This document shows, one piece after another, positions 1-64,000 of a stretch of 64,000 nucleotides of DNA (position 1 is its first letter; each line of letters begins with the position of its first letter). The stretch spans positions 46,708 through 110,707 of the forward strand of contig LCDA01000002.1 in assembly GCA_000998275.1 (NCBI GenBank), read 5' to 3'. Under the pieces are notes generated by a model. The model saw only the letters and a list, made by a program, of their open reading frames with translations. It had not been told where the DNA came from and searched no databases. The translations under genes and the position numbers were made by a program. Origin of the DNA: Candidatus Collierbacteria bacterium GW2011_GWA2_42_17. Lineage in GTDB: Bacteria; Patescibacteriota; Microgenomatia; UBA1400; MFAQ01.

Positions 1-191
1 ACAAACGGTCTCAAGCTGTTGGCTCTGGCATGCGCGCCGAAAAGGTCAAAACTTACAACTTTCCCCAGAACCGGCTTACTGACCATCGTCTCGGCAAATC
101 TTGGCACAACCTCAAAGAAATCATGGAGGGTGATCTGGGAAACGTCTTTGAGTTCACCATCGCTGAGTTCGCCACGCTTGAATAATTGCAA
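1..191 (-). CDS. Partial CDS of unknown function. Its start lies near 191 (possible TTG) and it runs off the left edge of the window.
   Basis: A stop-free minus-strand frame runs from about 191 to 1 with protein-like composition (..[56 protein letters not shown]). It lies downstream of ctp on the same strand. No recognisable family. Confidence 0.25.
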
Positions 192-207
192 CGGGACTTG
201 TGACGAT

Positions 208-1419
208 TTACCTCTTGGCAATAATGACACCCTTCAATACCTCCAACGCTTTATCCATCTGGTTATCTGCCGTTGGATTCTTTTCGTCATAAACATACTT
301 AACCACTACATCCGGCTCGAGACCGTCACCATGAATATTCTTTCCCGATGGTAAAAGCCACTCGGCCACGGTTACATGTAAACCAGAACCATCGGGTAGT
401 TCTTGAGCTTCTTGCACCGTTCCTTTACCAAAGCTCTTTTCACCTACCAACTTAACCCCCAGACTTTCTCTGAGAGCCCCGGCCAAAATCTCCGACGCCG
501 ATGCCGATCCTTTATTAATAAGTACCACCAAAGGCATCCCAACCAGTTTTCCGTTACGATTAACACTCATTACTTCCGTTTTTAGTTTGTCTCTTTGCTT
601 CACAATGACACCGCTGGAAATAAACTCACTTCCCAAATCAACAGCTCTTTGTAAATATCCACCCGGGTTATTTCGAAGATCCAAAATCACTCCGGTTGCG
701 TTTTTACTTCTTACCTCTGTCACAATTTTGTTCCATTCCGTTAATGTTTGTTCACCAAATTTACTCACGGTAATTACCGCTACTCTCCCATTATCGATCC
801 AAGTAATCTCGGAAGAAGGAACTTTGATTGTATCGCGTACTAAAATTACTTCTTTAGATGTTTTATCCCCTTCTCTGAATGTGGTCAAAATTACCTCGGT
901 TCCCTTTTCTCCTCTAATTAGATTTACGGCATCCGTTACTGTAATGCCGGAAGTATCCTTATCAACATTATTTTTTTTGTCGGTAATATTCAAAATCAAA
1001 TCCCCCGCTCTGACCCCCGCCTTCATCGCCGGGCTATCTTTTAACGGAGCAATCACTGCCAAAGTTTTGTCAACGAATCCCAGTTCAATTCCCACTCCTC
1101 CAAACTCTCCTGAAAGATCTTCTTTGGATCTACTGTTGTCTATCGGTGGAAAAAAGTTTGTATAGGGGTCACCCAAAGATCTCGTCATTCCCTCGGTAGC
1201 TCCATACATTAGTTTTGTCGCATCAATATCCTCGGTTTTAAGATAACTTTCTTTCAATCTTCCTAAAACATCATTCATCGATGTCGTATCAATCGCCGTC
1301 AAAGACCTAATCTTTTGTCCCGCCTTCCACTCGCCCAGCCTAAACCCTCCATACACTAAACCCCCGGAAATAATGATAACCAGAAGCAACTGCCTAATTT
1401 TTTTTAGGTTCATGGACAA
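208..1419 (-). CDS. ctp: Carboxyl-terminal processing protease (S41 family, PDZ domain)
   Basis: N-terminal TM anchor, a PDZ-like segment, and S41 motifs (GYLQ, SASASE, K in EKSFGKGTVQ). 403 aa, typical for CtpA/Prc-like proteases. Confidence 0.85.
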   Translation of the reverse strand: MSMNLKKIRQLLLVIIISGGLVYGGFRLGEWKAGQKIRSLTAIDTTSMNDVLGRLKESYLKTEDIDATKLMYGATEGMTRSLGDPYTNFFPPIDNSRSKEDLSGEFGGVGIELGFVDKTLAVIAPLKDSPAMKAGVRAGDLILNITDKKNNVDKDTSGITVTDAVNLIRGEKGTEVILTTFREGDKTSKEVILVRDTIKVPSSEITWIDNGRVAVITVSKFGEQTLTEWNKIVTEVRSKNATGVILDLRNNPGGYLQRAVDLGSEFISSGVIVKQRDKLKTEVMSVNRNGKLVGMPLVVLINKGSASASEILAGALRESLGVKLVGEKSFGKGTVQEAQELPDGSGLHVTVAEWLLPSGKNIHGDGLEPDVVVKYVYDEKNPTADNQMDKALEVLKGVIIAKR

Positions 1420-1441
1420 AAACAGGTATTAAATTTGCTAA

Positions 1442-1672
1442 TTAAACTTTATCTGTCACTGGAAGAAGAGCCAAATGTCTGGCACGTTTGATGGAACGAG
1501 CTAGTCGGAGCTGATGTTTTTCACAAACACCAGTGGTCCAACGAGACACAATTCTCTTCTTAGGCGACACACCAATTGCTAGAGACTCGAGATCGGAATA
1601 CACCGGCTCGGTTTTCTTTACGCAAAATGGACATGGTTTACTTGACTTTCTGATTTTCTTTTTGATGATCAT
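1442..1672 (-). CDS. rpsR: 30S ribosomal protein S18
   Basis: 76 aa with the CPFC motif and the KRARHLALLP S18 signature. Last gene of the rpsF-ssb-rpsR arrangement. Confidence 0.9.
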   Translation of the reverse strand: MIIKKKIRKSSKPCPFCVKKTEPVYSDLESLAIGVSPKKRIVSRWTTGVCEKHQLRLARSIKRARHLALLPVTDKV

Positions 1673-1694
1673 TTTATTTTTATATATCTAATAT

Positions 1695-2210
1695 TTAGAA
1701 AGGAATCTCATCAGACTCCTCAACTACTTCTTCTTTCTTCGACTTTTTTTCAGTTTTGTCTTCTTCCTTCTCGGGATTAAACACTTCCTCTGCAGCAGTC
1801 ACATCAGCTATCGGAGAAACTGCTTCATCGGAACTATAATGTGTTTCATAGCCACCCTCAGGACGATCGCCCTTAGGAGAGTCTAAAAGAATCATTTCGT
1901 CGATTACCACTTCGGTTACTTGCCTGTCGGCACCATCTTGGCTTTTCCAAGCTCTGGTTTGTAAACGACCTTCCACATAAACCTTGCGGCCTTTGGACAT
2001 TAATTGGGAACAAATCTCACCTAACTTTCCCCAAGCAACAATGCGGTGAAACTCTGCCCCTTCTTGTTTCTGGCCACTTGAGTCGGTCCACTCACGATTT
2101 GTTGCCAAACCAAAAGTACAGACTCCGGTTCCCGAAGGAGTGTATTTCAACTCAGGGTCGCGGGTCAGGTTACCAATTAACTGAACTTTATTTAAACTTC
2201 TTGTACTCAT
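1695..2210 (-). CDS. ssb: Single-stranded DNA-binding protein
   Basis: OB-fold N-terminus (KVQLIGNLTRDPELKYT), an acidic C-terminal tail ending DEIPF, and a position between rpsF and rpsR. Confidence 0.9.
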   Translation of the reverse strand: MSTRSLNKVQLIGNLTRDPELKYTPSGTGVCTFGLATNREWTDSSGQKQEGAEFHRIVAWGKLGEICSQLMSKGRKVYVEGRLQTRAWKSQDGADRQVTEVVIDEMILLDSPKGDRPEGGYETHYSSDEAVSPIADVTAAEEVFNPEKEEDKTEKKSKKEEVVEESDEIPF

Positions 2211-2225
2211 TTTTCCTCCTCTTTT

Positions 2226-2567
2226 TTAAATCCTAATCAATAAATATCTTAACAGTTTGTCATCCATCTGCAAATCTCTCTCGAGTTCCTTAGCTGCGCT
2301 AGGAGCACCTTCGATGGTTAGTTTGAGGTAATATCCTCTGCTCTGTTTTTTAATCTCGTAAGCCATGGTTTTCGTTCCCCACTTATCAACTTCCGCTACT
2401 TTCAGAGCGCGTTTCTTGCACTTCTCGGTAATGGCTTTTTCTGCGCCGATTTCATTCTCGGAAACAGGATAAATGACAACGAGCTCGTACTTGTTTAGAG
2501 TCGAACCCATGGACGGTTTGGTTTCGGTTGTCTTTGTTTTTTTCACCTTTTTTGTTTTTAATAACAA
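2226..2567 (-). CDS. rpsF: 30S ribosomal protein S6; the true start is probably the internal Met at 2510.
   Basis: S6-like sequence (YELVVIYPVSENE...TKTMAYEIKK..GYY) and an rpsF-ssb-rpsR context. The first 19 codons of the ORF are a Lys-rich stretch and are likely not translated. Confidence 0.8.
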   Translation of the reverse strand: MLLKTKKVKKTKTTETKPSMGSTLNKYELVVIYPVSENEIGAEKAITEKCKKRALKVAEVDKWGTKTMAYEIKKQSRGYYLKLTIEGAPSAAKELERDLQMDDKLLRYLLIRI

Positions 2568-2635
2568 GATATTCTACCATAGATAGCCACAAAAAACCCT
2601 CTAAGAATTATTTCTTAGAGGGAATAACTTTCCTG

Positions 2636-2863
2636 TCATCCATTAAGAAGTGACAGGATAAATATAATAAACATCGCTCCGGCCAACACGACAAAGGCCA
2701 AAAACAATATCTTTGCCGCTTTTGGGCTAACTGGTAGCCCATTGTCAAAGCCCTGAATTCTCAGGACACAAGCCGCGGCCAAAACGAAAAAAACCAACGA
2801 GGAACCACAAAACAAAGTTGGCATCTCTACCTCCATGTCAATGTATAGCCTGTAATATAACAC
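2636..2863 (-). CDS. Small hypothetical membrane protein (75 aa, 2 predicted TM helices)
   Basis: Hydrophobic ORF in an intergenic slot between rpsF and ychF. No known family. Confidence 0.35.
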   Translation of the reverse strand: MLYYRLYIDMEVEMPTLFCGSSLVFFVLAAACVLRIQGFDNGLPVSPKAAKILFLAFVVLAGAMFIIFILSLLNG

Positions 2864-2885
2864 AGTTGTGCCTAAAAGTCAAATC

Positions 2886-3932
2886 TCACCCTCCAATCAT
2901 AAACTCCACCACATCCCCATCCTTCATCTCATACTCCTTTCCCTCAAACCTCACCCTACCTTTGTCTGCTGCCTCTTTCCAGCCGCCCGCCTCCACGAAC
3001 TTGTCATAATCGCACACCTTAGCTTTGATAAACTTCTTTTCAAAGTCGGTGTGAATTACGCCTGCCGCCTGAGGAGCTTTCGTCCCTCTGGCAATAGTCC
3101 AGGCTCTACTCTCCATCTCTCCGGTCGTCAAAAAGGAAATCAGTCCCAAACTGCTGTAGGCCTTTTTAATTAAAAGGTCCAAGCCACTCTCTTTGATCCC
3201 CAACTCGGCCATATACGCCTTGGCATCTGCCTCGTCCAAACTCGACAGTTCCGACTCTACTTTGGCGCTTATATACAGTGCATCCCCCATTGGCCCACGC
3301 AAACGAGGATCAGTCTCCGCCACGTTATAAACTCGAATTTCCTTCTTGGCCGTCAGTAAAAATAGGTCACGTGCCAACTCAAGGTCAACCTCATCTTTCA
3401 GAATTTCTCGAGCCGGCTTACCTTCATTTAGTCCGGCAAAAAGCTTATCCACTACTGCCTTCTTTTTTTCCGAACCCTTGGCTTTGATATCTTTACTGTC
3501 AATTGCCTTATTTACCGTCTCCAAATCCTTCAAAATTAGTTCCGTCTCCACGACACCATAATCAGTTTCCGGGTCAACCGAACCCTCCTTTACAATTTCC
3601 GAGTCCTCAAAATCCCTCATTACCTGCAAAATCACGTCTACTTCTCGAATATGAGTCAAAAACTTGTTGCCTAAACCTGCTCCAGTAGCCGCTCCGGCCA
3701 CCAAACCAGCAATATCTACAAACTCCACCGTGGCTGGGACAATCCTGCCCGAGTGAGAGATATCCGAAAGCACTTTAAGACGCTCATCGGGCACTTCTAC
3801 CACTCCTACGTTGGGTTCTATCGTTGCGAACGGGTAATTTGCCACCAAAGCTTGCTGACGCTTCAAAAGCGCGTTAAAAAGCGTGGATTTCCCCACGTTT
3901 GGTAAACCAACTATTCCTACTCTAAGTGACAT
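2886..3932 (-). CDS. ychF: Ribosome-binding ATPase YchF (Obg-family GTPase)
   Basis: G1 motif GIVGLPNVGKST, a TGS-like C-terminus (VIHTDFEKKFIKAKV), and 348 aa. Confidence 0.9.
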   Translation of the reverse strand: MSLRVGIVGLPNVGKSTLFNALLKRQQALVANYPFATIEPNVGVVEVPDERLKVLSDISHSGRIVPATVEFVDIAGLVAGAATGAGLGNKFLTHIREVDVILQVMRDFEDSEIVKEGSVDPETDYGVVETELILKDLETVNKAIDSKDIKAKGSEKKKAVVDKLFAGLNEGKPAREILKDEVDLELARDLFLLTAKKEIRVYNVAETDPRLRGPMGDALYISAKVESELSSLDEADAKAYMAELGIKESGLDLLIKKAYSSLGLISFLTTGEMESRAWTIARGTKAPQAAGVIHTDFEKKFIKAKVCDYDKFVEAGGWKEAADKGRVRFEGKEYEMKDGDVVEFMIGG

Positions 3933-3944
3933 CGCCTAATTTTA

Positions 3945-5069
3945 TCATCTGAGCTGCTCGAGATGCTTCAGAAAACTTGCTGTGACCAAATCACCGTTAT
4001 GCCTATACTTTCTCAACCAGCTATAGGTATCCTTTACAAAATACTCTATTTCTTCTTTAGGTACCGACCTAAATCTTGGATCGTGATAAAAAAGCCTTCC
4101 CATGGTCATTCTCCGACACTTAAGACAACTTCCACACCAGTGTCCAGAGCTGTTTTTGGCAATTTCAGGAGTTTCCCGTACCCATTTCTGTCTGGAATTA
4201 GGTAGTTGGTAAGTAGCACTAAAACAGTTCTGTACCAAAGGAATAATATCTATTCCCAAACTCTTTTCCAATCTAATTACTTCACCTACCGTCTCAATAT
4301 CACCCACATCTATTCCTTCAACCTCCATTTTCAAATTAGCCTCGGCTATAAGATTGTTAAACATTTTCCAAGCCCCTGCATTCTCACTAAAATGGCTTTT
4401 GGCTGGATCTTCAACCATGTCCCCTTCTACAAACATTTTGTTTACTCCATAAGGATAGGCTGTAACGGCCGAAACAACCGCCAGTAAAAAGTCGCGCGTT
4501 CTCATAGTATCAAAGCCATCATTTTTTGAATTATTTCTTAAACGCACTAGCTCATATGGTATTTTCCACTCATCACACTGTTTTTTGCTCGCCACAAACT
4601 CCTCATGATTCCCTTTTCTGTTCAAATTCCTCAAGTGAACCGCCACCACTGGCTTCTTTTTTTCCTGCATTAGCGCCAGTCGATAAGCCGAGTCCAGACC
4701 ACCAGAGTGCGCGCTGGCATACTCAATTTTTTGGAGCACCTCTTCTCCCTTATTCTGCTTTTCAAATTTAATCTCATCGGACATTTTAAAAATAGGTGGT
4801 CGATATCCGTAGTATTTATATAGCTCATCGATAAACACCTTCTCGGTAACCCCAAAATTTGTCTCCACTATTTTTGGAAAAAATGGTGCGATAAGATGTG
4901 CCACCATCACGGTTCTCATCAATCCCATTCCCTCTTCCGGTACCCCACCATAATCTCTGTGTTCCACCAAACCCAATCCTCTTTTTTCTCCGGTCAATAC
5001 ATTCATATCCAGAAAATCTTTTCCGGACACATTTATATGGATTCGCTCGCACTGTTCAATACCTGACAT
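3945..5069 (-). CDS. PP-loop superfamily ATP pyrophosphatase of unknown specificity (QueC-like core with an N-terminal extension)
   Basis: SGGLDS PP-loop at about residue 120 and a C-terminal Cys cluster (HWCGSCLKC) like the QueC zinc site. An extra N-terminal domain of about 110 aa has no family assignment. Confidence 0.5.
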   Translation of the reverse strand: MSGIEQCERIHINVSGKDFLDMNVLTGEKRGLGLVEHRDYGGVPEEGMGLMRTVMVAHLIAPFFPKIVETNFGVTEKVFIDELYKYYGYRPPIFKMSDEIKFEKQNKGEEVLQKIEYASAHSGGLDSAYRLALMQEKKKPVVAVHLRNLNRKGNHEEFVASKKQCDEWKIPYELVRLRNNSKNDGFDTMRTRDFLLAVVSAVTAYPYGVNKMFVEGDMVEDPAKSHFSENAGAWKMFNNLIAEANLKMEVEGIDVGDIETVGEVIRLEKSLGIDIIPLVQNCFSATYQLPNSRQKWVRETPEIAKNSSGHWCGSCLKCRRMTMGRLFYHDPRFRSVPKEEIEYFVKDTYSWLRKYRHNGDLVTASFLKHLEQLR

Positions 5070-5180
5070 GGGGATAATATATCACGAGTGCGTAAATCGA
5101 GAAAATGGCCCAACGACCTCCTCCCATTGTCGTCTGGAAAGAAACCCAATTCTCCAAAAGTTAGGTGCTAAAATATCACA

Positions 5181-5567
5181 ATGAGATTAACTCAATCTGA
5201 AAGGAAAGCTATTTTTGATCAAGCTCTCGGCGCCAACAAATCTTTTGGGGTTGACTGGAACTTCGACGCTGAAGATGTCGCCTTCAATATCAAACAGGTT
5301 GTTCCCCATCTCGATATAAATGGCGTCAGACCAAAACAAATAAACGGGGACTGGATTGAAATTGTAACGATTGAAGGAAAAGACTATCAATTTAATCTGG
5401 ACTCGGAAATCAAACCTTTGGAAATTGTCGGTAAGGCCAACTTACATCTCAAGTCAACCGGACAAACATTCGTTCTTTTTGACTCCAAAGATGACGAATA
5501 CTGCTTTATCCTCATTAGTCTCTCCGAACTTCCCGAATACCTTGAGAAAGGCTTTATTGAGATTTAA
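5181..5567 (+). CDS. Hypothetical protein (128 aa)
   Basis: Intergenic ORF with protein-like composition and no family match. Confidence 0.4.
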   Translation: MRLTQSERKAIFDQALGANKSFGVDWNFDAEDVAFNIKQVVPHLDINGVRPKQINGDWIEIVTIEGKDYQFNLDSEIKPLEIVGKANLHLKSTGQTFVLFDSKDDEYCFILISLSELPEYLEKGFIEI

Positions 5568-5605
5568 CCAATAAAAACCCCACCTAAAAGATGGGGTTAA
5601 CCTAC

Positions 5606-5920
5606 TCAGACAAAACATTCCACCAGCTTCAATGCTTTGATTAAATCACACCGGAAAACGGTGGCTTTGTCATCATCTTGCTCGGAGAACTTAACCGTAA
5701 TAATTACCATTAGCGCTCCGTTGGTGTCCCGATACATAGGTTCAATCAAAAACTTCCCTGTTTCCCATTCATCCTTCGACCGAGATTCCAAAACCTCCAA
5801 TAACTTATTTGTGTCAATCCGAAAGGTATGCTCAACACCCACGGAAAATCGAACACATAACTCGTTCTTGCCGACATAAACAACCCCACCCAAGTCATTA
5901 TTCATAAACACTGGTAGCAT
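5606..5920 (-). CDS. Hypothetical protein (104 aa)
   Basis: ORF convergent with 5181..5567. No family match. Confidence 0.35.
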   Translation of the reverse strand: MLPVFMNNDLGGVVYVGKNELCVRFSVGVEHTFRIDTNKLLEVLESRSKDEWETGKFLIEPMYRDTNGALMVIITVKFSEQDDDKATVFRCDLIKALKLVECFV

Positions 5921-5971
5921 TTTCCACCTCCCAATTTCAATGTGATTTTATACCCAGAATTCTACCACTTT

Positions 5972-6223
5972 TTATCTTAAAATCCCCATCAACCTCATTT
6001 TTTTACCCCTGCTCATCTTTTTAATCTCCACTTCTCTCCTTGTAGCCTCACCTCTTCCCTGCACTTTTTCGCTGTAACGCAACAAAACAGGACCTCTCCC
6101 TTTGGTATACCTTGCCCCCTTACCCTCATTGTGCACCACCAAACGGCTTTGAATATCATCGGTTATCCCTGTATAAAATGTTCCGTCACGACACTCCAGA
6201 ATGTACACCAACCAGTCTTTCAT
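5972..6223 (-). CDS. GIY-YIG nuclease-domain protein (UPF0213/YhbQ-like)
   Basis: The sequence WLVYILECRDGTFYTGITDDIQSRLVVHNEGKGARYTKGRGPV is a GIY-YIG core (YIL...YTG). 83 aa. Confidence 0.6.
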   Translation of the reverse strand: MKDWLVYILECRDGTFYTGITDDIQSRLVVHNEGKGARYTKGRGPVLLRYSEKVQGRGEATRREVEIKKMSRGKKMRLMGILR

Positions 6224-6774
6224 CTTGTCACAATCTTCAACCTGGGTGCTGACAAGGTTATTACTCCATTGGTTGTTTTCCCTTCAATATAATACTGATT
6301 CTGCCCTCTCCAAATAGACATCGCTTTGGAATAAAAACTCTTTTTCCCGTCACTACTCGAAACATACTCGCTAAAGTCTACCGCTCGGTGATTGGTCGAG
6401 TCATAAAGCCGAACTGCTCCTGTTCCCTGTAACCACCCTTGCCAGGAAACCTCTACCGTCTTCCCGTACAAAGAAATGTCCAGAGTAAAGTCTGTCCCGG
6501 AAATTTTCGCCCAATCAAAGCTGTTTGTGTCTCCGCCCAACAAGGAGACAAAAGACTCTTTTGCTTTACTAGTACTCTTAGAAGAAATCAAACCAGCATT
6601 TTTTTCCAGATAATAAACCCTGTTTTCTAAAGAAGTTACTCTTTCTTCCATTGTCCTTGTGGTTGTCAAGGCCAAAACATTTTCGTTCCCCCTTGTTACT
6701 ACATCCCAAACCTTCCATCCGGCCAAACCGAACACCACCAACAATATCACTGCATAGGGTCTTTTTAGAGCCAT
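6220..6774 (-). CDS. Hypothetical membrane-anchored protein (184 aa, N-terminal TM)
   Basis: N-terminal hydrophobic helix. Overlaps the downstream GIY-YIG gene by 4 nt, so the two are probably co-transcribed. Confidence 0.45.
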   Translation of the reverse strand: MALKRPYAVILLVVFGLAGWKVWDVVTRGNENVLALTTTRTMEERVTSLENRVYYLEKNAGLISSKSTSKAKESFVSLLGGDTNSFDWAKISGTDFTLDISLYGKTVEVSWQGWLQGTGAVRLYDSTNHRAVDFSEYVSSSDGKKSFYSKAMSIWRGQNQYYIEGKTTNGVITLSAPRLKIVTR

Positions 6775-6791
6775 AAATCAGTCTAACACAA

Positions 6792-8207
6792 TCAAATCTT
6801 CTCCACTTTGGCACCCTCCGCGTAGTCTTCGACTCTGTATCCCCTGTCCTCAATTTCTTTACGCAAAGCATCAGACTGTTCCCAGTTTTTTGCTTTTCGA
6901 AACTCTTCTCTCCTGGTCAAAATTTCTTTTATATCCTCAGGAACTCCCATATTTTTTTCTTCTTCGGTTCCCAGGTTTAAACCCAAAACAGAGTCCATAA
7001 CGACGATTAGATTTTTCTTTGCTTCGTCTGATATCTCACTCTTCATCATTTCCCAAACAATGGAGAGCGCCGATGATGTATTCAAATCATCCTCCATCGC
7101 TTCCACAAACTTTTTATAATACTCGCCCCCCTCCGCAGACCATCCGTCGGCGGTTACCGGAATATCGGTCAAATCGACCACCATTTTATTTAATTTTGTC
7201 AAAGCTGTTTTTGCCCCGTTTAAACCTTCCCAGGTAAAGTTCATTTGTTTGCGATAGTGTGTCGTCAAAAAATAGTAACGCAGCGCCAATGGTGAAAAAC
7301 CCTTTTCCGCCAAGTCCGTCAATTTATACAAATTTCCCAAACTCTTGCTCATCTTTTTGCCATCAACCATCAAAAAAGCAGTGTGCATCCAGTACTTTAC
7401 AAATGGTTTTTTACCCGTTGCTGCCTCACTTTGGGCAATCTCATTTGGATGATGAATTGAAAGATGATCTTCCCCGCCGGTATGAATATCAAACTGCTCT
7501 CCCAAATACTTCATACTCATCGCCGAACACTCGATATGCCACCCTGGAAACCCATCTCCCCAAGGACTCTCCCAATGCATCACATGATTGGCAAATCTTC
7601 CCACTCTTTTAAACCATAATACAAAGTCCGCCGGATGTTTCTTGTGCTCCCCTGTCTCTACCTCTTCTCGAGCACCTACGGTTCTCTCATCAAAAGACTG
7701 ATTAAACATTTTGCCGTAATCAGCAAACTTTGTTACATCAAAATAAACCGCCTCGGGTGTGTCATATCCATACCCATTTGCCAAGATTCTCTCGATCAAG
7801 GCAATCTGTTCCGGTATATGTTCCGTCGCCTTACACACCACTGTCGGTGGCAACACATTCAACTGTTCCATCACTTTATTGAAATACTCGGTAAACTCCT
7901 CTGCCACTTCCCAAACGGTCTTGCCCATCTTTGCCGCCCCCTTCTCCATCTTGTCTTCACCACTGTCGGCGTCGGATGTTAAGTGTCCCACATCCGTCAC
8001 ATTCTGTACATGAGTTACTTTCAACTCCTCCAGAACCTCCAACACTCGTCGTAAGACATCATCATGAACGTACTTAATACCATGTCCAATATGAGTAAAG
8101 CCATACACCGTCGGGCCACACGCATACATCCCCACCTCTCCTTTATGGATTGGTTCAAAATCCTCCACCTTTTTTGTCAGACTATTATAGAGATGCAACA
8201 TATCCAA
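6792..8207 (-). CDS. cysS: Cysteinyl-tRNA synthetase
   Basis: Class I motifs HIGH (THIGHG) and KMSKS (KMSKSLGN), CysRS-specific residues (CGPTVYG, WHIECS), and 471 aa. Confidence 0.92.
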   Translation of the reverse strand: MDMLHLYNSLTKKVEDFEPIHKGEVGMYACGPTVYGFTHIGHGIKYVHDDVLRRVLEVLEELKVTHVQNVTDVGHLTSDADSGEDKMEKGAAKMGKTVWEVAEEFTEYFNKVMEQLNVLPPTVVCKATEHIPEQIALIERILANGYGYDTPEAVYFDVTKFADYGKMFNQSFDERTVGAREEVETGEHKKHPADFVLWFKRVGRFANHVMHWESPWGDGFPGWHIECSAMSMKYLGEQFDIHTGGEDHLSIHHPNEIAQSEAATGKKPFVKYWMHTAFLMVDGKKMSKSLGNLYKLTDLAEKGFSPLALRYYFLTTHYRKQMNFTWEGLNGAKTALTKLNKMVVDLTDIPVTADGWSAEGGEYYKKFVEAMEDDLNTSSALSIVWEMMKSEISDEAKKNLIVVMDSVLGLNLGTEEEKNMGVPEDIKEILTRREEFRKAKNWEQSDALRKEIEDRGYRVEDYAEGAKVEKI

Positions 8208-8234
8208 ATTGTACCGTAATAAGGCTTCAAATGC

Positions 8235-8678
8235 CTACTCCGCTATTCTTCCTTTTTCGGTTGTGGTCTGTGATCTATTTATTATTCTTTTTATCCAGGA
8301 CTCTTGCTCCATTTTTTTTCGATCGCTCTTTTCGATCTCCTGTCGTTTCTCCATCATTTTTTCTTCCGCAATCTTTTGATCCAGTACCCGTTTCCTTTGA
8401 ATATACCTAGACAGCTCATCTTTTACCTGTTCAAATCGTCTCTTTTCCGTCTCCTTCATTTCTCCACCAACCCTATTTCTTTCAGCTCCTTTATTTTGTT
8501 CCTTGTCTTCTGTTGCCTGCACCGCTTGACCACGAGACGATGAAATCTGCTCTATCGACTCGTGAGCTATATCTGCCACCGCCCCTGCCGTTCCTTTTAC
8601 GGCACTCTGACCAATCTCGAATAAATTGTCGGCCACGTTTTGACCAACTTGACCTAATACACCGGGCATTACCTTCAT
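8235..8678 (-). CDS. Hypothetical charged/coiled-coil protein (147 aa)
   Basis: ORF rich in K, E and R with heptad-like stretches. No family match. Confidence 0.4.
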   Translation of the reverse strand: MKVMPGVLGQVGQNVADNLFEIGQSAVKGTAGAVADIAHESIEQISSSRGQAVQATEDKEQNKGAERNRVGGEMKETEKRRFEQVKDELSRYIQRKRVLDQKIAEEKMMEKRQEIEKSDRKKMEQESWIKRIINRSQTTTEKGRIAE

Positions 8679-8721
8679 TTAATCACAAAAAGCCCCCTCT
8701 TCGGGGGCAATATCCAGTCTC

Positions 8722-8940
8722 TCAGTCTGCTTCTAGATAAAACGCAGGTCCCATACCGTCCTGAAGACCCTTGAAATATCCCTGCAAGTAATCAAAATTC
8801 ATGTCCGGTGTTACCTCAAACAACTTTTCACCGACAAAACAGGTAATCGTCACTCTTTCTCGAGAAACTTTTTCAAAAACCCTTTTACAGTAGGCTTCAA
8901 CTCGCTCACCATCAATCCTCTGTACTACAACCATTCCCAT
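8722..8940 (-). CDS. Small hypothetical protein (72 aa), in the slot just downstream of recR
   Basis: A short ORF directly after recR, in the position where Firmicutes carry yaaL. No motif confirmed. Confidence 0.35.
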   Translation of the reverse strand: MGMVVVQRIDGERVEAYCKRVFEKVSRERVTITCFVGEKLFEVTPDMNFDYLQGYFKGLQDGMGPAFYLEAD

Positions 8941-8977
8941 TTTTCCTCCTTCAAGGTGCTGTTATTGCCGTATTTTA

Positions 8978-9586
8978 CTACATCTCACTTCTACCCTCCA
9001 AAGCTCTCAGAAGTGTCTGTCCATCAGCGTACTCTACATCTGCCCCCGTCGGCAAACCTCTTCCGATTCTCGTAATCTTCATCCCCTTCCCAAGCTCCAT
9101 ATCCTTTATTTTGGACGTGATATACATCGCTGTTGCTTCTCCCTCCATATTTGGATTAGTGGCAATTACCATTTCCTTTATCTCTCCCGTCTTCACTCTG
9201 GCCAGTAGCTGTGGAATCCGCAAATCGTTTGGTCCGATGTTTGCCAAAGGATTAATTACTCCTCCCAGTACGTGGTATACCCCTTTATAACCATCCGCTC
9301 TTTCAAAAGCCAAAAGATCAAGGGCATTTTCCACTACACACACCTGGGATCTATCTCTATTCTCGTCCTGGCATACCGGACAAAACTCCTCTTCACCTAC
9401 GTTAAAACACAAGGCACAAAGCTTGGTGTTCTTTTTAAGATTTTCCAAAGCTTCACTAAACTTTGTTAGTTTTTCTTGTGGCACATTTAAAAGATAGTAA
9501 GCTAACCTCGCCGCCGACTTCGGCCCCACCCCAGGTAAAGACTCAAACGCATCAATCACTTTCTGAACCGGACGGATACTTCTCAT
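8978..9586 (-). CDS. recR: Recombination protein RecR
   Basis: HhH (LPGVGPKSAARLAYYLL), a C4 zinc finger (CALCFNV...CPVC), a Toprim-like domain, and a dnaX-ybaB-recR context. Confidence 0.92.
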   Translation of the reverse strand: MRSIRPVQKVIDAFESLPGVGPKSAARLAYYLLNVPQEKLTKFSEALENLKKNTKLCALCFNVGEEEFCPVCQDENRDRSQVCVVENALDLLAFERADGYKGVYHVLGGVINPLANIGPNDLRIPQLLARVKTGEIKEMVIATNPNMEGEATAMYITSKIKDMELGKGMKITRIGRGLPTGADVEYADGQTLLRALEGRSEM

Positions 9587-9593
9587 ATATCGA

Positions 9594-9887
9594 TTACATT
9601 CCCTTCGGCATATTAGCGAGTACTTTGGAAAGATCTCCCATCGAGTCTTTCATTTCTTCAGCTGAGTACTTCTGAGCCTTGGTAATGGCCTCATTAATCA
9701 CCTTGACCGCCTTATTCATATTCTCATCATCAATGAATAATTCTTTCAACTTTCCGTCACCCGTAACTATCGCTTTCACACCATCTTCCTCCACCTCGGT
9801 TTTGTGAGACTGAATCTTCTTTTGTAGTATTGCCAATTTTGCAATGGCGGCACCTTGTGAACCAAACTGTTTTATTCCGTTGAACAT
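9594..9887 (-). CDS. ybaB: Nucleoid-associated protein YbaB/EbfC
   Basis: 97 aa with YbaB-like sequence (TGDGKLKELFIDDE... core), located between dnaX and recR. Confidence 0.8.
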   Translation of the reverse strand: MFNGIKQFGSQGAAIAKLAILQKKIQSHKTEVEEDGVKAIVTGDGKLKELFIDDENMNKAVKVINEAITKAQKYSAEEMKDSMGDLSKVLANMPKGM

Positions 9888-9931
9888 TTTTGAAAAATAT
9901 ATTAATAACTTTTCTCAAAACCTATTGTATA

Positions 9932-11473
9932 TCATCCTCCGAAAATCTTTTCCGCTGCCCCAATTATTCCCTTATCCTCAACCGTGTCGTTATTTACCGG
10001 CTCTACATTTACATCCTGCAGTTCAGGTTCTGTCCTGGATGGTCCTTTTTCTCCGAGAACACACCTGAAAGTCATCGGCCCCCAGATCTTGGTCATCTGT
10101 TCTTCAATCAGTTTCTTTTTGACATCCCGCTCCAACATATCTTGCTGAAATCGTGAGGTAACCGACAGTGTTAAAGATTTTCCCTTAACATCTACTGGTG
10201 ACACTAGTCGTAACATTCCGGCCAATGATCCATAACTGGCAGACATCACGTTTATAAAGTCCATCCATTCCATTTTAATTTTTTCAATATTGGCCAACGG
10301 ACCATCATAATTCTGCACAACTAGATTGTCCTTATTTTCCGGATCTTCCCCGCGTATGGCACTTTCTGCACTTACAGATTTTATTTCATCCTTCTTTTCT
10401 TCTTGCCGGGCAGGCGCCTCAACTTTTGGGATACTCACCCCTCCACCGCTGTCATCAATTGCTAAAGTTAGCAAGGCAATTTCCAAAGGCAACAGCGGTA
10501 ATGGCGATACTTTTATTTTGTCGGTAGCCTCAATTAACTCGTCGACCAGCTTCAGCTCGGCCTCAATTGCCGTACCTCTTTCCAAATTATCTTCCAGCAT
10601 AAGTTTTACTTCCGTCAGTAGCGACGTTGCCAACACTTGAGCCTTTATTCCCGCCTTCTCCATCTCCCCAAATATCCTCACAACCTTAGAGGACTCCCTA
10701 TTTTTGGCAGCTTCCAGTAGTTTCTTTATCGACTGCCGCCCAACAATTCCCAAGACCTGTAAAACCAAAACCGAGTCGATCGTCTTTCCATATGCCGCCA
10801 CCTGTTCCAAAAATTTATGCCCTTCGCGGAAACTGCCATCCGTTGCTTCAGCAATCTCCTGCAGTGCTTCTTCGTCGATGTCAAGAGCCTCTCCCTTGAC
10901 TGCTTTCATGAGCGATCCCACGATTTCTTTGTTGGTAGCCTTCGTAAAACTCACTCTGGCGCAGCGACTTATGATCGTCTCCGGCACTTTCTGAGCTTCT
11001 GTCGTACAAAGAATAAAGATTGCGTGCTTGGGAGGCTCCTCAAGAGTCTTTAAAAGAGCATTAAATCCCGCCGTTGACACCATGTGCACTTCATCGATAA
11101 TGTAAACCTTTTTAGGCAGCTGCACGGGGGCCAAACGCACCTTTTCGCGTAGGTCTCGGATATCATCCACCAAACCACTGGAGGCGGCGTCGATTTCAAT
11201 TACATCCACACTGTTACCGGCGATCAAACTTTCACAAGCTTGACACTTACCGCATGGCTCTTCAAGGCCGTCTTTCTTACCCTGATTTTTCTCACAATTT
11301 ACTACTTGAGCAAGGATCCTAGCCGCACTGGTTTTTCCCGACCCCCGAGGACCCACAAACAAGTATGCGTGGGATATCTTGCCGCTCTTTAAACTCGACT
11401 CCAAAGACTCCCTCACAGACACCAGGTCCAACTCACCGATTTTCTTTGGTCGATATTTTTGATAAAAACTCAC
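9932..11473 (-). CDS. dnaX: DNA polymerase III subunit gamma/tau
   Basis: Walker A (GPRGSGKTS), a zinc module (CGKCQAC), and an AAA+ clamp-loader fold. 513 aa. Confidence 0.92.
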   Translation of the reverse strand: MSFYQKYRPKKIGELDLVSVRESLESSLKSGKISHAYLFVGPRGSGKTSAARILAQVVNCEKNQGKKDGLEEPCGKCQACESLIAGNSVDVIEIDAASSGLVDDIRDLREKVRLAPVQLPKKVYIIDEVHMVSTAGFNALLKTLEEPPKHAIFILCTTEAQKVPETIISRCARVSFTKATNKEIVGSLMKAVKGEALDIDEEALQEIAEATDGSFREGHKFLEQVAAYGKTIDSVLVLQVLGIVGRQSIKKLLEAAKNRESSKVVRIFGEMEKAGIKAQVLATSLLTEVKLMLEDNLERGTAIEAELKLVDELIEATDKIKVSPLPLLPLEIALLTLAIDDSGGGVSIPKVEAPARQEEKKDEIKSVSAESAIRGEDPENKDNLVVQNYDGPLANIEKIKMEWMDFINVMSASYGSLAGMLRLVSPVDVKGKSLTLSVTSRFQQDMLERDVKKKLIEEQMTKIWGPMTFRCVLGEKGPSRTEPELQDVNVEPVNNDTVEDKGIIGAAEKIFGG

Positions 11474-11660
11474 ATTAACACCTTATGTTGTCCCCCTCAC
11501 TCGTGTCAACTACTAATAACCCTATCACAACCACTCAGTTTTTCCTTACACTATATCAATTTCCTTTTTCAGACACTCTCTTGAAAATCGTTAAAACTTA
11601 CTCAATATGAAAAATTAGTTCACTCTCATCGCCTCAAACCTCATTTTTTACAAAAAATAC

Positions 11661-11680
11661 CCGGGTAATCCCGGGTAATC
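11661..11680. repeat. Perfect tandem direct repeat cccgggtaat x2 in the dnaX upstream intergenic region
   Basis: Seen directly as cccgggtaatcccgggtaatc. Each unit contains the palindrome cccggg. Confidence 0.9.
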
Positions 11681-11684
11681 TTCA

Positions 11685-12059
11685 TTATTTTCCACTGTGA
11701 ATGTTTATCAAATACCAGTCACCTTCGTAATTAGTGATAAGGATTTCTTTGTCATCCTTAATCTCGATATCCAAAATTCCCTTCCAATCCGATACGGATA
11801 CCAGTAAGTCATCCGTACCCTCAACAACAAAAACCAGATACTCTTTTCGATGGTCCTTCTCACCCCTTATCTCCAGACGAACTGGACTCAGAAGACTTTG
11901 GTTGAGTTTTTGATCGAATACTGTACTTAAACCACCGTCTTTCGCCAGTTTATATTTAAAATCAAACAGGCGACCGGAGAGTAACTCGGTTAACTTTTTA
12001 ATCGGCGTTGACATCTCGTTCAAACGCAAGATAACCATCTTGTATCTATTAATCGCCAT
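11685..12059 (-). CDS. Hypothetical protein (124 aa)
   Basis: ORF with protein-like composition. No family match. Confidence 0.4.
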   Translation of the reverse strand: MAINRYKMVILRLNEMSTPIKKLTELLSGRLFDFKYKLAKDGGLSTVFDQKLNQSLLSPVRLEIRGEKDHRKEYLVFVVEGTDDLLVSVSDWKGILDIEIKDDKEILITNYEGDWYLINIHSGK

Positions 12060-12080
12060 TCTTTTCCTCCCGATTCCGTC

Positions 12081-12422
12081 TCAGTTAATCAAAATGACTT
12101 TAACCAGTGTGTCTTTCGCCGACAATTTACGCGAGATGACTATCTGTCGGTCAGACTCAAAAACAACCACCGGACTTTCTTTAATGTCAAAGCAAAGGCT
12201 CCGATACGGATACATAGGGATCTTCACCAGGCTACCGATAACGACCACCGGCCCACAACGAACTCTCACCTTTTCCAAAACAGTTACGTTTCTGTTAAAC
12301 ACCGAATGACAGTTAACAACATCGAAGGCTTTTCCTCTTAGCATTTCAACGATGCGGTCTGCCACCCTCTTTCCGTCTTCAACACTCGATATCGTGATTT
12401 TCTCAGACATCTCCACCTCCAT
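12081..12422 (-). CDS. Hypothetical protein (113 aa) with weak resemblance to the SepF C-terminal domain
   Basis: The pattern ITISSVEDGKRVADRIVEMLRGKAFDVVN loosely resembles the SepF core. Not verifiable without a profile search. Confidence 0.3.
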   Translation of the reverse strand: MEVEMSEKITISSVEDGKRVADRIVEMLRGKAFDVVNCHSVFNRNVTVLEKVRVRCGPVVVIGSLVKIPMYPYRSLCFDIKESPVVVFESDRQIVISRKLSAKDTLVKVILIN

Positions 12423-12482
12423 GGAAAATAATATATTAAGGATCTGAATCGCCCATAGTATATCACAATCCTGAACCTAACT

Positions 12483-12872
12483 CTAATCGTGGTGAATACC
12501 CAAAAGGTGGAGAAGGCCGTGGCAAGCCAAAAACTCGATTTCTTCATCGACAACTCTGTTCCACTGAATGGCCTGTCTTTTCGCCTGAGGATAACAAATA
12601 ACAATGTCGCCCAAATTTAGACCATCAAAGTCATCAGGCATCTCCACTCCCTCTTCCAAAGGGAAAGACAGTACATCGGTCACTTTGTCTTCATGAAAGT
12701 ACTTCTTCTCCAACTCCCTTATTTTCCTCTCCCCTACTACAGACAAAGAAATCTTCACCGCCCCCTTGGTAATCTCCTGCTCCTCCAATGTCTTAAGCAG
12801 GGCATTTTTTATCCTCTTCCTATCAAATGGATATCTACTGTCGGCTGCAATGTCTAAATCAAGTTTTACCAT
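12483..12872 (-). CDS. ybeY: Endoribonuclease YbeY (rRNA maturation factor)
   Basis: His-triad metal site HGLLHLLGIHHD (consensus HxxxHxxGxxH). 129 aa. Confidence 0.88.
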   Translation of the reverse strand: MVKLDLDIAADSRYPFDRKRIKNALLKTLEEQEITKGAVKISLSVVGERKIRELEKKYFHEDKVTDVLSFPLEEGVEMPDDFDGLNLGDIVICYPQAKRQAIQWNRVVDEEIEFLACHGLLHLLGIHHD

Positions 12873-12951
12873 ATCCTTATATTCTATATCAAGCTCAACT
12901 CAAACCACAAAAAACCGGTGTCGCTTAAACACCGGTAACAAGCTTCCTCGC

Positions 12952-13176
12952 CTATCTTAACTTAAAATACTCGAATAGCGCCTGGGCTCTGTCTGCCTCA
13001 TACAAAGCCGATTGTTTATTGCACACCGGGCAGGCAAAATATGGAACCTTATCCGGCAGTATGTCTTTAATGATCAGGTCTGCCGGTCTTTCTATTCGCA
13101 GAACTGAGCCGCAATAAAGACAGGTAACGTCCAAGGGGAATATGGAGTCCCCTCTCCTCAACACAATTATGGCCAT
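12952..13176 (-). CDS. Small zinc-ribbon protein (74 aa)
   Basis: Two Cys pairs (CLYCGS ... CPVCNK) suggest a Zn ribbon. No family match. Confidence 0.4.
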   Translation of the reverse strand: MAIIVLRRGDSIFPLDVTCLYCGSVLRIERPADLIIKDILPDKVPYFACPVCNKQSALYEADRAQALFEYFKLR

Positions 13177-13216
13177 ACAACCTCCTTTTGAAACGAACTA
13201 AGATACCGGAATTCTA

Positions 13217-13648
13217 CTACGAAAACTTGAGACTAACAATCTTGTTAATGACTGCCCCGTCCGCCTTTCCTTTGAGTTTTCCCATAACGGCTCCCATCAA
13301 ACGACCTCCGGTAAGCCCGGTTTCTGCTGCAATTTTGGCTACCTCAACTTCTACTTCAGCCTCCCCCATCATGGTTGGTAAATATTTCTCAATCAGCGCT
13401 AGCTCATATTTCTCTTGATCCGCGCGAACAGTTTCACCCACTTTTTCGTATATCTCGATTGAATCTTTGCGCTTCTTGGCTTCTTTATTCAAAACACGCA
13501 CTACCTCCTCGTCCGGAAGTTCTCCCTCTTTATAATCAGCCTGGGCATAGCCCAGTTCAGATAAAAGCAATCGCAAAACTCCCAACAAACGAGCATCCCC
13601 CGCCTTTTGGGCAGTTATCGACTCAGACTTTAGCTGTGAGTAAAGCAT
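13217..13648 (-). CDS. GatB/YqeY domain protein
   Basis: 143 aa with the YqeY-type pattern (LKSESITAQKAGD..LLSEL...EKYLP) and a position next to rpsU, as in many bacteria. Confidence 0.7.
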   Translation of the reverse strand: MLYSQLKSESITAQKAGDARLLGVLRLLLSELGYAQADYKEGELPDEEVVRVLNKEAKKRKDSIEIYEKVGETVRADQEKYELALIEKYLPTMMGEAEVEVEVAKIAAETGLTGGRLMGAVMGKLKGKADGAVINKIVSLKFS

Positions 13649-13656
13649 TGTATAAA

Positions 13657-13893
13657 TTATTTTGTTAACCCGGCTGCGCGTTTGTTTCGACGACGAATTC
13701 TGGCTGAAGCCTTACGAAGTTCGATCATCTTAATGTTACGCACAGTTGAAGGTTTTTGGAAACCGGTCATTCCCACAGACTTTACTCTTTCGAGTCCAGA
13801 GTCCTCATATGTCAATTTTTTAAATTCACTAATGAGTTGTTGTGTAGTTTGTCCTTGTTTTTTTCTTGCAACGAGTGCCATAAATAAATGCAC
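13657..13893 (-). CDS. rpsU: 30S ribosomal protein S21; the start is probably the internal Met (MALVARKK)
   Basis: Basic S21-like sequence ending ASARIRRRNKRAAG, next to the yqeY-like gene. Confidence 0.75.
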   Translation of the reverse strand: MHLFMALVARKKQGQTTQQLISEFKKLTYEDSGLERVKSVGMTGFQKPSTVRNIKMIELRKASARIRRRNKRAAGLTK

Positions 13894-13932
13894 CTCTCTT
13901 TCTGTTTTTTTGTTTTACGTTTTTATTGTCGC

Positions 13933-14313
13933 CTATGTCTCTCCACCAGGTTCGGTTTTTGTCCCGCCCATGACATGGATATGCTCATGCTCAAAATGGT
14001 TGTACCCGGCTCCGTTATTTACCAGTTTATATCCGGTTTTATCTAAGCCAAGCAAAGCAACCACCTCAAAAACGACTGGCATTATTTTACCCCAGAACAT
14101 ACCACTTTGGCTAGTGGCAACATCAGCCTTTTTTACGTGGTCCTTCGGCATTATCAAGACATGCACGGGCGCGATCGGATACTTATTTTTAATGGCAATA
14201 AACTCCCCACTTTCCCAGACAACTTCTGCCGGAGCCTCTTTCGCCCCTATTTGACAAAATAAACAGTCTTTATCTTTCATAATTTCATCATAAACTATAT
14301 TCCAAAACTTCAA
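13933..14313 (-). CDS. HIT-family (histidine triad) nucleotide hydrolase
   Basis: HIT motif HEHIHVMGG and an N-terminal CLFCQI pattern. Confidence 0.8.
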   Translation of the reverse strand: MKFWNIVYDEIMKDKDCLFCQIGAKEAPAEVVWESGEFIAIKNKYPIAPVHVLIMPKDHVKKADVATSQSGMFWGKIMPVVFEVVALLGLDKTGYKLVNNGAGYNHFEHEHIHVMGGTKTEPGGET

Positions 14314-14350
14314 AACCTAAAGAGAAAAGGGGTGTCTTTTTTTAAACAGA

Positions 14351-15433
14351 TTATTTTACAAACAGCTTGATTACATCCTTCACGGTAATCAAAACCATCA
14401 ATCCCAAAAGAAAAATCATTCCTCCTGTATTCACATACCCCTCAATCATATTTTTTTTCTTTTTACCGATTATCTTTTCTACTCCCAAGAAAGCCACCCT
14501 GCCTCCGTCTAAGGCCGGAAAAGGCATTACATTCAGAATAGCAAGGTTGATGGAAAGTATTCCCATAAACTGTAACACAGCTACCCAACCCACTCTATAA
14601 ACTTCTTTACTCACCTGATAAATTCCTACGGGACCGGAAACATCCTTGGGTAGTCCTTTGCCGGTAATCAAATTAACTACAATCATTTTCAGGTTACCGG
14701 CAATTTCTTTCCCCCACCCCCACGCTTCTGAAAGCCCTACCACCACTCCTCTAAAAGGCATCTGCCAAAGCGGATACTTTTTCATCTCCACACTCGACAA
14801 AGCCACTCCCAGAGCTCCCTGTCCTTCCGGAGGACTCACTCGAGGAGTTATCTTCACGGTTTTTTCTACTCCACTTTTATCCTCCAAAACAATTTCCACT
14901 TCTTTTCCCTTCAAACTATCGATTTGTTTTACAAATTCATCAATCCCCACAAACGACACCTCCTTTTTTCCAGAAACAATTTTCTTCACCAGACTGTCTA
15001 CCTCAACTCCAGCAATCGCGGCCGGAGAGTCTTTAGCCACCTCCACAATGATAACCTTGTCGGTTTTTGTGGGAATTCCTAAATATGAATAGACAATACC
15101 AAAAACAACAACTCCTAAAATAAAATTCATCATCACTCCGGACAACAACACAGCCGCCCTTTGCCACATCGGTTTGTTAAAAAACGCCTCCGGAGAAGTA
15201 GCTTGTTCTGGATTTTCCATATCCTCGCCATAAAGTTTCACAAAACCTCCCAAAGGCAACCAGTTCAGACTAAACAATATCCCTCTATGTTTAAACAAAC
15301 TTTTGGCCCTTGGAGGCAATCCTATACCAAACTCCTCTACTCTCATCTTAAAAAGACGTGCCATCAAAAAGTGACCCATCTCATGAATCAAGATTAAAAC
15401 CGACAACATTAATATAAAAACGATAAGTTGCAT
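14351..15433 (-). CDS. rseP: RIP zinc metalloprotease RseP (site-2 protease, M50 family, with PDZ)
   Basis: HEMGHFLMAR zinc motif at the N-terminus, several TM helices, a central PDZ domain and a C-terminal LDGG motif. 360 aa. Confidence 0.88.
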   Translation of the reverse strand: MQLIVFILMLSVLILIHEMGHFLMARLFKMRVEEFGIGLPPRAKSLFKHRGILFSLNWLPLGGFVKLYGEDMENPEQATSPEAFFNKPMWQRAAVLLSGVMMNFILGVVVFGIVYSYLGIPTKTDKVIIVEVAKDSPAAIAGVEVDSLVKKIVSGKKEVSFVGIDEFVKQIDSLKGKEVEIVLEDKSGVEKTVKITPRVSPPEGQGALGVALSSVEMKKYPLWQMPFRGVVVGLSEAWGWGKEIAGNLKMIVVNLITGKGLPKDVSGPVGIYQVSKEVYRVGWVAVLQFMGILSINLAILNVMPFPALDGGRVAFLGVEKIIGKKKKNMIEGYVNTGGMIFLLGLMVLITVKDVIKLFVK

Positions 15434-15442
15434 TAGTCCATT

Positions 15443-16006
15443 CTACACCGCCATTACCTCCTCTTCCTTCACCCTACTCATCTCCTCTACCTTTTCGTTT
15501 AACTCTCCCGTTATCTTATCCAACTGTTCGAGAAGCATATAAATGTCGTCTTCCGATACTTCCTTTTTCTCCTTAAGCGCGTCAATTTTTTCTTTAACAT
15601 CCTGTCTGGCCTGCCTTAACATTACTTTTCCAGACTCGGTTTTTTGTTTGAGAAGTTTCACAAAATCCAGCCTGCGTTCCTGTGTCAGTGATGGAATCAC
15701 GATGCGAATAATGTCTCCGGCCACCGCAGGCGAAAGTTTCATTTCGCTTTCGGCAATCGCCTTTTCGATATCTCTCATCAGACTTTTATCAAAAGGACTA
15801 ACAATAAGCATGTTGGGGTCTGGTGCCGATATCGTAGCTACCTCCACTAAACGCATTCTTCCTCCGTAAGCCATCACTCCGAGGTTCTCAATTAGACTGG
15901 GTTTGGCTCTACCCACACGAATGGTGTCGAAATCTTCTTCAACATTCTCGATAACCTTGGCAAACTTCTGACGCAAAAGAGCAATTAACTCGTGTTCTAT
16001 AACCAT
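15443..16006 (-). CDS. frr: Ribosome recycling factor
   Basis: 187 aa with the canonical RRF sequence (IRVGRAKPSLIENL...RDIEKAI). Confidence 0.92.
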   Translation of the reverse strand: MVIEHELIALLRQKFAKVIENVEEDFDTIRVGRAKPSLIENLGVMAYGGRMRLVEVATISAPDPNMLIVSPFDKSLMRDIEKAIAESEMKLSPAVAGDIIRIVIPSLTQERRLDFVKLLKQKTESGKVMLRQARQDVKEKIDALKEKKEVSEDDIYMLLEQLDKITGELNEKVEEMSRVKEEEVMAV

Positions 16007-16032
16007 ATCTCAATCTTACCAGAAATATTTAT

Positions 16033-16533
16033 TTACTCCGGAATCCGAACTCTTCCTAAGCTCATCTTAAAATACTCCGCCATAAAGGCACTCGGCAAGC
16101 CGATAGCTCTGGCTTTAAAACTTTGTTCGCAGAAAGCTCTTCCATCCTCCGTTGTTTGACTCGGAATATTGATCCAGATGTGCTTTAAATATTTGTCATA
16201 ATACCTTTGGGGTAAATCGCTAGGTCTTTTTTCTGTTTTGACGGTAAACTCTTCACCCGTATACTCATCACGGTGACCCATCTCTGATTTCACACTTACA
16301 CTAAAATTTTTTCCAACCTTAGAAACTAATAAATCCACATCACAGTTGGCGTCCCAACTAACCTCCGGCAGCTCCACCTCAAAACCTGCTGTTGAAAATA
16401 ACAGAGCCGCAGATATCATTCCTCTCAAACCGGCAAATAAACAGTAGTCATCTCCGTTCATCACCTCTTTATGCTTCAGAGACGCAAACACTTCACTCAT
16501 CGCCAAAAAATACTCCGGTGCCTTATCATCCAA
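16033..16533 (-). CDS. Hypothetical protein (166 aa), in the slot normally occupied by pyrH
   Basis: ORF between tsf and frr. No UMP-kinase motifs and no family match. Confidence 0.45.
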   Translation of the reverse strand: MDDKAPEYFLAMSEVFASLKHKEVMNGDDYCLFAGLRGMISAALLFSTAGFEVELPEVSWDANCDVDLLVSKVGKNFSVSVKSEMGHRDEYTGEEFTVKTEKRPSDLPQRYYDKYLKHIWINIPSQTTEDGRAFCEQSFKARAIGLPSAFMAEYFKMSLGRVRIPE

Positions 16534-16873
16534 AAAACTTCCCGTCTCTAAAACGAGACATTACCTCTTTCAACGCCGCCTGTTGGATCATTACCGACTG
16601 TTTCTTGTACTCTTGCCCACTTTTTCTACTTTTATCTTTAAAAAGCTCCATCATGCTCGAACAAACTCCCATCAGTTTTTTATCACTCCCACTTATCTCC
16701 ATTTTCCCCTCAAGTTCAGAAGATTTTTTCCATACATCATAAGGAGAACAAATACTTTCTTTGGTTAACTCTGATCGCCATTTTTTAAGCTCAACTAAAA
16801 AAGCATCTTCTTTAGGTGCCGCCTCGGTTTTCTTAACCAAATTAATATCTTTGAGTTCAATCGAATCAACCAT
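16526..16873 (-). CDS. Hypothetical protein (115 aa), overlapping the next gene by 8 nt
   Basis: Translationally coupled with 16033..16533. No family match. Confidence 0.4.
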   Translation of the reverse strand: MVDSIELKDINLVKKTEAAPKEDAFLVELKKWRSELTKESICSPYDVWKKSSELEGKMEISGSDKKLMGVCSSMMELFKDKSRKSGQEYKKQSVMIQQAALKEVMSRFRDGKFFG

Positions 16874-16962
16874 ATTAAAACTCTAACACACAAACACTCA
16901 CGTTCCAACAACGAGAATTTGGTGAACAAATCAAATTATCCTCTTTCAGCAAGCACCCTCTC

Positions 16963-17415
16963 TTACTCCATGCCAAGCTTGAATCTGGCGAAGCGCACTA
17001 CCCGAATGTTTTCTCCCGTTTTACCAATAAGTTCTTTTACCATTTGGTCTACGGTCTTTGATCCGTCACGGATGTAAGGCTGAGACAATAGTTCTTCGAC
17101 ATCTTTAGGATTCATTGAAACCACCTGTAAAGTAATCTCTTTACATAGATGTTCAAACTCTGAAGTACTGGAAACAAAATCGGTCTCGCAAGCTATCTCC
17201 ACCATTGCTCCAACAAGTCCACCGGCATGAGTATAGGTGTAAACTTTTCCGCTATTTACCTCACGTTCAGACTTCTGTTCCGCTTTAGCTAAACCTTTGG
17301 CGCGAATAATCTCCACAGCCTTCTCCACATCTCCCTTGGCCTCTTCAATGGCTTTTTTAGCGTCCATTACTCCGGCTCCGGTTTTTTCTCTTAGCTCTTT
17401 AATTTGATCCATCAT
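16963..17415 (-). CDS. tsf: Elongation factor Ts (short form, 150 aa)
   Basis: UBA-like N-terminus (IKELREKTGAGVMDAKKAIEEA), a dimerisation core (HAGGLVGAMVEIACETDFV), and a position immediately downstream of rpsB. Confidence 0.88.
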   Translation of the reverse strand: MMDQIKELREKTGAGVMDAKKAIEEAKGDVEKAVEIIRAKGLAKAEQKSEREVNSGKVYTYTHAGGLVGAMVEIACETDFVSSTSEFEHLCKEITLQVVSMNPKDVEELLSQPYIRDGSKTVDQMVKELIGKTGENIRVVRFARFKLGME

Positions 17416-18289
17416 TTGCTTTAGGTGCGGCTGCTAAATCTTTACGTTCCTTGAGACCTACTTCCAAAGCCTTTCCGAAAGCGGCAATGACAATCTCCAA
17501 AGCTTTAGCAGAGTCGTCGTTCATAGGCACAACGTAGTCGACCATGTCGGGGTTAGCATTGGAATCGACCAAGCCGATAACCAAAGCACCACGATTGTTG
17601 GCTTCTTTAACGGCGAGTTTCTCTTTGTGTGTATCGATGGCCACAATTACTTCAGGAGCATCTTTGAGGGTAGCAATACCCCCCACAACTCTTTCCAGTC
17701 GGGCAATCTCTTTGTCAAACAAAACCTGTTCTCTCTTGGTGAATTTCTTGAGCTGACCCTGATCTCGTCTGAGTTTGAGGGAGTTCAGTCTTTCCAGTGT
17801 CAACTTGACTTGTTTCCAGTTGGTGATCAAACCACCCATCCAGCGTTGGGTAATAAATGGCACTTCAATCCTCTTGGCTTCTGTCTCGAGCATCTGTTTG
17901 GCCTGTCTTTTGGTACCAACCAAAACAATTCTTTTTCCTTCCAAGGCCGCTTTTGTCAGAGCCTTGCAAGCGTCCTCAAGTCCGGAAACTGTTTTTTCAA
18001 GATCAAAAATATGAATTCCGTTCTTTGCACCCCAAAGATATTTCTTCATTTTGGGATTCCACTTTTTGACCACATGACCAAAATGGGCACCTGCTTCAAA
18101 AAGTTCTTCGATTGTCGATGACGCAACCTTCTTAGGTTCCTTAACCTCAACCTTTTCCACTACCTTCTTAGCAACAGCCTTCTTGGTAGCAGTTTCCTTC
18201 TCTACAATGACTTCCTTCTTAACAACCTTCTTGACTTCTTTTTTGGGTGTAGCCTTCACCACTTTTGTTTCAGCTTTTTTAGTAGCCAT
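17399..18289 (-). CDS. rpsB: 30S ribosomal protein S2 with a Lys-rich N-terminal extension of about 55 aa
   Basis: S2 core (ELFEAGAHFGH..KWNPKM...IVLVGTKRQA) preceded by a K/V/E-rich low-complexity extension. Confidence 0.9.
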   Translation of the reverse strand: MATKKAETKVVKATPKKEVKKVVKKEVIVEKETATKKAVAKKVVEKVEVKEPKKVASSTIEELFEAGAHFGHVVKKWNPKMKKYLWGAKNGIHIFDLEKTVSGLEDACKALTKAALEGKRIVLVGTKRQAKQMLETEAKRIEVPFITQRWMGGLITNWKQVKLTLERLNSLKLRRDQGQLKKFTKREQVLFDKEIARLERVVGGIATLKDAPEVIVAIDTHKEKLAVKEANNRGALVIGLVDSNANPDMVDYVVPMNDDSAKALEIVIAAFGKALEVGLKERKDLAAAPKANDGSN

Positions 18290-18444
18290 ATTTTTTTATC
18301 TCTTTTATATTCCGAAACTGGTTAGAGATTCGTCATCGGAACAAATTTATAATTAACCTGCCTATTTTACCACAACCACACTCAAAATATCCTTTTATGG
18401 TATTATATGTCTCAAAGTTCGTTTAAATTCAAAAGGAGGCACCT

Positions 18445-18948
18445 ATGTTTTGGCTTGTTTGGCTACCGCTCGGTATCGTCGCTTTTCTCCTCATTGGACC
18501 CAAATTAAACAAAGAGTTAGGGTTTTGGATCGCAGACCAGGGAGGAACATTGCTTTGGGTTTTTGTTGTAGTGGCTGTGGTGTTCATTGGTTCAATAATT
18601 AACTCTTCTTTTGTCCCGCTTGCAAAAACAGTCTATCCGGATCTTAAAAACCCCATATATCTAACCCCAATACCCGGAAATCAAGATAATAAGTACCTCA
18701 TCTCTACCGAAGACTTAATACATGGCGAAAAATACACCCTCTACTTCTTAAACAGTGAAACCGGCATTCCGGAACAAATAACTTTCGACCATTCCCGGGT
18801 TCGAATTGTCTACGATAATCCTCCCCGACCCTTTTCTGCCAAAATTTTGTACACCTGCAAAGCCAAGCGTTTCTGGCTGTTGAACTGTACAAACCCTTCT
18901 CCGTACCTCTACGAGTTGCACCTTCCAACCGACCCAATCTTAAAATGA
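18445..18948 (+). CDS. Hypothetical membrane protein (167 aa, 2 N-terminal TM helices)
   Basis: A strong RBS (aaaaggagg) 8 nt upstream, hydrophobic N-terminus, and a terminator downstream. Confidence 0.5.
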   Translation: MFWLVWLPLGIVAFLLIGPKLNKELGFWIADQGGTLLWVFVVVAVVFIGSIINSSFVPLAKTVYPDLKNPIYLTPIPGNQDNKYLISTEDLIHGEKYTLYFLNSETGIPEQITFDHSRVRIVYDNPPRPFSAKILYTCKAKRFWLLNCTNPSPYLYELHLPTDPILK

Positions 18949-18956
18949 ACTCTCAC

Positions 18957-18994
18957 CCGCCTAACCACGGCGGGTTTTTATTGGTCAAATACTA
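18957..18994 (+). terminator. Rho-independent terminator (cccgcc-taaccac-ggcggg + T5); copy 1 of a 36-nt repeat
   Basis: GC hairpin plus a T-tract seen directly after the 18445..18948 gene. Identical to the copy at 19529..19565 except for one A. Confidence 0.8.
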
Positions 18995-19098
18995 AAACAG
19001 CACTACGGTTGTTGGCTTCTTCCTGCTTTAATTGACATCTCGTTACTATCGGATATAATCCTCCATATAAAGTTCTTTAACTCTTAAAGGAGGAACCC

Positions 19099-19521
19099 TT
19101 GGAAAACCGTGTCTTCGTCTCCAATCGTTATAAGTTCTTTCCCGATCTGCACACAAAGCTAAAACAGCAGCGATGTGATCTCGCCAACAAAGACGATATC
19201 CGCCTGGAATATAACCAGTATCACAACCTCTACCCCGAAAAGTACGCCCTTCTCGGACCGCCCATTGTCATCCAACACAAAAACATCTTCGGCAAAACTG
19301 TCACCTCTCATCCCAAATCGAGAGTCCTCTGTGGAGTAGAAACAAAATTCAAAAACGACTACAGCGACCTCATCGTTCATGTCAAGCTTTCGGTTTACGG
19401 TCAAAAAAATCTCGAGGCTGTCACTCTGATCGCCCAGGAGATTTATGCTCCTTTGTTGCCATCAACTGCCATCCACGTCATCGTCGACCTCGACTACGAA
19501 ATCTGGGAGTATCTTCTCTAG
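19099..19521 (+). CDS. Hypothetical protein (140 aa)
   Basis: RBS aaaggagga upstream. The gene is flanked by two copies of the same terminator. No family match. Confidence 0.5.
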   Translation: MENRVFVSNRYKFFPDLHTKLKQQRCDLANKDDIRLEYNQYHNLYPEKYALLGPPIVIQHKNIFGKTVTSHPKSRVLCGVETKFKNDYSDLIVHVKLSVYGQKNLEAVTLIAQEIYAPLLPSTAIHVIVDLDYEIWEYLL

Positions 19522-19528
19522 TTTGCCC

Positions 19529-19565
19529 CCCCGCCTAACCACGGCGGGTTTTTATTGGTCAATAC
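19529..19565. terminator. Rho-independent terminator; copy 2 of the 36-nt repeat. Bidirectional, since it overlaps the 3' end of folD.
   Basis: Same hairpin plus T-tract as 18957..18994. On the minus strand the hairpin is followed by a T-rich tract only partly (revcomp of aaccac...). Confidence 0.75.
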
Positions 19566-20352
19566 TCGACAGACTCTCAAAAAGGGACACAATGGTTAGA
19601 GGGCCAACCCCACCCGGAACTGGGGTGATCATCAAAGCCTTTTCAAAAGCGTCGTGAGAAAAATCACCGTTCGTATATCCCAAGTCGATTCCTATAAAAC
19701 CATCATCAACCATTTCTCCTTTTATAAGCCCCGCGACTCCCGTCGCCGCAATCACCACGTCATATTTTTTCAAACTCATCAGGTCATCTCCTTTATCCAA
19801 TCCCGTTACTTGATACCCTAATTTTTGTAATCGGAGTGTCAGTCTTTTTCCCACTTCGCCCATTGCCCCAACAACAACAATTGTCTGTTCCTCATCCACA
19901 TTAAATATTTCCAAAACTCTCTCCACTGCCCCGACAACCGCCGGAATGAACCTAGATTTCGGGTTTAGTCCGTCTATATCCTTTTCCGGATTAATCGTAT
20001 ACAAAATTTGTTCAGTTTCCTCTTTACTAGCCCCTGTTATCGGCAACTGTACCAATATACCGTCTACTGTTTCGTCGGTATTGGCATCCGCCAACATCTC
20101 CCTCAACTCCTCCTTGTTTTTTGCAAATGACACCGTTACCAAAACCCCAAGTCTCTCCCCCATCTCCCGTTTCAGACGTACATAAATACTTTCTTCTGCA
20201 TGTCCGTCACACTGCAAAATCAAAAGGCTCTTTCCTAAAAGCTTTTCCGACTCCTCCAAAAATTTAGCTACTTTTTCCGCTTCTTTCTTTCCGTCTAATA
20301 CTAGTTTGGGCATGGGTATTTTTTGCAAATTACTAATAACGCCGTTTACCAC
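19552..20352 (-). CDS. folD: Bifunctional methylenetetrahydrofolate dehydrogenase/cyclohydrolase
   Basis: Conserved PVPGGVGP motif, a Rossmann-type segment (VVVGAMGEVGKRL), and 266 aa. Confidence 0.88.
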   Translation of the reverse strand: MVNGVISNLQKIPMPKLVLDGKKEAEKVAKFLEESEKLLGKSLLILQCDGHAEESIYVRLKREMGERLGVLVTVSFAKNKEELREMLADANTDETVDGILVQLPITGASKEETEQILYTINPEKDIDGLNPKSRFIPAVVGAVERVLEIFNVDEEQTIVVVGAMGEVGKRLTLRLQKLGYQVTGLDKGDDLMSLKKYDVVIAATGVAGLIKGEMVDDGFIGIDLGYTNGDFSHDAFEKALMITPVPGGVGPLTIVSLFESLSSIDQ

Positions 20353-20378
20353 CTTATTTGCGTAGATCTAATTGTATC

Positions 20379-21005
20379 TCAAATCAAACCAAACTCCTTC
20401 AGGGTAACCAGAGAATCATCCAGTACCTTAGGAATACTTTGCGACACATCAATCACTCTCCAAAAATCAGGATACTTTACCGACAACTCCAGATATGCAT
20501 CCCGTACCCGGGAATGAAACGCGAGCTCCTTCATGTCATATCTGTCTTTGTCATCACAGTTCATTTTGCGCACCATCGCCAGTTCCGGCGCCAAATCATA
20601 ATGGAGTACCAGGTCCGGCATTAATCCCTTCGTCGCAATCTTAGAAACCGCAACGATAATCGCCTTATCTACCTTCTCCGAACTTTGATACGCATAGCTA
20701 CTAAACCAGTATCTATCCAGAAGCACTCCCTTACCCTCCCTTAATCCCTCCAAAATCGGAATCACTCTCGTGTTGATGAGATTAGCTCTCGATGCGCTAT
20801 ATGTTAGAAAGGCTGCCATTGGATCAATCTCAATACCGTGAGTTTCCTGAACCGCAGTACGCAGTAACTCACCGTAATCCGTACCTCCTGGTTCTCTAAA
20901 AAATTTCCAATCCTGAAGATACTCTCTGATTCCTTTAATGGCCGTTGTTTTGCCGCTTCCCGATCCTCCCTCAATCACCAGCAAAGGTTTTTTATTCTCG
21001 GTCAT
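20379..21005 (-). CDS. tmk: Thymidylate (dTMP) kinase
   Basis: P-loop LLVIEGGSGSGKTT and the Tmk signature REPGGT. 208 aa. Confidence 0.85.
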   Translation of the reverse strand: MTENKKPLLVIEGGSGSGKTTAIKGIREYLQDWKFFREPGGTDYGELLRTAVQETHGIEIDPMAAFLTYSASRANLINTRVIPILEGLREGKGVLLDRYWFSSYAYQSSEKVDKAIIVAVSKIATKGLMPDLVLHYDLAPELAMVRKMNCDDKDRYDMKELAFHSRVRDAYLELSVKYPDFWRVIDVSQSIPKVLDDSLVTLKEFGLI

Positions 21006-21333
21006 TTTCTGTCCTTTGAATTGCTAAAAATGTCTCTCTTATTTCTTGCGGTAACTCTGCCTTTGTATCTCTCACATATCTACGGTACTCTTCCAGCACT
21101 TCCTCTTCCGTCGTTCTCCTCACCCTTAAACTATCCTTGTCATCCGAAGTCGATATTGTTTTTTCCAGTATCTCACCCTCTCCACCAACATACTTTTTAT
21201 GAAACGCGCTTTCAAATATTCTTTCTGTCATGAAATAACTTAAACCAATTTCTCTCTTTTGTCTACCATCTATACACATATCCATATATACGCACATAGG
21301 CATCTTCTCTTTTTTTCTTTCCACAAAAATCAT
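20992..21333 (-). CDS. Hypothetical protein (113 aa)
   Basis: ORF overlapping the tmk start by 14 nt. No family match. Confidence 0.35.
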   Translation of the reverse strand: MIFVERKKEKMPMCVYMDMCIDGRQKREIGLSYFMTERIFESAFHKKYVGGEGEILEKTISTSDDKDSLRVRRTTEEEVLEEYRRYVRDTKAELPQEIRETFLAIQRTENDRE

Positions 21334-21370
21334 TTGACAACCAACTCGCTCTCTGCACTACAATACCTCC

Positions 21371-22972
21371 ATGGACCGAAAAGAAGCATATCCCTCAGTT
21401 GAGCTGTCCCGATTTAAATCCAGGGTCTCTTTAATTCTTCACTCGACAGCCCCAATTAATACCAGCTCTTTTACTCCGGAACAAATTTCCCTCCTCAACT
21501 CGGCCACCACCATCGTCAGTGCCGCGGCCCGAACTTGTTACTCTTCAGAAATCCAAACTCCTCTTGATTACCTCCAAAAATCAGATAAATATCGTCAGAT
21601 CTCCGATAGTGTCGTCATTAGCACCAAAGAAGCCGGTCACAACACCACACGTCAGCACGCAAGCTACACTTTTGCTCTGGAAAACATCTCTCGATTGGCA
21701 ATAAATTTTCTCCACTCACAACCTTTCTACAACTCCGAAGAAATGTCCCAACGTTACGTCAACATGGCCGACACCAGGTCTCTCACTCCCGACACCGGCA
21801 ACGAAGACCACAACCGCGCCCTCTCTGAAGCAGCCACCTCGCTCAGCACCGCCTACAATCATCTTCAAGAACTCCTCACCCCTACCACCAGGAAATTTAT
21901 TCTTGAACGCTTTCCCGGGCGTGACACCGAGGCTTGGAGAAACAAGATTAACAATGAAGCCGGCAAAAAATCCCAAGAAATTGCCCGCTATCTTCTTCCA
22001 CTTGGTATGCCTACCAATCTTCATTTCACCATCAACGAACTAACTCTCAAACGTCTCTATCATCTCTCGCAAAACCTCCCCATTACCAACGAACTATCCG
22101 CCATTATTCAGGGCATGGTAGACGTAGCCATATCTACCGACCCCTCACTCCAACAGGAGTTAGACAAACCTCTTCCTATTCTGGCTCGTCCAAGATATAA
22201 CCCCAAAAACACTGACCATCACTCTGAAAATATCGCTATTATCGACAACCTATCTCCCATCTCTCCCAACATCACTCGAGCTGTCCGTCACATCCTTGGA
22301 GTCACTTCAGAGGAAATCTCTGATGATGATGCCCTCAAACTTGTTTTCGATCCCAACATTAATCCCTTAATGACCCAAGTTGATGGCGACGGTGTCATTG
22401 ATCATCTTTCCCAAAGTCTTAATCAGGTGAATCTTTCAGTCGAGCTCTCCCTAAGCCATACCGCCAACTACCAACTCCATCGTCATCGCTCTCTTAACCA
22501 CACCACCCCCTTAATCATTCCTCTTCCTCAATCCGAAAGCGACTATGTTATCCCCACCATTCTCGACTCTAATCCTGAAGCTTATGAATTCTTTTTGGAA
22601 ACTCTCGCCCTTCATAGCCAAAAACTCCAAAACCTTTTTGACCAAGGCATTTCCCTCGAACATCTCCAATATCTACTCCCCAACGCCGTTCGTATCCATA
22701 AATCCGTTTCTGGACCTTTTGGAGCCTGGTATCACTTTCTCAAAACCAGAAATTGTTTTAATGCCCAAGAAGAAATCAATGCCATCGCCACCTCAATCAC
22801 CAAACAAATAATCGACATTGACCCGGCTCTCGCTCCCCATCTAGATCATCTCGTCCCTTGCGGTCTTCGCAAAGAATCAAACGTCAAACCATACTGTCCC
22901 GAAGGTGCTCGCTTTTGTGGCGTACGTATCTGGAACCTTTCCGTCAAAGACTATCCCCGGCGTAATATCTAA
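21371..22972 (+). CDS. thyX: Tandem two-domain flavin-dependent thymidylate synthase (ThyX)-like protein
   Basis: Both halves align to the ThyX fold. Half 1: GHNTT..FTF...AI......SQRYV then LPLGMPTNLHFTINELTLKRL. Half 2: LHRHRS.. then LLPNAVRIHKS...FLKTRN...AQEEI. The gene lies next to tmk. 533 aa, against about 220 aa for a single-domain ThyX. Confidence 0.55.
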   Translation: MDRKEAYPSVELSRFKSRVSLILHSTAPINTSSFTPEQISLLNSATTIVSAAARTCYSSEIQTPLDYLQKSDKYRQISDSVVISTKEAGHNTTRQHASYTFALENISRLAINFLHSQPFYNSEEMSQRYVNMADTRSLTPDTGNEDHNRALSEAATSLSTAYNHLQELLTPTTRKFILERFPGRDTEAWRNKINNEAGKKSQEIARYLLPLGMPTNLHFTINELTLKRLYHLSQNLPITNELSAIIQGMVDVAISTDPSLQQELDKPLPILARPRYNPKNTDHHSENIAIIDNLSPISPNITRAVRHILGVTSEEISDDDALKLVFDPNINPLMTQVDGDGVIDHLSQSLNQVNLSVELSLSHTANYQLHRHRSLNHTTPLIIPLPQSESDYVIPTILDSNPEAYEFFLETLALHSQKLQNLFDQGISLEHLQYLLPNAVRIHKSVSGPFGAWYHFLKTRNCFNAQEEINAIATSITKQIIDIDPALAPHLDHLVPCGLRKESNVKPYCPEGARFCGVRIWNLSVKDYPRRNI

Positions 22973-22983
22973 AAATTTCTCTC

Positions 22984-24834
22984 TTAATCGGAAGGTTTTT
23001 CTTGTTCTTGTTCTTGTTCTTCTTTCTTTGCCCCCGGCTTGTGCCAGCTGGCCCAAGTACAGTTTGGATAGTCTTCGCAACCATAAAAATCTCTCCCCGT
23101 TCGTGTCTTTTTAAGTACTACTCTCTTGCCACACTTTTCGCACTTTACCCCTGGAACATACTCAATAAAAGGAGCCGTATACTTACACTCGGGATATCTC
23201 GAACAAGATAAAAACTTCCCAAACTTACCGTCGCGAACTACCACTTCGCCTTCATGACAAAGCGGGCATTTCTTTCCTGTACCTACCGTCGGCACACCCA
23301 CCCTTGCACTATCTTTGTCTACTCTTAGAATATTGTCTCGGAACAAACCCCAAAAATTACTTAACATCTTTTTCCATTTAAGCTTTCCCTCGGCTATATC
23401 ATCTAGCTCACTTTCCATTTTGGCGGTAAACTCATAATCCATCTCCTTCGGAAAGTTTGTTACCAAAAAATCTACCACGGCCACCCCTATCGATGTCGGG
23501 AAAAACTTTCTTTCTCTCTGCTCCACGTAACGTCTGTCTATGATTGTCGAGATAATCGCCGCGTAGGTACTTGGCCTTCCAATACCTCTTTTTTCCAACT
23601 CTTTAATCAATGAGGCGTCATTAAATCTTGCCGGTGGTTGAGTGAACTTTTGCTCCCCAACTACCTTATTCTTTTTCAGTTTTTCGTTTACCTCCAACAT
23701 CGGTAAAATCTGTTCTTCGTCTTTGTCTTTATCTTTCAGAAACAACTTCTTCCACCCGGCAAACTTTATCACCGCTCCGGTTGCCGTCAGCTCGTTTTCC
23801 CCCGCCCTTACGATTACCTTGGTATCGTCGAAAATGGCATCGCTCATCTGGCAACCTACCGTTCTTCTCCATATTAATGAATAAAGCTTTTCTTGATCAT
23901 GGGCCATCTCCTGTCCGGTAAATTTATCCGGTGAAATCTCTATATGTGTCGGACGAACCGCTTCGTGGGCTTCCTGGGCAACCACTTTTCCGGCCGTTTT
24001 ATACACTCTGGGTGTACCCGGCAAAAACTCGGCCCCATATTTTTCACCAATGAATTTGCGAATCTCTTCAATCACCGTCGGCACCAAGTTAAATGAATCG
24101 GTACGGTGATAAGTGATATCACCTTGCTCGTAGAGTTTTTGAGCCACATTCATTGTTTTCTTCGCCGACCAACCCAAAACATTAGCTGCCGCCTGTTGTA
24201 AGGTGGAAGTTTTGAATGGTGAATGGGGAGCAGTTCTTCTCTCGGACTTTTTAACACTATCAACCAAGTACTCAGCACTTTCCAGCTCTGCCAAAACTAC
24301 TTTTGCCTTTTCCCCTTCATGAATATCGGCCACCTTTCCTTTAATCCGTGCCAACTCGACTTCAAACTTCTCTCCTTTCTTCGTTTCCACCTCCACTTTT
24401 ATCTGCCAGTACTCTTCCGGCTTAAACTTCTCAATCTCTCTTTCCTTCTCCACAATCAAACGCACCGCCACGCTTTGTACTCTTCCGGCCGAAAGACCAC
24501 GACGAACCTTCTTCCACAAAATTGGTGACAGTTTGTAACCTACCAAACGATCCAGAAAACGTCTGGCCTGCTGGGCATCAACCAAGTTAATATCAATTGC
24601 TCTCGGGTGTTCTAGAGCCTCCATAATGGCTTCCTTAGTGATGGAATGGAAAGCAATTCTCTTAAACACCAGTTTCTCTTTCTTGGCCAACTTCCTTGAG
24701 TTCTTGAGTATGTGTTCCACATGCCAGGCAATTGCTTCTCCTTCACGGTCAGGGTCGGCCGCCAGTATCACTTCATCAACCTTAGCTGCCGCATCTTCCA
24801 GCTTCTTTACTGGAAGCCAAAATTTGGTAATCAC
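22984..24834 (-). CDS. topA: DNA topoisomerase I; main ORF with a GTG start. The canonical N-terminus is encoded in another frame (see 24782..24898).
   Basis: Toprim DxDxEGE (ADPDREGEAIAWH), type IA core motifs, and C-terminal Zn ribbons (CPLCHEGEVV, CEKCGKRVVLK). The first Toprim strand with the catalytic Glu is absent from this frame. Confidence 0.85.
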   Translation of the reverse strand: MITKFWLPVKKLEDAAAKVDEVILAADPDREGEAIAWHVEHILKNSRKLAKKEKLVFKRIAFHSITKEAIMEALEHPRAIDINLVDAQQARRFLDRLVGYKLSPILWKKVRRGLSAGRVQSVAVRLIVEKEREIEKFKPEEYWQIKVEVETKKGEKFEVELARIKGKVADIHEGEKAKVVLAELESAEYLVDSVKKSERRTAPHSPFKTSTLQQAAANVLGWSAKKTMNVAQKLYEQGDITYHRTDSFNLVPTVIEEIRKFIGEKYGAEFLPGTPRVYKTAGKVVAQEAHEAVRPTHIEISPDKFTGQEMAHDQEKLYSLIWRRTVGCQMSDAIFDDTKVIVRAGENELTATGAVIKFAGWKKLFLKDKDKDEEQILPMLEVNEKLKKNKVVGEQKFTQPPARFNDASLIKELEKRGIGRPSTYAAIISTIIDRRYVEQRERKFFPTSIGVAVVDFLVTNFPKEMDYEFTAKMESELDDIAEGKLKWKKMLSNFWGLFRDNILRVDKDSARVGVPTVGTGKKCPLCHEGEVVVRDGKFGKFLSCSRYPECKYTAPFIEYVPGVKCEKCGKRVVLKKTRTGRDFYGCEDYPNCTWASWHKPGAKKEEQEQEQEKPSD

Positions 24835-24898
24835 TCCCTAAATACTTCCCTAAGCTTTTTGTTTTGGTAGGAGACTCAACAATAATTAGTTTATTCAT
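24782..24898 (-). pseudogene. topA: Out-of-frame 5' fragment of topA encoding the canonical N-terminus (MNKLIIVESPTKTKSLGKYLGSDYQILASS...)
   Basis: An ATG at 24898 opens a frame whose product matches the TopA N-terminus (IVESPxKxK.L.KYLGSDY). It hits a stop after 38 codons. The main ORF sits in the +1 frame downstream of an a4t3 homopolymer at about 24819-24826. Confidence 0.6.
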
Positions 24899-24994
24899 TA
24901 CTTATAAAAATATACATTAAAACCGAACCAGTATTCTACAACATTAAAAAAATAGCAAAAATGCCCTCCATTTCTGGAGGGCAACGTAATCAAA

Positions 24995-26092
24995 TTATTG
25001 AGGTTCCGCGGGAATATTCATTATTGGTAGAGTTGAACTACCTAACCAATACCTGGGGTAAGCCCCATCCCAACCCAACGCTAGCAAGTATTCTATATAC
25101 TCCGGGGTTAGGTTTTTCTGAATCGCAGCCACGGCCTCAGACTGGGCTTCCGCTTCAGCCGTAATTCGATAGGCTTCGGCATCAGCCGCCAACTTCACCG
25201 AATCAGCATTACCTTGAGCCTGAGTTACGTTCATAATCGCATCTGCCTCAGACTTCCGCTTGGTCACCAGGTAATTCGTCTCAGCGGCAATTACGTCCGC
25301 CTTCTGTTGTTGGGTGTTGATCTCGGTCTGCTGCAGGGCCTGTTGTTTCTGAAACTGCATCTGCGAGACGCTGTCCAGATAGGCATTGACCTTGTCGTCG
25401 TAATCAAAATCGACGATTGCTAGCTGACTAACGTATACCAAGGGTGTTTCGCCATCGGATGACATCAGTTGAGCCTGCAACTCACCTTCAACCGAAGACT
25501 CCATTACCTGACGCTGGCTGGCCACAAAATCGTAAGTGTTTTTACCCTGAACTTGTTTCAGAGTTGATACCCAGATCTTCTCCACCCAACTTTCCAAGTA
25601 AGTCTTTCCGTACTTTCGATGTAGCTCAAGAATTGTTTCTTTGTTTACTTGAGCCCAGCCGCGAGCCGAAAAGAAAACCACCGGTTGTCCAGGAGAACTA
25701 GAGCTGGCTGACACCCCACCATCTTTAGCCGGTGTCGAACCAATCTCAATACTCCGCAACTGGGTGTTATACACAAACACCTTCGTAATCAGCGGTGTGA
25801 CGCTTTTGGTAAATGGCCAGACATGGGTTCCAGGGTTTAAGATATAGAGTTCACCCGTCCAGGTGTTCTCAACCACACCGACCTGAGTTGGCGAGATCTG
25901 CACTGCCGCTGAAAAAACAATCGACAGCAACAGACCAGCCACTACCAAGGAAATCGGCAACCGATATACTTTACTCGGTTTTTTTTCTTCTGACCCATAC
26001 CCTTCTTCCCGGTCGTTTAAAAACGCGTACGCAAACAAACCAATCCCGGCGACAACTATCAACCAAAACAAGATCTTCAACAAAACTAGCAT
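24995..26092 (-). CDS. SPFH/band-7 (stomatin/prohibitin/HflC-like) membrane protein
   Basis: N-terminal TM, a band-7 core, and a C-terminal coiled-coil rich in A, E and Q. 365 aa. Confidence 0.7.
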   Translation of the reverse strand: MLVLLKILFWLIVVAGIGLFAYAFLNDREEGYGSEEKKPSKVYRLPISLVVAGLLLSIVFSAAVQISPTQVGVVENTWTGELYILNPGTHVWPFTKSVTPLITKVFVYNTQLRSIEIGSTPAKDGGVSASSSSPGQPVVFFSARGWAQVNKETILELHRKYGKTYLESWVEKIWVSTLKQVQGKNTYDFVASQRQVMESSVEGELQAQLMSSDGETPLVYVSQLAIVDFDYDDKVNAYLDSVSQMQFQKQQALQQTEINTQQQKADVIAAETNYLVTKRKSEADAIMNVTQAQGNADSVKLAADAEAYRITAEAEAQSEAVAAIQKNLTPEYIEYLLALGWDGAYPRYWLGSSTLPIMNIPAEPQ

Positions 26093-26176
26093 TTTTGCCT
26101 CCTCGCAAACCTAAATGTGAATTTAAAGAACTCGAAAATTATACAAAATAAAACCCAAATAGTCAAATATATAAGC

Positions 26177-27691
26177 CTATTTTAAGAACAAAGGAACCAT
26201 CTCTTTGGCAATTGGTGCCGCCACGGCACTTCCTTCTCCACCCTCTTCGACTAAAACCGTCACTACCACCCAATCCTTTACATTGTTTCCGACGGGAATC
26301 ACCATCGTCAGCCAAGCATTTGGCATTGTATCCTCCCCACCTTTTTGCGCTGTTCCGGTTTTGCAATATATTTTTCCACCATAACTATACAAGGGAAAGG
26401 CAGTACCCCCGGTACTACACACCGCCTGCATTCCCTCCAGCACAGTCTTTCTGTTAGTCTCATTAATCTTCAAGTCGACACAGGTACTTGCCCCAACCAA
26501 CCTGGGCGAGCATTTTATCCCGGATACTACCGCCGCCGTCATCATATTTATCTGCAAAGGAGTGGCCATTAAATCTCCCTGGCCAATAGCCAAGTGATAG
26601 GTATTTCCCAAAAACCACTTCTCGCCAAAAGTTTTCTCTCTCCAGTAAGGCGATGGCATAAAGCCGCTAGACTCTCCCGGTAGATCAATTCCTGTCTTTT
26701 CCCCCAATCCCAATTTTTCACTCCATTTAACCAGATTATCTATTCCCAAAGCCTCCCCCGCTTTATAAAAGAAAATATCATTACTGCGAGCAATCGCTTT
26801 CACTACGTTTATCTGTCCCTCTGTCTGACCATATTTATCTAGTAGCCAGTTCCCAAAACGATAAGCCCCAATTACAATTTCTCCGCTATCGGCAATCAAA
26901 GTATCTTTGGTTATTTTTTTCTCTTCCAAAGCCGCCAAAGCCGGCACCAACTTAAATACCGAACCTGGTGCAAAATCCCCAGACAACGCTCTGTTAAACA
27001 AAGGCTTCTTTTCCGTGTTTGAAAGCAGACTCTCCACATCTTTAAACTCTCCCCCAAAGTCACTTCTTTTTCCGTCTGCAATAAACAGATTCGTGTCATA
27101 AGACGGCACGGAAACCAAAGCCAAAACTTTTCCGTCAACTGTCGTTACCAACACCACTCCACTCTTCCCTGTTTTTTCTAAAGCATTTTTCAGTGCCAAA
27201 AAAGCCGTTTGTTGTACCGACAAATCCAGATTCGTCACCAAATTTTCACCGGGAACCGGACTCTTTCTCACCATTTCCGTCCGTCTTGTTCCTTGGGCAG
27301 TTTCTTCAACCACAGTTTCACCAGGAGTTCCAGCCAGTCTCTTTTGATACTGGCTTTCCAGTCCGGATATACCGACCAGAATGTCTCCGTTAACCCCCGA
27401 ATCAGTTGGTTTTCCGATATAGCCAACAACTCCGGCCGTCACTTCTCCAAAAGGATAAAAGCGCACCACTTTCCCATCGTTCTCAATGTTCATTGCTATA
27501 TTTTTCCCGTTTTTATCGGTTATCACCCCTCTCTTGGCTTCGATAAACTCTACTCGAACCATATTTCCCTTAGCTAAATCAGTGAAATGTCCACCCATAA
27601 ATACCGTCAAAAAAAACACTCTTGAAAATCCCACGGCAAATAAAAGGATGAGAATCATACTGGTCAGTCCAAATGACTTGTTCTCGGACAT
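26177..27691 (-). CDS. mrdA: Peptidoglycan D,D-transpeptidase (penicillin-binding protein 2)
   Basis: N-terminal TM and transpeptidase motifs (SVFK = SxxK, plus a KTG-like KTGT). Lies directly downstream of mreD. Confidence 0.85.
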   Translation of the reverse strand: MSENKSFGLTSMILILLFAVGFSRVFFLTVFMGGHFTDLAKGNMVRVEFIEAKRGVITDKNGKNIAMNIENDGKVVRFYPFGEVTAGVVGYIGKPTDSGVNGDILVGISGLESQYQKRLAGTPGETVVEETAQGTRRTEMVRKSPVPGENLVTNLDLSVQQTAFLALKNALEKTGKSGVVLVTTVDGKVLALVSVPSYDTNLFIADGKRSDFGGEFKDVESLLSNTEKKPLFNRALSGDFAPGSVFKLVPALAALEEKKITKDTLIADSGEIVIGAYRFGNWLLDKYGQTEGQINVVKAIARSNDIFFYKAGEALGIDNLVKWSEKLGLGEKTGIDLPGESSGFMPSPYWREKTFGEKWFLGNTYHLAIGQGDLMATPLQINMMTAAVVSGIKCSPRLVGASTCVDLKINETNRKTVLEGMQAVCSTGGTAFPLYSYGGKIYCKTGTAQKGGEDTMPNAWLTMVIPVGNNVKDWVVVTVLVEEGGEGSAVAAPIAKEMVPLFLK

Positions 27692-27692
27692 T

Positions 27693-28112
27693 CTAATAGT
27701 TTATTCTAATCGTTTCTGTTCTCTCAAACCAGGACAGCGCCAAAAGCCCCGACAGCAATACTACCAGCGTCTCCCACAAACTCCAACTCAGTCCAAAAGC
27801 CATATCAAAAACAACACTGCATACCACTCCCAAAAGCACCATTACCCAACCCATCTCTTTTCTAGTGCTCATAATAATAGAAAGTCCGCCGATTACAACC
27901 AGTATAAACAAGCTCGGTAAACCAATCGACAAACCTCGTAAAACCGAAATCAAAATACCCACCCCAAATGCCAGCCAATAAACTCCATTCCAATTTAATA
28001 GGGTCAAAAGAAATGGCCAAAAAAGACCCCACCCCAGTACCCCCTCACCCAAAAGTACCATTATCAAAAGAGTTAAAACTGTTTTTGTGGTATTCTTGGA
28101 TTGCTTATCCAT
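27693..28112 (-). CDS. mreD: Rod shape-determining protein MreD-like (polytopic membrane protein, 139 aa)
   Basis: Four to five hydrophobic helices and a position immediately upstream of PBP2. ATG start at 28112. Confidence 0.55.
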   Translation of the reverse strand: MDKQSKNTTKTVLTLLIMVLLGEGVLGWGLFWPFLLTLLNWNGVYWLAFGVGILISVLRGLSIGLPSLFILVVIGGLSIIMSTRKEMGWVMVLLGVVCSVVFDMAFGLSWSLWETLVVLLSGLLALSWFERTETIRINY

Positions 28113-28883
28113 AATTTTATGACGTCAACTAAGATTAATTTACTACTCTTACCTCTGTTGGTCTCCATCCTACTATCAACTGCCGGCAAACTCAAGATAG
28201 GTAAAACACTAGACAACGTCTTCTATACCATTTTAACCCCTATTCATATGCCGGTAGGCTACCTCCGCCAAGTAGCCGACACCCAAATATCTTTCATCAG
28301 CAGTCTCCCTAAACTTAAACAGCAAAACAAAGACCTAATATTCCAAAACTCGCGTCTACTTTCTGAAAACGAACAGCTCAAACAATCCATCGTTGATTCG
28401 AAAACAGCTATCCTTACCCAAAACTTCAAGTCCGTTCTTCCTGTACGACTTACCGGCTCCATTGGCAACAACTCCGTCTCCTCATCCCTACCTCTGGACA
28501 AAGTCAAAAAAGGCCAACCTCTAATTTTTGGCAAAATTCTTCTCGGCACTGTTGCCGATGTCAAAGGTTCGGTTATCAATATCACCCCCCTGGATAGTGA
28601 TCATATCGAGGTTTTTCCCGTACATACTTCCTCTGGTCAAAAAGGGCAGTATAAATTTATTTCTAACACTCCCCAAATTACCGACATTCCCAGTCTCTCA
28701 CCGATCACCTTTGGTGACTACGTTTTTACCGAACCAGGAGAACTCATTCCGGGAAATCTTATTATCGGTAAGATAACCAAGATAATCTCCGCTCAACAGG
28801 AACCTCTCCAAAAAGCCCAGATAAAACTGGAAACAACTTTAAGAAACACAACTGACGGTCTGGTAATCATTCTTGAACCATAA
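28101..28883 (+). CDS. mreC: Rod shape-determining protein MreC; the probable start is the ATG at 28119
   Basis: N-terminal TM, a coiled-coil (LKQQNKDLIFQNSRLLSENEQLKQ), and C-terminal beta domains matching MreC (GDYVFT.EPGELIPGNLIIGKITKI...GLVIIL). Encoded on the strand opposite to mreB, mreD and mrdA. Confidence 0.75.
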   Translation: MLIHNFMTSTKINLLLLPLLVSILLSTAGKLKIGKTLDNVFYTILTPIHMPVGYLRQVADTQISFISSLPKLKQQNKDLIFQNSRLLSENEQLKQSIVDSKTAILTQNFKSVLPVRLTGSIGNNSVSSSLPLDKVKKGQPLIFGKILLGTVADVKGSVINITPLDSDHIEVFPVHTSSGQKGQYKFISNTPQITDIPSLSPITFGDYVFTEPGELIPGNLIIGKITKIISAQQEPLQKAQIKLETTLRNTTDGLVIILEP

Positions 28884-28917
28884 AAAAGCCCCCGTCCAAA
28901 ACGAGGGCATTCCCAAT

Positions 28918-29295
28918 TTATCCACCACCAAGGACTAAGTACAGAACAGCGTTGACAAGAAATGATCCTTGATTGACAATTCCCATCACCGGATCAAAAT
29001 TAGCCAACACTCCCTTCGCCAAAGACAAGGTAATCCACTCAAACAGCGGTAATGTAACCAACCAGCCAAGCAACATTACCGCAAAACATCCGCCTTGAAC
29101 GAAGTCTCCGAAGGCTCTTATTGCGACCATGATGATCACACCCACCAAGGCTATTCCAAAAATGAACCACGAAAGTCCAAGAAAGAACTGTTCGACACCC
29201 ACCACGTGAGTGAAGAAATCAAACCACCAAGCATTCCCAACCAGCGCTGAATTTCTTACCTGAAAAAGAGCAATCAACAAAGATAGCCAAGACAT
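28918..29295 (-). CDS. Hypothetical polytopic membrane protein (125 aa)
   Basis: Four hydrophobic helices. Lies between mreB and the inverted mreC. Confidence 0.45.
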   Translation of the reverse strand: MSWLSLLIALFQVRNSALVGNAWWFDFFTHVVGVEQFFLGLSWFIFGIALVGVIIMVAIRAFGDFVQGGCFAVMLLGWLVTLPLFEWITLSLAKGVLANFDPVMGIVNQGSFLVNAVLYLVLGGG

Positions 29296-29385
29296 ATTCC
29301 AACCTCCTATATGTGAGAATTTTAAACTACGCGCACATAATAGCTTAATATAGGGTATTTGTCAATCCTATTTAGATAAAAAACT

Positions 29386-30450
29386 TTACCTCAAGCCTCC
29401 AACAACTCTAACTTTACTCAATAATCTGTCGTTCTCCAATACTCTCGCACACCCCCTTACCACCGCCTCCATTGGTGTCTCCGTCACCCAGACCGGCATA
29501 CCCGTCTGTTCGGCAATTAGCTTATCAATTCCCCGAATAAGCGACCCTCCTCCCGCCATGACCATCCCCTTTTCCAAAATATCGGCTACCAAATCCGGAG
29601 GAGTCTCTTCAATAATCAGGGTGATCTCGGAAAGAATTTGATTAACGACAGGCATCATTGCCTCTCGAATCTCAATACTGTTCAACTTCATCGACTTCGG
29701 TAACCCGTTCTCCAAGCTTCTACCGCGAACTACGATCTCCAAAGGTTTTCCTTCCTTCTCACACTTCAATGGAAACGCCGACCCTACTTTAATTTTGACT
29801 TCTTCGGCAGTACTCTCGCCCAAAAGTAAACTATATTTCAGTCTTACAAAATTAGAAATTGCTTCCGTAAGCTCATCACCTGCCACCCGTAACGATCGAT
29901 TCAAAACCAAACCACCAAGAGAAATAATTCCGATTTCGCTTGTTCCTCCACCAATATCACAAACCATCTGACCTTCGGCTTTTTCAATGGGAAGCCCTGA
30001 ACCAATCGCTGCCGCCATCGGTTCTTCGACTAAAAACGCTGCTCGCGCACCGGCCGACAACGCCGCTTCTTGCACCGCTCTTCGCTCTACCTCAGTAACA
30101 CCAGATGGAATACCGATTGCTACGCGGGGACGGGCAATTTTAAATCCGAGACCTTTATAGAACTCATGGACCTCTACTATATAGTGTTTAAGCATCGCTT
30201 CCGCTGCGTCAAAATCCGCAATCACTCCATCACGCAACGGTCGAACCACCTCGATACTGGCAGGATTCTTTCCCAACATCTTTTTCGCTTCTTCTCCTAT
30301 AGCCAAAATTTCTTTGGTCTTCATATGGCGAGCAACTACTGATGGTTGTCTAATCACCACCCCCTTACCGGCAACGTGAACCACAGTATTAGCCGTACCC
30401 AAATCGATACCAACATCAAGAGTGGCTAATCTCCACAAAGACTCGAACAT
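29386..30450 (-). CDS. mreB: Rod shape-determining actin homolog MreB
   Basis: Actin-fold phosphate motifs (VGIDLGTANT, DIGGGTSEIG) and 354 aa. Confidence 0.92.
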   Translation of the reverse strand: MFESLWRLATLDVGIDLGTANTVVHVAGKGVVIRQPSVVARHMKTKEILAIGEEAKKMLGKNPASIEVVRPLRDGVIADFDAAEAMLKHYIVEVHEFYKGLGFKIARPRVAIGIPSGVTEVERRAVQEAALSAGARAAFLVEEPMAAAIGSGLPIEKAEGQMVCDIGGGTSEIGIISLGGLVLNRSLRVAGDELTEAISNFVRLKYSLLLGESTAEEVKIKVGSAFPLKCEKEGKPLEIVVRGRSLENGLPKSMKLNSIEIREAMMPVVNQILSEITLIIEETPPDLVADILEKGMVMAGGGSLIRGIDKLIAEQTGMPVWVTETPMEAVVRGCARVLENDRLLSKVRVVGGLR

Positions 30451-30537
30451 AATATGGCTAATAATAACAGATTACCTCATTTTTTGAGAGGCAAAAACAC
30501 TACCAAAAACATAAATCACAAAATGTTAAACTAATCC

Positions 30538-32466
30538 ATGTCTTTCTCCTCGCAAACTTTGACCAAATTAATCCGCCAACTCTTCTACACCCTTTTTTTC
30601 CTCACCCCTCTTCTTCTTTGGCCCTACACTTCTGAGGTTTTTGAATTCAACAAAATGATGTTCGTCTATTTGCTGACCGTTCTCATTGCCTCCGTTTGGG
30701 CCATTAGGTCCTTCTTAAATAAAAAATTTGAAATCGTCAGAACTCCCCTCGATATTCCCATCCTGCTTTTTCTCGCTTCCCAGATCATCTCCACTATTAT
30801 TTCCATCAATTCTCATACTAGTCTCTGGGGATATTACTCACGTTTCCACGGTGGTTTAATGTCCACTGTCTCCTACATCACTCTTTACTACGCTCTTGTC
30901 ACCCATTTTCATGGCGAAAATAAAGCCATCAAAAATCTCTTAATCGCCATTCTTTCTTCAGCCGCCATTATCTCCCTCTACGCCGTCCTCGAACATTTTG
31001 GTATCGACAAAGACATCTGGGTCCAAGATGTCCAAAATCGCGTCTTTTCCACTCTTGGTCAACCCAACTGGCTCTCCGCTTTTCTCGTTGCCCTTCTTCC
31101 CCTCTCTCTTTTTCAAATAGTAAGCTCCGCAAAAAATAATCACCGTTTTCTTTACGCCTGCCTTTCTCTTCTTTATCTCATCGCCATCATCTTTACCAAG
31201 TCTCAGTCCGGCATTGCCGCTACCGCTGTTGTTCTAGTTCTCTTCCTTATCATCACCGCCATCCAAAAGAAAAAATCTCTTCTTCTCCTAGCCTTTATTC
31301 CCCTTCTTACTCTCGTCCTTGTTTTCAAAGGAGACTCTGTTCTCCGTACTCTTTCTTCCCTCAACAAAATCAACCCTTTTTACTCCGACACCATCACCAT
31401 CATTACCGAAGAAAACAAAACCCGGATTGGCGGTTCCGACTCTATGGCTATTCGTCGTGTTGTCTGGGAAGGCGCCCTCAAACTCGGACTTAAATATCCT
31501 CTTTTTGGCACCGGTGTTGAGACTTTTGGTTACTCTTATTACGCTGTTCGACCCGTCGCTCACAACCTCACCTCGGAGTCCGATTTTCTCTATAACAAAG
31601 CCCACAACGAGTATTTAAACTTTTTGGCCACCACCGGCTTTGTTGGTCTTTTTACCTATCTTTTCCTCATTGGTTCAATTCTTTATCTTTTTCTCAATAA
31701 AAAAACAGACCATCACGATCTGCGTTTTCCTCTTCTTCTTGGTTTTGTCTCAATTCTAATTACCAACTACATTGGCTTCTCTGTCGTCAACATTGCCCTT
31801 TTCTTCTTCCTCTACCCCGCCATTTATATCTCATTAATAAATAAAAACACTCTTCTATCACGCAAACTAAATCTCGACTCCACCATCGGTATTATCATTG
31901 TCTCTATCCTCGCCATCTGGGCTATTATCGGTCTATCCAGAGCCTGGCGAGCCGACATCGCCTACAACAAAGGCAAGGGGAATCTTGACGAAGCAGAAAG
32001 AGCCGTCAAACTTAATCCCCGAGAGCCTATTTACTATGCCCAACTTGGCAATATTAACTCCCTCGTGGCCACACAGTTGATTGTTCCCCAGATCGCCCAA
32101 CTTCCTTCCACCGCTTCCGCCGAAATTAAAGCTCAAGCAAACTCCATTCTCAATAAGTATGTTGACCAAGCCACCGGTAATATCAACAAAGCCCAAAGCC
32201 TCAACCCCTTCAATCTAAACATCCTTAAAACGAAAGCCAAAACCGAACTGGCTCTTGCTACTATTGATCCTAAATATCTTCAAGACGCTCTCAATACTCT
32301 TCTTAGGATTATCGCGCTTTCTCCCAATGAAAGTAACAACTATCTTAATCTCGGCATTCTCTATCAAAGCCTGAATAAAACCGACCTCGCCAAGACAGCT
32401 TTCGAAAAGGCTCTCGAGCTAAACCCAAACTCTGAGACTGCCAAGGGCTATCTTCAAAAACTTTAG
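30538..32466 (+). CDS. O-antigen ligase/polymerase (Wzy_C)-family membrane protein with C-terminal TPR repeats
   Basis: About 12 TM helices, the Wzy_C signature AHNEYLNFLATTGFVGL, and a TPR-like C-terminus (NLGILYQSLNKTDLAKTAFEKALELNPN). Confidence 0.7.
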   Translation: MSFSSQTLTKLIRQLFYTLFFLTPLLLWPYTSEVFEFNKMMFVYLLTVLIASVWAIRSFLNKKFEIVRTPLDIPILLFLASQIISTIISINSHTSLWGYYSRFHGGLMSTVSYITLYYALVTHFHGENKAIKNLLIAILSSAAIISLYAVLEHFGIDKDIWVQDVQNRVFSTLGQPNWLSAFLVALLPLSLFQIVSSAKNNHRFLYACLSLLYLIAIIFTKSQSGIAATAVVLVLFLIITAIQKKKSLLLLAFIPLLTLVLVFKGDSVLRTLSSLNKINPFYSDTITIITEENKTRIGGSDSMAIRRVVWEGALKLGLKYPLFGTGVETFGYSYYAVRPVAHNLTSESDFLYNKAHNEYLNFLATTGFVGLFTYLFLIGSILYLFLNKKTDHHDLRFPLLLGFVSILITNYIGFSVVNIALFFFLYPAIYISLINKNTLLSRKLNLDSTIGIIIVSILAIWAIIGLSRAWRADIAYNKGKGNLDEAERAVKLNPREPIYYAQLGNINSLVATQLIVPQIAQLPSTASAEIKAQANSILNKYVDQATGNINKAQSLNPFNLNILKTKAKTELALATIDPKYLQDALNTLLRIIALSPNESNNYLNLGILYQSLNKTDLAKTAFEKALELNPNSETAKGYLQKL

Positions 32467-32528
32467 GCACGCTCTTTCTCCATCACCGCACATATTACAG
32501 GTCAAATGGTAAAATATACCTGTTATTT

Positions 32529-33062
32529 ATGAAAATCCTGACCACACCCGACCCATTTTTACGACTTACCGCTCTTCCTGTCGAAAAGCTCGACAAGAAA
32601 TTAAAGGAGCAGATTGTCGACATGATTAAAACCCTAAAATCCGCCAAGGATCCCGAGGGTGTTGGTCTGGCAGCCACCCAGGTTGGTATTAACCGTCGCC
32701 TCTTCATCATTATTTTTAATAATATTCCCGAGATTTTTATCAACCCCGAACTTAAAAACTTCTCCAAGGCCACCTTATTTGATGTTCATACTCGTTCCAA
32801 AGATCGTTGGCTTGAGGGCTGTCTTTCCGTTCCCCGTCTCTGGGGTGCTGTCAATCGACCCTACTCTGTGGAAGTCGATTATCTGACGCCATTAGGCGAT
32901 AAACTCGAGAAGCGACACCGTAAATTCGAAGACGCCGACGCTTCCTACATCCAGCACGAAAACGATCACCTTAACGGTATTCTCTTTACCGACCGTATTC
33001 TGGAACAAGGTGGAGAGATTCTAAGGGAAACACCTTCCGGTCTCACCCCCATCGAGATGTAA
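32529..33062 (+). CDS. def: Peptide deformylase
   Basis: Motifs GVGLAATQ, EGCLSVP and HENDHLNG. Confidence 0.92.
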   Translation: MKILTTPDPFLRLTALPVEKLDKKLKEQIVDMIKTLKSAKDPEGVGLAATQVGINRRLFIIIFNNIPEIFINPELKNFSKATLFDVHTRSKDRWLEGCLSVPRLWGAVNRPYSVEVDYLTPLGDKLEKRHRKFEDADASYIQHENDHLNGILFTDRILEQGGEILRETPSGLTPIEM

Positions 33063-33086
33063 AAATGCCCCGCAAAATGCGGGGCT
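33061..33086. terminator. Bidirectional rho-independent terminator (gccccgc-aaaat-gcggggc) between def (+) and the 33119..33424 gene (-)
   Basis: A perfect 7-bp GC stem, flanked by an A-run on the plus strand, which gives a T-run on the minus strand. Confidence 0.7.
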
Positions 33087-33118
33087 ACTATACCACTCTC
33101 TATCTTAAGAAATTAACC

Positions 33119-33424
33119 CTAGGAAAATACTTCGATCATTCCCTTTTTGTTAAACTCATCCATGATCGTCACAGGCAGACTGATTCCTTGTAAGGAATAC
33201 AATTTAGCCCACTTGATTGAAACAACAACGCCACACCTTTGGCAAAGCGTCTCAATCTTTTCCACCTGGTAAGCTACACATCCGTAATGCAGGCTAAACT
33301 CAGGCTTGACAAGCTCGTCATACTTTGCACAATTCACAATCCATCTCGACTGATTTTCTCTCAAATTGTGCCCCACTCTTTTACACTTATTTTCAGGGTG
33401 CAAAAGCTCATCAATGAATCTCAT
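33119..33424 (-). CDS. Hypothetical Cys-containing protein (101 aa)
   Basis: ORF with terminator support. No family match. Confidence 0.4.
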   Translation of the reverse strand: MRFIDELLHPENKCKRVGHNLRENQSRWIVNCAKYDELVKPEFSLHYGCVAYQVEKIETLCQRCGVVVSIKWAKLYSLQGISLPVTIMDEFNKKGMIEVFS

Positions 33425-33529
33425 TTTTCCTCCTTCCTCCTATTTAAAGTTCAATTCGGATTTCCAACCGGAAGTATAACTCTCGTGAATATAATAGTCA
33501 ACCTATAAGACAAATGTTAAAATAGAGTT

Positions 33530-34405
33530 ATGAAACCCAATCTCATCTACTTTGGCTCTCCCGATTTTTCCGCCACCATTCTTGAATCAATCCTTAAAAG
33601 CGACCTTATTAACGTAGTTGGCGTGGTCACCACTCCCGATATGCCCTCGGGAAGAAGCCTCACTCTGACTCCCTCCCCAGTTGCCATTCTGTCAGACAAC
33701 CACAACCTCCCCGTCTTTAAACCAAGCAAGCTCGATGATGCTAACCTTTCCCATCTCAGACTCCTCAAGCCGGACATCTTTCTGGTTGTTTCCTATGGCA
33801 AGATTATTCCCAAAACATATTTGGAAACTCCAAAAATTGGCACTTTCAATATCCATTTCTCTCTTTTACCAAAGTACCGTGGCGCTCTTCCCATAAGTGA
33901 AGCCATTAAAAATCAGGACCAGACTACCGGTGTCACCCTTATGGAAATGGACGTACTCTTAGACCATGGCCCCATCATCTCCCAGGTCGAAATTCCCATC
34001 AATATCCAAGACAATACCGCCACATTGACCACAAAACTTACTCAAGCTGCCATCTCTCTATTGGCCGATAAATTACCCGAAATCTGTGCTCAAAGATACC
34101 CAAAAACTCCCCAAGATGAGTCCTTGGTAGTTTTCACACCAAGCCATAAAACGGTTTCCCGAGAAACCGCCTTCATTCCTTTCGATAAAATCCTTATTGC
34201 TCAAAATGGCATCGACTCCTCTGCCCTTCACGCCCTTATCCGCTCCCTTAACCCGACCCCCGGTGCTTGGACCACTATCGGTGATATTGATGTCAAAATT
34301 ATTGAAACTTCACTAGAAAACAAAAGGCTCGTTCTCAACACCGTTCAACTCCCTGGTAAGTCCCCCATCTCCTGGAAACAGTTCCTCCAAGGTCATCGGA
34401 TTTAG
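33530..34405 (+). CDS. fmt: Methionyl-tRNA formyltransferase
   Basis: Formyl-transferase N-terminus (LIYFGSPDFSA...VVTTPD), a SLLPKYRG motif, and pairing with def. Confidence 0.88.
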   Translation: MKPNLIYFGSPDFSATILESILKSDLINVVGVVTTPDMPSGRSLTLTPSPVAILSDNHNLPVFKPSKLDDANLSHLRLLKPDIFLVVSYGKIIPKTYLETPKIGTFNIHFSLLPKYRGALPISEAIKNQDQTTGVTLMEMDVLLDHGPIISQVEIPINIQDNTATLTTKLTQAAISLLADKLPEICAQRYPKTPQDESLVVFTPSHKTVSRETAFIPFDKILIAQNGIDSSALHALIRSLNPTPGAWTTIGDIDVKIIETSLENKRLVLNTVQLPGKSPISWKQFLQGHRI

Positions 34406-35151
34406 TGACCTACTAAGAAAATTCTTTTTGTCAACCTCTCATATTTATCCGGAGAACTACTTTCCAAAAATATCTTGTAATTACAATCCCTCAGAATATC
34501 GGTCACCAGCATTTTCGTTTCCAAGGTAATACTTTCTTCTTCTCGTAAAGCAAAAATTCCAAAACGAAAAACATCATCAATTACCCTAAAACCCACACAG
34601 ACCTTAAACTCACCATAACTCACCGTCATCAGCGTCGATAAAGTAAAATCTAAACCTTCTCCTGAAGACAAGATAGGACCCTTTCCGGTATTTCTATCAA
34701 TCTGAACCACCGCTACCGTATTATTCTTAAAATCAAAACTAATCGCTAGTTGTTCATTTGCATTTACGACCTTCTCTAGTACCTCCTCAAGTACTTCTCC
34801 TCCCATTTTCTCCATCTCTTCTTCCGAAAAATTATCACAGTACTTGACTAAATCTATTCCGGCATCAGTTAAACGACCATCATTTTTATAATACAAACCT
34901 ATACCCATTTCATCAGCCAAAACACGAAACCCTTTCTCGTTTGCATGAAACTCCACCATACCCAAAGAAGTCTCTCGCAATGTGTCTAGTCTTGTCGTTT
35001 TTCGTTCTCTTTCAGATGCACCATGAAAATCAGTGTCAGAATAGTTTGTCAACGATCCAAACTCAGGAGATACACTCAACAAAGACCAATCTTCAGGCAA
35101 AATTCCCCGTCGCTCAGGAGAACTACTTGACATTTGCTTTGGCCATAGCAA
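34402..35151 (-). CDS. Hypothetical protein (249 aa)
   Basis: ORF downstream of rpmB on the same strand, overlapping it by 29 nt. No family match. Confidence 0.45.
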   Translation of the reverse strand: MLWPKQMSSSSPERRGILPEDWSLLSVSPEFGSLTNYSDTDFHGASERERKTTRLDTLRETSLGMVEFHANEKGFRVLADEMGIGLYYKNDGRLTDAGIDLVKYCDNFSEEEMEKMGGEVLEEVLEKVVNANEQLAISFDFKNNTVAVVQIDRNTGKGPILSSGEGLDFTLSTLMTVSYGEFKVCVGFRVIDDVFRFGIFALREEESITLETKMLVTDILRDCNYKIFLESSSPDKYERLTKRIFLVGH

Positions 35152-35383
35152 CCTGTTCGGCTCTTTGAGCCTCTCTCAGGGATCTCTTACAAGTTGTACA
35201 AACTTTAATTTTTACCTTTGTTCCTTCGATTACCAAGTGGTGAACGTGAAGGTTGGGTTTTCTTACTTGCTTGATTCTGCGTTTGGAAAAACTGACCAAG
35301 TTAGCATGTTGTACACCCTTGCCGCAAATAGCACACTGAAGTTTTCCTTTTTCTGGCTGTTTTACTGTTTGTTTCATGGGCAC
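35123..35383 (-). CDS. rpmB: 50S ribosomal protein L28
   Basis: Basic 86-aa protein with the L28 pattern (C..CGKG...N.VS.S.....R.PNLH). Confidence 0.75.
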   Translation of the reverse strand: MPMKQTVKQPEKGKLQCAICGKGVQHANLVSFSKRRIKQVRKPNLHVHHLVIEGTKVKIKVCTTCKRSLREAQRAEQVAMAKANVK

Positions 35384-35429
35384 AATTTTAACATATTTTT
35401 CTTCCTCAGGTATACTAGAATAAGTTCTT

Positions 35430-36056
35430 ATGCTATTTACCCTATTCGAAATCCTTCTATCTGTCGTTTATCTTATCCTCGCCATCGCCATTCACGAGTT
35501 TTCCCATGCCTTTGCCGCGGACCGTCTGGGCGATCCCACGGCCAGAGCTGCCGGTAGACTAACCCTTAATCCCTTTGCCCACATCGATCTTGTAGGCACC
35601 GTTGTCCTTCCTCTGTCTCTCATGCTCCTCTCCGGAGGCGGTTTTGCTTTTGGCTGGGGCAAACCAACACCTTTTGATCCCTACAATCTCCAAAAACCCC
35701 GCCGCGATGCCGGCATCATCTCCATCGCCGGACCAATAAGTAACCTTCTTTTGGCTTCCGTAGTAGCTTTAATTGTTCATTTTCTCCCCTATACTTTCGG
35801 AATTTTCTTGGTCCCTTTTGTGATCGTAAATATTAGTTTAGCCGTCTTCAACCTTGTCCCCGTCGGACCTCTGGATGGTCAAAAAATCATCTTTGCCTTA
35901 CTTCCAAGAGGCTTGGCCTATGAATACCAAACAATTATGAACCGTTACGGCACGCTCCTTCTCATCTTCCTTATCTTCCCTTTTTTTGGTAGTTCTCCAA
36001 TAATGGCAATTCTGGAACCCATCATCCGGTTTCTAATCCGCCTCTTACTCCCCTAA
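35430..36056 (+). CDS. Peptidase M50 (site-2 protease family) membrane zinc metalloprotease
   Basis: HEFSHAF (HExxH) in TM1, a second motif LNLVPVGPLDG (LDG), and 208 aa. Confidence 0.8.
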   Translation: MLFTLFEILLSVVYLILAIAIHEFSHAFAADRLGDPTARAAGRLTLNPFAHIDLVGTVVLPLSLMLLSGGGFAFGWGKPTPFDPYNLQKPRRDAGIISIAGPISNLLLASVVALIVHFLPYTFGIFLVPFVIVNISLAVFNLVPVGPLDGQKIIFALLPRGLAYEYQTIMNRYGTLLLIFLIFPFFGSSPIMAILEPIIRFLIRLLLP

Positions 36057-36072
36057 TAAATAAAACTAGAAT

Positions 36073-36711
36073 TTAGAGGGCTCGTTTTCTGGAGATAAAG
36101 CTAAAGACCCCTACGATAAGAAGTAGCGCTCCAAATCCAAACAAAGCAATCTTTAAAACTGTCGACAATGCTCCCCCTATTCCCTGACCGACCGTAGCTT
36201 CCGGAGTTATTTTTGCCTCCGCTGACTTTGTGGGAGTTGCCTTTACGGCTTTTTCCGGTGTCGGTGTCGGAGCAATGGTCACACTAGCGTCTTGTTTTAC
36301 TTCACCGGTCACAAAATTAATTGCTTGTACTACACCTGAAAGCAAAACACTGTCTGATGGTTTACTTCCGTAGCCATCGGTCTCTGCCGTCACAAAAAGA
36401 CTGGTAAATTTAGTGTCGGTACCTGTCGCCAACTTTCCGTTGACAATTTCACCGATTCTTCTGGTTTTACCCGTTTCTCCAGTAGACCAAACAACGTAGC
36501 GATTTTGTTCTGGAGATAAAGCGGTTTTTAGATCTCGACAGGTAGCCAAAATTCTGTATGTTCCATCAACAAACACGGAAGCGGCAAAACAAGAGCCACT
36601 GGTTCCCGCGCCTCTCAATAAAACAACCCCTTCGTTGGCCATTGATACTTTGGGAAATGCCAAAATTTCCAGTAAGGCAACCATTAACAAACCTAAATTT
36701 AATTTCCTCAT
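36073..36711 (-). CDS. Exported hypothetical protein with a signal peptide and a C-terminal TM anchor (212 aa)
   Basis: N-terminal signal-like segment (MRKLNLGLLMVALLEILAFPKVSMA) and a C-terminal hydrophobic helix followed by RKRAL. Confidence 0.5.
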   Translation of the reverse strand: MRKLNLGLLMVALLEILAFPKVSMANEGVVLLRGAGTSGSCFAASVFVDGTYRILATCRDLKTALSPEQNRYVVWSTGETGKTRRIGEIVNGKLATGTDTKFTSLFVTAETDGYGSKPSDSVLLSGVVQAINFVTGEVKQDASVTIAPTPTPEKAVKATPTKSAEAKITPEATVGQGIGGALSTVLKIALFGFGALLLIVGVFSFISRKRAL

Positions 36712-36734
36712 ATAAAAATATTGTACCGCAAATC

Positions 36735-38249
36735 CTACAGATTTTTCACCATATAAGTTCCCTCAAGTTCATACCCCAACTTCCGGTAGTACTCCCTCGT
36801 GCCAATAGCTGAAATCACCGCCATTTTCTTGTAGCCCATTTCCCTTGCAATTTCCTCGGCTTTGACCATCAGTCTTTTCCCCAGTCCTCGGTGTTGTGTT
36901 TTGATGCCGTCATTGATATCAATCTGAGCCACCTGACCATAAGTGTGTACTTCCCGAGTAATCGCTGCCCCTTCAAGTTCTTCAAAAAGCATCTTTTCCG
37001 TTTTCTCAGGTAGTCTAAGTCGCAACATCGAAAACAATTTATCTTCATACTCGTAAGACAAAAACAGTTCTTTACCTCCCAAACTTTCCCTTTCGTTAAC
37101 CAGTAACTCCACCTTGGTGTCATAAACTCCTCCACGGACTTCTCGACAACGAATACATCTACACTTCTTCCCTTCTTCCAAAAGTTCTTGCTGAAGAATT
37201 TGCCTTAGATTAGTTCTTGTCGTTCCGGCTGACACCCATTTTTTACTGATATCTCGAATAAGTCTATCTATACGACACCATACGGGTGTCTGAGCTTTGA
37301 TCTCTTTTAATACCTTAATCAGATCAATCTCTTCATAAGGTAGATACTCTCCTTGTTTCCACATCTCATACATCTCCGTCCCCTTAATCGTCATCGCCGG
37401 ATACACCTTTAGGTAGTCCGGACCAAATCGAAGATCATTAAACATCATCTTCGCCATCTCGATGTCCTTTTCGGGATTACTTCCAGGTAAATTCGGCATC
37501 AAGTGATAACAAATCTTCAGACCCGCATTGCGACACATTCTGGTTGCCTCGGCCACTTCGTCAAGGCTATGCCCCCTTTTTATTTTCTTTAAAATCTCTT
37601 CGTCAAAAGCCTGTACTCCCAGCTGAACCTTCGTCACCCCCAACTCTCGCCAGAGTCTAATTTCCTGCTCGCTCACCCAATCAGGTCTTGTCTCTACCGA
37701 AATACCCACGACTCTTTTTTCCGCCGTTTCATTGTATTTTTGGGCTTCAGCCAACGTCTCACTTACTTTGCCATTGACGGCGTCAAACATACTTTTGAAA
37801 AACTCTCGTTTGTACTTCTCGGGATAACTTCCGAAGGTTCCTCCAATGACAATTAAATCGATCTTGTCGGTGATATGTCCTGTCTCCATCATCTGTTTTA
37901 TTCTTCCTTCCACCTGCTTCATTGGATCAAAGTTCAACGTCTTGGCTCTTTGAGCCGCCGGCTCATCGGACAGATATGACTTGGGCATTCCCTCTTCCAA
38001 AGGACAATAGATACACTCTCCCGGACAGTAGAAGGGCTTCATCATCACTGCAAATGGTGCCACACCTGACTCAGTGCGAACCCCGCGAGTTTTCATGGCT
38101 TCAATCAATTCCGGATCGGTCAAACTAGGCCATATTTCCGAGTTCTTGGGCATCCTACGCAGTTCTTTTGACCAAATCCGACGATAGTCCTCGATATTCT
38201 CAAGGGTCAACTTTTCACTGTCTCTTAGGACTAAATCTTCGATTTGCAC
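36735..38249 (-). CDS. Elp3-like tRNA uridine(34) acetyltransferase homolog (radical-SAM domain plus C-terminal GNAT domain)
   Basis: Elp3-type Cys motif FYCPGECIYCP and a C-terminal GNAT acetyl-CoA motif (QHRGLGKRLM). 504 aa, collinear with archaeal and bacterial Elp3. Confidence 0.8.
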   Translation of the reverse strand: MQIEDLVLRDSEKLTLENIEDYRRIWSKELRRMPKNSEIWPSLTDPELIEAMKTRGVRTESGVAPFAVMMKPFYCPGECIYCPLEEGMPKSYLSDEPAAQRAKTLNFDPMKQVEGRIKQMMETGHITDKIDLIVIGGTFGSYPEKYKREFFKSMFDAVNGKVSETLAEAQKYNETAEKRVVGISVETRPDWVSEQEIRLWRELGVTKVQLGVQAFDEEILKKIKRGHSLDEVAEATRMCRNAGLKICYHLMPNLPGSNPEKDIEMAKMMFNDLRFGPDYLKVYPAMTIKGTEMYEMWKQGEYLPYEEIDLIKVLKEIKAQTPVWCRIDRLIRDISKKWVSAGTTRTNLRQILQQELLEEGKKCRCIRCREVRGGVYDTKVELLVNERESLGGKELFLSYEYEDKLFSMLRLRLPEKTEKMLFEELEGAAITREVHTYGQVAQIDINDGIKTQHRGLGKRLMVKAEEIAREMGYKKMAVISAIGTREYYRKLGYELEGTYMVKNL

Positions 38250-38283
38250 TCTCCTATTTTACTCTCCTGCTAAAATATCTCTA

Positions 38284-38919
38284 ATGCCCCAAGAAGAAAA
38301 CATCATCACTTCCGTCAAAAACATCTACGATAATATCGGAAAAGAGTTCTCATCTTCCCGCCAGTACATCTGGCCGGACCTAAAGCCCTACTTAAAAAAC
38401 GTTAAATCTGGCTCTTCTGTTCTTGACGTGGGCTGTGGTAATGGTCGTCTGCTTCTTGGCCTTCCCGAAAAGACCAAGTACACGGGGCTGGATATTAGCA
38501 AAGAACTTCTCAAAGAAGCCGAAAGGGCTCATCCTGAACACAAATTTTACGAAACAGATATTACTAAAGAATCCCTTTGGAAACATCTGCCTCAGTACGA
38601 TTACATTTTTTGTATCGCCGTCTTTCATCATCTCCCCACAAAAAAGGATCAACTTTTTGTTCTCAATCAAATCAAACGTCATCTCAAACCCCGAGGCAAA
38701 ATACTCATCACCGCTTGGAATCTTTGGCAACCAAAATATTTAAAATATCATTTTGACCTAAAAACTAAGCTCCAAAACCCTCATTTTGTCTATATTCCTT
38801 TTCAAGGTAAACCGCGGTTCTGTTTTGCCATGACCACTCCCTATCTAAAAAAACTCCTCGAATCGGTTAATCTGAAACTCAAGGTAAAAAAATCCCCCCA
38901 CAACTATATCCTCAACTAA
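38284..38919 (+). CDS. Class I SAM-dependent methyltransferase
   Basis: Motif I VLDVGCGNGRLL. 211 aa. Substrate unknown. Confidence 0.65.
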   Translation: MPQEENIITSVKNIYDNIGKEFSSSRQYIWPDLKPYLKNVKSGSSVLDVGCGNGRLLLGLPEKTKYTGLDISKELLKEAERAHPEHKFYETDITKESLWKHLPQYDYIFCIAVFHHLPTKKDQLFVLNQIKRHLKPRGKILITAWNLWQPKYLKYHFDLKTKLQNPHFVYIPFQGKPRFCFAMTTPYLKKLLESVNLKLKVKKSPHNYILN

Positions 38920-38992
38920 CATTGATTCTTTTTTAAAGGAAACAACACACCATTGCCTTGACACATCGGTACCTTTTTGCCATACTAAACTA

Positions 38993-40198
38993 ATGCCCAA
39001 CGATGACCTCGGAAGTTTCCCTATGCCTCAACAAACGCCCTCCGCCCCTGTAGAGCCTGTTGTCGCCGACAACGTAGCACCACCACCCATTACCTCACCG
39101 ATACCAAGCGAAGAAGGGTCACCTCAAATCGAACCCATCGTATCCACCACCATGGAAAATACTTCTCCGGCAACTCCACCGATTATCTCCCCGGAGACTC
39201 CCACTTCCGAACCTCAAACTCCTCAATTTCCTACCTTTGAAGAAACTCCAGAAGAAATTCCCTCGCAACAAATGTCTACCATTTTGGTTGATGAGCATGA
39301 AAAACTTGCCGCCGCCAACGAAAGTATGATCGAGAAACAATCCCCTTCGTTAACTTCACAGCCCGCACTCCAACCTGAACCGGTTAAGCCAGCCGAAACT
39401 CCACCCGAAGCTGCTCTTCCACCAAAATCCCGGTCCCTGGCCCCCGTTATTATCGTCATTCTCTTAATAGTTGCCGGTGTCGGCCTCGCCGCCGCCGCAT
39501 ATCTCTCTTCCCAGTCAAATAAACTCAAAACACAGCTTTCCGAAATTACACAGACTCTCGAAAAACAAAAAACAATTCTCACCCCTACCGTCACCCCTAC
39601 CGTTTTTCAAATCCCGACTCCCACAACTGCTACTCAAACTGCCGTCATTGCTACTTCCTCAGCTACCCCTACTACAACAACAATACCCATCAACACCGAG
39701 GAAATCCTCCCGCTAACAAACGCCGCTGCGGTTCTTAAAGTGGCCATCAACCACTCACCCAATGCTCAACTAATTCTCATTAAAGTCGACAACGCTACCG
39801 ACCCCTCAACCGTCGTTACCAAGTACTTTTTCCGTGAAGACTTGACCACCAAAAAGTACTTCTTTGTCTCCATTTCCAGCAATGGTATTCCCGAACTTAT
39901 TGATAAACAAATTTATGTTAATCCTGACAACAATATCCCTTCTCTAAACGACGCTGTTCTGACAAACAAAATGGGAATGGATCTTGGTGAAACCTTAAAA
40001 CTTACCTACACTCAATGCGCCAACCAAACCGCTTGTACCTCTGCCCCCGTTAAGGCGATGTACATCAATACCAGCTCAGGCATCACTTGGCAACTCTCTC
40101 TTTACACCAATGGTCTCTCCGCGACACCTCTTTTGATTCAAATAAACGCCGAGACAAAAGCCATCATTTACAAATCCCCCGAGTTCGCCAACAAATAA
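38993..40198 (+). CDS. Pro/Thr-rich single-pass membrane protein of unknown function (401 aa)
   Basis: Low-complexity P/T/E-rich N-terminal region, a TM helix (LAPVIIVILLIVAGVGLAAAAYL), and a C-terminal globular region. Confidence 0.5.
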   Translation: MPNDDLGSFPMPQQTPSAPVEPVVADNVAPPPITSPIPSEEGSPQIEPIVSTTMENTSPATPPIISPETPTSEPQTPQFPTFEETPEEIPSQQMSTILVDEHEKLAAANESMIEKQSPSLTSQPALQPEPVKPAETPPEAALPPKSRSLAPVIIVILLIVAGVGLAAAAYLSSQSNKLKTQLSEITQTLEKQKTILTPTVTPTVFQIPTPTTATQTAVIATSSATPTTTTIPINTEEILPLTNAAAVLKVAINHSPNAQLILIKVDNATDPSTVVTKYFFREDLTTKKYFFVSISSNGIPELIDKQIYVNPDNNIPSLNDAVLTNKMGMDLGETLKLTYTQCANQTACTSAPVKAMYINTSSGITWQLSLYTNGLSATPLLIQINAETKAIIYKSPEFANK

Positions 40199-40243
40199 TT
40201 TCTAAAACAAAATTTAATACATCACTCTTGTGTATTTTTTCTG

Positions 40244-40326
40244 TGCCAAGGACAAGATTCGAACTTGTGTAGGCTTGCGCCGCGGGTTTTACAGACCCGA
40301 GTATTTGACCACTCTACCACCTTGGC
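40244..40326 (-). tRNA. tRNA-Tyr (anticodon GTA), type II with a long variable arm; CCA not encoded
   Basis: Cloverleaf folded by hand. Acceptor GCCAAGG/CCTTGGC, anticodon loop CTGTAAA, T-loop TTCGAAT. Confidence 0.85.
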
Positions 40327-40343
40327 ATTACCCTTTTACAGGG

Positions 40344-40416
40344 AGCCGTTGTTGAGACTCGAACTCAATACCTTTCCCTTACCAAGGGAATGCTCTGCCA
40401 GGTGAGCTACAACGGC
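40344..40416 (-). tRNA. tRNA-Thr (anticodon GGT)
   Basis: Acceptor GCCGTTG/CAACGGC, D-stem GCTC/GAGC, anticodon loop TTGGTAA, T-loop TTCGAGT. Confidence 0.85.
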
Positions 40417-40441
40417 TAATTAACCAACACCATATTTTACC

Positions 40442-41074
40442 TCATTTCATGCCCAATTTCCCAAGCTCATTCATTATGTATGATTTTAGGTGGGTATTAA
40501 AGAATCCGACGGTCATCACTCCATGTTTACAAATCTTCTTGTAAGTTCCTTTCCCCATCGAGTGTATTGGTTTCGTTGTCTTTATAGTATCTGGATCAAT
40601 ACCAAGCATTCTTCCCCAATACTTCCTTGCCTTAACCAAATCATTATCTTTAAAGGTTTGTAAATAATAACCAAATTTATCTTCCTTTGCACGACAAATT
40701 ATTCTTAAATACAACATAAACTGCTTTATCACCCCAGGATCGGAATTGGTCACTCGAACTGCATAACTAGTAGTTTTATTTCCCTCTCCCCAATACAATC
40801 CCAAAGCTAAATACTTTAGCTTCACTTCATCTCTGGTTAATCTCGTTTTTATACAAAAAGGTTCACCATCAGGATTGTGTTTAATATAATTGGCTTCAGA
40901 ACGCTTTCTCCTTACAATCCCATACTTATCCATCCAATAAATTACTTTGTGTGTTTTAAACCCCAACTTTATCGCTATTTCCGAAAGCGATTGTTTTTTA
41001 TCGATATATAGCTCTTTTAACTCATCCTTGGTCGGGATTCTTGCCATATATCCATTATCCCGAAAAATACCCAA
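40442..41074 (-). CDS. Putative free-standing LAGLIDADG-like homing-endonuclease-family protein with an N-terminal HTH (210 aa)
   Basis: The motif YLALGLYWGEGN resembles LAGLIDADG (with GEG standing for GDG), followed by a hydrophobic stretch of the right spacing. N-terminal HTH-like segment SLSEIAIKLGFKTHKVIYWMDKYGI. Located between tRNA genes. Confidence 0.45.
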   Translation of the reverse strand: MGIFRDNGYMARIPTKDELKELYIDKKQSLSEIAIKLGFKTHKVIYWMDKYGIVRRKRSEANYIKHNPDGEPFCIKTRLTRDEVKLKYLALGLYWGEGNKTTSYAVRVTNSDPGVIKQFMLYLRIICRAKEDKFGYYLQTFKDNDLVKARKYWGRMLGIDPDTIKTTKPIHSMGKGTYKKICKHGVMTVGFFNTHLKSYIMNELGKLGMK

Positions 41075-41133
41075 ATGTCAAATCATTTATGGGTATCAAA
41101 AACAAGATTGTAAGGTAAAATATAGATTGTTGC

Positions 41134-41210
41134 GCCACCTTAGCTCAGTTGGCTAGAGCACCTGTTTTGTAAACAGGGGGTCCTGGGTTCGAATCCCAGA
41201 GGTGGCTCCA
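41134..41210 (+). tRNA. tRNA-Thr (anticodon TGT), CCA encoded
   Basis: Acceptor GCCACCT/AGGTGGC, anticodon loop TTTGTAA, T-loop TTCGAAT, 3' CCA. Confidence 0.85.
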
Positions 41211-41214
41211 ATTA

Positions 41215-41907
41215 TTACTTAAAATTCGACCCTACAATGACCATCAAATCGACTGCCGGCTTATCCTCGGCGGACTGTGTGGCCACTTCTCCTCCAACCA
41301 ACTGAGCCAGTTGTATAGCCTGACTTCCCCATTTTCCGGTTAAGTCAATAACTAATGTTTTCTGATAATCTGTCGTCTTGGCGGTCGCTTTTGCCGTTAC
41401 CGAAATTCCCAAAACCTTTTTATCTTTTATTCTCTGTTCCAATGTATTTGTTAAACCCACCGTCTTCGTCCCGTTTACCAATACCACCTTCAAAGGATTA
41501 TTCACGTCTGTCCCTGTAATAGTCAGGGAACCGTCCCCAATATTCACTGGTACCACATCTACAATTACATTTTTTGTCGGGTTGTAAATGTATGCCTTTT
41601 GCGCAATCGAATATATCAATATTTTATCCCCATTCTCCGCCTTGGCAAAAACAGGCTGATCCTTAAGCTTTTCCTTATCCGTCACTGTCGCCATCACCGG
41701 TTCTTCTCCTTCGGGTAGAATGACCAACTTACCCACCAAAGCGACAACTTTTGCCGTCTCTTCTTTAGCAATCTTATTTGGATCTTCTTTCAGCACCTGT
41801 ATCTCTGTTTTTAATTGCCGATTTTCTTTTGAAAGTTTTATCAATCCCCCTATACCTCCAAAAACGATTAACAACACCGCCGCTAAGATAACTTTTCGTT
41901 TGTCCAT
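41215..41907 (-). CDS. LytR_C (LytR/CpsA/Psr C-terminal) domain-containing membrane-anchored protein
   Basis: N-terminal TM plus coiled-coil, and a C-terminal region with a LytR_C-like pattern (KVVLVNGTKTVGLTNTL...KTLVID.....DLMVIVGSNF). Confidence 0.5.
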   Translation of the reverse strand: MDKRKVILAAVLLIVFGGIGGLIKLSKENRQLKTEIQVLKEDPNKIAKEETAKVVALVGKLVILPEGEEPVMATVTDKEKLKDQPVFAKAENGDKILIYSIAQKAYIYNPTKNVIVDVVPVNIGDGSLTITGTDVNNPLKVVLVNGTKTVGLTNTLEQRIKDKKVLGISVTAKATAKTTDYQKTLVIDLTGKWGSQAIQLAQLVGGEVATQSAEDKPAVDLMVIVGSNFK

Positions 41908-41953
41908 ATGTTTGTAATTAATTTAACTAAAAAACCACAATATTTCAAGTGTT

Positions 41954-44900
41954 TTACAAATTTCCACTTTCACTAGCCGTCTCCGTCGGCGTTATTACTA
42001 CCACTGGCGTTGGCGTAGGCGTCTCTGTTGGACTTGGGGTTGAGCTCAACTCAGTTGTAGGAGTTGGCGTTATGGTAGTTTCCAGTATTGGAGTTGGTTC
42101 AGGTGTTACCGTTTCACTTGGCAGGTCAACAACTCCCCCACTTCCTTCAAACTTGCCTGTTTCATTTACTGCTAGAGCAACCCAGGCAAATCGTAAATCC
42201 ATGCCGACTCCTCTACTCAAACGAATCTTAAAGCCTCTGGTATTTACATCGGCAATAGCATAACCGGGAATGTCGGCAACCGAAGCACCTCCTACAATTT
42301 GCACCGTGGCAGTTACCACTGGTTCGTCTTTATATTCTCTCTCAAACAAAATCTCCACTTGGCTGCCTCCAGTTTTAATCGTGGCAAAACCTGCTGTGTC
42401 TTTATTAAACGTTGGCCTTCCGACAAAGTTTACCTCTCCTCTAAAGATCACTTTGCCCAAAAACTCTACTGTGTTCCTAAACACCTCAGCTATTTTCTTG
42501 GAAATTAGGTCTAATATATCAATCTCACTCGAAGTATCACTTTGTATTTCACCGGCAGCCGTGGCCACTCCTGCTACCCGATCACTCAACAGACTCAGTT
42601 TCCTGGTCAAGATATCCACTCCTTCGATCCTCCCGGCCTTTATCGTATCTGCGTAAAGTATTCCTGAAAAAGTGGCGTCACCCGACACTAGTAGGTCCTG
42701 TGTCACCACTTTTGGAGTTATTATTTCCAGTCCGGCAACCACTCTGTCAGCTATTATGTCGGACATGTTTGCCGAGTCAGTCGCAACTTGATTTTTTTCC
42801 ATAATCAGATTAGTCAGCACCTCATAACCATTAGCTACATCAATTCCCTTCATCACTTCAGTAAGATTACTTCCGGTACTGTTACCATTCTTCACAAAAA
42901 CAATTACGACTCCAACTCCTTCTCCGTCATATCCGGTCATCGCCGTCCCAATTATTGCTCCGGCCTTTGTTGCTCTCATCGCCACCCCAGGAATGGATGA
43001 AGAAGTCAGATAATCTCCGGCCTTGATTTCCCCATTTTCCGCCGACACTTTTACTGGCACCCTTCCCGAAAGAGCTACCAGTACCGGAGTTCCCGATACA
43101 TTTCCGTCACCAAGCACCATTCCCGGTTTTGTCGATACTATTCCCAGTACTGTGGAATCATAAGTCTTTCTGGATTTCTGGACGCCATTCTGAATTGAAC
43201 TGTCAACAGAAACGACGTCTCCTTCAGCTATTGAGCCATCATTCGATGAATACACTTCCGCCAAATCAGCCCCGCCGACCTTGAAAGCTTCCAAGAAGCT
43301 ACCTGCTTTAACCGTCACGTTCGTTCCCACCCCTGCCGTATTTTCGGCAAACTGAAAATTGAAGGTCCCTGCCGTTGCTCCGGTAGTGATAATTCCCTGA
43401 ATCCAGACATCAAAACCTTGACCTGCATCTGAAGCAATATTGTTATTAACCATCTCGGCTGGGGTTGTACAGTCTGTAGTTAATGCTTGTAGAAATACAG
43501 CTCCTACTGACTCAGATCCCGACTGCTGAACACTACAAGTGGTAGCTGCAGGACCAAGAATCGCTGCTTTCCAATCCGGCCCGTTACTGCTTCCGTTAGT
43601 TACAATCAGATGCAGTCTGAACACCCAAGATTCACTGGCCGCCATTGAAAACTGTAAAGCTGTATCATTGGTCAGGGTGGTACTATTGGTCACCGCCTGG
43701 TCAGTAGATTTAGTAATAAACAACTTATCTCCCCCAATACAGTTTGTCCAAGCACCGTTTTGGTAACATCTGAATTTATTAGTACTAGTGTTGTAATAGG
43801 TAGCCCCGTTTGTTCCGATTGGATCGGCCGTTCCGTTATCCAGCACCAACAAATCTGGTGTCGCCGTGGCGCTGTTTCCGATTACTACCCTTCCTGTCGA
43901 CGATGTTGGACCAACCATAAAGTTCACATTTCCAGTTCCGGAATATAAGTTTAAAGCCGTTGCACCAGTTGTATTACCCATCGTTATCGTCTTTGCATTG
44001 GCATTGGTACCAATATTAATTGCTCCGGTTGTTCCCGAGTCGAGTGTCACTGTTCCTGTTGTTCCGGTTGTAAAGGACAGATTTCCGGAAGTACCGGTTA
44101 GTAAAGTAATTCCTCCCGTACCGGAGTTGATGTTGACCGAAGTAGACGTATTAGTATTTCCTAAGGTAATCGCTTTTGCCGAAGCTCCGGTTCCAATATT
44201 TAGAGACATCGCCCCGGTCCCTGTAAATAAATTTGCCGTCCCCGTTTGGGCAGTTCCTCCCATCGTAAAGGTTCCATTCGTCGTCGAAGTTCCGAAAGAA
44301 TACGTTGTTGCCCCTGCTCCATCCAAAATAAAGTTCCCCGTACCCGCATACATATTTAGGGCACCCGTTCCCGTCGCACTACCAATCGTAATTGTTTTTC
44401 CGGTCGCGCTATTACCGATGTTTATCGCCCCGACACCGGAATCGATATTAATCGCCTGAGCCAGTGTCGCGTTTCCAATAGTCACTCCACCAGCCGCCGT
44501 TGTATCAATTATCGGAAATGACCTGGCAAAAATACCCAAAGGTGCCGCCGTCGATGACGGTAATGTCCGAGCATTCAAAATATACTGTGATCCCGCACCA
44601 TTTATTGCCGCCGTCGTCTCCCCAAAAGTAAACGCTGTTTTTACGGCTGTTGTCAAAGCAAAGTTCCAAGCCTGTGCATTGTCGCCATTAGCAATGGTAC
44701 TTCCACCTAAAGCAGCCGAAATTGAATCGAGACTGGTACCACTTGCACTACAAGCCCACGCCGTCCCACTATATTTAAGAATCTCTCCCGATGAACAAGT
44801 TCGAAGTAATGACAAACCGGTACTATTTACTAACCCACCGCCGGTACTTAGTTGAACTGCCGAACCCGATACTTTATTTGCCGTTGTGATTGTTGATAGG

Positions 44901-47275
44901 CTAGTATCAGCAATATTGGAAAGTGTATTCAAACTGGCATCTATTGTTTTATTTGTCAAAGCTATCGCAGTGTCCGTCAAAACGACTTTTGTTCCGGTTC
45001 TGATTCTTGCCACACCACCAGTTTGATCAGTAATCACAAACTCTTCGGACGAAGTTGTCGCCGGTCCGAACTGAAGCGTCGTTACTGCTCCAACCGATGG
45101 AGAACCGTCTGATTCTGCCACGGTCACGGATCCTCCGCCTGTTGAATCCGCACTACATGTCCAACCGGTAGCCGCCGTCCATTTTAGAATTTGATTATCA
45201 CTACAAGTCCTAAGTAGCGACAAACCGGAATCATTCACCAAACCACCATTGGCATTTAATGTCGGTGACCCCGATGTACTATCCGTATTACACACCCAAG
45301 ACGTTCCATTGTATTTAAGGATCTCTCCTGATGCGCAGGTTCTGAGCAAAGACAAGCCAGTACTATCTACTAACCCACCGCCGGTACTTAGTTGAACTGC
45401 TGAACCCGATACTTTATTTGCCGTTGTGATTGTTGCCAAATTGGCATCGGTTATTCCCGCAGTCCCGGATAAATTTGAGTTCGTAAGTCCGGAAATAGTA
45501 TTGGCTCCGGCGGCAATCGTTTTATTTGTTAACGTCCCTGACTCATTCAGAAATACAAAGGTGTCATTCCCCGACAAAGCCGGAATCGTCGCTGTTCTAC
45601 TGGCACTTGGTGCTGTAGAGGAAATCGTTGTCGTATTGGTTGTTCCCAATACCAGCTGATTATTTACCTTGGTCAGTGTAAGTGAATTAAACGTTGGTGT
45701 CGCTGTTGAATCGATATTTTGGATCGTATTCACCGACCCACTAACTACACTAAAGTTTGTTGAGTTATAGTTTGCTACTCCTTTTAATGTTGTTGAGGCG
45801 TCCACTCCGGCAATTGTTACTGTTCCTCCAAGAGATACCGGTGAACCGCTCACCGAAATTCCACTCCCCGGAGAGACAAAGATACTACTGTTGGATAGCT
45901 GGCCATTGGTAATACCCGCAGAGGCCGCTAGATTAGCCGAGGTTAATCCTGAAATAGCTGTGTTCGTTACTCCACTCACTCTCCCGTTTGCGTCGGTCGT
46001 CAACACCGGAATGTCTGTCGCTGTGCCGTAGGTTCCGGCTGTTCCCACGCTGGGTAACACTCCCGCAATATTTATCGTTGTCCCGGACGCAGTTACCGTA
46101 TTTAATCCGCTGCCGGTAATCGTAAGACCCCCGGTTAAACTATTTATACTTGATACTCCCGTCCCCACCCCACTTACCGACTGACACTCCCATGAATCTC
46201 CATCCCAACTCAACACCTGGTCTATCGAACAGCCCGTCAAAAGACTCAAACCCGAGTCATTTGTTAACCCCCCTCCGCCTCTCAACGATACTGCGGCTCC
46301 GGATACTTTATTTGCCTCGGTAATTTGAGCCAGTTTTGCATTAGTTATCTCTCCATCACCAATTTTTCCCGACGTAATTGTCCCATCTGTTATTTTGGCT
46401 CCAGTCACAGCGGAATCAGCCAGTTTGATGGTCGTCACCGCCCCGTCAGCCAACTTCAGAGTTGTTATCGAACCATTTACAATCTGGGCATCACCAACCA
46501 CCCCACTATTGATTATGGCCAATCCGGTCACTGGATCTATCGTAATGGCTCCGGAAACTACCGATGGTGTAGGGGATATTTCTGCCCCTGGAAGAATCAC
46601 CGTCACGGTTTCTTGAGCTTGATCTAACCATTTAAAAACCTCTTTTCCAACAGCTGCAGTAGCTATATCCACCTCCTGCAAAGACGGTGTAATGCTTATA
46701 TTTTCAAAATTACCTCGAGTATCTATCGTACCCAAAATTTGGGAATTATCTTTTAGACTTCGCAGATCCACGTCCCCAACCATCTTACCGCCGTTTATTC
46801 TGCCGTTAATTATTTTTACGGGGAGCGTTGTTCCGTCGGTCAGTGTTATACCAACCACTCCGTGTAACACAATCATGGCGTTCTCTATTACTCGATTATC
46901 GTCATCATAGATATTTACCGTCCCCTTTATTTCCTGGGTCAGTTTTGCCTCACCATTTTGATAAACAAGTTCTGTAAGATCAACGTATTTTTCATTTTGA
47001 ATCTGTGCGTTTTGAACTTTTACAAATGCGTACTCTCCGTTGGTTCGTGCTATTACCAAATATGGCTGATTGCCCAAATTGCTCTCTGACAATACCTCCG
47101 GAGTTACTTCCGAAACAGCCTGAATTGTCACTTGTTTTTCAACAACAGCAGGCTTGATCTTGCCGCCACTAATTGCAAAAACAACCCCTCCCCCAGTAAT
47201 CACAAAAAACAGAATCAAGATAAAACGCACTACCTGATCATATTTATTTCCAGTAATTAGCTGAGAACCTTCCAT
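41954..47275 (-). CDS. Giant (1773 aa) N-terminally anchored repetitive surface protein, tail-fibre/adhesin-like
   Basis: N-terminal TM. Short (I/L)TxxKLADGAVT-type repeats. Four copies of a module ANKVSGSAVQL.TGGGLVxSTGLSLLRTC...ILK(Y/W)...W.C with a conserved Cys pair. Long G/T/S/N-rich beta-like tracts. A C-terminal PT-rich linker. The start codon abuts the stop of the upstream gene. Confidence 0.8.
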   Translation of the reverse strand: MEGSQLITGNKYDQVVRFILILFFVITGGGVVFAISGGKIKPAVVEKQVTIQAVSEVTPEVLSESNLGNQPYLVIARTNGEYAFVKVQNAQIQNEKYVDLTELVYQNGEAKLTQEIKGTVNIYDDDNRVIENAMIVLHGVVGITLTDGTTLPVKIINGRINGGKMVGDVDLRSLKDNSQILGTIDTRGNFENISITPSLQEVDIATAAVGKEVFKWLDQAQETVTVILPGAEISPTPSVVSGAITIDPVTGLAIINSGVVGDAQIVNGSITTLKLADGAVTTIKLADSAVTGAKITDGTITSGKIGDGEITNAKLAQITEANKVSGAAVSLRGGGGLTNDSGLSLLTGCSIDQVLSWDGDSWECQSVSGVGTGVSSINSLTGGLTITGSGLNTVTASGTTINIAGVLPSVGTAGTYGTATDIPVLTTDANGRVSGVTNTAISGLTSANLAASAGITNGQLSNSSIFVSPGSGISVSGSPVSLGGTVTIAGVDASTTLKGVANYNSTNFSVVSGSVNTIQNIDSTATPTFNSLTLTKVNNQLVLGTTNTTTISSTAPSASRTATIPALSGNDTFVFLNESGTLTNKTIAAGANTISGLTNSNLSGTAGITDANLATITTANKVSGSAVQLSTGGGLVDSTGLSLLRTCASGEILKYNGTSWVCNTDSTSGSPTLNANGGLVNDSGLSLLRTCSDNQILKWTAATGWTCSADSTGGGSVTVAESDGSPSVGAVTTLQFGPATTSSEEFVITDQTGGVARIRTGTKVVLTDTAIALTNKTIDASLNTLSNIADTSLSTITTANKVSGSAVQLSTGGGLVNSTGLSLLRTCSSGEILKYSGTAWACSASGTSLDSISAALGGSTIANGDNAQAWNFALTTAVKTAFTFGETTAAINGAGSQYILNARTLPSSTAAPLGIFARSFPIIDTTAAGGVTIGNATLAQAINIDSGVGAINIGNSATGKTITIGSATGTGALNMYAGTGNFILDGAGATTYSFGTSTTNGTFTMGGTAQTGTANLFTGTGAMSLNIGTGASAKAITLGNTNTSTSVNINSGTGGITLLTGTSGNLSFTTGTTGTVTLDSGTTGAINIGTNANAKTITMGNTTGATALNLYSGTGNVNFMVGPTSSTGRVVIGNSATATPDLLVLDNGTADPIGTNGATYYNTSTNKFRCYQNGAWTNCIGGDKLFITKSTDQAVTNSTTLTNDTALQFSMAASESWVFRLHLIVTNGSSNGPDWKAAILGPAATTCSVQQSGSESVGAVFLQALTTDCTTPAEMVNNNIASDAGQGFDVWIQGIITTGATAGTFNFQFAENTAGVGTNVTVKAGSFLEAFKVGGADLAEVYSSNDGSIAEGDVVSVDSSIQNGVQKSRKTYDSTVLGIVSTKPGMVLGDGNVSGTPVLVALSGRVPVKVSAENGEIKAGDYLTSSSIPGVAMRATKAGAIIGTAMTGYDGEGVGVVIVFVKNGNSTGSNLTEVMKGIDVANGYEVLTNLIMEKNQVATDSANMSDIIADRVVAGLEIITPKVVTQDLLVSGDATFSGILYADTIKAGRIEGVDILTRKLSLLSDRVAGVATAAGEIQSDTSSEIDILDLISKKIAEVFRNTVEFLGKVIFRGEVNFVGRPTFNKDTAGFATIKTGGSQVEILFEREYKDEPVVTATVQIVGGASVADIPGYAIADVNTRGFKIRLSRGVGMDLRFAWVALAVNETGKFEGSGGVVDLPSETVTPEPTPILETTITPTPTTELSSTPSPTETPTPTPVVVITPTETASESGNL
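44767..45436. repeat. Two near-identical (2-3 mismatches) intragenic direct repeats of about 130 bp, 540 bp apart, inside the giant gene
   Basis: 44767..44896 against 45307..45436, compared by eye. They correspond to module copies 2 and 4. More diverged copies lie at about 45180-45260 and 46180-46330. Confidence 0.85.
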
Positions 47276-47277
47276 TT

Positions 47278-49263
47278 CTATTTTTCCCCCATCCTTCTCG
47301 TGGTCTTAATAAAAATAATAGAGGTCAGCATCACAATCCCTATGATTAGAAATAATATAAGCAACCAAGTTAACCACGATAGGTTCACATCAAGCACTTT
47401 TTGAACCGGCTCGGAAACAATAACCGTCAATCCATACTTCGAAAGCTTACTTGATCCGAATAAGGAATGTAGTCCTCTCCAGTTATATCCCTCCATATTT
47501 ACCGCGTTTGTTTTCCATAGATCGTAACTACCGTCAGCCTCATTCACCACTACCCCCAGTCTGTCGGCATTAGGGTGTACTACCATTTTTCCTCCCTCCC
47601 CAACCACAACGACTTCCTGTCCCAATGTACTATCACCTACCCTCTGGAGTTCACTTGATAGATTTACTCCTGAAACAGCCACAAATAAAACACCCGATAC
47701 CACATTTTTTGTGTTGACTGTCGGAACGGCAATCAAGAAAACGTCATCAACTCCCTCAATTAAATTTTCTAAGGCCATCGAAACATATGTTTTCCCAGTG
47801 TTTAGTGTTGAGTTAAAAAACTCAGCACCTGCAAAACTAGACGAGTTAAACATTGCCGAGGTTGGATAAGAGGCGATCGGTTCCCCATCTGCCTCAATTA
47901 CACCAGCGATAGCCACATCGGTTCTTCCTAAAGATAAAAACTTCAACTGGTCTGCAAGCTCTTTACTTTGCGAACGAACAAAGGCCTTAATAAACACTTC
48001 ATTCTTTGATAAATCAGTCACTCCTTGTGTCAAACCATCGATGGTTCTTGATAACTCCACCCTGGCAAAATCGGCCTTTTCAGAAAGTCCTCGGTTTGCA
48101 TTACTGATTAAAGTTCCCTGAACCACAGCAATCATCAAAATCACCAATATGAAGCACATGAGAACTGAACCAAAAACTTTAAACACCAAGGTGCGCTCTG
48201 AAACCAACCTGGCCTTAAACGAGTCCCAGGATGGCAAAACCATACCTATTAAACCTGCGATTAGAGTCGCAAAGAACCTTGACCAATAATTCTCTATACC
48301 GTAATAGAGTGCCAAACTACAAAGTATCAATCCATAAGCAAACGAAATACTCTTCAGAAATCTCTTGTTCCAAAAAAATCCATAAAGACCGAAGGCAATC
48401 AGTACCAATATTAACAGGCTTAAAAGCCATCCTAAACCACCAAATACCGACTTTAATCCCAAAGTTACTACTGACAGGTCTGAGCCGTCAGGAAAAAAGT
48501 TTAAAGCAATAAACACACTAATTAGTAATCCAAAAATATATAGCATATACAAAGTTGAAGACTCAACTTCGCTCAAAGCCTCAATCAAAATCACCAAACC
48601 AAACAAGCCGTGAATCAAAAAACCGTCAATGTCTCCTCCTGAAAACAAAACTACCGCTAACCCCAAAAAGGTAGCCCCCAAAAAATATCGGAAAATATTT
48701 GTCAGGTTCACTGTACGTCCAACCTCTTCTTGAATCATCGAAGCTAGAATCAAACCAAACCCTCCAAATATCATTCCCAAACGAACTGGATTTAACCAAA
48801 GAGACAGTCTTCCTAGGGATAAAACATCCTGTTGGTTAGAGTACAAAAACAGAGACATTCCCAAAACAATAGATGTCAGGCTTATTAACCAGTCAAACAG
48901 CGTCGGAAATCCTACTCTTTCCACCAACCACAGTCTCATCGTATGCAAAAAAGACTCTCCACTCAGATCCGACAGACTTTTTCCTGGTCTCGGTGTTGGT
49001 AATAATGCGCTAGGTAATACATCTTGTTGTGATAATATCGCTACTCCTTCTTTTTTACTCGTGGTAGGTTTTTCTTTGGACTCGATTATTTCTCCTTCAC
49101 CCTTGTTGCCTTCAAACTTCTTAATTTCCAGCTCTGGAATTCTAAATTTTCCCTTACCGATTCTGACGGAATTTATCAAACCCTCTTTCAAAAAACCATA
49201 GATGCTATTTGTTGAGTAACCAAGAATCTTGGCGGTCTCTGAAACCGAGTATGTTTTCTTCAT
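47278..49263 (-). CDS. Membrane protein with an N-terminal excisionase/MerR-like HTH, about 10 TM helices, a C-terminal extracytoplasmic Cache-like domain and a final TM (661 aa)
   Basis: N-terminus MKKTYSVSETAKILGYSTNSIYGFLKEGLINSVRIGKGKFRIP (HTH_17-like). A long hydrophobic core. The C-terminal soluble region resembles a Cache/sensor domain, followed by WLTWLLILFLIIGIVMLTSIIFI. Confidence 0.65.
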   Translation of the reverse strand: MKKTYSVSETAKILGYSTNSIYGFLKEGLINSVRIGKGKFRIPELEIKKFEGNKGEGEIIESKEKPTTSKKEGVAILSQQDVLPSALLPTPRPGKSLSDLSGESFLHTMRLWLVERVGFPTLFDWLISLTSIVLGMSLFLYSNQQDVLSLGRLSLWLNPVRLGMIFGGFGLILASMIQEEVGRTVNLTNIFRYFLGATFLGLAVVLFSGGDIDGFLIHGLFGLVILIEALSEVESSTLYMLYIFGLLISVFIALNFFPDGSDLSVVTLGLKSVFGGLGWLLSLLILVLIAFGLYGFFWNKRFLKSISFAYGLILCSLALYYGIENYWSRFFATLIAGLIGMVLPSWDSFKARLVSERTLVFKVFGSVLMCFILVILMIAVVQGTLISNANRGLSEKADFARVELSRTIDGLTQGVTDLSKNEVFIKAFVRSQSKELADQLKFLSLGRTDVAIAGVIEADGEPIASYPTSAMFNSSSFAGAEFFNSTLNTGKTYVSMALENLIEGVDDVFLIAVPTVNTKNVVSGVLFVAVSGVNLSSELQRVGDSTLGQEVVVVGEGGKMVVHPNADRLGVVVNEADGSYDLWKTNAVNMEGYNWRGLHSLFGSSKLSKYGLTVIVSEPVQKVLDVNLSWLTWLLILFLIIGIVMLTSIIFIKTTRRMGEK

Positions 49264-49427
49264 GATTTATATATTTGTAACAATTTTCACAAATCCCTAC
49301 AATCACTCTAAGGTAAAAAACAACATCTGTCAAATCAGAAACCCTCTCCCTCTACGTACGGGTCCCAGCTCTGGAGTATTTTGTGTTAAAATACCAGTTG
49401 CTTCATATCAATACCAAAGACTAAAAC

Positions 49428-49601
49428 ATGGCAAAAAAAGGACCAAGACAAAGTATGGGTTTAAAATGCTCCAAATGCGGGCACTTCAACTATATCTCTG
49501 AACGAAACAAAACCAACACCCCCGAAAAACTTGTCATCAGCAAGTACTGCCGTACCTGTCGTGAGCATACCGACCATAAAGAGGTTTCCAAATTAAAGTA
49601 A
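49428..49601 (+). CDS. rpmG: 50S ribosomal protein L33; absent from the ORF track because it is under 60 aa
   Basis: Hand translation gives MAKKGPRQSMGLKCSKCGHFNYISERNKTNTPEKLVISKYCRTCREHTDHKEVSKLK, i.e. the L33 C4 zinc ribbon and KYC..C..HT.HKE motif. The rpmG-tRNA-Trp-secE-nusG context is classic. Confidence 0.9.
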   Translation: MAKKGPRQSMGLKCSKCGHFNYISERNKTNTPEKLVISKYCRTCREHTDHKEVSKLK

Positions 49602-49727
49602 TCCTTCTTCTCTTGTTTTCAACTCTTCCCTATTTATTAGGTAATTTTTTGCACCACTGCATCAAACTGATATATAATCCATCATCTGAACTAAGTTCTG
49701 TACTTTGAATTTAATGGGGAGGCAGCG

Positions 49728-50285
49728 ATGTCATACTGGATATGCTACGAAAACTTGGACCGAACAAGCGGTCATTCGGGTATTCGAGGTCGGGATAATC
49801 TAGAAAGTAAATCCGTGTCTCGACGAAAAGATAGTGTAAAAGAATACCGAAAAAACCCCAACAAGCGGATCATCGCAGAAGGAATTACTCACGATGAGGC
49901 TCTGAACTTAATGGCCCTCACGCCGGAAATCTGTCGACTAACCACCACCGTCGATGATATCTTCGGTCAGTTCAACAGGATTGATAAAGAAACTAAAAAC
50001 GTTATCTCCTTCCTGTTCGACGCCTACGAACAAATCATCGAAGATCGAAAACTCAAAGAAAAAGCCGGTATTACTCCGACAGGAAACTATCTTGATGTTT
50101 TTGTCGATGTCCACTCGGGCAATACGGGGAAATATCTCATCTTTCGCAAGATGAACACTCTTTTTGATGTCCTTCCGGACGGAACCATCGTCGATCTCAA
50201 AGAAGCCATTTTGGCTTTAGGTAAGGAAATCATGGCTGTCGCCCTTGAAAATCAAATTACCATCTGGAATGAAGAAAATAACTAG
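49728..50285 (+). CDS. Hypothetical protein, paralog A (185 aa)
   Basis: Homologous to 50507..51016 (MSYW/MSYY start; IIAEGITHDEALNLMALTPEICRLTTTVDDI against VIAEGISEGKSYQIIQLTPEICLLTAAIEKI). Followed by a terminator. Confidence 0.55.
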   Translation: MSYWICYENLDRTSGHSGIRGRDNLESKSVSRRKDSVKEYRKNPNKRIIAEGITHDEALNLMALTPEICRLTTTVDDIFGQFNRIDKETKNVISFLFDAYEQIIEDRKLKEKAGITPTGNYLDVFVDVHSGNTGKYLIFRKMNTLFDVLPDGTIVDLKEAILALGKEIMAVALENQITIWNEENN

Positions 50286-50292
50286 CTTACAA

Positions 50293-50315
50293 ACCCCGCC
50301 TCAGCGGGGTTTTTA
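50293..50315 (+). terminator. Rho-independent terminator (ccccgc-ctca-gcgggg + T5)
   Basis: Seen directly downstream of paralog A. Confidence 0.8.
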
Positions 50316-50430
50316 GTGCCAAGGAAACCCCGGACCAATGCGAGGCGAAATCCGAGTCTGTCCGGAAAGGACGTCATTTATACCCACGATCTAGTCGTAA
50401 CGGCCACTGTTCCGAAATAATTCATTCAAA

Positions 50431-50452
50431 TCCGCCAATCGGCGGGTTTTTG
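50431..50452 (+). terminator. Rho-independent terminator (ccgcc-aatc-ggcgg + T5); the same hairpin as at 51024
   Basis: Hairpin plus T-tract inside the paralog A-B intergenic region. Confidence 0.7.
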
Positions 50453-50506
50453 TATCTAAGGTGTATAATCCACACCAAAGAACCTTAAATTTCAAAGGAG
50501 AAAATC

Positions 50507-51016
50507 ATGTCATATTACGTTGTCTTTGAGTACACAACCAAAGCCGGAGGATACGCAGGGATACGAACAGCGATTGATTACCAAAACAAGGAGAATTTTA
50601 CTCTCCTCAACCCTACTTTAAACGGCCTATCTACAGTCATTGCTGAGGGTATATCAGAAGGAAAGTCCTACCAAATAATTCAACTCACCCCAGAAATATG
50701 TCTTCTAACGGCTGCTATCGAAAAAATTGATCTCGCCACCAATGGCAGTTTCAACTTTGATAAAAGTCACGGTTTTCTACGAGAAGCATGGGAAACAATC
50801 TACAACAATCGTTTGAATAACAAGGCTGACGGTCTTGTTGTAAAACCTGACTTTCAAGTGGTTGAACCCACTCAAGAATATTCCAATAAAAACCATCTCA
50901 TGATATTTGTCAAAAACAAATTTACCAACACCGACGGGTCAATTGACGATAATCTTCAAATCGCTATCATGGACATTGAAGGTGAAATATACAAAATGAC
51001 TGAAACAAAGCACTAG
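50507..51016 (+). CDS. Hypothetical protein, paralog B (169 aa)
   Basis: RBS ggagaaaatcATG. Paralogous to 49728..50285. Confidence 0.55.
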   Translation: MSYYVVFEYTTKAGGYAGIRTAIDYQNKENFTLLNPTLNGLSTVIAEGISEGKSYQIIQLTPEICLLTAAIEKIDLATNGSFNFDKSHGFLREAWETIYNNRLNNKADGLVVKPDFQVVEPTQEYSNKNHLMIFVKNKFTNTDGSIDDNLQIAIMDIEGEIYKMTETKH

Positions 51017-51023
51017 ACACAAA

Positions 51024-51045
51024 CCCGCCAATCGGCGGGTTTTTT
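51024..51045 (+). terminator. Rho-independent terminator (cccgcc-aatc-ggcggg + T6)
   Basis: Seen directly downstream of paralog B. Confidence 0.8.
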
Positions 51046-51076
51046 ATGCTCAATCTGCTAAAATACGTATAACCCT

Positions 51077-51147
51077 AGGGGTGTAGTTCAATGGTAGAAT
51101 CCGGGTCTCCAAAACCTGTGATGAAGGTCCGATTCCTTCCACCCCTG
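51077..51147 (+). tRNA. tRNA-Trp (anticodon CCA); 3' CCA not encoded
   Basis: Acceptor AGGGGTG/CACCCCT, D-stem GTTC/GAAT, anticodon loop CTCCAAA, T-arm GAAGG-TCCGATT-CCTTC. 71 nt. Confidence 0.85.
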
Positions 51148-51215
51148 CAAATTATTTAGCCTCAAAAAACTATATCAGACTATCCTAGACCCTGAGGGAA
51201 TACTGAACATTGAAG

Positions 51216-51770
51216 CTATTTCTTACTAAAAATCTTTTCAAATTCTGAGATTCCTTTAAGAGTGGCCAAGTCGATAATCAAAGCTTTAGCATCTTCTATA
51301 CTTTTCCAGCCAGTTGTATAAAACTCCGTATCTAATAAAGCTTGGTCAGGTTTAAAATCCACCTCCGAGAGAGGAATAAAATACCAAATATCAAAATGTT
51401 GCTTACATTTTATTGTCGGGTGTTGAATTGGATTTATTGTCAGCAATTTTGGCTTACCAATACTTTGTAAATCCACCTTTACGACACCCCACTCTTCACC
51501 CATTTCTCTTTCCAGAGCTTCTTCAGGAATCTCCCCTTTATCTATATGACCACCATTAAAAAGCCAAAGACCTGACTTCTTGTGGTGTCCAACAAAAACT
51601 TTTCCTGCTTCGCGGTCAAAACCTGCAAAACAAACACAAAAATGAGAGTGTGGATTTTCGTCTCTGGTTAGTTCACCCTCTTTAGCTCTACTTATATATT
51701 CTGAGGCAACGGGCGAAGCTGGATGTTCCGAAGCGATTTCATTTATCCTTTCGGCAAGTCTTTCGGTCAT
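51216..51770 (-). CDS. NUDIX hydrolase
   Basis: Nudix box GGHIDKGEIPEEALEREMGEEWGV (GX5EX7REUXEEXGU). 184 aa. Confidence 0.8.
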   Translation of the reverse strand: MTERLAERINEIASEHPASPVASEYISRAKEGELTRDENPHSHFCVCFAGFDREAGKVFVGHHKKSGLWLFNGGHIDKGEIPEEALEREMGEEWGVVKVDLQSIGKPKLLTINPIQHPTIKCKQHFDIWYFIPLSEVDFKPDQALLDTEFYTTGWKSIEDAKALIIDLATLKGISEFEKIFSKK

Positions 51771-51939
51771 AACGTAATTTTAACTTTTCAATATATTGAA
51801 AGCAATTACTGGTTGAGGAGCAATAAAGGTTTCCAGAAAGTATATGCCAATGCATGATATGCGAAGAATTTTTTTGTTTATTATGGTTACGAAGGAATCA
51901 AAACTGTAATTAATATTACTTTTCTGCTAGGATTTAGGT

Positions 51940-52860
51940 ATGATCGAGTCCTTATTCTTCACCTCCTCAGACGATTCAAATCTGGCTCAAAACATCATTG
52001 CTACCGTTCCCCTTCTACGCCAAGGGAGGTATCGCTTTGGTCACTTTATTGATGGCGAAGTCATGTTCTATCTCGACGAACCGGTCAAGGGCAAGCGCTG
52101 TTTTGTCCTTGGACATACCGGACCTCCCGCCGACAACCTCCTCTCCATGTTTACCATCGTCAACACCCTCAAGCTCAACGGTGCTAAATCCATAGTTTCG
52201 GTCATCCCCTATCTCGGTTACGCCAGATCCGACCGTGACAAACCCCTACAACCTATAAACTCCAGACTGTTTGCTGGTTTCCTCAAACAGGCTGGTGCTT
52301 CCAAAGTCATCTGCCTTGATCTTCATAGCGAACTAAACAAAAGACACTTTACCATCCCCATCACCCATCTCTCTGCTCTACCTCTCATGGCTGACATCTA
52401 TCAATCATTGAGTATTCCCAACTTGACCATTGCCACTCCGGATCTCGGTGGTTTGAATCGTGCCAAACTTTTTGCCAAAGCTATGGGGATCAAAGACATC
52501 GTTGTCATCGAAAAATATCGTCCCTCCGTCCAAAGCGCTGTCTCTTTAAAAATTACAGGCGACGTTAACAATAAAAATGTCATTCTGGTAGATGACATGA
52601 TTCAAACGGGTGGTACTCTTCTCGCCGCCGCCAATCTTCTACGATCTAGAGGAGCCAAAGATCTCTACGTCGCCGTCACTCACTGCATCTATCAGAGTAA
52701 AGGTATCAATCTACTAACTTCTACATCACTTTTTAAGAAAATCCTCATCACTAACTCTCAAGAACCAATCGAAAAACTTCCCCCTAAAGTCTATATTCTC
52801 GACATCTCTCCGCTCCTCTCCAAAGCTATTGCCCGTATCACCTCTTCGTCCGTTACCTGA
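51940..52860 (+). CDS. prs: Ribose-phosphate pyrophosphokinase (PRPP synthetase)
   Basis: Motifs YLGYARSDRD (consensus YxGYARQDRK) and the PRPP-binding VILVDDMIQTGGTL. Confidence 0.85.
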   Translation: MIESLFFTSSDDSNLAQNIIATVPLLRQGRYRFGHFIDGEVMFYLDEPVKGKRCFVLGHTGPPADNLLSMFTIVNTLKLNGAKSIVSVIPYLGYARSDRDKPLQPINSRLFAGFLKQAGASKVICLDLHSELNKRHFTIPITHLSALPLMADIYQSLSIPNLTIATPDLGGLNRAKLFAKAMGIKDIVVIEKYRPSVQSAVSLKITGDVNNKNVILVDDMIQTGGTLLAAANLLRSRGAKDLYVAVTHCIYQSKGINLLTSTSLFKKILITNSQEPIEKLPPKVYILDISPLLSKAIARITSSSVT

Positions 52861-53435
52861 GGAAAGTTTCTATAATATGCCCCTACTGCTCCTCGATAAT
52901 CCTTATCGATATTCAAACAAACTATCTCCTCCACCACTCCTTTAAGTTTTTCTTCAAACTCCGCTGGCATCATTGGCAAAGCTGCAATGATTTTATGTGG
53001 GTTTTTACTTCGCAGTTCTTCAATGGCCATCAAGTAAGTCAATCCCGTGGCCACTCCATCATCAACCAAAATTACCGTTTTCCCTTTAACACTCAGATCT
53101 TTCCTTCCCCGAAGATACAGCTTCTCTCTCCTTTCAATCTCCTGTTTTTCTCTCTCCACCTCTTTCTTTAACCAATTTTGATCAAGTCGGTTCTTTTCCT
53201 CCTCCGTACACCGTAACCCGCTCTTGGAAACCGCACAGACCGCATACTCCCTGTTATAAGGATGTCCGATCTTCCGCACCAATACAAGCCCCAAGGGAAA
53301 CTTTAACTCACGGGCAATTACCTCCGCCAAAATCACTCCGCCACGAGGGATCGCCACTAAAACACAGTCTTCTTTTTGAAACTTTACCAAGCTCAAGGCC
53401 AATCTTTTACCAGCATCTACCCTGTCGTCAAACAT
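52791..53435 (-). CDS. Type I phosphoribosyltransferase-domain protein
   Basis: PRPP-binding motif VILVDDGVATGLT. 214 aa. Its 3' end overlaps prs by 70 nt; the genes are convergent. Confidence 0.7.
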   Translation of the reverse strand: MFDDRVDAGKRLALSLVKFQKEDCVLVAIPRGGVILAEVIARELKFPLGLVLVRKIGHPYNREYAVCAVSKSGLRCTEEEKNRLDQNWLKKEVEREKQEIERREKLYLRGRKDLSVKGKTVILVDDGVATGLTYLMAIEELRSKNPHKIIAALPMMPAEFEEKLKGVVEEIVCLNIDKDYRGAVGAYYRNFPQVTDEEVIRAIALERSGEMSRI

Positions 53436-53470
53436 ACTACCTCCAGTATATACAAAACTCCACTAATTCA

Positions 53471-54715
53471 TCAAAGCTCCGTCATCCCCAACGCCTCCGG
53501 TATACGCACGTTTTTCGGTACCACCACAAACATTAATCTTTTTTCATAAACATACTTTTTGCTGCCATCTGGCAGCTTATCTACCCTGTCATCCCACCAA
53601 CGATTCAAGAACTGCTGAATCATATAAACTCGATCTTCCGCGTGATAATGACCGTATGGGTCCATCATTCGGATACTATCGTTTGCCCTATCCACATCCG
53701 TAACCACGCAGTAATGTCCGCTGTCACCTTTGCACATTTCCTCTTCATCTTCCATCTCTTCCCCTTCCTCGTCCGGATAGTCCTCATACGAATCACTCCC
53801 AAAAATTCCCTGCCAATCAACACCCACCGGATAGTTGTAAACACGTACCATCTGCTCGATGTCAAACAGGCTGGCATCTCGTTTCGCCCAAAGACGCATC
53901 CCGGGATAAGAATTTTTCACTGCCGTGGCCAAGAGCTCGATCGACATCCCGTTTTTTAAGGCTAATTCTCTTGTCGTTGCCGACTCGACCAGCTTATCCT
54001 GACTGGTCTCAATACCGTAATGCGACAACAAGATTTGCAAAGTAGCTGGACCACAAAAAGCCGGGTTCTCTTGACGAACTCTCGGTAAACTATCGATTGT
54101 CATTTTTTTCTCCAGCACCTCTTCCACTACCACTTCCTTGTCCATTACCAGATCTCTCTCCCACAAACCGTTATTTTCCAAATCAAAACCTCTAATCATC
54201 TTGAATCCTGCCTTCTCGGCCACCTTGATTGAGGGAATATTTCCGCTTTCAATCTCCGCCAACACTTTCAAACCATCCATCATCCACGGTTTCTTCTCCT
54301 GGAGGTATTCAAATACTAGCTTGCAACCAATTTCTATTGCTGGAGTAATCAAACCAGCCGGTGCTCCAGGACGCTTAGCATAGCTCATTTCCAACCTCCC
54401 CTGAACTATCTTTGATGGATAAAAATAAATAAAGCCGTGAACCCGACGATTAGCCACCTCTTCCGGCAAGTCGGCAATGGCAAACAAAAATGTATTTCCC
54501 TCACCTTTTTCGTCCATCCACTTTTGGTAATTCCAAATATTCAGGTTATCGACATTGTCCATCCATCTTTGCACCTCGGAACTCTCCACTATCTGGATCA
54601 GATCCCGCAAGTCACGACTGTCTTCACACTCAAAAAAGCGGACTACATAACCCTTTCCATCCTTCATAAAATACTTTTTGTCGCGATTCTCCATAACCCT
54701 GATTTTACCAAACAA
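53471..54715 (-). CDS. Fusion protein: an N-terminal GNAT-like domain plus a C-terminal papain-like C39_2-type peptidase domain (414 aa)
   Basis: The N-terminal about 200 aa are paralogous to 55911..56591 (GNAT-like). The C-terminus carries NPAFCGPATLQILLSHYG (a C39-like catalytic Cys context) and DSGHYCVV (candidate His), then an acidic linker. Confidence 0.55.
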   Translation of the reverse strand: MFGKIRVMENRDKKYFMKDGKGYVVRFFECEDSRDLRDLIQIVESSEVQRWMDNVDNLNIWNYQKWMDEKGEGNTFLFAIADLPEEVANRRVHGFIYFYPSKIVQGRLEMSYAKRPGAPAGLITPAIEIGCKLVFEYLQEKKPWMMDGLKVLAEIESGNIPSIKVAEKAGFKMIRGFDLENNGLWERDLVMDKEVVVEEVLEKKMTIDSLPRVRQENPAFCGPATLQILLSHYGIETSQDKLVESATTRELALKNGMSIELLATAVKNSYPGMRLWAKRDASLFDIEQMVRVYNYPVGVDWQGIFGSDSYEDYPDEEGEEMEDEEEMCKGDSGHYCVVTDVDRANDSIRMMDPYGHYHAEDRVYMIQQFLNRWWDDRVDKLPDGSKKYVYEKRLMFVVVPKNVRIPEALGMTEL

Positions 54716-54735
54716 TCGTCCCCTACCCGATCTGA

Positions 54736-55878
54736 CTAGATTGTTCTGGCGTATTTCGACAGTAAACTGGCCAAGACCTCATCAAAACTGATTCCATACA
54801 TCGCGAGCACCTCGGTAAATGGCAAGCCCATATCCGGACCAAAGGCTGTGTTCGGATTTGAGTCGGTGAAATATGGAATATTTGTCTCGGAATCCACACG
54901 CACATCAAACTTAGCATAGTCCTTGTGTTGCAAGCCACGGAAGGCACGAATTGCCAGTTGAGAAATTTTACTGGCCAAAGGTTCTTCCACACTTTTGTAG
55001 GTATAGGCTTTGATATCATCGTAAGACTCAAAGCTGGTGAAATAATGCTTTCCGTCCGTCTTTTTCCTAAATACTTTTTGGCCCATAAAAACACTCTTTT
55101 TTGCCCCGTCATCAAATACCACCACTGTTACCTCCGGTCCATCAATAAATTGTTCCACAATAACCGGGATCTTATACGTCGACACCATCTTATTCACCTT
55201 CCTCTGAGCGTCCTTAATCGTTTCCTTGACCGCATGGTTATCGATGCCTACACTTCCGCCACTTTCATTTAACTTGACAATTAAAGGCAGTCCCAAGTCA
55301 TCACGAATTGCCGTGTTTGATCTACGAATGAACTGAAACGCCGGAGTAGGAATGCCGTAGGCCATCAAAAGTCTCTTGGTCAAATTTCGATTATTTCCGA
55401 TCACCATCCCCTCCATACCGGCACCGGTATAGGGCAAGTTGGACAACTCCAAAGCTGCTGGTACCGATGTCTGCAGTCGATCCATCCCTTTTAGGGTGTC
55501 CACCAGGTTCAAAACTAACGAAGGCTTATCCACTAAAAGGTTAGTCAAGAAATATGGATCACCAGGTAGAGTTTTAACCTGGACACCCATTTTCTCAATC
55601 CTCTCGGCGACCTCTTTGGCTCTGTCTTCCACTTCCACCTCGGCATAATAAGCCTCTTCTGTCGGGAACATCTCTCTTTCAACGTGAGAATATGCCACTA
55701 CCACAAGACCAAGATTCTTTAGAGCCTCTTTGTCGACTCGAAGTCTTGGTTTTTTATGTGCTTTAGGTGTGATTGACTCCTGTTTTTCCTCTGACTTTAC
55801 CTCTTGCTCGTGAAGTTCTGCCTCTTTTAGTTGCCGTTCTTTCTTTTTTATTCCCAACAAATCTTTTATTCCAATCAT
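54736..55878 (-). CDS. ddl: D-alanine--D-alanine ligase-family ATP-grasp enzyme
   Basis: ATP-grasp motifs LIVKLNESGGSVG and YFTDSNPNTAFGPDMGLPF (Ddl C-terminal region). 380 aa with an N-terminal charged extension of about 45 aa. Confidence 0.7.
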   Translation of the reverse strand: MIGIKDLLGIKKKERQLKEAELHEQEVKSEEKQESITPKAHKKPRLRVDKEALKNLGLVVVAYSHVEREMFPTEEAYYAEVEVEDRAKEVAERIEKMGVQVKTLPGDPYFLTNLLVDKPSLVLNLVDTLKGMDRLQTSVPAALELSNLPYTGAGMEGMVIGNNRNLTKRLLMAYGIPTPAFQFIRRSNTAIRDDLGLPLIVKLNESGGSVGIDNHAVKETIKDAQRKVNKMVSTYKIPVIVEQFIDGPEVTVVVFDDGAKKSVFMGQKVFRKKTDGKHYFTSFESYDDIKAYTYKSVEEPLASKISQLAIRAFRGLQHKDYAKFDVRVDSETNIPYFTDSNPNTAFGPDMGLPFTEVLAMYGISFDEVLASLLSKYARTI

Positions 55879-55910
55879 GAATTCAGCTTAGCATTTTCCC
55901 CTGACTAAAA

Positions 55911-56591
55911 TCAACCGTTAATTTTCTTCTTTTCGATATCTCTAAGCTTTTTGTAATCCAAAACGTACAAGGCGCTCATCTCTTTTGAATCTTCTTCATA
56001 AAAATGTCGGCCCCTTCTCTCAAAACCACATGCCTCTACTACCCTCATTGAACCAATATTACTCTCGTCAATAAAACAAAAGACAAATACCCCCGTTCCC
56101 CCTTTGATCCTATCAAGTCTTTTTAGCTCTAAACAGGCTTGTCTCACCGCACTGGATATCTGTCCGCCAGGAGCCTTTGGTAGCTTGGCAAAACTAATCT
56201 CAAAAATTTTATTATCATTAACCTCGTTCTTTTTAATTAAACCCGCTCTCACGATCCTGTTAATGATTTTCTTCTCTTCACTGCCTGCATAAAGATATAC
56301 AAACCCCTGAACCTCCCCAATCTCACTGGCTTGATCTTCTCCAAAAATCTTGTCCGTGCCCGACACCGCAAATAGGTAATATCGTCCATAAGCTCCTTTT
56401 TCATCCGCCCATTCATAACGATCTTTTTTAGACATCCCGGCCACACTATCCATCATCTCTTGCACCTCACGGTGATCGACAATCTTCCTCAGTCGCAACA
56501 TATCTTCTTTACGTCCGGAATCAAAAAATCTAATTTCTACCTTCTCACCTGGGTATTTTTTTAGTTTTAGGTCATTTTTATTCATCTCCAC
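55911..56591 (-). CDS. GNAT-family acetyltransferase-like protein; paralog of the N-terminal domain of 53471..54715
   Basis: Collinear similarity: EIRFFDSGRKEDMLRLRKIVDHREVQEMMDSV against VVRFFECEDSRDLRDLIQIVESSEVQRWMDNV, GFVYLYAG against GFIYFYPS, AKLPKAPGG against AKRPGAPAG. Confidence 0.55.
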   Translation of the reverse strand: MEMNKNDLKLKKYPGEKVEIRFFDSGRKEDMLRLRKIVDHREVQEMMDSVAGMSKKDRYEWADEKGAYGRYYLFAVSGTDKIFGEDQASEIGEVQGFVYLYAGSEEKKIINRIVRAGLIKKNEVNDNKIFEISFAKLPKAPGGQISSAVRQACLELKRLDRIKGGTGVFVFCFIDESNIGSMRVVEACGFERRGRHFYEEDSKEMSALYVLDYKKLRDIEKKKING

Positions 56592-56689
56592 ACTAGATTA
56601 TCACATCCGCTAAACATTTTGCGCTTGCTTAATTCGAAAACCAATATACAATTCACCACAAGCACTCTAAAAATCTAAAAGGAGGTAAC

Positions 56690-57412
56690 ATGGCCGTCCA
56701 TTTTCTTGCTTCTTTTCTTGACAAAGCTTCCGGTCTCTTTAGTAAGAAGTCTCTGCCGTCGACAATCGAACTCTACGACCCCATTACTGTTAGTCGACCC
56801 GATGTCGAGTTTCGAGTTCTCTCCTCTCTCGCTAAACAAAATGTCTATTTCATCGACCTGGACACGACAAACTACATCGACGGACTGATCTATCTGCCTT
56901 CTCTCGGTTTGACGCTTACTCCCCCTCCCCCTCAAAAAGCCGCTCGCAGTAATTTGGGTTTCTTAAATCTGGAAACCAAACGGGAAACAAGCTCTCCCTC
57001 CAACCCGAACGTAGCCGAGGTTGATGCTGTTTTGTACTTCGAGTATGAGGGTCGGGAATGCAAAACAGGCTTACTTGATAACGGACTTGCTTACCTGTTC
57101 TTTGTCAAAATCTGGAATGACCTTGACTTCATCATCTGGGAAAAAATCCTCGAAGAAGTTGTCAGGGATCTAACTCTTGATTTTGAAGGGTATCTTCTTC
57201 CCAGGGTAAACTTCACGGTAGCCACCACCTTTATTCCCCACAAACCCTCAGAGCCCAGTAAGTTAATAATCAATCGTCAAGACGACAACTCCGACGCCTC
57301 ATTTGCCGTATCCAACCACACGATTGGCACCCTGGAAAACAGTGACGGGTTTGACGACGATGACGACGATGAAGAATACGAAGAATTAAAAAAACCTAAA
57401 CCCCGACACTAA
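56690..57412 (+). CDS. Hypothetical protein with a poly-Asp/Glu C-terminal tail (240 aa)
   Basis: RBS aaaaggaggtaacATG and the C-terminal DDDDDDEEYEELKK. No family match. Confidence 0.5.
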   Translation: MAVHFLASFLDKASGLFSKKSLPSTIELYDPITVSRPDVEFRVLSSLAKQNVYFIDLDTTNYIDGLIYLPSLGLTLTPPPPQKAARSNLGFLNLETKRETSSPSNPNVAEVDAVLYFEYEGRECKTGLLDNGLAYLFFVKIWNDLDFIIWEKILEEVVRDLTLDFEGYLLPRVNFTVATTFIPHKPSEPSKLIINRQDDNSDASFAVSNHTIGTLENSDGFDDDDDDEEYEELKKPKPRH

Positions 57413-57494
57413 TCGGGGTTTTTCTTTATCTCCGCATTGCGATAATACCAAACCAAGGGTACAATCTCACCAAGCACACTAAAAAGGAGGTCGC

Positions 57495-57716
57495 ATGATC
57501 GTCTTAACTCCACTGTTGTTCTGGATTTCTGTTTCCTTCGGTTTTCTCTGTCTCACTGGTGTCTACTTCTTCGAGAAGTGGTATCTCAAGGTCAACAGAC
57601 CCACCCCCAAACAAGAACTGATTCATAAATATCTTTTCCCCTTCCTGTTCTTGTGTTTTTTGGTCTTCGGCTTTACCCCAATCTTCTTCTGGTTCCTTTT
57701 ATTGCCCTTCCACTAA
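57495..57716 (+). CDS. Small hydrophobic membrane protein (73 aa)
   Basis: RBS aaaaggaggtcgcATG, two TM helices, and a terminator at 57724..57750. Confidence 0.5.
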   Translation: MIVLTPLLFWISVSFGFLCLTGVYFFEKWYLKVNRPTPKQELIHKYLFPFLFLCFLVFGFTPIFFWFLLLPFH

Positions 57717-57723
57717 GTGTTAC

Positions 57724-57750
57724 GCCCCGATTTGCATCGGGGCTTTTTTT
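57724..57750. terminator. Bidirectional rho-independent terminator (gccccgat-ttgc-atcggggc + T7)
   Basis: A perfect 8-bp stem followed by ttttttt. Lies between the convergent genes 57495..57716 and tsaC. Confidence 0.8.
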
Positions 57751-58354
57751 ATACCTCCACCACAATACTCCCTTGCCTCAAAATCTTTATTTCCTTCCCT
57801 GTCGTATCCACAATTGTTGACGGCTGACGCAGAAGTAACTCTCCCGCGTCAATAAATAAATCAATTAATTTTTGTTTTTCTTTAGGTACCGTTTCCAAAA
57901 ACTCTTTCAGACTTTTCGCTGTCATCGCCCCGGAAACATTGGCCGACGTCGAGGTAATTGGTTTTCCAAAAATATCAATTATCTCCAAAATATCCTTACT
58001 GTCCGGATTTCGCAGTCCTAACGTATTAGTTTCTCCCTGCGCTTTTTTTGACACCTTGTTTTTACTTGTGGCTACAATAGCCACCGCACCCGGCCAGTAT
58101 TTCTGCACCACTTTCTTACCCAAATCACTCAAAATTACATACTCTTCCGCCATCGCTACCCCACTCACCGCTACCAACACTGGCTTGTTTCCTCGCTCAC
58201 CCTTAAACTTCCATAACTTCTCCAAAGCCATCTCGGAAGTTGCATCCACTCCCAGTCCGTAAACCGTTTCGGTTGGATAAACTACCAAACCGTTGGCTTT
58301 AAGTACTTTTACTACCTCGTCTGTCTTTAATTGTGAAAGCAAAACAGTTTTCAT
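57749..58354 (-). CDS. tsaC: L-threonylcarbamoyladenylate synthase (TsaC/YrdC/Sua5 family)
   Basis: YrdC motifs (VYPTETVYGLG, TSTSANVSG). 201 aa, so the short YrdC form. Confidence 0.8.
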   Translation of the reverse strand: MKTVLLSQLKTDEVVKVLKANGLVVYPTETVYGLGVDATSEMALEKLWKFKGERGNKPVLVAVSGVAMAEEYVILSDLGKKVVQKYWPGAVAIVATSKNKVSKKAQGETNTLGLRNPDSKDILEIIDIFGKPITSTSANVSGAMTAKSLKEFLETVPKEKQKLIDLFIDAGELLLRQPSTIVDTTGKEIKILRQGSIVVEV

Positions 58355-58429
58355 CTATCGTATTTTAACCCAAGACACTTAAACCACAGATTATTTTTTT
58401 GAAACCAACAATCTGTTAATATCTAATCA

Positions 58430-59434
58430 ATGCAAAAAATTGTTACCTTAGGTGGTGGTACCGGTGCGCCCATTATCACCCAAGCCCTTCTCCTCGCCGG
58501 GTACAAAAATCTTTCTTGTATTGCATCAAGTATGGACTCTGGCGGTAAAACAGGCATTATCCGCTCCGACGAACGCGACCAAGTTATCGCCATCTCCGAT
58601 CTTCTTCGCACCCTCATTTCCCTAATCTCCAGTACCAATCATAAAAAAAATATCCAGGCTTTTACTGATCTCGTCTCCTTCACCGATGGCCGCCAAAGAA
58701 ATCTTGGCTACACTCTCTACTACGCCCTTCTGGAGATGTATCAAAACGACTTCATTAAAGTCCAAGAACATCTCGAAAACCTTCTGGGTATCAAGTTTGA
58801 CGGCACCGTCATTCCGGTAACTACCGACTCCAGCAACATCTGTTTCGAAACAAAAAACGGCACTGTTTTCCGGGGCGAGCACGAGCTGGACAAACAATCC
58901 ATGTCCAAAAACTCCATTACCGATCTTTGGCTGGATCCGGATGTGCCGGCTACTCCTCAAGCTATCGAGGCCATCGAAAACGCCGACTTCATCATTTACT
59001 GTCCCGGTAGTATTTATGGTTCAATCATTAGCACCTTTCTCCCTGTAGGTATCAAGGAAGCTTTAGAACTCTCCAAAGCAAAAAAAATTCTCATTACCAA
59101 CCTTGTCTCAAACAGAAATCAAACCCATCATTTCACTCCGGAAAAATATTTAAAAACCTTCCGTCGCTTCACCGGTCTTTCCCAACCCTTTGACATCATC
59201 ATTACTCCCCACATTTCTCAAAAAGCTTTCGAGAAAAAATACTCGAGGGTGGCCTGGTCGTATGCCCTCGAACACTCCCATTTTCTTGGCTGGTCAAAAA
59301 CCGAACTCAAATCTATTTCCAACAAAGGTATCAAAGTATTAACTTCTGATATTATCTCTATCACCCCTCAACTCAACCGCCTTCGCCATGATCCCCAAAA
59401 ACTCTCCAAACTTCTCAAAACGATCATCAAATAA
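58430..59434 (+). CDS. CofD/YvcK-family protein (UPF0052, gluconeogenesis-factor-like)
   Basis: N-terminal IVTLGGGTGAPI glycine-rich loop and 334 aa, collinear with YvcK/CofD. Confidence 0.7.
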   Translation: MQKIVTLGGGTGAPIITQALLLAGYKNLSCIASSMDSGGKTGIIRSDERDQVIAISDLLRTLISLISSTNHKKNIQAFTDLVSFTDGRQRNLGYTLYYALLEMYQNDFIKVQEHLENLLGIKFDGTVIPVTTDSSNICFETKNGTVFRGEHELDKQSMSKNSITDLWLDPDVPATPQAIEAIENADFIIYCPGSIYGSIISTFLPVGIKEALELSKAKKILITNLVSNRNQTHHFTPEKYLKTFRRFTGLSQPFDIIITPHISQKAFEKKYSRVAWSYALEHSHFLGWSKTELKSISNKGIKVLTSDIISITPQLNRLRHDPQKLSKLLKTIIK

Positions 59435-59468
59435 AAACCCGCCATTTCTGACGGGCGAACTATCTTTC

Positions 59469-59726
59469 CTAATTGGTTTTTACTAAATCAACGACTACCG
59501 AACCAGGAGGTAACATCGAAGCTTCAACCGGAAACAACTTCATCCGATCCTTTACCTCCACTCGGAATAGCTTGCCGTCTGGACGACGAACATAATCTCC
59601 ATTTTGACAGTGATATTCCCTGTCTTTAGTCTGGAATACTCCCTCAATCCCGAAAGAAAAGGTATCCATCACCATTTCTCCTTTCACTGAATGTGCGATA
59701 TTTATGCGATTATACAACAAAAACAT
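59469..59726 (-). CDS. Hypothetical protein (85 aa)
   Basis: Short ORF. No family match. Confidence 0.3.
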   Translation of the reverse strand: MFLLYNRINIAHSVKGEMVMDTFSFGIEGVFQTKDREYHCQNGDYVRRPDGKLFRVEVKDRMKLFPVEASMLPPGSVVVDLVKTN

Positions 59727-59944
59727 ATACTCTCGTGCATCATATTAAAGAAAAATATTCTGCACCTCAGCATCAAAAAAAATAATTTTTGATCAACTCA
59801 CTTTGTATCTTCTACCGCCGGTTCACCCCTACAACGGGTGCATCCTTAAACTACCTTGCTGACCTCAAGGCGTTTCTACAACTCTAAAAGACACTTCATG
59901 CTTCGACCTACCCTACTCAATTACTGTCCGCTTGTTAAGGATTC

Positions 59945-59995
59945 TATCTGTGTTTAAAACGATGGTCACGTAGACACAGATTTTGTTTTTTTGCC
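59945..59995 (+). terminator. Rho-independent terminator-like hairpin (atctgtgt ... acacagat + tttgttttttt) inside the long secE upstream region
   Basis: An 8-bp stem and about 20-nt loop followed by a T-rich tract. Seen directly. Confidence 0.5.
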
Positions 59996-60203
59996 CTGAC
60001 CTTGACACTTGGGATCTTTCCCCAAAACGTAAAGGTGGGTGAACTGTCCCGACACTGGAAATGTCGAGAACTCCGTCCCCCGAAAGATAGCTTGTAGAGG
60101 AAAAACCTCCCAATCTATCAAAGTTCAGAGCAACCTCATTTAATCACGTCATGAAAACTCGTGTCAAGTTTGCACAACTCGAATACCTCAAATCGACCCT
60201 TCC

Positions 60204-60407
60204 ATGTTAAAATACCTTGATATGCCTCGTCCACTTGAATATATACGCTCGATAAGACTAGAAATGAAGCAGGTAAAATGGCCGTCTCACCAGACTGCCT
60301 TAAAGATGACCATCCTCGTCATCATTACTAGTCTAGCTGTAGCGTTTTACTCAGGAGGACTGGACTATCTCTTTACGACCATGCTTGCCAAAGCACTAAA
60401 TCGCTAA
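60204..60407 (+). CDS. secE: Preprotein translocase subunit SecE
   Basis: 67 aa with a single C-terminal TM, immediately upstream of nusG. Confidence 0.85.
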   Translation: MLKYLDMPRPLEYIRSIRLEMKQVKWPSHQTALKMTILVIITSLAVAFYSGGLDYLFTTMLAKALNR

Positions 60408-60408
60408 A

Positions 60409-61026
60409 ATGAAACTAAAAGAAGACAAAGCCAAACAAATTGATGAACTTGTGCCCAAAACACAGGATCCTAATCACGTCGTCATTACCGACAACGCCCC
60501 TCCCTCCGCCAAGTGGTACGTCGTTCACACCCAATCTGGTCACGAAAACCGTGTTTTGATTACACTAAAAACCAGAGTAATCTCCATGGGTCTTGAGAAC
60601 TTCATCTACGAAATCCTCATTCCAACTCAAGAAAAGATCAAAATCAATAAAGGTAAGAAAACCACCATCAAAGAAAAGCTTTTCCCTGGTTATATGCTCG
60701 TTCGTATGATTGTCTCCGATGACTCCTGGCTCGCTGTCCGCACCACCCAAGGTGTTACTGGCTTCGTCGGCACCGCCGATCAACCCACCCCTCTTCCCGA
60801 AAACGAAGTTAAGGCCATCACCGCCTTTGGCCAGCAAGCTGCTCCCAAGTTCCAAGCCGCCTTCACCATGGGTGAGGCCGTCCGCATCATTGAAGGACCT
60901 TTCACCGACCTCCTCGGAACCGTCTCTGCCATCGACGACGCCAAGGGCAAGGTCACAGTCTTGGTCAGTATTTTTGGACGCGAAACTCCCGTCGAGCTCG
61001 ACTTCCTCCAAATCTCCAAGATATAA
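60409..61026 (+). CDS. nusG: Transcription termination/antitermination factor NusG
   Basis: NGN domain (WYVVHTQSGHENRV) and a KOW C-terminus (GEAVRIIEGPFTDLLGTV). 205 aa. Confidence 0.9.
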   Translation: MKLKEDKAKQIDELVPKTQDPNHVVITDNAPPSAKWYVVHTQSGHENRVLITLKTRVISMGLENFIYEILIPTQEKIKINKGKKTTIKEKLFPGYMLVRMIVSDDSWLAVRTTQGVTGFVGTADQPTPLPENEVKAITAFGQQAAPKFQAAFTMGEAVRIIEGPFTDLLGTVSAIDDAKGKVTVLVSIFGRETPVELDFLQISKI

Positions 61027-61090
61027 GGGCTTTCTTGACACTCTTTTCTCTTCCTGTCATATTTAAGGTAGTCCCCCAACGGGATGTGTC

Positions 61091-61426
61091 ATGAAAAACT
61101 TAAATAGTGAAGAAACACTCTGGGTAGTCCTTCCAATTCTTCTTGTAGTTGGTATTCTCATTGCCAGCATCATCATTCTCCCTAAAACCCAAACCGAAAC
61201 TCGCAGCAAAGCCTCTGAACCCACCGTAGTTCCAACGATCGTCGCCACCCCGACCGTAACCCCTCTATCTCCCGAACGTCCCGAAATCATCTGCTCCGCC
61301 CTGTACTCTCCGGTCTGCAGCCAAAATGGCGTTACCTATCCCAGTGAGTGTGAGGCCAACAACGCTGGTGTCACGGCCTTTACCTCAGGCGAGTGTCCCC
61401 CGACCCAAGCCGCACCACCCAAGTAA
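61091..61426 (+). CDS. Membrane-anchored Kazal-like (atypical 4-Cys) protease-inhibitor-domain protein
   Basis: N-terminal TM and a PT-rich linker. C-terminal C-x7-C-x10-C-x14-C with the Kazal hallmarks Y.PVC...G.TY...C, spacings matching Kazal C2-C3 and C3-C4. Confidence 0.6.
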   Translation: MKNLNSEETLWVVLPILLVVGILIASIIILPKTQTETRSKASEPTVVPTIVATPTVTPLSPERPEIICSALYSPVCSQNGVTYPSECEANNAGVTAFTSGECPPTQAAPPK

Positions 61427-61534
61427 TTTCTCCGTCACTCTAATTCTCTCAGCTACCAACTGAGTTTTATTTGACTTATAATCTTTTTTCAGGTATGATG
61501 TCCCTCAATCCCGCACCCTAAAAGGAGTAATCCC

Positions 61535-61870
61535 ATGTTAGATTGGTTCAAATCAAGACTAATTGTTGTTCGAATCATCTTCTTTGTCCCCATCCCCGTC
61601 ATTTTAGCAATCTGGGCCTGGGGAATTCCTGCCGTCGTAATCTCATTCATCCTAACTGTCTTTTTTGCTACCGCCGTTACGGCATTTGAATCCAAAGACA
61701 TCTTTAATATTTGGTGTTTCTGTGCCTCCACTTCCTCCATTGTGGCCTTGTACTACATTGCATCAACAAATCCGGCAGCACTTCCGGGAGCACCATACCT
61801 CGAAGGTTTCTTGTACCCTCTTTTGTATCTGATTACAGCTATTGTTCTCTTTCCAAAAATTAAAGAGTAA
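61535..61870 (+). CDS. Hypothetical polytopic membrane protein (111 aa)
   Basis: RBS aaaaggagtaatcccATG, three to four TM helices, and a terminator at 61882..61906. Confidence 0.5.
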   Translation: MLDWFKSRLIVVRIIFFVPIPVILAIWAWGIPAVVISFILTVFFATAVTAFESKDIFNIWCFCASTSSIVALYYIASTNPAALPGAPYLEGFLYPLLYLITAIVLFPKIKE

Positions 61871-62054
61871 CCTCACGCTATTATCCCGCCTTAAAGGCGG
61901 GATATTTTGCACCTTCTATGATAGAATACTTCTACCTCGGCCAGTCTGAGGGAGCTTACCAAAAGTAAAGCGAAATAGGTATCTCTACTAACTAATGCAT
62001 CAAACCTATTCAACTTTCTTTTTGTGTGGCTAATATTAAATACATAAAATAAAC

Positions 62055-62480
62055 ATGGCAAAAAAAGTCAAAGCCATCCTGAAGTTAAATCTTCCGGCTG
62101 GCTCCGCCAATCCCGCTCCTCCCGTTGGTCCTGCATTAGGTCAGCACGGTGTCAACATCATGGAGTTCATTACCCAGTACAATGCTAAAACCGCCGAAAT
62201 GCGTGGTCAGGTCATTCCTGCACTGGTTACCATTTTCGAAGACAGATCTTTCAAATTCGAGCTCAAAACCCCTCCCGTCACCGCTCTCATCAAACAAGCT
62301 CTTAATATTAAACTTGGTTCCGGCACTCCTAACAAAAACAAGGTTGGTGAAATTACTCTGGAACAAATCAAAACCATTGCCGAAAAAAAACTCGCCGACA
62401 TGAATACCAATGACATCAACTCCGCTATGGAGATGATCAAAGGTACTTGTAAATCAATGGGTATTACTATCAAAGAATAA
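62055..62480 (+). CDS. rplK: 50S ribosomal protein L11
   Basis: L11 N-terminal [21 protein letters not shown] motif. 141 aa. Confidence 0.92.
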
Positions 62481-62485
62481 CTATT

Positions 62486-63361
62486 ATGGCTAAAAAAATA
62501 ATCTGGGACAACCTATACACCGACCTACCTACACACGTCGCCGTCGCTCTTCGTACCGCTCGCTTGAAGCCGGAACAAATCATCCTCAAAGAAGATGGTG
62601 AGCTCATGGCCATCGAAGGCATCAAGGAAGAGGACCTTGACTCCATAAGAGCCATCTACAACGCCGACTCCATAGCTATTCCTACCAAGGAAGAGGTCAA
62701 AGAGGCCGAAGCCAAGGAAGAGGTCATAGAAGAAGCCAAAAAAAATGCTAGGAAGGTTGTTGCCCGCAAACGCAGCAATAAATACAAGACCATGGCTAAA
62801 GCTATTAAAAAGGATGAACTCTACTCGGTTGCCAATGCCGTCGCCATCCTGGCCAAGCTTTCCAAAGCTTCCAAGCTCAAAACCGTCGAGCTTCACCTTA
62901 ACACGCGTGAAACAGGCTTAAGAGGCGAGCTTAAACTTCCTCACTCTACCGGCAAAGATATCAAAATCGCCATTTTCTCTGATGAAGTTGCTGCTAAAAT
63001 TACCGCCAATACCATCGACTTTGACATTCTTCTCTGTACTCCTGCCGACATGCCCAAAATCGCCCGTTTTGCCAAGATTCTAGGTCCCAAGGGCCTTATG
63101 CCTAACCCCAAGTCCGGTACCGTTACCGAACACCCGGAAGAAAGAGCTAAACAACTTGCTGGAGGTGGCACTTTACCTTACAAGACCGAAGCCAAGTTTC
63201 CCATCATTCACCTCAATTTAGGCTCCATCACCCAAAAGAATGACGACTTGGTAGATAACATCAACGAAGCCATAAAAAGCATCAACGTCACGAAAATCAA
63301 ATCCGCTTATCTCTCCTGTACCCACACTCCTTCCGTCAAGCTTGCCATAAGCAATATCTAA
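62486..63361 (+). CDS. rplA: 50S ribosomal protein L1 with a charged N-terminal extension of about 80 aa
   Basis: L1 core from about residue 95 (ELYSVANAVAILAK...GPKGLMPNPKSGTV). 291 aa against a typical 230 aa. Terminator at 63388..63412. Confidence 0.88.
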   Translation: MAKKIIWDNLYTDLPTHVAVALRTARLKPEQIILKEDGELMAIEGIKEEDLDSIRAIYNADSIAIPTKEEVKEAEAKEEVIEEAKKNARKVVARKRSNKYKTMAKAIKKDELYSVANAVAILAKLSKASKLKTVELHLNTRETGLRGELKLPHSTGKDIKIAIFSDEVAAKITANTIDFDILLCTPADMPKIARFAKILGPKGLMPNPKSGTVTEHPEERAKQLAGGGTLPYKTEAKFPIIHLNLGSITQKNDDLVDNINEAIKSINVTKIKSAYLSCTHTPSVKLAISNI

Positions 63362-63387
63362 GTCTCAGAAAGTTACCAAGGTTGCAG

Positions 63388-63412
63388 AAACCCTCCCTCC
63401 GGAGGGTTTCTT
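63388..63412 (+). terminator. Rho-independent terminator (aaaccctccc-tcc-gggagggttt + cttg)
   Basis: A perfect GC-rich hairpin after rplA. The T-tract is weak. Confidence 0.6.
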
Positions 63413-63505
63413 GCAATTTGAACTATTATGAGATACAATTCGGCCATCATCAGCCACGAGCTGAATCACCTTAAAATTTTTGATTAGACCCAAAAGGAGG
63501 TCGTC

Positions 63506-64000
63506 ATGGAAATCGGTAACAGTCGAACTAAATGGTTCATTATTGCTTTGTTTGTCATCGGATTCCTTGTGTTTTTCCACTTTGCCCTCGGAGATGTCGA
63601 TCTGTTTTTTGCCCTAATGGGCGTGATCGTCATCGCCAGTTCGATTATCTTCCTCACTTCGAGGAATTTCTTTAAAACCCTTCTCGGTTTTGTTGTCGTC
63701 CTTGCTCTCTTCGCTTTTGGCATATGGTCATCTGAAAAAATTGACACCGCCTTTGCCGAATCGCAACCCCCTCGCCAGATCGAGGAGATCATCGTCGATG
63801 GCCAGGACACCTCTCTCATCATCCCATCGGAAAGCACCGAAGTCGCATCCGGCGAACCGCTGCCCACCTTCACTTCCGGAAACTGCGTTTCCGCTAACTT
63901 TCCCGAGAGTGTCCGACAGTGGTGTCCTCTTATTGAAACCAGTGCCGCAAAATACAACATTGATTCCAAACTCATCGCCTCGGTCATGCTTCAGGAAAGC
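63506..64000 (+). CDS. Membrane-anchored lytic transglycosylase (SLT domain), 5'-partial view that runs off the right edge
   Basis: RBS aaaaggaggtcgtcATG. TM helices, then WCPLIETSAAKYNIDSKLIASVMLQES, the SLT catalytic-Glu motif. No stop before the window end, which is why the ORF track omits it. Confidence 0.65.
   Translation, partial: MEIGNSRTKWFIIALFVIGFLVFFHFALGDVDLFFALMGVIVIASSIIFLTSRNFFKTLLGFVVVLALFAFGIWSSEKIDTAFAESQPPRQIEEIIVDGQDTSLIIPSESTEVASGEPLPTFTSGNCVSANFPESVRQWCPLIETSAAKYNIDSKLIASVMLQES

Follow-up and report, generated by a model that had tools for sequence, protein, structure and literature searches.

The locus raises the question of what a polytopic membrane protein with a DNA-binding domain has to do with the giant fibre protein encoded immediately downstream of it. 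The best explanation is a three-gene operon of Microgenomates (CPR) that would both make and control a cell-anchored fibre of the phage-tail-fibre type. The genes lie in the window, i.e. the whole 64-kb stretch of DNA that was analysed, which belongs to an uncultured bacterium of the Collierbacteria type:

47278..49263, minus strand: gene A, 661 aa, membrane protein composed of HTH_17, nine TM helices, dCache and a TM helix; candidate one-component regulator
41954..47275, minus strand: gene B, 1773 aa, membrane-anchored, tail-fibre-like modular fibre
41215..41907, minus strand: gene C, 230 aa, TM-anchored LytR_C protein, third gene of the module

Both large reading frames were found where the first-pass annotation had placed them, and so was the LytR_C gene downstream of B (Pfam 22.3 bits, cut-off 22.2; one TM helix). 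The pairing of A with B proposed there stands, but the module has three genes and not two. Only 2 nt separate the stop codon of A from the ATG of B, no terminator-like sites were detected between A, B and C, and the order A, B, 230-aa LytR_C protein is kept across Microgenomates. Co-occurrence of A and B homologues in other genomes, on which the idea of a module had been staked, is essentially constant: B follows A in 43 of the 45 A-bearing species loci and the remaining two end at contig ends, i.e. the pairing is present, far beyond chance, in every related locus with downstream DNA available. Two B homologues found independently of A both have A upstream and C downstream. In the Collierbacteria-type loci C follows B at 57–93% identity, and it also follows two fibres to which an HTH is fused, P0053 (39%) and P0068 (42%).

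The product of gene A comprises the following segments:

49114..49251, minus strand: residues 5–50, cytoplasmic excisionase/MerR-like winged helix (HTH_17; Pfam, TIGR01764 and 4j2n profile match)
48979..49107, minus strand: residues 53–95, disordered linker from the HTH to the membrane domain (pLDDT <50)
48118..48903, minus strand: residues 121–382, nine-helix membrane domain (hydropathy and AF2 helices)
47419..48111, minus strand: residues 385–615, extracytoplasmic double Cache (dCache_1) sensor domain
47311..47382, minus strand: residues 628–651, last TM helix (hydropathy, AF2)

The excisionase/MerR-type HTH suggested at first reading was recovered by Pfam HTH_17 over residues 5–50 (26.5 bits, 0.5 bit below the cut-off of 27), by TIGR01764 'excise' (E 8e-5) and by a profile match to the Xis protein of mycobacteriophage Pukovnik (4j2n, E 0.005), and the Cache-like domain proved to be a dCache_1 domain (residues 385–615, 49.9 bits, cut-off 45), all matches of which are ligand sensors. 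Both domains are present in nearly all A homologues. The AF2 model (pLDDT 81) contains a b-a-a-b-b-a winged helix, 9 TM helices, a tandem Cache and a last TM helix; the helix after the Cache domain had been called correctly, but the 'about 10' placed before it are nine. Because this number is odd, the HTH is cytoplasmic, as had been supposed, and the Lys and Arg residues are distributed in agreement with this (10 inside, 2 outside). Conservation in the family is highest in the HTH (mean column identity 0.77 vs 0.47 for dCache), which argues for a conserved and specific partner, and lowest in the linker at 53–95 (0.40). The nine-helix domain has no Pfam, NCBIfam or PDB-sequence match and includes the invariant columns LFDW 122–125, G168, G170, W346 and R357. 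Apart from the 40-residue disordered linker, no transmitter is recognisable between the sensor and the HTH, and the short basic cytoplasmic tail after the last TM helix carries no output domain.

Two features upstream of A bear on its possible role as a regulator:

49305..49333, minus strand: sigma-70-like promoter of the operon, TTGACA-17 nt-TAGAGT (consensus scan)
49275..49292, minus strand: candidate operator, dyad TTGTGA-N6-TTACAA, 29 nt 5' of the A ATG (conservation)

A matching -35/-10 arrangement can be aligned 5' of A in the Collierbacteria-type loci; the case for this promoter is one of position and conservation, because promoter-like matches across the region are not above chance. 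The dyad is the sole site in the window at up to 1 mismatch and recurs in 19/20 Collierbacteria-type loci, 21–30 nt (mostly 29) 5' of the A ATG, within intergenic DNA that is not conserved around it. Among its 12 distinct versions positions 1–4 and 13–17 are invariant and no compensatory changes occur. The hexamer is enriched 8–12-fold 5' of A (1.88 and 1.38 per 100 bp vs 0.17 and 0.12 for other ORFs; p = 4e-18 and 4e-24, values that overstate independence because the loci compared are phylogenetically related). Distant A loci carry the same half-site in phased arrays, as direct repeats 5' of A, and the 45 spacings between successive copies include 10–11 bp (19), 21–23 bp (14) and 31–33 bp (6). 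Out of 21 strict clusters in 772 kb, 18 lie either 5' of A or in the A-B spacer; in the distant loci the upstream and spacer arrays have opposite orientation, so that on a transcript shared by both they would be complementary. The element follows the A family into lineages where A is only about 24% identical. The operator-like TTGTAA element is a family-wide feature, newly found here, which lends additional support to A as a regulator.

The HTH of A belongs to the winged-helix family of phage 186 Apl (PMC7498355), RdfS (PMC11963761) and Pukovnik Xis (4j2n). According to the accounts given in those two papers, recombination directionality factors (RDFs) of the excisionase fold recognise direct repeats spaced by one turn of the helix, and some of them also regulate transcription (PMC7498355; PMC11963761); the candidate sites at A are likewise short repeats with this spacing. 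RDFs belong to mobile elements and are small, soluble proteins acting together with an integrase, whereas the HTH of A forms the N-terminal end of a polytopic membrane sensor from a chromosomal operon, and no recombinase was found near A-B-C in the window.

The N-terminal two thirds of B are built as follows:

47156..47239, minus strand: residues 13–40, single N-terminal TM anchor (hydropathy peak 2.55)
46571..47143, minus strand: residues 45–235, conserved, unannotated juxtamembrane N-domain
46298..46483, minus strand: residues 265–326, LADGAVT-type short repeats (direct reading)
44750..46252, minus strand: residues 342–842, four Cys-pair modules and internal duplications (regex, chunk-BLAST self-comparison)
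43826..44638, minus strand: residues 880–1150, G/T/S/N-rich repeat tract (internal repeats)

Residues 13–40 are the sole hydrophobic segment of B by hydropathy, in keeping with the N-terminal anchoring proposed earlier. The N-domain that follows (alignment of 27 sequences) has no Pfam or PDB-sequence match and is a conserved domain newly found here; it is the only segment of B that can still be recognised in many loci with A at 23–29% identity, stays conserved wherever B follows A, and among the proteins examined is confined to fibres that follow A, being absent, by inspection, from the HTH-fused fibres. The features of the stalk read directly from the sequence at first pass were all recovered: the LADGAVT-type repeats, the Cys-pair module GLSLL..C....L.W....W.C in exactly four copies (at 342, 640, 684 and 820), and G/T-rich internal repeats (880–1165, 25–45% identity), the tract at 880–1150 being probably beta-helical. 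The 12 Cys residues of B are arranged in six pairs of close neighbours, of which these modules hold four, and the module is shared with the HTH-fused giants P0068, P0099 and P0132. The likeness to tail fibres was borne out as well, since residues 101–365, which span the LADGAVT repeats, match phage tail fibre, host-specificity J and minor tail proteins (E 1e-4 to 5e-6).

The C-terminal part of B, covered by a structure prediction of the monomer (residues 1126–1773 only), contains:

43286..43723, minus strand: residues 1185–1330, TNF/C1q-like jelly-roll 'head' domain
43265..43270, minus strand: predicted autoproteolytic site A1336|D1337, motif GG-A|DLAEVY (phi29 gp12 alignment)
42866..43267, minus strand: residues 1337–1470, Peptidase_G2-type intramolecular chaperone (beta-tulip)
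42476..42865, minus strand: residues 1471–1600, helical region (AF2 helices, pLDDT 33–67), possibly a coiled coil
42161..42403, minus strand: residues 1625–1705, H-type-lectin-like beta domain
41957..42142, minus strand: residues 1712–1773, Pro/Thr-rich disordered tail ending in SESGNL (direct reading; pLDDT <50)

A C-terminal region of the Peptidase_S74/G2 type had been expected, and the kind was correct: B has the G2 domain of phi29 gp12, which scores below the Pfam cut-off in this copy, and some orthologues have S74 in its place. D1337 aligns with residue 1 of the solved C-terminal fragment of phi29 gp12 (3gqh; DFAEYF...) and E1340 with the Glu three residues on; both the D and the E of the site are invariant in 16 homologues, and self-cleavage at this position is predicted. 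The C-terminus is PT-rich, as had been noted, and similar tails occur in homologues including the HTH-fused P0053; but its supposed role as a stalk is doubtful, since it follows the predicted cleavage site and may not belong to the mature anchored fibre.

In other lineages, an HTH_17/MerR domain and one TM helix are fused directly to the same fibre modules. These are independent fusions and a new finding; they are devoid of any sensor domain, and P0053 and P0068 have the order HTH, TM, fibre, S74.

We lean towards the view that A is a membrane-bound one-component regulator which autoregulates the adhesive fibre operon, and A probably controls the B fibre. The HTH, facing the cytoplasm, would bind the TTGTAA-type element in its own operon's leader, and with this site situated between the -10 and the start codon, its occupation would most likely repress transcription. 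The signal, a small molecule or else the fibre's own state, would be taken in by the dCache domain and possibly also by the nine-helix domain. B would be inserted via its single TM helix and would be docked, probably by the juxtamembrane domain, to A or to the envelope, its probably trimeric modular stalk extending to the TNF/C1q-like head, while the phi29-gp12-type autochaperone right after the head would drive trimerisation and perform the predicted cleavage; C would be a conserved envelope partner. With B presumably displayed on the surface of a putative episymbiont and adhering to its host, A-B-C may plausibly be a regulated host-attachment device, so far undescribed. It counts against regulation by A that a regulator fixed in the membrane has to draw its operator there and that no transmitter beyond the disordered linker is recognisable.

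A variant of this explanation, rather than its contradiction, makes the fibre the real sensor: load on B, or its engagement, would act via the N-domain on the dCache or membrane domain of A and change HTH binding, transcription would be switched on touching the host, and the HTH-TM-fibre fusions would be single-chain versions. The fusions do hold HTH and fibre in one polypeptide with a single TM helix between them, the B N-domain is kept where B follows A and missing from the fused forms, and the HTH is the only cytoplasmic output of A; however, dCache domains normally bind small molecules, that of A matching ligand sensors throughout, no mechanism of HTH cleavage or release is visible, and we consider direct contact sensing somewhat unlikely. 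Tight, probably translational, coupling of the genes is typical for complexes, and A could chiefly serve the structure or assembly of the fibre (as a membrane platform, insertase-like helper or anchor), its HTH not regulating genes and perhaps tethering the complex to the nucleoid or binding a protein. This would suit the large, well-conserved nine-helix domain, which contains invariant polar residues and is not known to take part in signalling, as well as the direct fusion of the HTH to fibres without a sensor domain, but it is unlikely, as it accounts neither for the motif arrays that adjoin A throughout the family and are spaced as is usual for this HTH class, nor for the strong conservation of the recognition-helix region.

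Or perhaps the TTGTAA element is not the operator of A, being instead a leader-RNA element formed by pairing of the arrays or the site of an unlinked factor, with the HTH of A binding elsewhere or nowhere? The element lies downstream of the -10 and is hence transcribed, so it could act as RNA or bind another factor; the two arrays are oppositely oriented in distant loci, and covariation cannot discriminate because the paired positions never vary. Nevertheless, a 6-bp A/U-rich stem is weak, the direct repeats 5' of A in distant loci make a local hairpin impossible, the element tracks the A family even at about 24% identity, and a 10–11 bp spacing is a property of the DNA helix that fits binding by this HTH class as PMC7498355 describes it, all of which renders the alternative quite improbable. 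A prophage origin, with the locus as its remnant and B as no more than a phage tail-fibre gene, is hardly credible: modules of B match tail fibre, host-specificity and pre-neck appendage proteins, but there is no full-length phage homologue (the best match among phages spans 13% of B), an N-terminal TM helix anchors the protein, the flanking genes are housekeeping ones (rpmG, tRNAs, PRPP synthase), A-B-C occupies the same chromosomal context in Collier-, Gottesman- and Roizmanbacteria, the gene tables of the loci list no capsid, terminase, tube or sheath gene, and the composition shift over B is modest (GC 0.46–0.47 vs 0.40–0.46 elsewhere).

As a candidate membrane-bound one-component regulator, A can be compared with ToxR-ToxS, TcpP-TcpH and CadC, which are regulators of the ToxR/ToxS type, and with the polytopic BcrR of Enterococcus. 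All combine an N-terminal cytoplasmic DNA-binding domain (a predicted one in A), membrane anchoring and extracytoplasmic sensing in one protein, with no phosphorelay, and ToxR/ToxS, like A-B, has a membrane-anchored partner encoded immediately downstream in the same operon. A differs in its HTH (excisionase/MerR-like HTH_17 vs OmpR-type or XRE), in its TM helices (ten vs one in ToxR and four in BcrR), in its dCache sensor, and in its downstream partner, a 1773-residue fibre instead of a small periplasmic protein.

MyRF, a transcription factor of eukaryotes, is membrane-bound and carries a chaperone domain of the phage S74 type (ref. 15 in PMC10769870). Like the fusions P0053 and P0068, it unites a DNA-binding domain, a membrane anchor and a tail-fibre-type intramolecular chaperone. 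In MyRF, chaperone and DNA-binding domain share one side of the membrane and the former frees the latter by cleavage, whereas the chaperone of A-B and of the fusion fibres would be on the far, extracellular side and so could not free the HTH. In phi29 gp12 the D4 autochaperone (Peptidase_G2) is the extreme C-terminus, unlike in B, where about 300 more residues follow (the helical region, the H-lectin-like domain and the PT tail); release of gp12 needs ATP, which is not available outside the cell. The mosaic adhesive trimer fibres (MATs) of Bdellovibrio (Caulton et al. 2024, PMC10769870) have, as described there, a cleaved signal peptide and are made by a diderm predator, whereas B, in a CPR cell, is anchored by a TM helix; the chaperone of B is of the G2 type, unlike theirs, though S74 occurs in B orthologues, and the available text of PMC10769870 makes no mention of a linked HTH/dCache membrane protein or LytR_C partner. 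Compared with Bacillus BclA, collagen-like exosporium fibres and C1q/TNF-headed fibres, B lacks the collagen repeat, is membrane-anchored and much larger, and possesses a chaperone module.

The candidate surface module consists of three minus-strand genes, here called A (a membrane protein with HTH_17 and dCache domains), B (the giant fibre protein) and C (a LytR_C protein):

47278..49263, minus strand: gene A, ORF of 661 aa
41954..47275, minus strand: gene B, ORF of 1773 aa, with its ATG 2 nt past the stop of A
41215..41907, minus strand: gene C, ORF of 230 aa, 46 nt beyond B

The ORF check reproduced exactly the coordinates and lengths that the first-pass annotation had given for A and B, and a scan of the window locus found no terminator-like hairpin between the three genes. 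On the upstream side, A is flanked by a divergent gene for the ribosomal protein L33 (57 aa, 49428..49601, plus strand), while tRNA genes lie downstream of the module. The rest of the 64-kb window contains no paralogue of any of the three genes, and the nearest database protein to A (99% identity) comes from a Candidatus Collierbacteria MAG.

Profile searches with the sequence of A identified HTH_17 (PF12728) in residues 5-50 with a score slightly below the Pfam cut-off (26.5 vs 27 bits), as well as the NCBIfam model TIGR01764 'excise' (23 bits, cut-off 28.8), and a dCache_1 domain (PF02743, residues 385-615, 49.9 bits, cut-off 45). Among 36 clusters of A homologues, the precomputed annotation includes PF12728 in 33 and PF02743 in 34. 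The AF2 model (a monomer, based on an alignment of 30 sequences, pLDDT 81) suggests the following organization, in which the limits of the Cache domain are those of the Pfam match:

residues 1-51: b-a-a-b-b-a winged helix
residues 53-95: disordered linker
residues 121-382: nine TM helices
residues 385-615: tandem Cache domain
residues 628-651: last TM helix, followed by a ten-residue basic tail

As modelled, the N-terminal HTH has a winged-helix fold related to that of solved excisionases, with its elements (E4-6, H7-14, H18-26, E33-36, E39-43, H44-51) predicted at pLDDT 82-85; the profile of the A family also matched the Pukovnik Xis protein (4j2n, E 0.005). The dCache domain exhibits a tandem PAS-like fold between flanking TM helices, has the KinD sensor as its nearest sequence relative, and contains five invariant residues in its region (K396, G460, Y466, P467 and G524). 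The HTH had been proposed to be cytoplasmic, and this placement is supported by topology parity, because an odd number of TM helices (nine) precedes the extracytoplasmic Cache domain, and by loop charge, because the short loops carry 10 K+R inside vs 2 outside. The nine-helix membrane domain has no relative in Pfam, NCBIfam or PDB-sequence searches; its invariant positions comprise L122-F123-D124-W125, G135, G168, G170, L195, G214, G219, W346 and R357. Mean column identity is highest in the HTH (0.77), followed by the membrane domain (0.60), the dCache domain (0.47) and the linker (0.40, the lowest of all regions).

Homologues of A with 80, 52, 41, 39, 27 and 24% identity all have a large gene (834 to 2388 aa) immediately downstream, followed, in the Collierbacteria-type loci looked up, by a gene of about 230 aa. 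A species scan, with one genome per GTDB species, yielded 46 loci (numbered with the prefix L) from Collier-, Gottesman- and Roizmanbacteria and from unclassified Microgenomates/Patescibacteria; some are titled 'uncultured Pseudomonadales/Gammaproteobacteria', which we take as placeholder names. An A homologue is present in 45 of the 46 and, bearing out the first-pass view of A and B as a unit, is followed by a same-strand B in 43 of the 45, the remaining two loci being cut by the contig end. For the reverse association, from B to A, the independent loci are few and include two fibre homologues retrieved via B alone (P0045 and P0049; n=2), each of which follows a 651-652-aa HTH_17+dCache gene and precedes a 230-232-aa gene.

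The part of B that is still recognizable in most loci with A at 23-29% identity comprises residues about 18-220, i.e. the anchor and a juxtamembrane domain of ~190 residues (the N-domain, aa 45-235), for which no relative was found in Pfam or the PDB. A profile of the N-domain retrieved only 2 matches from a set of 5.8 billion proteins and missed known members, so this search was insensitive. The C-terminal block of B (1335-1773) is retained in many loci, and the middle is variable, with a total length of 1083 to 3270 aa. At one Gottesmanbacteria locus (L050), giant fibre genes flank A on both sides (380-9748, 3122 aa, upstream; 11854-21666, 3270 aa, downstream), and the B-type N-domain occurs only in the downstream one. 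Protein C passes the threshold for LytR_C (PF13399) marginally (residues 140-229, 22.3 bits vs 22.2); it is 57-93% identical between loci, vs about 40% for A at the same loci.

B possesses one TM segment (residues 13-40, by hydropathy). The LADGAVT-type repeats reported by the first-pass annotation were located at residues 265-326 and its four Cys-pair modules at 342, 640, 684 and 820; the 12 Cys residues of B form six closely spaced pairs, four of them inside these modules. BLAST self-comparison revealed extensive internal duplication in residues 280-1165 when the query was split into chunks, an unsplit query giving nothing. Searches of Pfam, PHROG and NCBIfam with the whole protein found no significant match. 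A phmmer search of PDB sequences with the whole of B returned only nanobody/VH chains (E 0.004-1), which we dismissed because 'GGGLV..LSLLRTC' resembles the VH framework by chance; the source of these weak matches, to dozens of chains, is the stretch 'STGGGLVNSTGLSLLRTCSSGEILKY' (residues 795-882, about 44630-44893).

An AF2 model was obtained for residues 1126-1773 of B (monomer, 27 aligned homologous C-parts, overall pLDDT 67), with confident domains at 1185-1330, 1335-1470 and 1625-1705. B has a modular stalk with a TNF-like tip; the H_lectin profile (PF09458) did not reach its cut-off. Peptidase_S74 and G2 had been suggested for the C-terminal region, and the second of these is supported by the fold. 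Neither the Peptidase_S74 profile (PF13884) nor its SDxxxK motif was found in the window B; S74 is present in the orthologous fibres P0045 and P0046 and in three fibres fused to an HTH (P0053, P0068 and P0132). Peptidase_G2 (PF11962) gave no match in a scan of the whole of B; the isolated domain matched it at E 4e-4, below the Pfam cut-off (20.3 bits vs 25), and 4 of the 27 aligned homologous C-parts matched it at E<=0.01 (best 2e-9). The domain has the fold of the C-terminal fragment of gp12, the pre-neck appendage of phage phi29, whose solved structure (3gqh) was found at E 0.0011 by a 16-sequence profile of the G2-type domain. The first residues of 3gqh (DFAEYF...) align with DLAEVY of B, so that D1337 and E1340, both invariant in 16 homologues, correspond to its residues 1 and 4 (DFAE), which we take to be catalytic in gp12. 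As the gp12 fragment presumably begins at the residue after its autocleavage site, cleavage of B is predicted between A1336 and D1337. A preprint (bioRxiv 10.1101/216911) describes this domain of gp12 as a tandem beta-tulip autochaperone on which trimerisation depends.

A type IV pilin-like (class III) N-terminus was rejected for the window B, in which DQVVR precedes FILILFF and position -1 is not Gly. A strict pattern for motifs like G-[FMY]-[TI]-P-[ILV]-F matched 9 of 48 homologue N-termini, all from distant lineages. These distant (Gottesmanbacteria-type) homologues (L005, L025, L029, L030, L032, L044, L046, L047 and L049) have a short basic leader that ends in the motif right before the hydrophobic helix and looks like a type IV prepilin (class III) signal that lacks Glu at +5. 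At another locus (L006), the gene directly upstream of A encodes a prepilin peptidase (A24).

The relationship of B to phage proteins is confined to its parts. Foldseek comparison with the viral models of BFVD gave 132 matches at E<=0.001, the majority to tail-fibre, collagen-repeat and pre-neck-appendage proteins. A tblastn search of 50,697 phage genomes returned short module matches only, none covering more than 13% of B: the matches to tail fibre, host-specificity J and minor tail proteins fall within residues 101-365, and those to virion proteins of jumbo phages in residues 1329-1459. Judging from these comparisons, B is built from tail-fibre parts, yet is not a phage gene; the view of the locus as a prophage remnant was rejected on genomic context and is very unlikely. 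The locus would represent phage tail-fibre parts, the G2 autochaperone included, domesticated for cellular use outside Bdellovibrio.

Four giants among the B homologues (P0053, P0068, P0099 and P0132) are single chains that start with an HTH_17/MerR domain, in some cases doubled, continue through a lone hydrophobic segment and then carry the same fibre modules, namely Cys-pair units, collagen, the S74 chaperone, a DLxE domain and an H-lectin-like end. P0068 originates from a Dormibacteraeota MAG, in which the HTH-TM-fibre fusion protein measures 2882 aa. The N-domain of B is missing from the fused proteins (by inspection), and a C homologue with 39-42% identity lies after P0053 and P0068. Given the four fused giants and the A/B loci, the association of an HTH with a fibre is recurrent, either as one chain or as a pair; its repetition in several phyla suggests a general, unstudied link between surface fibres and transcription.

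The leader of A contains two elements of potential regulatory importance:

49333..49305, minus strand: sigma-70-like promoter upstream of A
49275-49292, minus strand: dyad TTGTGA-N6-TTACAA, candidate operator, 29 nt before the ATG of A and unique in the window

The pattern TTGTAA-N6-TTACAA occurs 21-30 nt (mostly 29) before the ATG of A in 19 of 20 Collierbacteria-type loci, with TTGT and TTACA invariant and no compensatory changes. The exception (L011) also encodes a short A homologue (9452-10912, 486 aa) with the HTH and the membrane domain and without dCache; B (1798 aa) and C are intact there, and the short A may reflect decay of the regulator. In distant loci (A)ACTTGTAA(A)A is directly repeated in the leader of A, with 2-6 copies, and the gaps between successive copies (n=45) measure 10-11 bp in 19 cases, 21-23 bp in 14 and 31-33 bp in 6. 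Within these loci, the hexamer is 8-12x commoner upstream of A than upstream of other ORFs (p 4e-18 and 4e-24, values inflated by the kinship of the loci). By a strict definition there are 21 motif clusters in 772 kb of loci: 12 upstream of A, all in sense orientation; 6 in the A-B spacer of loci with a spacer of 60-150 bp, 5 of them purely antisense and usually, where the spacer was inspected, after a terminator-like hairpin; and 3 elsewhere, 2 of these beside a GlgA-like gene. A single TTGTAA precedes the ATG of the fused P0053 by ~30 nt, the HTH of this protein being only 23% identical to that of A, and no motif array was seen upstream of P0068.

At loci with 130-150 bp between A and B (spacers L025 6044-6178, L026 4440-4575, L027 12035-12188, L029 12059-12212 and L032 11945-12077), the spacer contains a G+C-rich hairpin with a T run, e.g. 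TCCCGC-CTC-GCGGGA-TTTT, then a conserved GAGGCT box and 3-5 antisense ACTTGTAA repeats with a period of ~11 bp. On a read-through transcript this antisense array and the one upstream of A would be complementary. The clusters near the GlgA-like glycosyltransferase gene (Glyco_transf_5) lie just upstream of it in L046 (7300-7339) and at its 3' end in L033 (7816-7847), and a similar gene is found close to A in L005; the gene may belong to the regulon as an additional member or simply to a conserved neighbourhood.

Taken together, we lean towards the interpretation that A is a membrane-bound one-component regulator of an operon whose product would be a cell-anchored, probably trimeric, autoprocessed adhesive fibre. 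Excisionase-type factors are described, in PMC7498355 (see also PMC11963761), as binding direct repeats one helical turn apart and as able to regulate transcription. The TTGTAA-type element is the putative operator of A, on which the HTH would act in its own leader to give autoregulation, while in loci with an array in the A-B spacer B would be controlled separately from A. The functional roles of A, B and C are predictions throughout and the structural models are monomeric; trimeric state, surface display and recognition of target cells by B are suggested by its fold families only.

As a variant of this model, the fibre itself could be the input to A, an attractive though less likely possibility. 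Equally speculative is the idea that A and B form one putative machine for contact-dependent gene control, in which the fibre would be the antenna, the N-domain would relay binding or mechanical load to the dCache and membrane domains of A, and the HTH would join or leave the phased TTGTAA sites, whereby an ultrasmall symbiont would change its transcription upon contact with a host cell; the HTH-TM-fibre fusions of other phyla would then be single-chain versions, and transcription factors coupled to surface fibres would make up a class that is widespread and so far undescribed. A purely structural role of A is somewhat less probable still, as it leaves the cis-element unexplained. Alternatively, the element could act as RNA or serve a third-party factor, which would fit the fact that it is transcribed and that the two arrays are oppositely oriented; we consider this improbable, since it agrees poorly with the helical phasing and with the link to the HTH class.

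Regarded as a regulator, A resembles ToxR- and BcrR-type proteins in having a cytoplasmic HTH and an outside sensor in one polypeptide. However, it has an HTH_17 domain and ten TM helices, unlike ToxR (OmpR-type HTH, one TM) and BcrR (XRE-type HTH, four TM), and may therefore work like the membrane-bound one-component regulators while belonging to neither family. The fibre encoded by B may be analogous to the mosaic adhesive trimer (MAT) fibres of Bdellovibrio, with which it shares a modular stalk and a TNF-like tip; its conserved 190-residue N-domain lies where MAT fibres have a beta-rich domain, behind the N-terminal signal. The MAT fibres are described in PMC10769870 as surface-displayed and contributing to prey handling.

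HTH_17, dCache, the G2 chaperone, the TNF-like head and membrane-bound one-component regulators are already known kinds. Full-text literature searches found no account of a ten-helix dCache membrane protein that bears an excisionase-type HTH, of the putatively obligate pairing of such a protein with a tail-fibre-like giant via a private N-domain, or of a LytR_C partner or phased candidate operator, and searches on tail-fibre-like giants of CPR bacteria found nothing specific. With this module, membrane-bound one-component signalling would come to include a polytopic dCache protein with an HTH of the excisionase type. Few molecular candidates besides type IV pili are available for host recognition and attachment in CPR/Patescibacteria (e.g. 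PMC12206443, PMC9894109), and the module offers a concrete, testable one: a fibre that has a head, a lectin-like domain, a chaperone domain and a predicted site of cleavage, together with a putative membrane regulator dedicated to it and an 18-bp candidate operator.

Across the window (1-64000) the plus-strand GC skew is strongly negative, between -0.11 and -0.37 in every 2-kb bin; no switch, hence no origin or terminus, lies inside it, and the long ORFs are mostly on the minus strand. The tRNA cluster (40243-41210) comprises Tyr-GTA and Thr-GGT on the minus strand and Thr-TGT on the plus strand. Among these genes lies a 210-aa ORF (40442..41074, minus), which over its first 55 residues matches 'HNH endonuclease' families of PHROG (E 4e-9) and also shows a weak match to a MerR-type HTH; it may be a homing-endonuclease-like insertion. 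A 401-aa ORF near the module (38993-40198, plus) is a further candidate envelope protein: its long N-terminal half is rich in Pro, Thr and Ser, and it has one TM segment and matches no Pfam family. On the other side, two adjacent plus-strand ORFs (49728-50285 and 50507-51016; 185 and 169 aa) are paralogous (29% identity, E 2e-13) and have in common the motifs MSYW/MSYY..G.SGIR..AEGI....LTPEIC, with no significant Pfam match. At the closest multi-gene relative (L001, with A 80% identical), a serine recombinase gene (Resolvase/Recombinase/Zn_ribbon_recom) and small HTH genes, absent from that position in the window, occupy 6388-8862, 1-3 kb upstream of A, suggesting that a mobile element has inserted beside the module in that genome.

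Follow-up and report, generated by a model that had tools for sequence, protein, structure and literature searches.

The usually compact rpmG/tRNA-Trp/secE-nusG/rplK-rplA cluster is stretched across 14 kb in an uncultured member of Candidatus Collierbacteria from groundwater. We consider it highly probable that the junctions within the cluster have opened, that their fillings are mostly old and native, and that single-gene turnover is continuing at these junctions. According to this explanation, the cluster would consist of a series of transcription units, each separate from the next: tRNA-Thr/Tyr, rpmG, tRNA-Trp, secE-nusG, rplKA and rplJL. This division into units is assumed solely from the E. 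coli precedent and from matches to promoter and terminator consensus sequences. The junctions between the units would have opened in Collierbacteria, and patchily across Microgenomates/CPR, while the genes inside the units stay abutting; presumably, selection for co-transcription or translational coupling holds the units together. The old native fillings would comprise the ten-gene prs-unk85 block, the Kazal-like gene in the nusG-rplK interval and unk185 after rpmG. Single-gene turnover would overlie this ancestral order, its busiest site being the first base pairs past tRNA-Trp.

Gene order and gaps between the units

The analysed stretch, 64,000 nucleotides of Candidatus Collierbacteria bacterium GW2011_GWA2_42_17, is referred to below as the window. 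Searches with Pfam, ARAGORN and Rfam found all the cluster members on one strand (plus) in the canonical order: rpmG, encoding ribosomal protein L33 (49428-49601; PF00471, E=5e-16), tRNA-Trp(CCA) (51077..51148, ARAGORN), secE (60204-60407), nusG (60409-61026), rplK (62055-62480) and rplA (62486-63361), the last two also being identified by NCBIfam and rplA bearing an N-terminal extension of ~90 aa. This bears out the original prediction that all members are present across 14 kb in the right order and orientation. The secE-nusG unit (60204..61026) has 1 base between its genes and the rplK-rplA unit (62055..63361) has 5. With the Chloroflexota outgroups as the standard of contiguity, where the gaps measure between tens and a few hundred bp, contiguity was found to be lost between rpmG and tRNA-Trp (~1.5 kb), tRNA-Trp and secE (9.1 kb), and nusG and rplK (1.0 kb). 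The three interruptions proposed earlier are thus real, and every interposed gene was found as described, but two further breaks exist: one between tRNA-Thr and rpmG, and another between rplA and rplJ, where three genes lie just past the window end, as seen in locus L002.

In the Collierbacteria-like loci, the median gaps within units were 13 bp for secE-nusG (4-56 bp in 10/10 loci), 17 bp for rplK-rplA (5-35 bp) and 39 bp for rplJ-rplL, none exceeding 56 bp. Gaps of >1 kb separated tRNA-Trp from secE in 4/4 loci, nusG from rplK in 7/7 and rplA from rplJ in 4/4. The corresponding Chloroflexota medians were 21 bp for rpmG-tRNA-Trp, 137 bp for tRNA-Trp-secE and 74 bp for nusG-rplK, and among the other CPR bacteria the tRNA-Trp-secE gap was >1 kb in 7/8, with mostly locus-specific contents. 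Taken together, the gaps between units are open without exception in the Collierbacteria-like loci, vary among the other CPR bacteria and are closed in Chloroflexota. When compared to the sister locus L007, the window was collinear at 88% nucleotide identity, interrupted by only four indels of gene size. All of them lie at junctions, three being window segments missing from L007 (50315-51051, 51151-51863 and 61399-61915) and the fourth a 648-bp segment specific to L007, located between nusG and the Kazal-like gene.

The window comes from metagenome-assembled genomes, and a run of Ns lies upstream of rplK in the same-species scaffold L001, so that one might ascribe the spread-out order to an assembly or binning artefact, e.g., to a false join at the tRNA that made the contig chimeric. 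We regard this as extremely improbable. The same NusG was found on 24 contigs of independent assemblies and on contigs from 62 blocks of the sequence collection, and the gene order was identical in all six assemblies shown (ENA, NCBI, JGI); L002 matched the window at 100% across 13.6 kb, and the junctions were reproduced in the sister species L007 and L095. The opened junctions are therefore treated here as genuine.

The additional upstream break concerns tRNA-Thr(TGT) (41134..41210, plus strand) and tRNA-Tyr/tRNA-Thr(GGT) (40243-40417, minus strand), identified by ARAGORN and Rfam, which in the canonical cluster make up the tRNA portion at the upstream end. The upstream tRNAs adjoin rpmG directly in L097, L023 and L025; here, tRNA-Thr is about 8.2 kb away from it. 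According to Pfam, the minus-strand region 41215..49263 encodes three proteins: one with a LytR_C domain, a repetitive one of 1773 aa, and a 661-aa membrane protein with HTH_17 and dCache domains. All three genes are common to L095, and the 1773-aa/661-aa pair also occurs in L090; of the 661-aa gene, L007 includes no more than the end, and in L091 and L097 none of the three lies between the tRNAs and rpmG.

The stretch between tRNA-Trp and secE

As predicted, eleven genes on both strands were confirmed with Pfam between tRNA-Trp and secE (51216-59726). Next to tRNA-Trp lies a single NUDIX hydrolase gene, followed by a block of ten genes (51864..59726; Pfam, NCBIfam): prs, a phosphoribosyltransferase, a GNAT-C39-like fusion, a Ddl-like ATP-grasp, a GNAT paralog, unk240, TM73, tsaC/Sua5, a YvcK/CofD-like gene and unk85. 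The housekeeping genes prs and tsaC scored above the NCBIfam cut-offs. The gene at 54736-55878 is named only a Ddl-like ATP-grasp ligase because its best NCBIfam/TIGRFAM score for Ddl was 103 bits vs. a cut-off of 243.

That the whole 51.2-59.7 kb represents a genomic island or prophage remnant integrated at the tRNA-Trp 3′ end might be suggested by its start right after the tRNA, by its genes on both strands, several of them uncharacterised, and by the genuine integrative element using the same tRNA in a sister genome. Nevertheless, this reading is very unlikely and already largely refuted. In agreement with the earlier report of no integrase or transposase, Pfam detected an integrase, transposase or recombinase domain in 0/11 proteins. 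The composition did not deviate from that of the host or the flanks, all values being mid-distribution: the tetranucleotide distance of the block was surpassed by 68% of equal-size windows, its GC was 0.433 vs. 0.435, its GC skew of −0.300 fell at the 38th percentile, and its dinucleotide delta* was typical of the window. No att-like direct repeats were found, as the repeat search paired the tRNA with nothing in 59.4-60.2 kb, and a search with the tRNA 3′ 26-mer (≤6 mismatches) returned the tRNA itself only. The 477-bp non-coding spacer upstream of secE (59727..60203, plus strand), which is inside the stretch conserved with L007, gave no Rfam match. The tract ttcacccctaca, formerly placed at 59832-59843, is actually located at 59822-59833, 10 nt off, and its likeness to the tRNA-Trp 3′ end is, as was suspected, due to chance (13-mer with ≤3 mismatches, 20 hits vs. 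20.9 expected).

Synteny also argues against an island. In L007, the region 51864-61027 retains the same order at 88% nucleotide identity, without any gene-sized indel. In L095, prs comes after the variable site too, and the L095 element lies upstream of prs rather than replacing the block. The Ddl/GNAT-C39 module is also present in L089, L090, L096 and L097, and relatives keeping the Ddl/GNAT-C39/GNAT module in the neighbourhood include one with NusG only 56% identical; throughout Collierbacteria, the core genes of the block are found in this same part of the genome. Moreover, the stretch holds prs and tsaC. Both observations that had been named in advance as contradicting an insertion of the 9-kb block, namely the same gene order in a relative and a composition like that of the flanks, were thus made, which points to a lineage arrangement. 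We conclude that the ten-gene block is not an island but is old and native to the genome of this lineage. Its present form is not strictly ancestral: in L089 and L090, Ddl and C39 precede the tRNA, and the block has been rearranged, because the order of the shared genes around tRNA-Trp differs among relatives.

Occupants and turnover of the junctions

The alignment of seven loci showed that divergence begins 1-2 nt past tRNA-Trp (...CCACCCCTGC), the 3′ end of which is the left edge of a variable site. In the window, this site is occupied by the NUDIX cassette (51151..51863, minus strand), a single-gene unit consisting of the NUDIX hydrolase gene (51216-51770) with its flanks; its GC of 0.374 corresponds to the 0.7th percentile. 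In L007, the cassette is missing at the locus, and 23 bp are found there instead. Locus L095 is collinear with the window at 39970-50314 and at tRNA-Trp, then bears 9.35 kb of unique DNA, the homology being resumed at 51905. The L095 element opens with a Resolvase+Recombinase+Zn_ribbon_recom protein, the ORF of which (10647-12194 in L095, beyond the window) overlaps the tRNA 3′ end. It scored above the cut-offs for PF00239, PF07508 and PF13408, and its domain architecture is that of a large serine recombinase. The tRNA-Trp 3′ flank therefore exists in three states: empty (L007), NUDIX cassette (window) and 9.35-kb recombinase element (L095). The idea of the tRNA 3′ end as an insertion hot spot gains from the polymorphic site and from the serine-recombinase element in L095, but the inserted unit is the first 0.7 kb, not 9 kb. 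The insertion at this tRNA end would be the NUDIX cassette, a single-gene mobile unit.

The NUDIX segment was further compared with L097 and L098, which come from two independent samples. It showed 84% nucleotide identity across 623 bp and 84% at the protein level as well, whereas the core genes of the window were far more distant (NusG 56%, rpmG 51% and secE 36% identity). In L097/L098, the NUDIX gene immediately follows the 3′ end of the resident tRNA-Trp, which differs from that of the window. In front of the gene lies a 26-nt piece of a tRNA-Trp 3′ end that mismatches the window tRNA at 5 positions and the resident one at 12, so that the fragment is, judging by its sequence, of the Collierbacteria type. 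Like a mobile cassette, the segment begins where the tRNA ends, is present in some close relatives and missing from others, is atypical in composition and is more similar to a distant lineage than the core genes are; it has no recombinase of its own or att repeats within the window. This suggests that the NUDIX cassette moved horizontally. We infer that the turnover at this flank is the work of site-specific recombinases with tRNA-Trp as their target; the mechanism at the window locus is deduced from a relative because the window itself has no recombinase, with the recombinase at this site being found in L095 only and the tRNA fragment beside NUDIX in L097/L098 only.

The two paralogous genes reported between rpmG and tRNA-Trp were likewise recovered (29% identity, E=2e-13): unk185 (49728..50285, plus strand), a member of a ~170-aa family residing in this slot, and unk169 (50507-51016, plus strand). 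Orthologs of unk185 are found in this slot at 70-75% identity in L007 and L095 and at 54% in L096. It had no Pfam match, and a word-indexed search found only 11 clusters of homologs; the unk169 family comprises 127 representatives. The number of tandem copies in the slot is one in L007, one in L095, two in the window and four in L096, i.e., this is a copy-number-variable tandem family resident between rpmG and tRNA-Trp. The window-specific 737-bp segment with unk169 (50315..51051, plus strand) is missing from L007 and L095. The gene is flanked by two 25-nt copies of a terminator hairpin (50427-50451 and 51020-51044, 96% identical), and terminator-like sites are predicted at these repeats. The AF2 model of the unk169 family reached a pLDDT of 93.8, and no relative of it was found among solved structures. 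The GC skew of 49428-51863 was −0.106 (99th percentile); the weak skew of unk185 may stem from its amino-acid composition and need not indicate recent arrival, given that three relatives share the gene.

Within the nusG-rplK interval, the predicted Kazal-like and membrane protein genes were both confirmed with Pfam. The former (61091..61426, plus strand) encodes a putative secreted or membrane-anchored protein with Kazal_1 and Kazal_2 matches above the cut-offs (28.2 bits vs. 22.8 and 27.8 vs. 21); the core C-x7-C-x6-Y-x3-C is present in the translation as CSALYSPVCSQNGVTYPSEC. Matches in tblastn were located downstream of nusG in L007, L008, L087-L091, L093 and L094 (36-94% identity), and the gene precedes rplK wherever the locus of a relative extends to rplK. 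Present in this interval in 9/9 other Collierbacteria-like loci covering it, the Kazal-like gene is a conserved occupant, and a recent insertion is not supported. Adjacent to it is a window-specific 517-bp segment (61399..61915, plus strand), missing from L007, with the gene for a 111-aa membrane protein (61535-61870) that has no tblastn homolog in any other locus. L007 bears instead a minus-strand gene for a 160-aa membrane protein between nusG and the Kazal-like gene. In L094, the interval contains the toxin-antitoxin genes ParE and Fic.

Each of the indels may represent either a gain or a loss. The position of NUDIX beside tRNA-Trp may be the older state, with later loss from L007 and L095; the relatives were compared through 10-kb flanks, and the absence in these two holds at the locus only. 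More broadly, the arrangement could be fixed and ancestral, without continuing insertion, the relatives differing by ancient rearrangements and losses. Such a view would accord with the conservation of the block and the Kazal-like gene, and with the graded NUDIX homologs through Microgenomates, which would allow an old native gene lost in L007/L095. We find it unlikely, given the four gene-sized presence/absence differences at junctions between genomes whose DNA differs by only 12%, the recombinase-bearing element of L095 at the exact NUDIX site, the contrast between the NUDIX and NusG identities together with the foreign-type tRNA fragment, and the ParE and Fic genes in L094. Continuing single-gene turnover over mostly native fillings thus remains our preferred explanation.

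Comparison with known systems

The 3′ ends of tRNA genes serve as attB sites for integrative elements and genomic islands. The locus resembles such targets in the three alternative states of the tRNA-Trp 3′ flank, in the L095 recombinase gene abutting the tRNA, in the low GC of the NUDIX cassette and in the tRNA 3′ fragment beside NUDIX in L097. It differs in that the window has neither a recombinase nor a repeated tRNA fragment, and the variable unit is one 0.7-kb gene. In contrast to the tyrosine integrases of typical tRNA-targeting islands, the L095 protein is, judging by its domains, a large serine recombinase, and because it is of the serine type, long att direct repeats are not expected. 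Large serine recombinases, to which phage integrases such as phiC31 Int and Bxb1 Int belong, combine Resolvase, Recombinase and zinc-ribbon domains. The L095 protein shares this three-domain architecture and its position at the edge of a lineage-specific segment, but it lies outside the window, its activity and att sites being putative. It has no close relative among IMG/VR viral contigs, and the element contains no recognisable phage structural genes and no PADLOC defence genes.

The Kazal-like protein resembles Kazal-type serine protease inhibitor domains in its Pfam scores and core signature. Unlike them, it has four cysteines in the domain instead of the six that form three disulfides, its Pfam matches span about half of the models, and the domain is joined to a membrane anchor at the N-terminus and to a linker rich in Pro and Thr; any inhibitor role is putative.

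As in the conserved bacterial tuf/rpmG-secE-nusG-rplKAJL-rpoBC locus, the members, including the downstream rplJ and rplL, are in canonical order and orientation, and secE-nusG, rplKA and rplJL are tightly coupled pairs. Unlike in that locus, the units are separated by five breaks measuring 0.5-9 kb, tuf is absent between the tRNAs and rpmG, and rpoB/rpoC are not within 4.6 kb downstream of rplL. This kind of deviation is already known, since rplKA/rplJL breaks have been reported in Bradyrhizobium and Actinomyces (PMC12993453). The stretched cluster represents a common type of genome evolution, which is traced here in some depth.

Gene content of the cluster and position of its breaks

Gene identities were derived from six-frame ORFs, Pfam, NCBIfam, ARAGORN and Rfam, and all the genes named in the original prediction proved to be present. 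On the plus strand, rpmG (49428–49601) is followed by two unknown genes, unk185 (49728–50285) and unk169 (50507–51016), then by tRNA-Trp (51077–51148), secE (60204–60407), nusG (60409–61026), a Kazal-like protein gene (61091–61426), a gene for a 111-aa membrane protein (61535–61870), rplK (62055–62480) and rplA (62486–63361). The Rfam scan of 39–64 kb (E ≤ 1) revealed four tRNAs only, and neither a ribosomal leader nor any other RNA. Numerous assemblies made independently, from Rifle groundwater as well as from elsewhere, show the identical gene arrangement, so the split is not an assembly artefact. The names borne by NusG homologs assign the organism to Candidatus Collierbacteria (Microgenomates, CPR).

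In this species, the cluster is interrupted at five points, all of them between transcription units. The three breaks proposed originally (rpmG/tRNA-Trp, tRNA-Trp/secE and nusG/rplK) were all recovered, and two further ones were found, tRNA-Thr/rpmG and rplA/rplJ. Between tRNA-Thr (41134–41210) and rpmG lie about 8.2 kb of minus-strand genes, whose products are a protein with a LytR_C domain, a repetitive protein of 1773 aa and one of 661 aa bearing HTH_17 and dCache domains (Pfam). In the same-species contigs reaching past the window, rplA is separated from rplJ-rplL by three genes, encoding an SLT-domain protein and two unknowns, and there is no rpoBC in the 4.6 kb after rplL.

To compare the locus among relatives, the proteins and tRNAs of the window were mapped onto 98 related loci. 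Six belong to the same species and two to the sister species (L007 and L095), and L008, L087–L094 and L096 are further Collierbacteria-like loci; the remainder comprises L097 and L098, which are more distant, about 56 loci of other CPR bacteria and 22 Chloroflexota outgroups. The gap statistics refer to the set before L095–L098 were added. The gaps inside the units never exceed 56 bp in the Collierbacteria-like loci, with medians of 13 bp for secE-nusG, 17 bp for rplK-rplA and 39 bp for rplJ-rplL, vs. 208 bp (maximum 415 bp), 50 bp (177 bp) and 97 bp (214 bp), respectively, in Chloroflexota. Between the units, the distance exceeds 1 kb in every Collierbacteria-like locus measured, from tRNA-Trp to secE (4/4), from nusG to rplK (7/7) and from rplA to rplJ (4/4), the Chloroflexota medians being 137, 74 and 298 bp. 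Other CPR bacteria fall in between: tRNA-Trp to secE is longer than 1 kb in seven of eight, and nusG to rplK longer than 0.5 kb in 12 of 54. The genes filling the tRNA-Trp to secE interval in other Microgenomates orders are nearly all locus-specific. Breaks confined to the borders between transcription units are the pattern predicted by selection on co-expression, and the units may be kept intact by co-transcription or translational coupling.

Several further features of the region were recorded. The 1773-aa protein is rich in Gly, Thr and Ser and has no Pfam domain, and the 661-aa protein is a multi-pass membrane protein; this pair (41954–49263) is kept upstream of rpmG in L090 and L095, L007 includes at its edge the end of the gene for the 661-aa protein, and the 1773-aa gene is the sole strong tetranucleotide outlier within the window. 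In many bacteria tuf adjoins the tRNA-Tyr/Thr genes. The 401-aa ORF at 38993–40198 beside these tRNAs was rejected as tuf, having no Pfam match at all, and EF-Tu is therefore not encoded at its canonical place in the window. Of the 291 aa of the L1 protein (rplA), about 90 form an N-terminal extension outside the Pfam and NCBIfam models; the L1 homology covers approximately the C-terminal two-thirds of the product, the top-scoring stretch starts at about residue 165, and a length of 289–294 aa is kept in L087–L091 and L093. An identical 17-nt sequence AAACATGGCAAAAAAAG lies over the start codons of rpmG (49424–49440) and rplK (62051–62067), whose products both begin with MAKK, and may reflect either a common translation-initiation context or chance. 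An apparent 155-bp insertion upstream of rplK in the same-species scaffold L001 (ANAN16-1 scaffold_1742) was dismissed as a scaffold gap, a run of Ns at 11594–11693 with duplicated edges.

The block between tRNA-Trp and secE

Originally, the block of about 9 kb between tRNA-Trp and secE (51.2–59.7 kb) was suspected to have been inserted at the tRNA 3′ end, and sites adjacent to tRNA genes are indeed textbook integration hot spots. Downstream of the NUDIX cassette (51151–51863), which carries a NUDIX hydrolase gene (51216–51770, minus strand), ten genes occupy 51864–59726. These are prs, encoding ribose-phosphate diphosphokinase (51940–52860, plus), a phosphoribosyltransferase gene (52791–53435, minus), a GNAT + C39-like peptidase fusion (53471–54715, minus), a Ddl-like ATP-grasp ligase below the Ddl cut-off (54736–55878, minus), a second GNAT (55911–56591, minus), unk240 (56690–57412, plus), a 73-aa membrane protein (57495–57716, plus), tsaC/Sua5 (57749–58354, minus), a YvcK/CofD-like gene (58430–59434, plus) and unk85 (59469–59726, minus).

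The synteny comparison spoke against an insertion. In L007, where NusG is 99% and the local DNA 88% identical to the window, the stretch 51864–61027 is collinear and aligns without a gene-sized indel, and in L095 homology with the window restarts just upstream of prs. The block genes also recur in Collierbacteria-like and more distant loci: the Ddl-like/GNAT-C39/GNAT module lies near the cluster in L089, L090, L096 and L097, prs and the phosphoribosyltransferase gene recur in L090, L093 and L094, and tsaC with the YvcK-like gene adjoins secE in L088. The order of the block genes relative to tRNA-Trp varies; the tRNA of L089 and L090 has Ddl and C39 on its upstream side, and local rearrangement has therefore happened.

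The composition of the block likewise proved typical of the window. As many as 68% of equal-size windows reach at least the strand-symmetrised tetranucleotide distance of 51151–59727, 50% equal or exceed its dinucleotide delta*, and its GC content is 0.433 vs. a window mean of 0.435. Without the NUDIX cassette, the GC skew of the block is −0.300 (38th percentile), which counts against a recent foreign or inverted segment, since such DNA should stand out in a strongly skewed genome. As to gene content, prs and tsaC, both above their cut-offs, serve core housekeeping functions (NCBIfam), and no recombinase domain was detected in the block genes (Pfam). The search for att-like repeats was equally negative: a 13-mer of the tRNA 3′ end had 20 matches vs. 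20.9 expected, no repeat pair within 49.2–62.1 kb linked the tRNA with the distal boundary, and a fuzzy 26-mer search for the tRNA 3′ fragment found nothing in the window. The 12-nt tract reported to resemble the tRNA 3′ end does exist, its position being 59822–59833 rather than the one first assigned. Taken together, synteny, composition, strand skew, gene content and the lack of a recombinase or att repeat allow us to conclude that the block is native; that it is a genomic island is highly improbable. The main use of this result is that it averts misannotation of the 9-kb stretch as an island.

The GNAT-C39 fusion, the Ddl-like ligase and the second GNAT, which is paralogous to the N-terminal half of the fusion, form a conserved three-gene module (53471–56591). 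The ligase bears a 60-aa Lys/Glu-rich N-terminus and occurs together with a C39-like or GNAT-C39 partner in L089, L090, L096 and L097. It scores 103 bits, far below the Ddl cut-off of 243 bits, so the module may serve peptide or cell-wall modification rather than act as a housekeeping Ddl.

An extreme strand asymmetry was also observed. The GC skew of the plus strand is −0.275 over the whole window (1–64000) irrespective of gene orientation. It amounts to −0.28 in genes of either strand and to −0.24 where there are no ORFs, and third codon positions reach −0.53/−0.37. The G-rich minus strand carries about 69% of coding bases, and secE-nusG-rplKA thus sit on the C-rich strand; all ten Collierbacteria-like loci (L007, L008 and L087–L094) show a skew of −0.17 to −0.25 with nusG on the plus strand. 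Should the G-rich strand be the leading one, these highly expressed genes would be head-on to replication.

Gene turnover at the junctions and the tRNA-Trp 3′ flank

Exactly four gene-sized indels distinguish the window from L007, and each of them lies at a junction. These are 50315–51051, where unk169 is flanked on both sides by a 25-nt terminator hairpin (copies 96% identical); 51151–51863, with the NUDIX gene; a 648-bp segment present only in L007 between nusG and the Kazal-like gene, with a minus-strand gene for a membrane protein of 160 aa; and 61399–61915, with the gene of the 111-aa membrane protein. Collierbacteria-like loci that are more distant have varying small genes in the nusG-rplK interval, such as ParE and Fic toxin-type genes in L094 and an M50 peptidase in L089, beside the constant four-cysteine Kazal-like gene, which is conserved in place.

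The paralogs unk185 and unk169 (29% identity, E = 2e-13) belong to a family of about 170 aa with 127 representatives at 50% clustering, which occupies the rpmG/tRNA-Trp slot in one copy (L007, L095), two (window) or four tandem copies (L096, 917–3567). The family shares the motifs M-Y-x-V-V-F-E-Y, G-G-Y-A-G-x-R and S-L-T-P-E-I-C-R-L-T; no Pfam model exists for it, and its confident AF2 model (pLDDT 93.8) matched no solved structural relative. The genes found in this slot in other Microgenomates (L091, L023, L036 and L037) were rejected as distant homologs (best E 0.14), as was the spacer 50286–50506 as a decayed paralog (no tblastn match under E = 0.1).

In their tRNA-Trp sequences, the window, L007 and L095 agree fully as far as CCACCCCTGC and diverge 1–2 nt after it. 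What follows is 23 bp and then the shared prs upstream region in L007, the 713-bp NUDIX cassette in the window, and 9.35 kb (10713–20060) in L095. The L095 segment opens with a 515-aa minus-strand ORF overlapping the tRNA end, which, because of its Resolvase, Recombinase and Zn_ribbon_recom domains, is assigned as a large serine recombinase. With this ORF, the L095 element spans 10647–20060, and its other genes encode HTH_36/DnaD_N-like, DUF5659, XRE-type HTH, DUF5677 and DUF4365 proteins and three large unknowns, including proteins of 610 and 556 aa. Judged by its sequence, the segment qualifies as an integrative element; its classification as a phage or as a defence island was rejected, there being no IMG/VR relatives, PADLOC matches or phage structural genes. 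Recombinases targeting tRNA-Trp would cause the turnover at its 3′ site.

The NUDIX cassette stands out by a GC content of 0.374 (0.7th percentile of same-size windows), and strand skew is unusually weak (−0.106, 99th percentile) over the 2.4 kb that extend from rpmG through NUDIX. L097 and L098, assembled from different samples, also have a NUDIX gene directly 3′ of tRNA-Trp, on the opposite strand; over 623 bp it is 84% identical to that of the window in both protein and DNA, whereas identity with the window is only 56% for NusG, 51% for rpmG and 36% for secE. The tRNA-Trp of L097/L098 is markedly unlike that of the window; 30 nt downstream of it, before NUDIX, lies an orphan 26-nt fragment GATAGTTCGATTCTATCCACCCCTGC (L097 10586–10611, minus strand), in which a T-arm is joined to an acceptor 3′ strand of the Collierbacteria type; it has five mismatches to the window tRNA vs. 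12 to L097's own. The simplest reading is that a donor unit, the 3′ part of tRNA-Trp together with NUDIX, moved from a Collierbacteria-like genome into the L097/L098 lineage, and the cassette appears to be horizontally mobile. Its difference from L007 and L095 reflects either gain in the window or loss in both sisters.

Interpretation and comparison with known systems

Gene identities, synteny, indel edges, composition and, in a sister genome, the recombinase architecture were directly observed. We consider it quite probable that the cluster is ancestrally split unit by unit, with gene flux limited to the junctions. Far more tentative, and rather doubtful as a whole, is a joint reading in which the junctions, above all the tRNA-Trp 3′ flank, would form a landing pad shared across the Microgenomates lineage and operated by elements with large serine recombinases, NUDIX and other small cassettes would hitch-hike between orders with pieces of the donor tRNA-Trp, and the Kazal-like gene and the fold-orphan unk185/unk169 would be kept for their expression context beside ribosomal genes.

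Mobile elements are poorly characterised in CPR bacteria. The tRNA-Trp site in its three states (empty, NUDIX cassette, serine-recombinase element), along with the putative cross-lineage transfer of the cassette and a tRNA fragment, offers an entry point for the study of mobile elements and horizontal transfer in this group. Of modest interest are the three-state site with its serine rather than tyrosine recombinase, the cross-lineage cassette with its tRNA fragment, the four-cysteine Kazal-like gene and the unk185/unk169 family. The locus is also a worked example of the decay, in reduced-genome CPR bacteria, of a cluster considered near-universal.

The secE-nusG/rplKA/rplJL/rpoBC locus is widely conserved, although exceptions are known that have genes between rplKA and rplJL (PMC12993453). 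Breaks of this super-cluster at operon boundaries have already been documented elsewhere (PMC12993453), those in the window being a further instance. In other words, the window provides a new, well-resolved case in a little-studied phylum, not a new kind of feature, and mechanistically it adds nothing new to the known systems.

Follow-up and report, generated by a model that had tools for sequence, protein, structure and literature searches.

Integron cassettes are promoterless and carry attC sites with an R''/L''-L'/R' architecture and a GTTRRRY core, and an IntI-type tyrosine recombinase and attI lie nearby. Intrinsic terminators in tandem (fail-safe terminators) are found between convergent or closely packed bacterial genes. 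For CPR bacteria, Meheust et al. are reported to have surveyed lineage-restricted protein families of unknown function in 2019. The locus described here has something in common with each of these. It holds two genes of an uncharacterised family that resembles the lineage-restricted CPR families in being mainly Microgenomates-like, without annotation and without a Pfam model; what is added here is a pair of confident two-domain structure models, a fixed genomic slot, a variable tandem copy number, and members that have the N-module twice or bear Cys-rich extensions. As in chromosomal integron arrays, short ORFs are each followed by a near-identical imperfect palindrome, relatives differ in which ORFs are present, and single units lie between direct repeats. 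Unlike chromosomal integrons, the arrays in the examined loci have no associated integrase, the units carry their own promoter-like box and Shine-Dalgarno sequence, and the palindromes are 22-nt GC stems with T runs (that is, intrinsic terminators) that lack the attC core sequence.

The window (the whole stretch of DNA that was analysed, 64 kb in length) comes from a Candidatus Collierbacteria (Microgenomates, CPR) genome and contains the two genes, called A and B here, between rpmG and tRNA-Trp. As the evidence stands, A and B make up an ordinary pair of old paralogs from an uncharacterised family. With moderate confidence, the locus can be described as a two-unit array in which each single gene forms a self-contained expression unit: the genes would be ancient A/B paralogs, the repeat that brackets B would come from turnover, and the spacer would be a relic. 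The features are listed below; the -10-like boxes, leader motifs and Shine-Dalgarno sequences were read directly from the sequence.

49428..49601, + strand: rpmG (ribosomal protein L33; Pfam Ribosomal_L33, E=5e-16), left border of the slot
49673-49678, + strand: -10-like box of gene A, TATAAT, a presumed promoter element
49700-49711, + strand: leader motif of gene A, GTACTTTGAATT
49716-49722, + strand: Shine-Dalgarno sequence of gene A, GGGGAGG
49728..50285, + strand: gene A, an ORF of 185 aa, A-type subfamily of the orphan family
50291..50315, + strand: intrinsic terminator of gene A itself, AAACCCCGCCTCAGCGGGGTTT with a T run (hairpin at 50291-50312)
50316..50426, no strand assigned: 111-nt spacer, probably a non-coding relic given the negative homology, RNA and folding results
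50427..50451, + strand: left copy of a 25-nt direct repeat, a terminator hairpin (hairpin at 50428-50449)
50464-50469, + strand: -10-like box of gene B, TATAAT
50480-50491, + strand: leader motif of gene B, GAACCTTAAATT
50495-50500, + strand: Shine-Dalgarno sequence of gene B, AAGGAG
50507..51016, + strand: gene B, an ORF of 169 aa, canonical B-type of the orphan family
51020..51044, + strand: right copy of the 25-nt direct repeat, the terminator of gene B (hairpin at 51021-51042)
51077..51148, + strand: tRNA-Trp (CCA; ARAGORN; Rfam tRNA, 63 bits), right border of the slot

A sequence-only reading of this DNA had placed two proteins of 185 and 169 aa in the rpmG-tRNA-Trp slot. Both ORFs are present, both borders were found, and most of the other genomes fetched have the family in the same place. 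In each unit, an ORF would be preceded by a -10-like box, a short leader and a strong Shine-Dalgarno sequence and followed by an intrinsic terminator, with the promoters and terminators of A and B predicted as matches to consensus. The 221 nt between the genes hold two terminators as well as a separate -10 box and Shine-Dalgarno sequence. All copies of the family come with a -10 box, a leader and a Shine-Dalgarno sequence of their own: the signal block of gene A recurs almost unchanged in front of the A orthologs in L002, L008 and L013 (L numbers denote the fetched loci), and the signal layout of gene B also precedes family genes in L001, L004, L006 and L018. These signals suggest that the A and B units may be highly expressed. 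The window has a single copy of the sequence GAACCTTAA, upstream of B; family genes in five other genomes also have this sequence upstream. A family-specific regulatory role for the leader motif was rejected: a looser form, G[AT][AT]C.TTTAA.T, also precedes six unrelated first genes (at 13176, 18445, 19099, 26092, 29295 and 33424), so the motif is taken as a general leader feature.

The three hairpins all agree with the criteria for intrinsic (Rho-independent) terminators, a prediction made from sequence: a 9-bp stem with a 4-nt loop is followed in each case by at least five T, and their free energies are, in order, -15.2, -13.1 and -15.7 kcal/mol (z-scores against shuffles of -4.85, -4.0 and -5.63). 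The second and third contain the two copies of CCGCCAATCGGCGGG, a 15-mer with a chance expectation of 0.06 in the window that matches at these two sites only; the surrounding 25-nt direct repeat is identical at 24 of 25 positions, and in L028 the change T50431C makes the left copy identical to the right (25/25). The earlier suggestion that each paralog is followed by the same hairpin stands only in part: both copies exist, but the first lies 142 nt past the stop codon of A. A further terminator had been placed directly after A, and one does begin 5 nt past the stop. Since A has this terminator of its own, the shared hairpins flank gene B instead of following each paralog. The terminator of A, AAACCCCGCCTCAGCGGGGTTT, is identical after the L008 ortholog and has a close variant after the L002 and L013 orthologs. 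Upstream of the two shared hairpins, the DNA shows no similarity between the two sites. As with fail-safe terminators, two strong terminators stand in series between gene A and the next promoter; the difference is that here the second duplicates the terminator of the following gene and lies 111 nt from the first.

Under the two-unit array reading, the 25-nt repeat around B would reflect local turnover of units, through possible recombination between look-alike terminators, and not the duplication that gave rise to A and B. Twin hairpins are also found elsewhere. At 18956 and 19530 of the window, hairpins identical over 33 of 33 nt bracket an unrelated 140-aa ORF (19099-19521); in L018 there are twin hairpins identical over 25 of 25 nt and in L001 three hairpins that differ only in the loop, and the proteins of the hairpin-bracketed units in these two loci are at most 38% identical. 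Among the arrangements found, none was an empty site or an intermediate that would directly show the gain or loss of a unit. A more active form of exchange, in which B and similar units are mobile cassettes, is conceivable, although we consider it unlikely: a circular intermediate with one hairpin would recombine with an identical hairpin in the chromosome (Campbell-type), which would leave the unit between direct hairpin repeats and produce an integron-like array built on terminators. Perfect or near-perfect direct repeats of 25-33 nt do flank single units in three cases (B and the 19099-19521 ORF in the window, and L018_1), the copy number and order of family genes vary between genomes, and the loci most closely related by gene A (L002, L008 and L013) lack B and have the A terminator followed directly by tRNA-Trp. 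In L012 scaffold_13388 from sample SAMN03842445, other foreign DNA lies between two hairpin copies at the B terminator, but the scaffold has a 10-N gap within this insertion, and assembly may have produced the arrangement. Against cassettes, the arrays have no associated recombinase: in 20 loci, the family genes had no integrase among their Pfam-annotated neighbours, and the only recombinase seen, a serine recombinase of L003, is part of an island located at tRNA-Trp. Moreover, no identical cassette was seen at two places, and the layout is constant both at the B locus (in every contig read that carries B) and at the 18.4-19.5 kb locus (23 of 23 contigs read). The hairpins are simple 22-nt terminators in which no attC architecture or GTTRRRY core can be read. 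Finally, the family has no relatives among IMG/VR viral contigs, INPHARED phages or PLSDB plasmids, and a phage or plasmid origin was rejected on these searches. The widest version of the idea, that Microgenomates shuffle self-contained units by recombination at hairpins serving as both terminator and attachment site, with the slot as a cassette array without a classical integron and the family as its commonest cargo and a new fold, seems quite improbable.

If the locus is instead an array of self-contained units with local turnover, the spacer is most likely a functionless, non-coding relic of that turnover. The 50316-50430 stretch had been described as unexplained by any ORF, and it indeed holds nothing but a 34-codon GTG ORF (50316-50420) whose frame is broken in L009. 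Searches with tblastx and blastn found no similarity of the spacer to the fetched loci or to the rest of the window, and the family profile had no match to it in any frame; descent from a family gene was rejected, as tblastx, blastn and the profile matched it neither to family members nor to neighbouring genes. In two variant strains the spacer has 2-3 differences each from the window, one of which is a 1-nt indel. All strains with gene B retain the spacer, whose GC content (about 50% by count) is above that of typical intergenic DNA; this conservation and higher GC leave room for a function. We think it rather doubtful, however, that this function is a small RNA, or a read-through 3' extension of the A transcript, that spans 50316-50450 and has its own terminator. 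Such an RNA would end in a strong terminator hairpin, and its spacer is GC-richer than the neighbouring ones and retained as just described. Yet it would begin right after a strong terminator, with no promoter-like site upstream on the + strand, and the spacer folds no better than shuffled sequence (z = -0.31 on the + strand, +0.72 on the - strand), which together with the lack of an Rfam match rejects a structured RNA. Across 50316-50450, Rfam 15 gave only sub-threshold matches, located on terminator-like parts with none over the spacer (RsmY, 17.5 bits against 57; Trp_leader, 20.7 against 41; AbsR28, 20.9 against 50). In addition, the substitutions and the indel of L009 fall in or just after the only local hairpin (50359-50373), and the other fetched genomes have no counterpart.

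That A and B are paralogs with a common MSY(W/Y) N-terminus and core had been proposed from the letters, and pairwise alignment bears it out: BLASTP gives 29% identity over 173 columns (52 bits, E=2e-13), taking in the MSY(W/Y) start, (I/V)IAEGI and LTPEIC. Because the A-type orthologs (47-87% identity) form a monophyletic clade of their own across several genomes, the A/B split is judged to be ancient, older than several genome lineages. Orthologs of gene A are 51-97% identical, and between strains the gene differs by 15 synonymous and 6 nonsynonymous codon changes. Gene B shows 100% identity to a hypothetical protein from Candidatus Collierbacteria and 32-42% to its best relatives, and B-types are 24-45% identical to one another. 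The earlier account of the locus, in which one gene-plus-terminator unit was duplicated in tandem to give A and B with the same terminator, is contradicted by the terminators of the A orthologs and is in our estimation very unlikely. It fits the paralogy, the near-identical hairpins downstream of both genes, and the tandem expansion of the family known from L018 and L001 (three or four copies). However, A ends at a terminator unlike the shared hairpin, which its closest orthologs (L008, L002 and L013) retain, and identity between the two shared hairpins is 24/25 to 25/25 even though the A/B split predates several lineages and the proteins are only 29% identical. There is also no similarity outside the 25 nt. 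Since matching hairpins bracket the unrelated ORF at 18956/19530 as well as units in L018 and L001, the shared hairpins are no mark of a duplicated unit.

The orphan family comprises 229 representative clusters at E<=1e-3 (99 at E<=1e-10) in a profile search. It occurs mainly in Microgenomates-like contigs, and the source annotation reads only 'hypothetical protein'. Its description as uncharacterised was upheld by profile and fold searches, which gave no named family and no solved relative. For A and B, no Pfam family scored close to its threshold (best E=0.0095, 15.9 bits where 25 are required), and among 105 family members no Pfam family was matched by more than one. NCBIfam and PADLOC gave 0 matches, PHROGs gave only matches with E>=0.058, and PDB sequences, PDB folds and BFVD viral folds gave no significant match for the family; a relative by fold may still exist among uncharacterised proteins. 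With LTPEIC as the key, only 2 loci came from the scan of genomes and 3 from that of metagenomes. The family fills a conserved but copy-number-variable slot from rpmG to tRNA-Trp: the order in independent contigs is rpmG, one to four family copies, tRNA-Trp, with rpmG in the same place upstream in L004, L006, L007, L008 and L013 and tRNA-Trp after the family genes in L001-L009, L012, L013 and L019. Some members carry a duplicated N-module or Cys-rich extensions.

AlphaFold models of A (pLDDT 94.9, pTM 0.89) and B (pLDDT 87.6, pTM 0.84) are confident and have a common topology. A conserved N-terminal module of about 60 residues has the order strand-strand-helix-strand-helix, and the C-terminal half is helical and evolves faster. 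The proteins are soluble and about 170-185 aa long; A and B are acidic (pI 4.9-5.5) and slightly hydrophilic (GRAVY -0.33 and -0.43). In the conservation profile, 23 of 105 members have Ser or Ala at the cysteine position of LTPEIC; Arg20 is present in 104 of 105, and Glu8, Arg102 and Lys128 are conserved. The most conserved residues look structural (the T-P-E helix cap, glycines in a loop that connects strands, and the Glu8/Arg20 pair), and the family may, very tentatively, consist of non-enzymatic binding or scaffold proteins. Arg20 together with Glu8, Arg102 and Lys128 could instead form a ligand or catalytic site in place of a structural core. The position of the family beside rpmG and tRNA genes would be accounted for if it were a very divergent transcription or translation accessory subunit, either a module like Gp2 or the RNA polymerase epsilon subunit YkzG, or a stand-in for the N-domain of L9, but this seems highly improbable. 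In its favour are the conserved place among translation genes, the strong expression signals, and the strand-strand-helix-strand order of the N-module over about 50 residues, shared with YkzG/RpoY (PDB 4njc; Pfam PF07288) and small alpha/beta modules of the phage T7 Gp2 kind. The best compact local match in Foldseek is Geobacillus YkzG (probability 0.63, target TM-score 0.53, 52 columns), but this likeness is weak and not significant, with an E-value of 1.0, and the orphan family differs from YkzG/RpoY in having no sequence or profile similarity to it and an extra helical domain of about 110 aa. Identity with RNA polymerase epsilon or the L9 N-domain was rejected with hhalign, in which the 105-member profile reached probabilities of 0.4% against B. 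subtilis epsilon and 0.1% against L9 (the latter a rough figure). No member among the 105 matched Pfam RpoY or L9. A copy number of 1 to 4, the divergence of the B-types (24-45% identity) and allele replacement between strains are likewise not typical of core machinery.

It is scarcely credible that the spacer is coding, either as the 34-codon GTG ORF or as a read-through extension of gene A: the ORF stops 7 nt before the hairpin and is in frame with gene A, and the frame stays open for 44 codons past A's TAG, but a frame of that length has an estimated chance of about 0.07-0.12 and is not rare, the 1-nt insertion in L009 breaks it, there is no Shine-Dalgarno sequence, the A terminator would lie inside the extension, and the L002, L008 and L013 orthologs end where A does, with the same or a near-identical terminator immediately after. 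Type II toxin-antitoxin systems consist of two small genes in one operon that usually overlap or lie a few bases apart; such a pair was rejected for A and B, which are 221 nt apart, separately terminated, paralogs of each other and without a PADLOC match.

CPR bacteria have very many unannotated genes, and one such family, with at least 229 clusters, is defined here. It has two confident models without a relative in PDB or BFVD, a fixed address by rpmG and tRNA-Trp, and a copy number that shifts between close relatives; together, these make the family tractable for structure determination and pull-down experiments. The identical terminators that recur around unrelated single-gene units are a small clue to how genes are gained and lost in reduced genomes. 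If the hairpins prove to be recombination sites, they would represent a new route of gene turnover.

Genes A and B lie, as the sequence-only reading had placed them, in a slot that runs from rpmG to tRNA-Trp, and they are paralogous: BLASTP aligns their products at 29% identity over 173 columns (52 bits, E=2e-13), and the alignment contains the motifs described for both, an MSY start, (I/V)IAEGI and LTPEIC. The gene B product is 100% identical to an NCBI hypothetical protein, UV37_C0017G0002 of Candidatus Collierbacteria bacterium (GW2011_GWA1_42...; 40 contigs), which places the window in the Microgenomates group of the Candidate Phyla Radiation (CPR).

Features in and around the slot (window positions)
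41215-49263, minus strand: three genes, of 230 aa, 1773 aa and 661 aa (HTH_17 + dCache_1 protein)
49428-49601: rpmG (Pfam Ribosomal_L33, E=5e-16)
49728-50285, + strand: gene A, ORF of 185 aa
50291-50312: hairpin 1, 9-bp stem, 4-nt loop, T run, -15.2 kcal/mol
50428-50449: hairpin 2, 9-bp stem, 4-nt loop, T run, -13.1 kcal/mol
50507-51016, + strand: gene B, ORF of 169 aa
51021-51042: hairpin 3, 9-bp stem, 4-nt loop, T run, -15.7 kcal/mol
51077-51148: tRNA-Trp, 3' border of the slot
51216-51770, minus strand: NUDIX hydrolase gene beyond tRNA-Trp, then ribose-phosphate pyrophosphokinase

The three minus-strand genes hold tRNA-Thr and rpmG apart, as they do in L002, L008 and L009 (L numbers denote loci fetched from other genomes and strains); in L004, L006 and L013 the tRNA cluster is a few hundred bases from rpmG. 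GC skew is strongly negative throughout the window (1-64000; -0.10 to -0.37 per 2-kb bin) and stays so where genes run on the + strand.

The three terminator-like hairpins are real and have folding energies far more stable than those of shuffled sequence, and one of them does stand just past gene A. The further claim that each paralog is followed by the same hairpin stands only in part: two near-identical copies exist, but both flank B. The two copies of the 15-mer CCGCCAATCGGCGGG (chance expectation 0.06 occurrences per window) sit within a 25-nt direct repeat at 50427-50451 and 51020-51044, 24/25 identical (25/25 in L028, through a T-to-C change at 50431), and there is no similarity between the two flanks beyond these 25 nt. 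Because the left copy lies 142 nt beyond the A stop and the right copy is the B terminator, the repeat brackets the B unit. Gene A ends at its own terminator, AAACCCCGCCTCAGCGGGGTTT, 5 nt past the stop; this hairpin also follows the A ortholog of L008, with a close variant in L002 and L013.

Similar pairs occur elsewhere. At 18956-18988 and 19530-19562 stand the two copies of a perfect 33-nt direct repeat (CCCGCCTAACCACGGCGGG hairpin plus TTTTTATTGGTCAA), and between them lies a 140-aa ORF (19099-19521) that matches nothing in Pfam and is no relative of the family; the left copy of the repeat terminates a predicted 167-aa membrane protein, and the layout of the whole locus (18445-19562) is identical in 23 of 23 contigs read. 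L018 has family copy 1 between two perfect copies of a 25-nt hairpin repeat and a 72%-identical hairpin after copy 2, and L001 has three hairpins that vary in the loop alone; the proteins of these arrays are at most 38% identical. Judging from such cases, neighbouring units repeatedly end in near-identical terminators whether or not their ORFs are related, so the twin hairpins cannot be taken for leftovers of the A/B duplication. With A ending at its own terminator and twin hairpins recurring around an unrelated ORF, a duplicated gene-plus-terminator unit is unsupported. The twin hairpins may stem from recombination between look-alike terminators, by unequal crossing-over or gene conversion, or from Campbell-type insertion of circular units. 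Past the B terminator of L012 (2325-2490), about 125 nt of foreign sequence resembling the 3' end of a minus-strand ORF is followed by a 10-N gap, a second hairpin copy and then tRNA-Trp; the foreign sequence may have come in by another insertion at the hairpin, or be an artefact of assembly.

The spacer upstream of the left repeat copy (50316-50426) had been described as explained by no ORF, and this was borne out: the only ORF there, 34 codons from a GTG (50316-50420) in the frame of gene A, is interrupted in L009 by a 1-nt insertion. L009 also carries two substitutions in the sole local hairpin and L028 two further substitutions in the spacer, which is kept in every contig carrying B. By blastn and tblastx the spacer resembles none of the fetched loci and nothing else in the window, the best scores of the family profile against it were negative bit scores, Rfam gave no match at threshold, the + strand has no promoter-like site upstream of it, and the folding energy is at shuffled level (z=-0.31 on the + strand, +0.72 on the - strand). 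On these null results and strain changes, the spacer most likely codes for nothing, is under no constraint and was left behind when units in the slot turned over; less probably, it is a small RNA or a read-through 3' extension.

Most of the other contigs fetched carry the family between rpmG and tRNA-Trp.

Slot arrangement in other loci
L004: rpmG, tadA-like deaminase, two family copies, 77-aa ORF, tRNA-Trp
L006/L007/L019: rpmG, two family copies, 408-aa ORF, tRNA-Trp
L001: deaminase, four family copies, tRNA-Trp
L018: three family copies
L002/L003, L008, L013: one A-type copy, then tRNA-Trp directly

A distant member in L017 has similar neighbours (prs, phosphoribosyltransferase, D-Ala-D-Ala ligase, acetyltransferase), with tRNA-Trp 2.4 kb upstream. 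In a neighbour-joining tree of 17 family copies, window A forms a clade with those of L002, L013 and L008 and the numbered copies L018_3 and L001_1 (47-87% identity). The remaining copies, window B included, are canonical YxVVFEY...GGYxGxR types, mutually only 24-45% identical, and window B is without a close relative (<=42% identity). Since the A clade is spread over several genomes, the A/B split is, by this tree, older than the divergence of the genomes compared. Gene B is not present in the closest A-type relatives, which calls for either two losses or one gain. No family relatives were found among viral contigs, phage records or plasmid records. In L002/L003 (5636-9700), which have only the A-type gene, an island carrying a serine recombinase (Resolvase/Recombinase/Zn_ribbon_recom) and small HTH proteins directly adjoins tRNA-Trp and looks like an integrated element.

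Divergence from L009, L010, L011 and L028 is concentrated at 49602-50285: 3.4-3.8% of bases differ in gene A and 9.5% in the rpmG-A spacer, against <0.5% in flanking genes. Relative to L009, differences number 21/558 nt in gene A (15 synonymous and 6 nonsynonymous codons), 12/126 in the rpmG-A spacer, 1/510 in B, 9/1986 in the 661-aa upstream gene and 0 in rpmG. The gene A allele looks like an imported or long-kept divergent one under purifying selection. In L012 a 45-nt in-frame deletion (window 50093-50127) shortens the gene A product from 185 to 170 aa and, by our own mapping, would fall in a variable loop of the model described below. Some strains have the NUDIX gene (region compared, 51150-51859), whereas L009 and L028 lack it cleanly.

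The family was called uncharacterised from sequence, and it is: A, B and 105 aligned members have no match in Pfam, no family match was found in NCBIfam, PADLOC, PHROGs or, by profile, PDB sequences, no known fold was found among solved and viral structures, and none of the relatives found has an informative name. Word-indexed searches gave few relatives (5 for B, 11 for A); an exhaustive search with a profile of 14 aligned members gave 229 representative clusters at E<=1e-3, 99 at E<=1e-10 and 19 at E<=1e-30. AlphaFold models of A (pLDDT 94.9, pTM 0.89; 105 sequences) and B (pLDDT 87.6, pTM 0.84; 14 sequences) are confident and share one topology: an N-module of about 60 residues (strand-strand-helix-strand-helix), then a bundle of long helices starting at the LTPEIC motif, with the variable loop at about residues 109-126. 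The N-module is degenerately duplicated in family members P0030, P0069 (L001 2746-3567) and P0135, while P0080 carries two full repeats and P0132 and P0140 are extended by Cys-rich, zinc-ribbon-like parts; from this, the module seems to act as a building block in its own right. The best-conserved positions among the 105 members (B numbering) are Y3, V5, V6, E8, G15, G18, R20, A54, T61, P62, A70, I98, R102 and G144, with R20 kept in 104 and P62 in 101; position 65 has Ser in 15 members and Ala in 8 instead of Cys. T-P-E probably forms a helix N-cap and the conserved glycines a strand-connecting loop, which would make the conservation structural rather than catalytic. Both proteins are acidic (pI 5.5 and 4.9) and slightly hydrophilic overall. 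Our best guess, held with low confidence, is an abundant non-enzymatic binding protein.

Upstream of each copy stand the terminator of the preceding unit, a -10-like TA(T/C)AAT box, a C-rich stretch, a leader motif and a strong Shine-Dalgarno; the leader motif reads GAACCTTAA(A/C)T, or GTACTTTGAATT in the A clade. These consensus matches suggest separate, strong transcription of the family units. The 64-kb window has a single exact GAACCTTAA, which lies upstream of B, and in other loci most exact copies stand before family genes. A looser motif, G[AT][AT]C.TTTAA.T, lies between the -10-like box and the Shine-Dalgarno of many first genes.

Window genes preceded by the looser leader motif (start, strand)
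13176 (-), 18445 (+), 19099 (+), 26092 (-), 29295 (-), 33424 (-): unrelated first genes
49728 (+), 50507 (+): family genes

It also precedes two non-family genes outside the window and is conserved in other Microgenomates loci. Its presence before unrelated genes speaks against a family-specific regulator and for a general leader feature, which may be a signal for the transcript 5' end or for translation.

Among known systems, integron arrays share with the locus just the similar palindrome that follows each ORF; the locus lacks attC sites and promoterless cassettes, and in the loci examined no integrase is linked to the arrays. Foldseek matched the N-module weakly to RNA polymerase epsilon (4njc; probability 0.63, E=1.0), and profile comparison gave no backing for that identity (probability 0.4%) or for L9 (0.1%). 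A toxin-antitoxin pair fails because the genes are paralogous and 221 nt apart, with terminators in between. The locus comes closest to a tandem array, variable in copy number, of an uncharacterised protein family restricted to a CPR lineage. CPR genomes commonly carry orphan families; this one is well defined and structurally confident, no solved structure is related to it, and its twin terminators, which recur elsewhere, offer a lead that deserves a genome-wide look.
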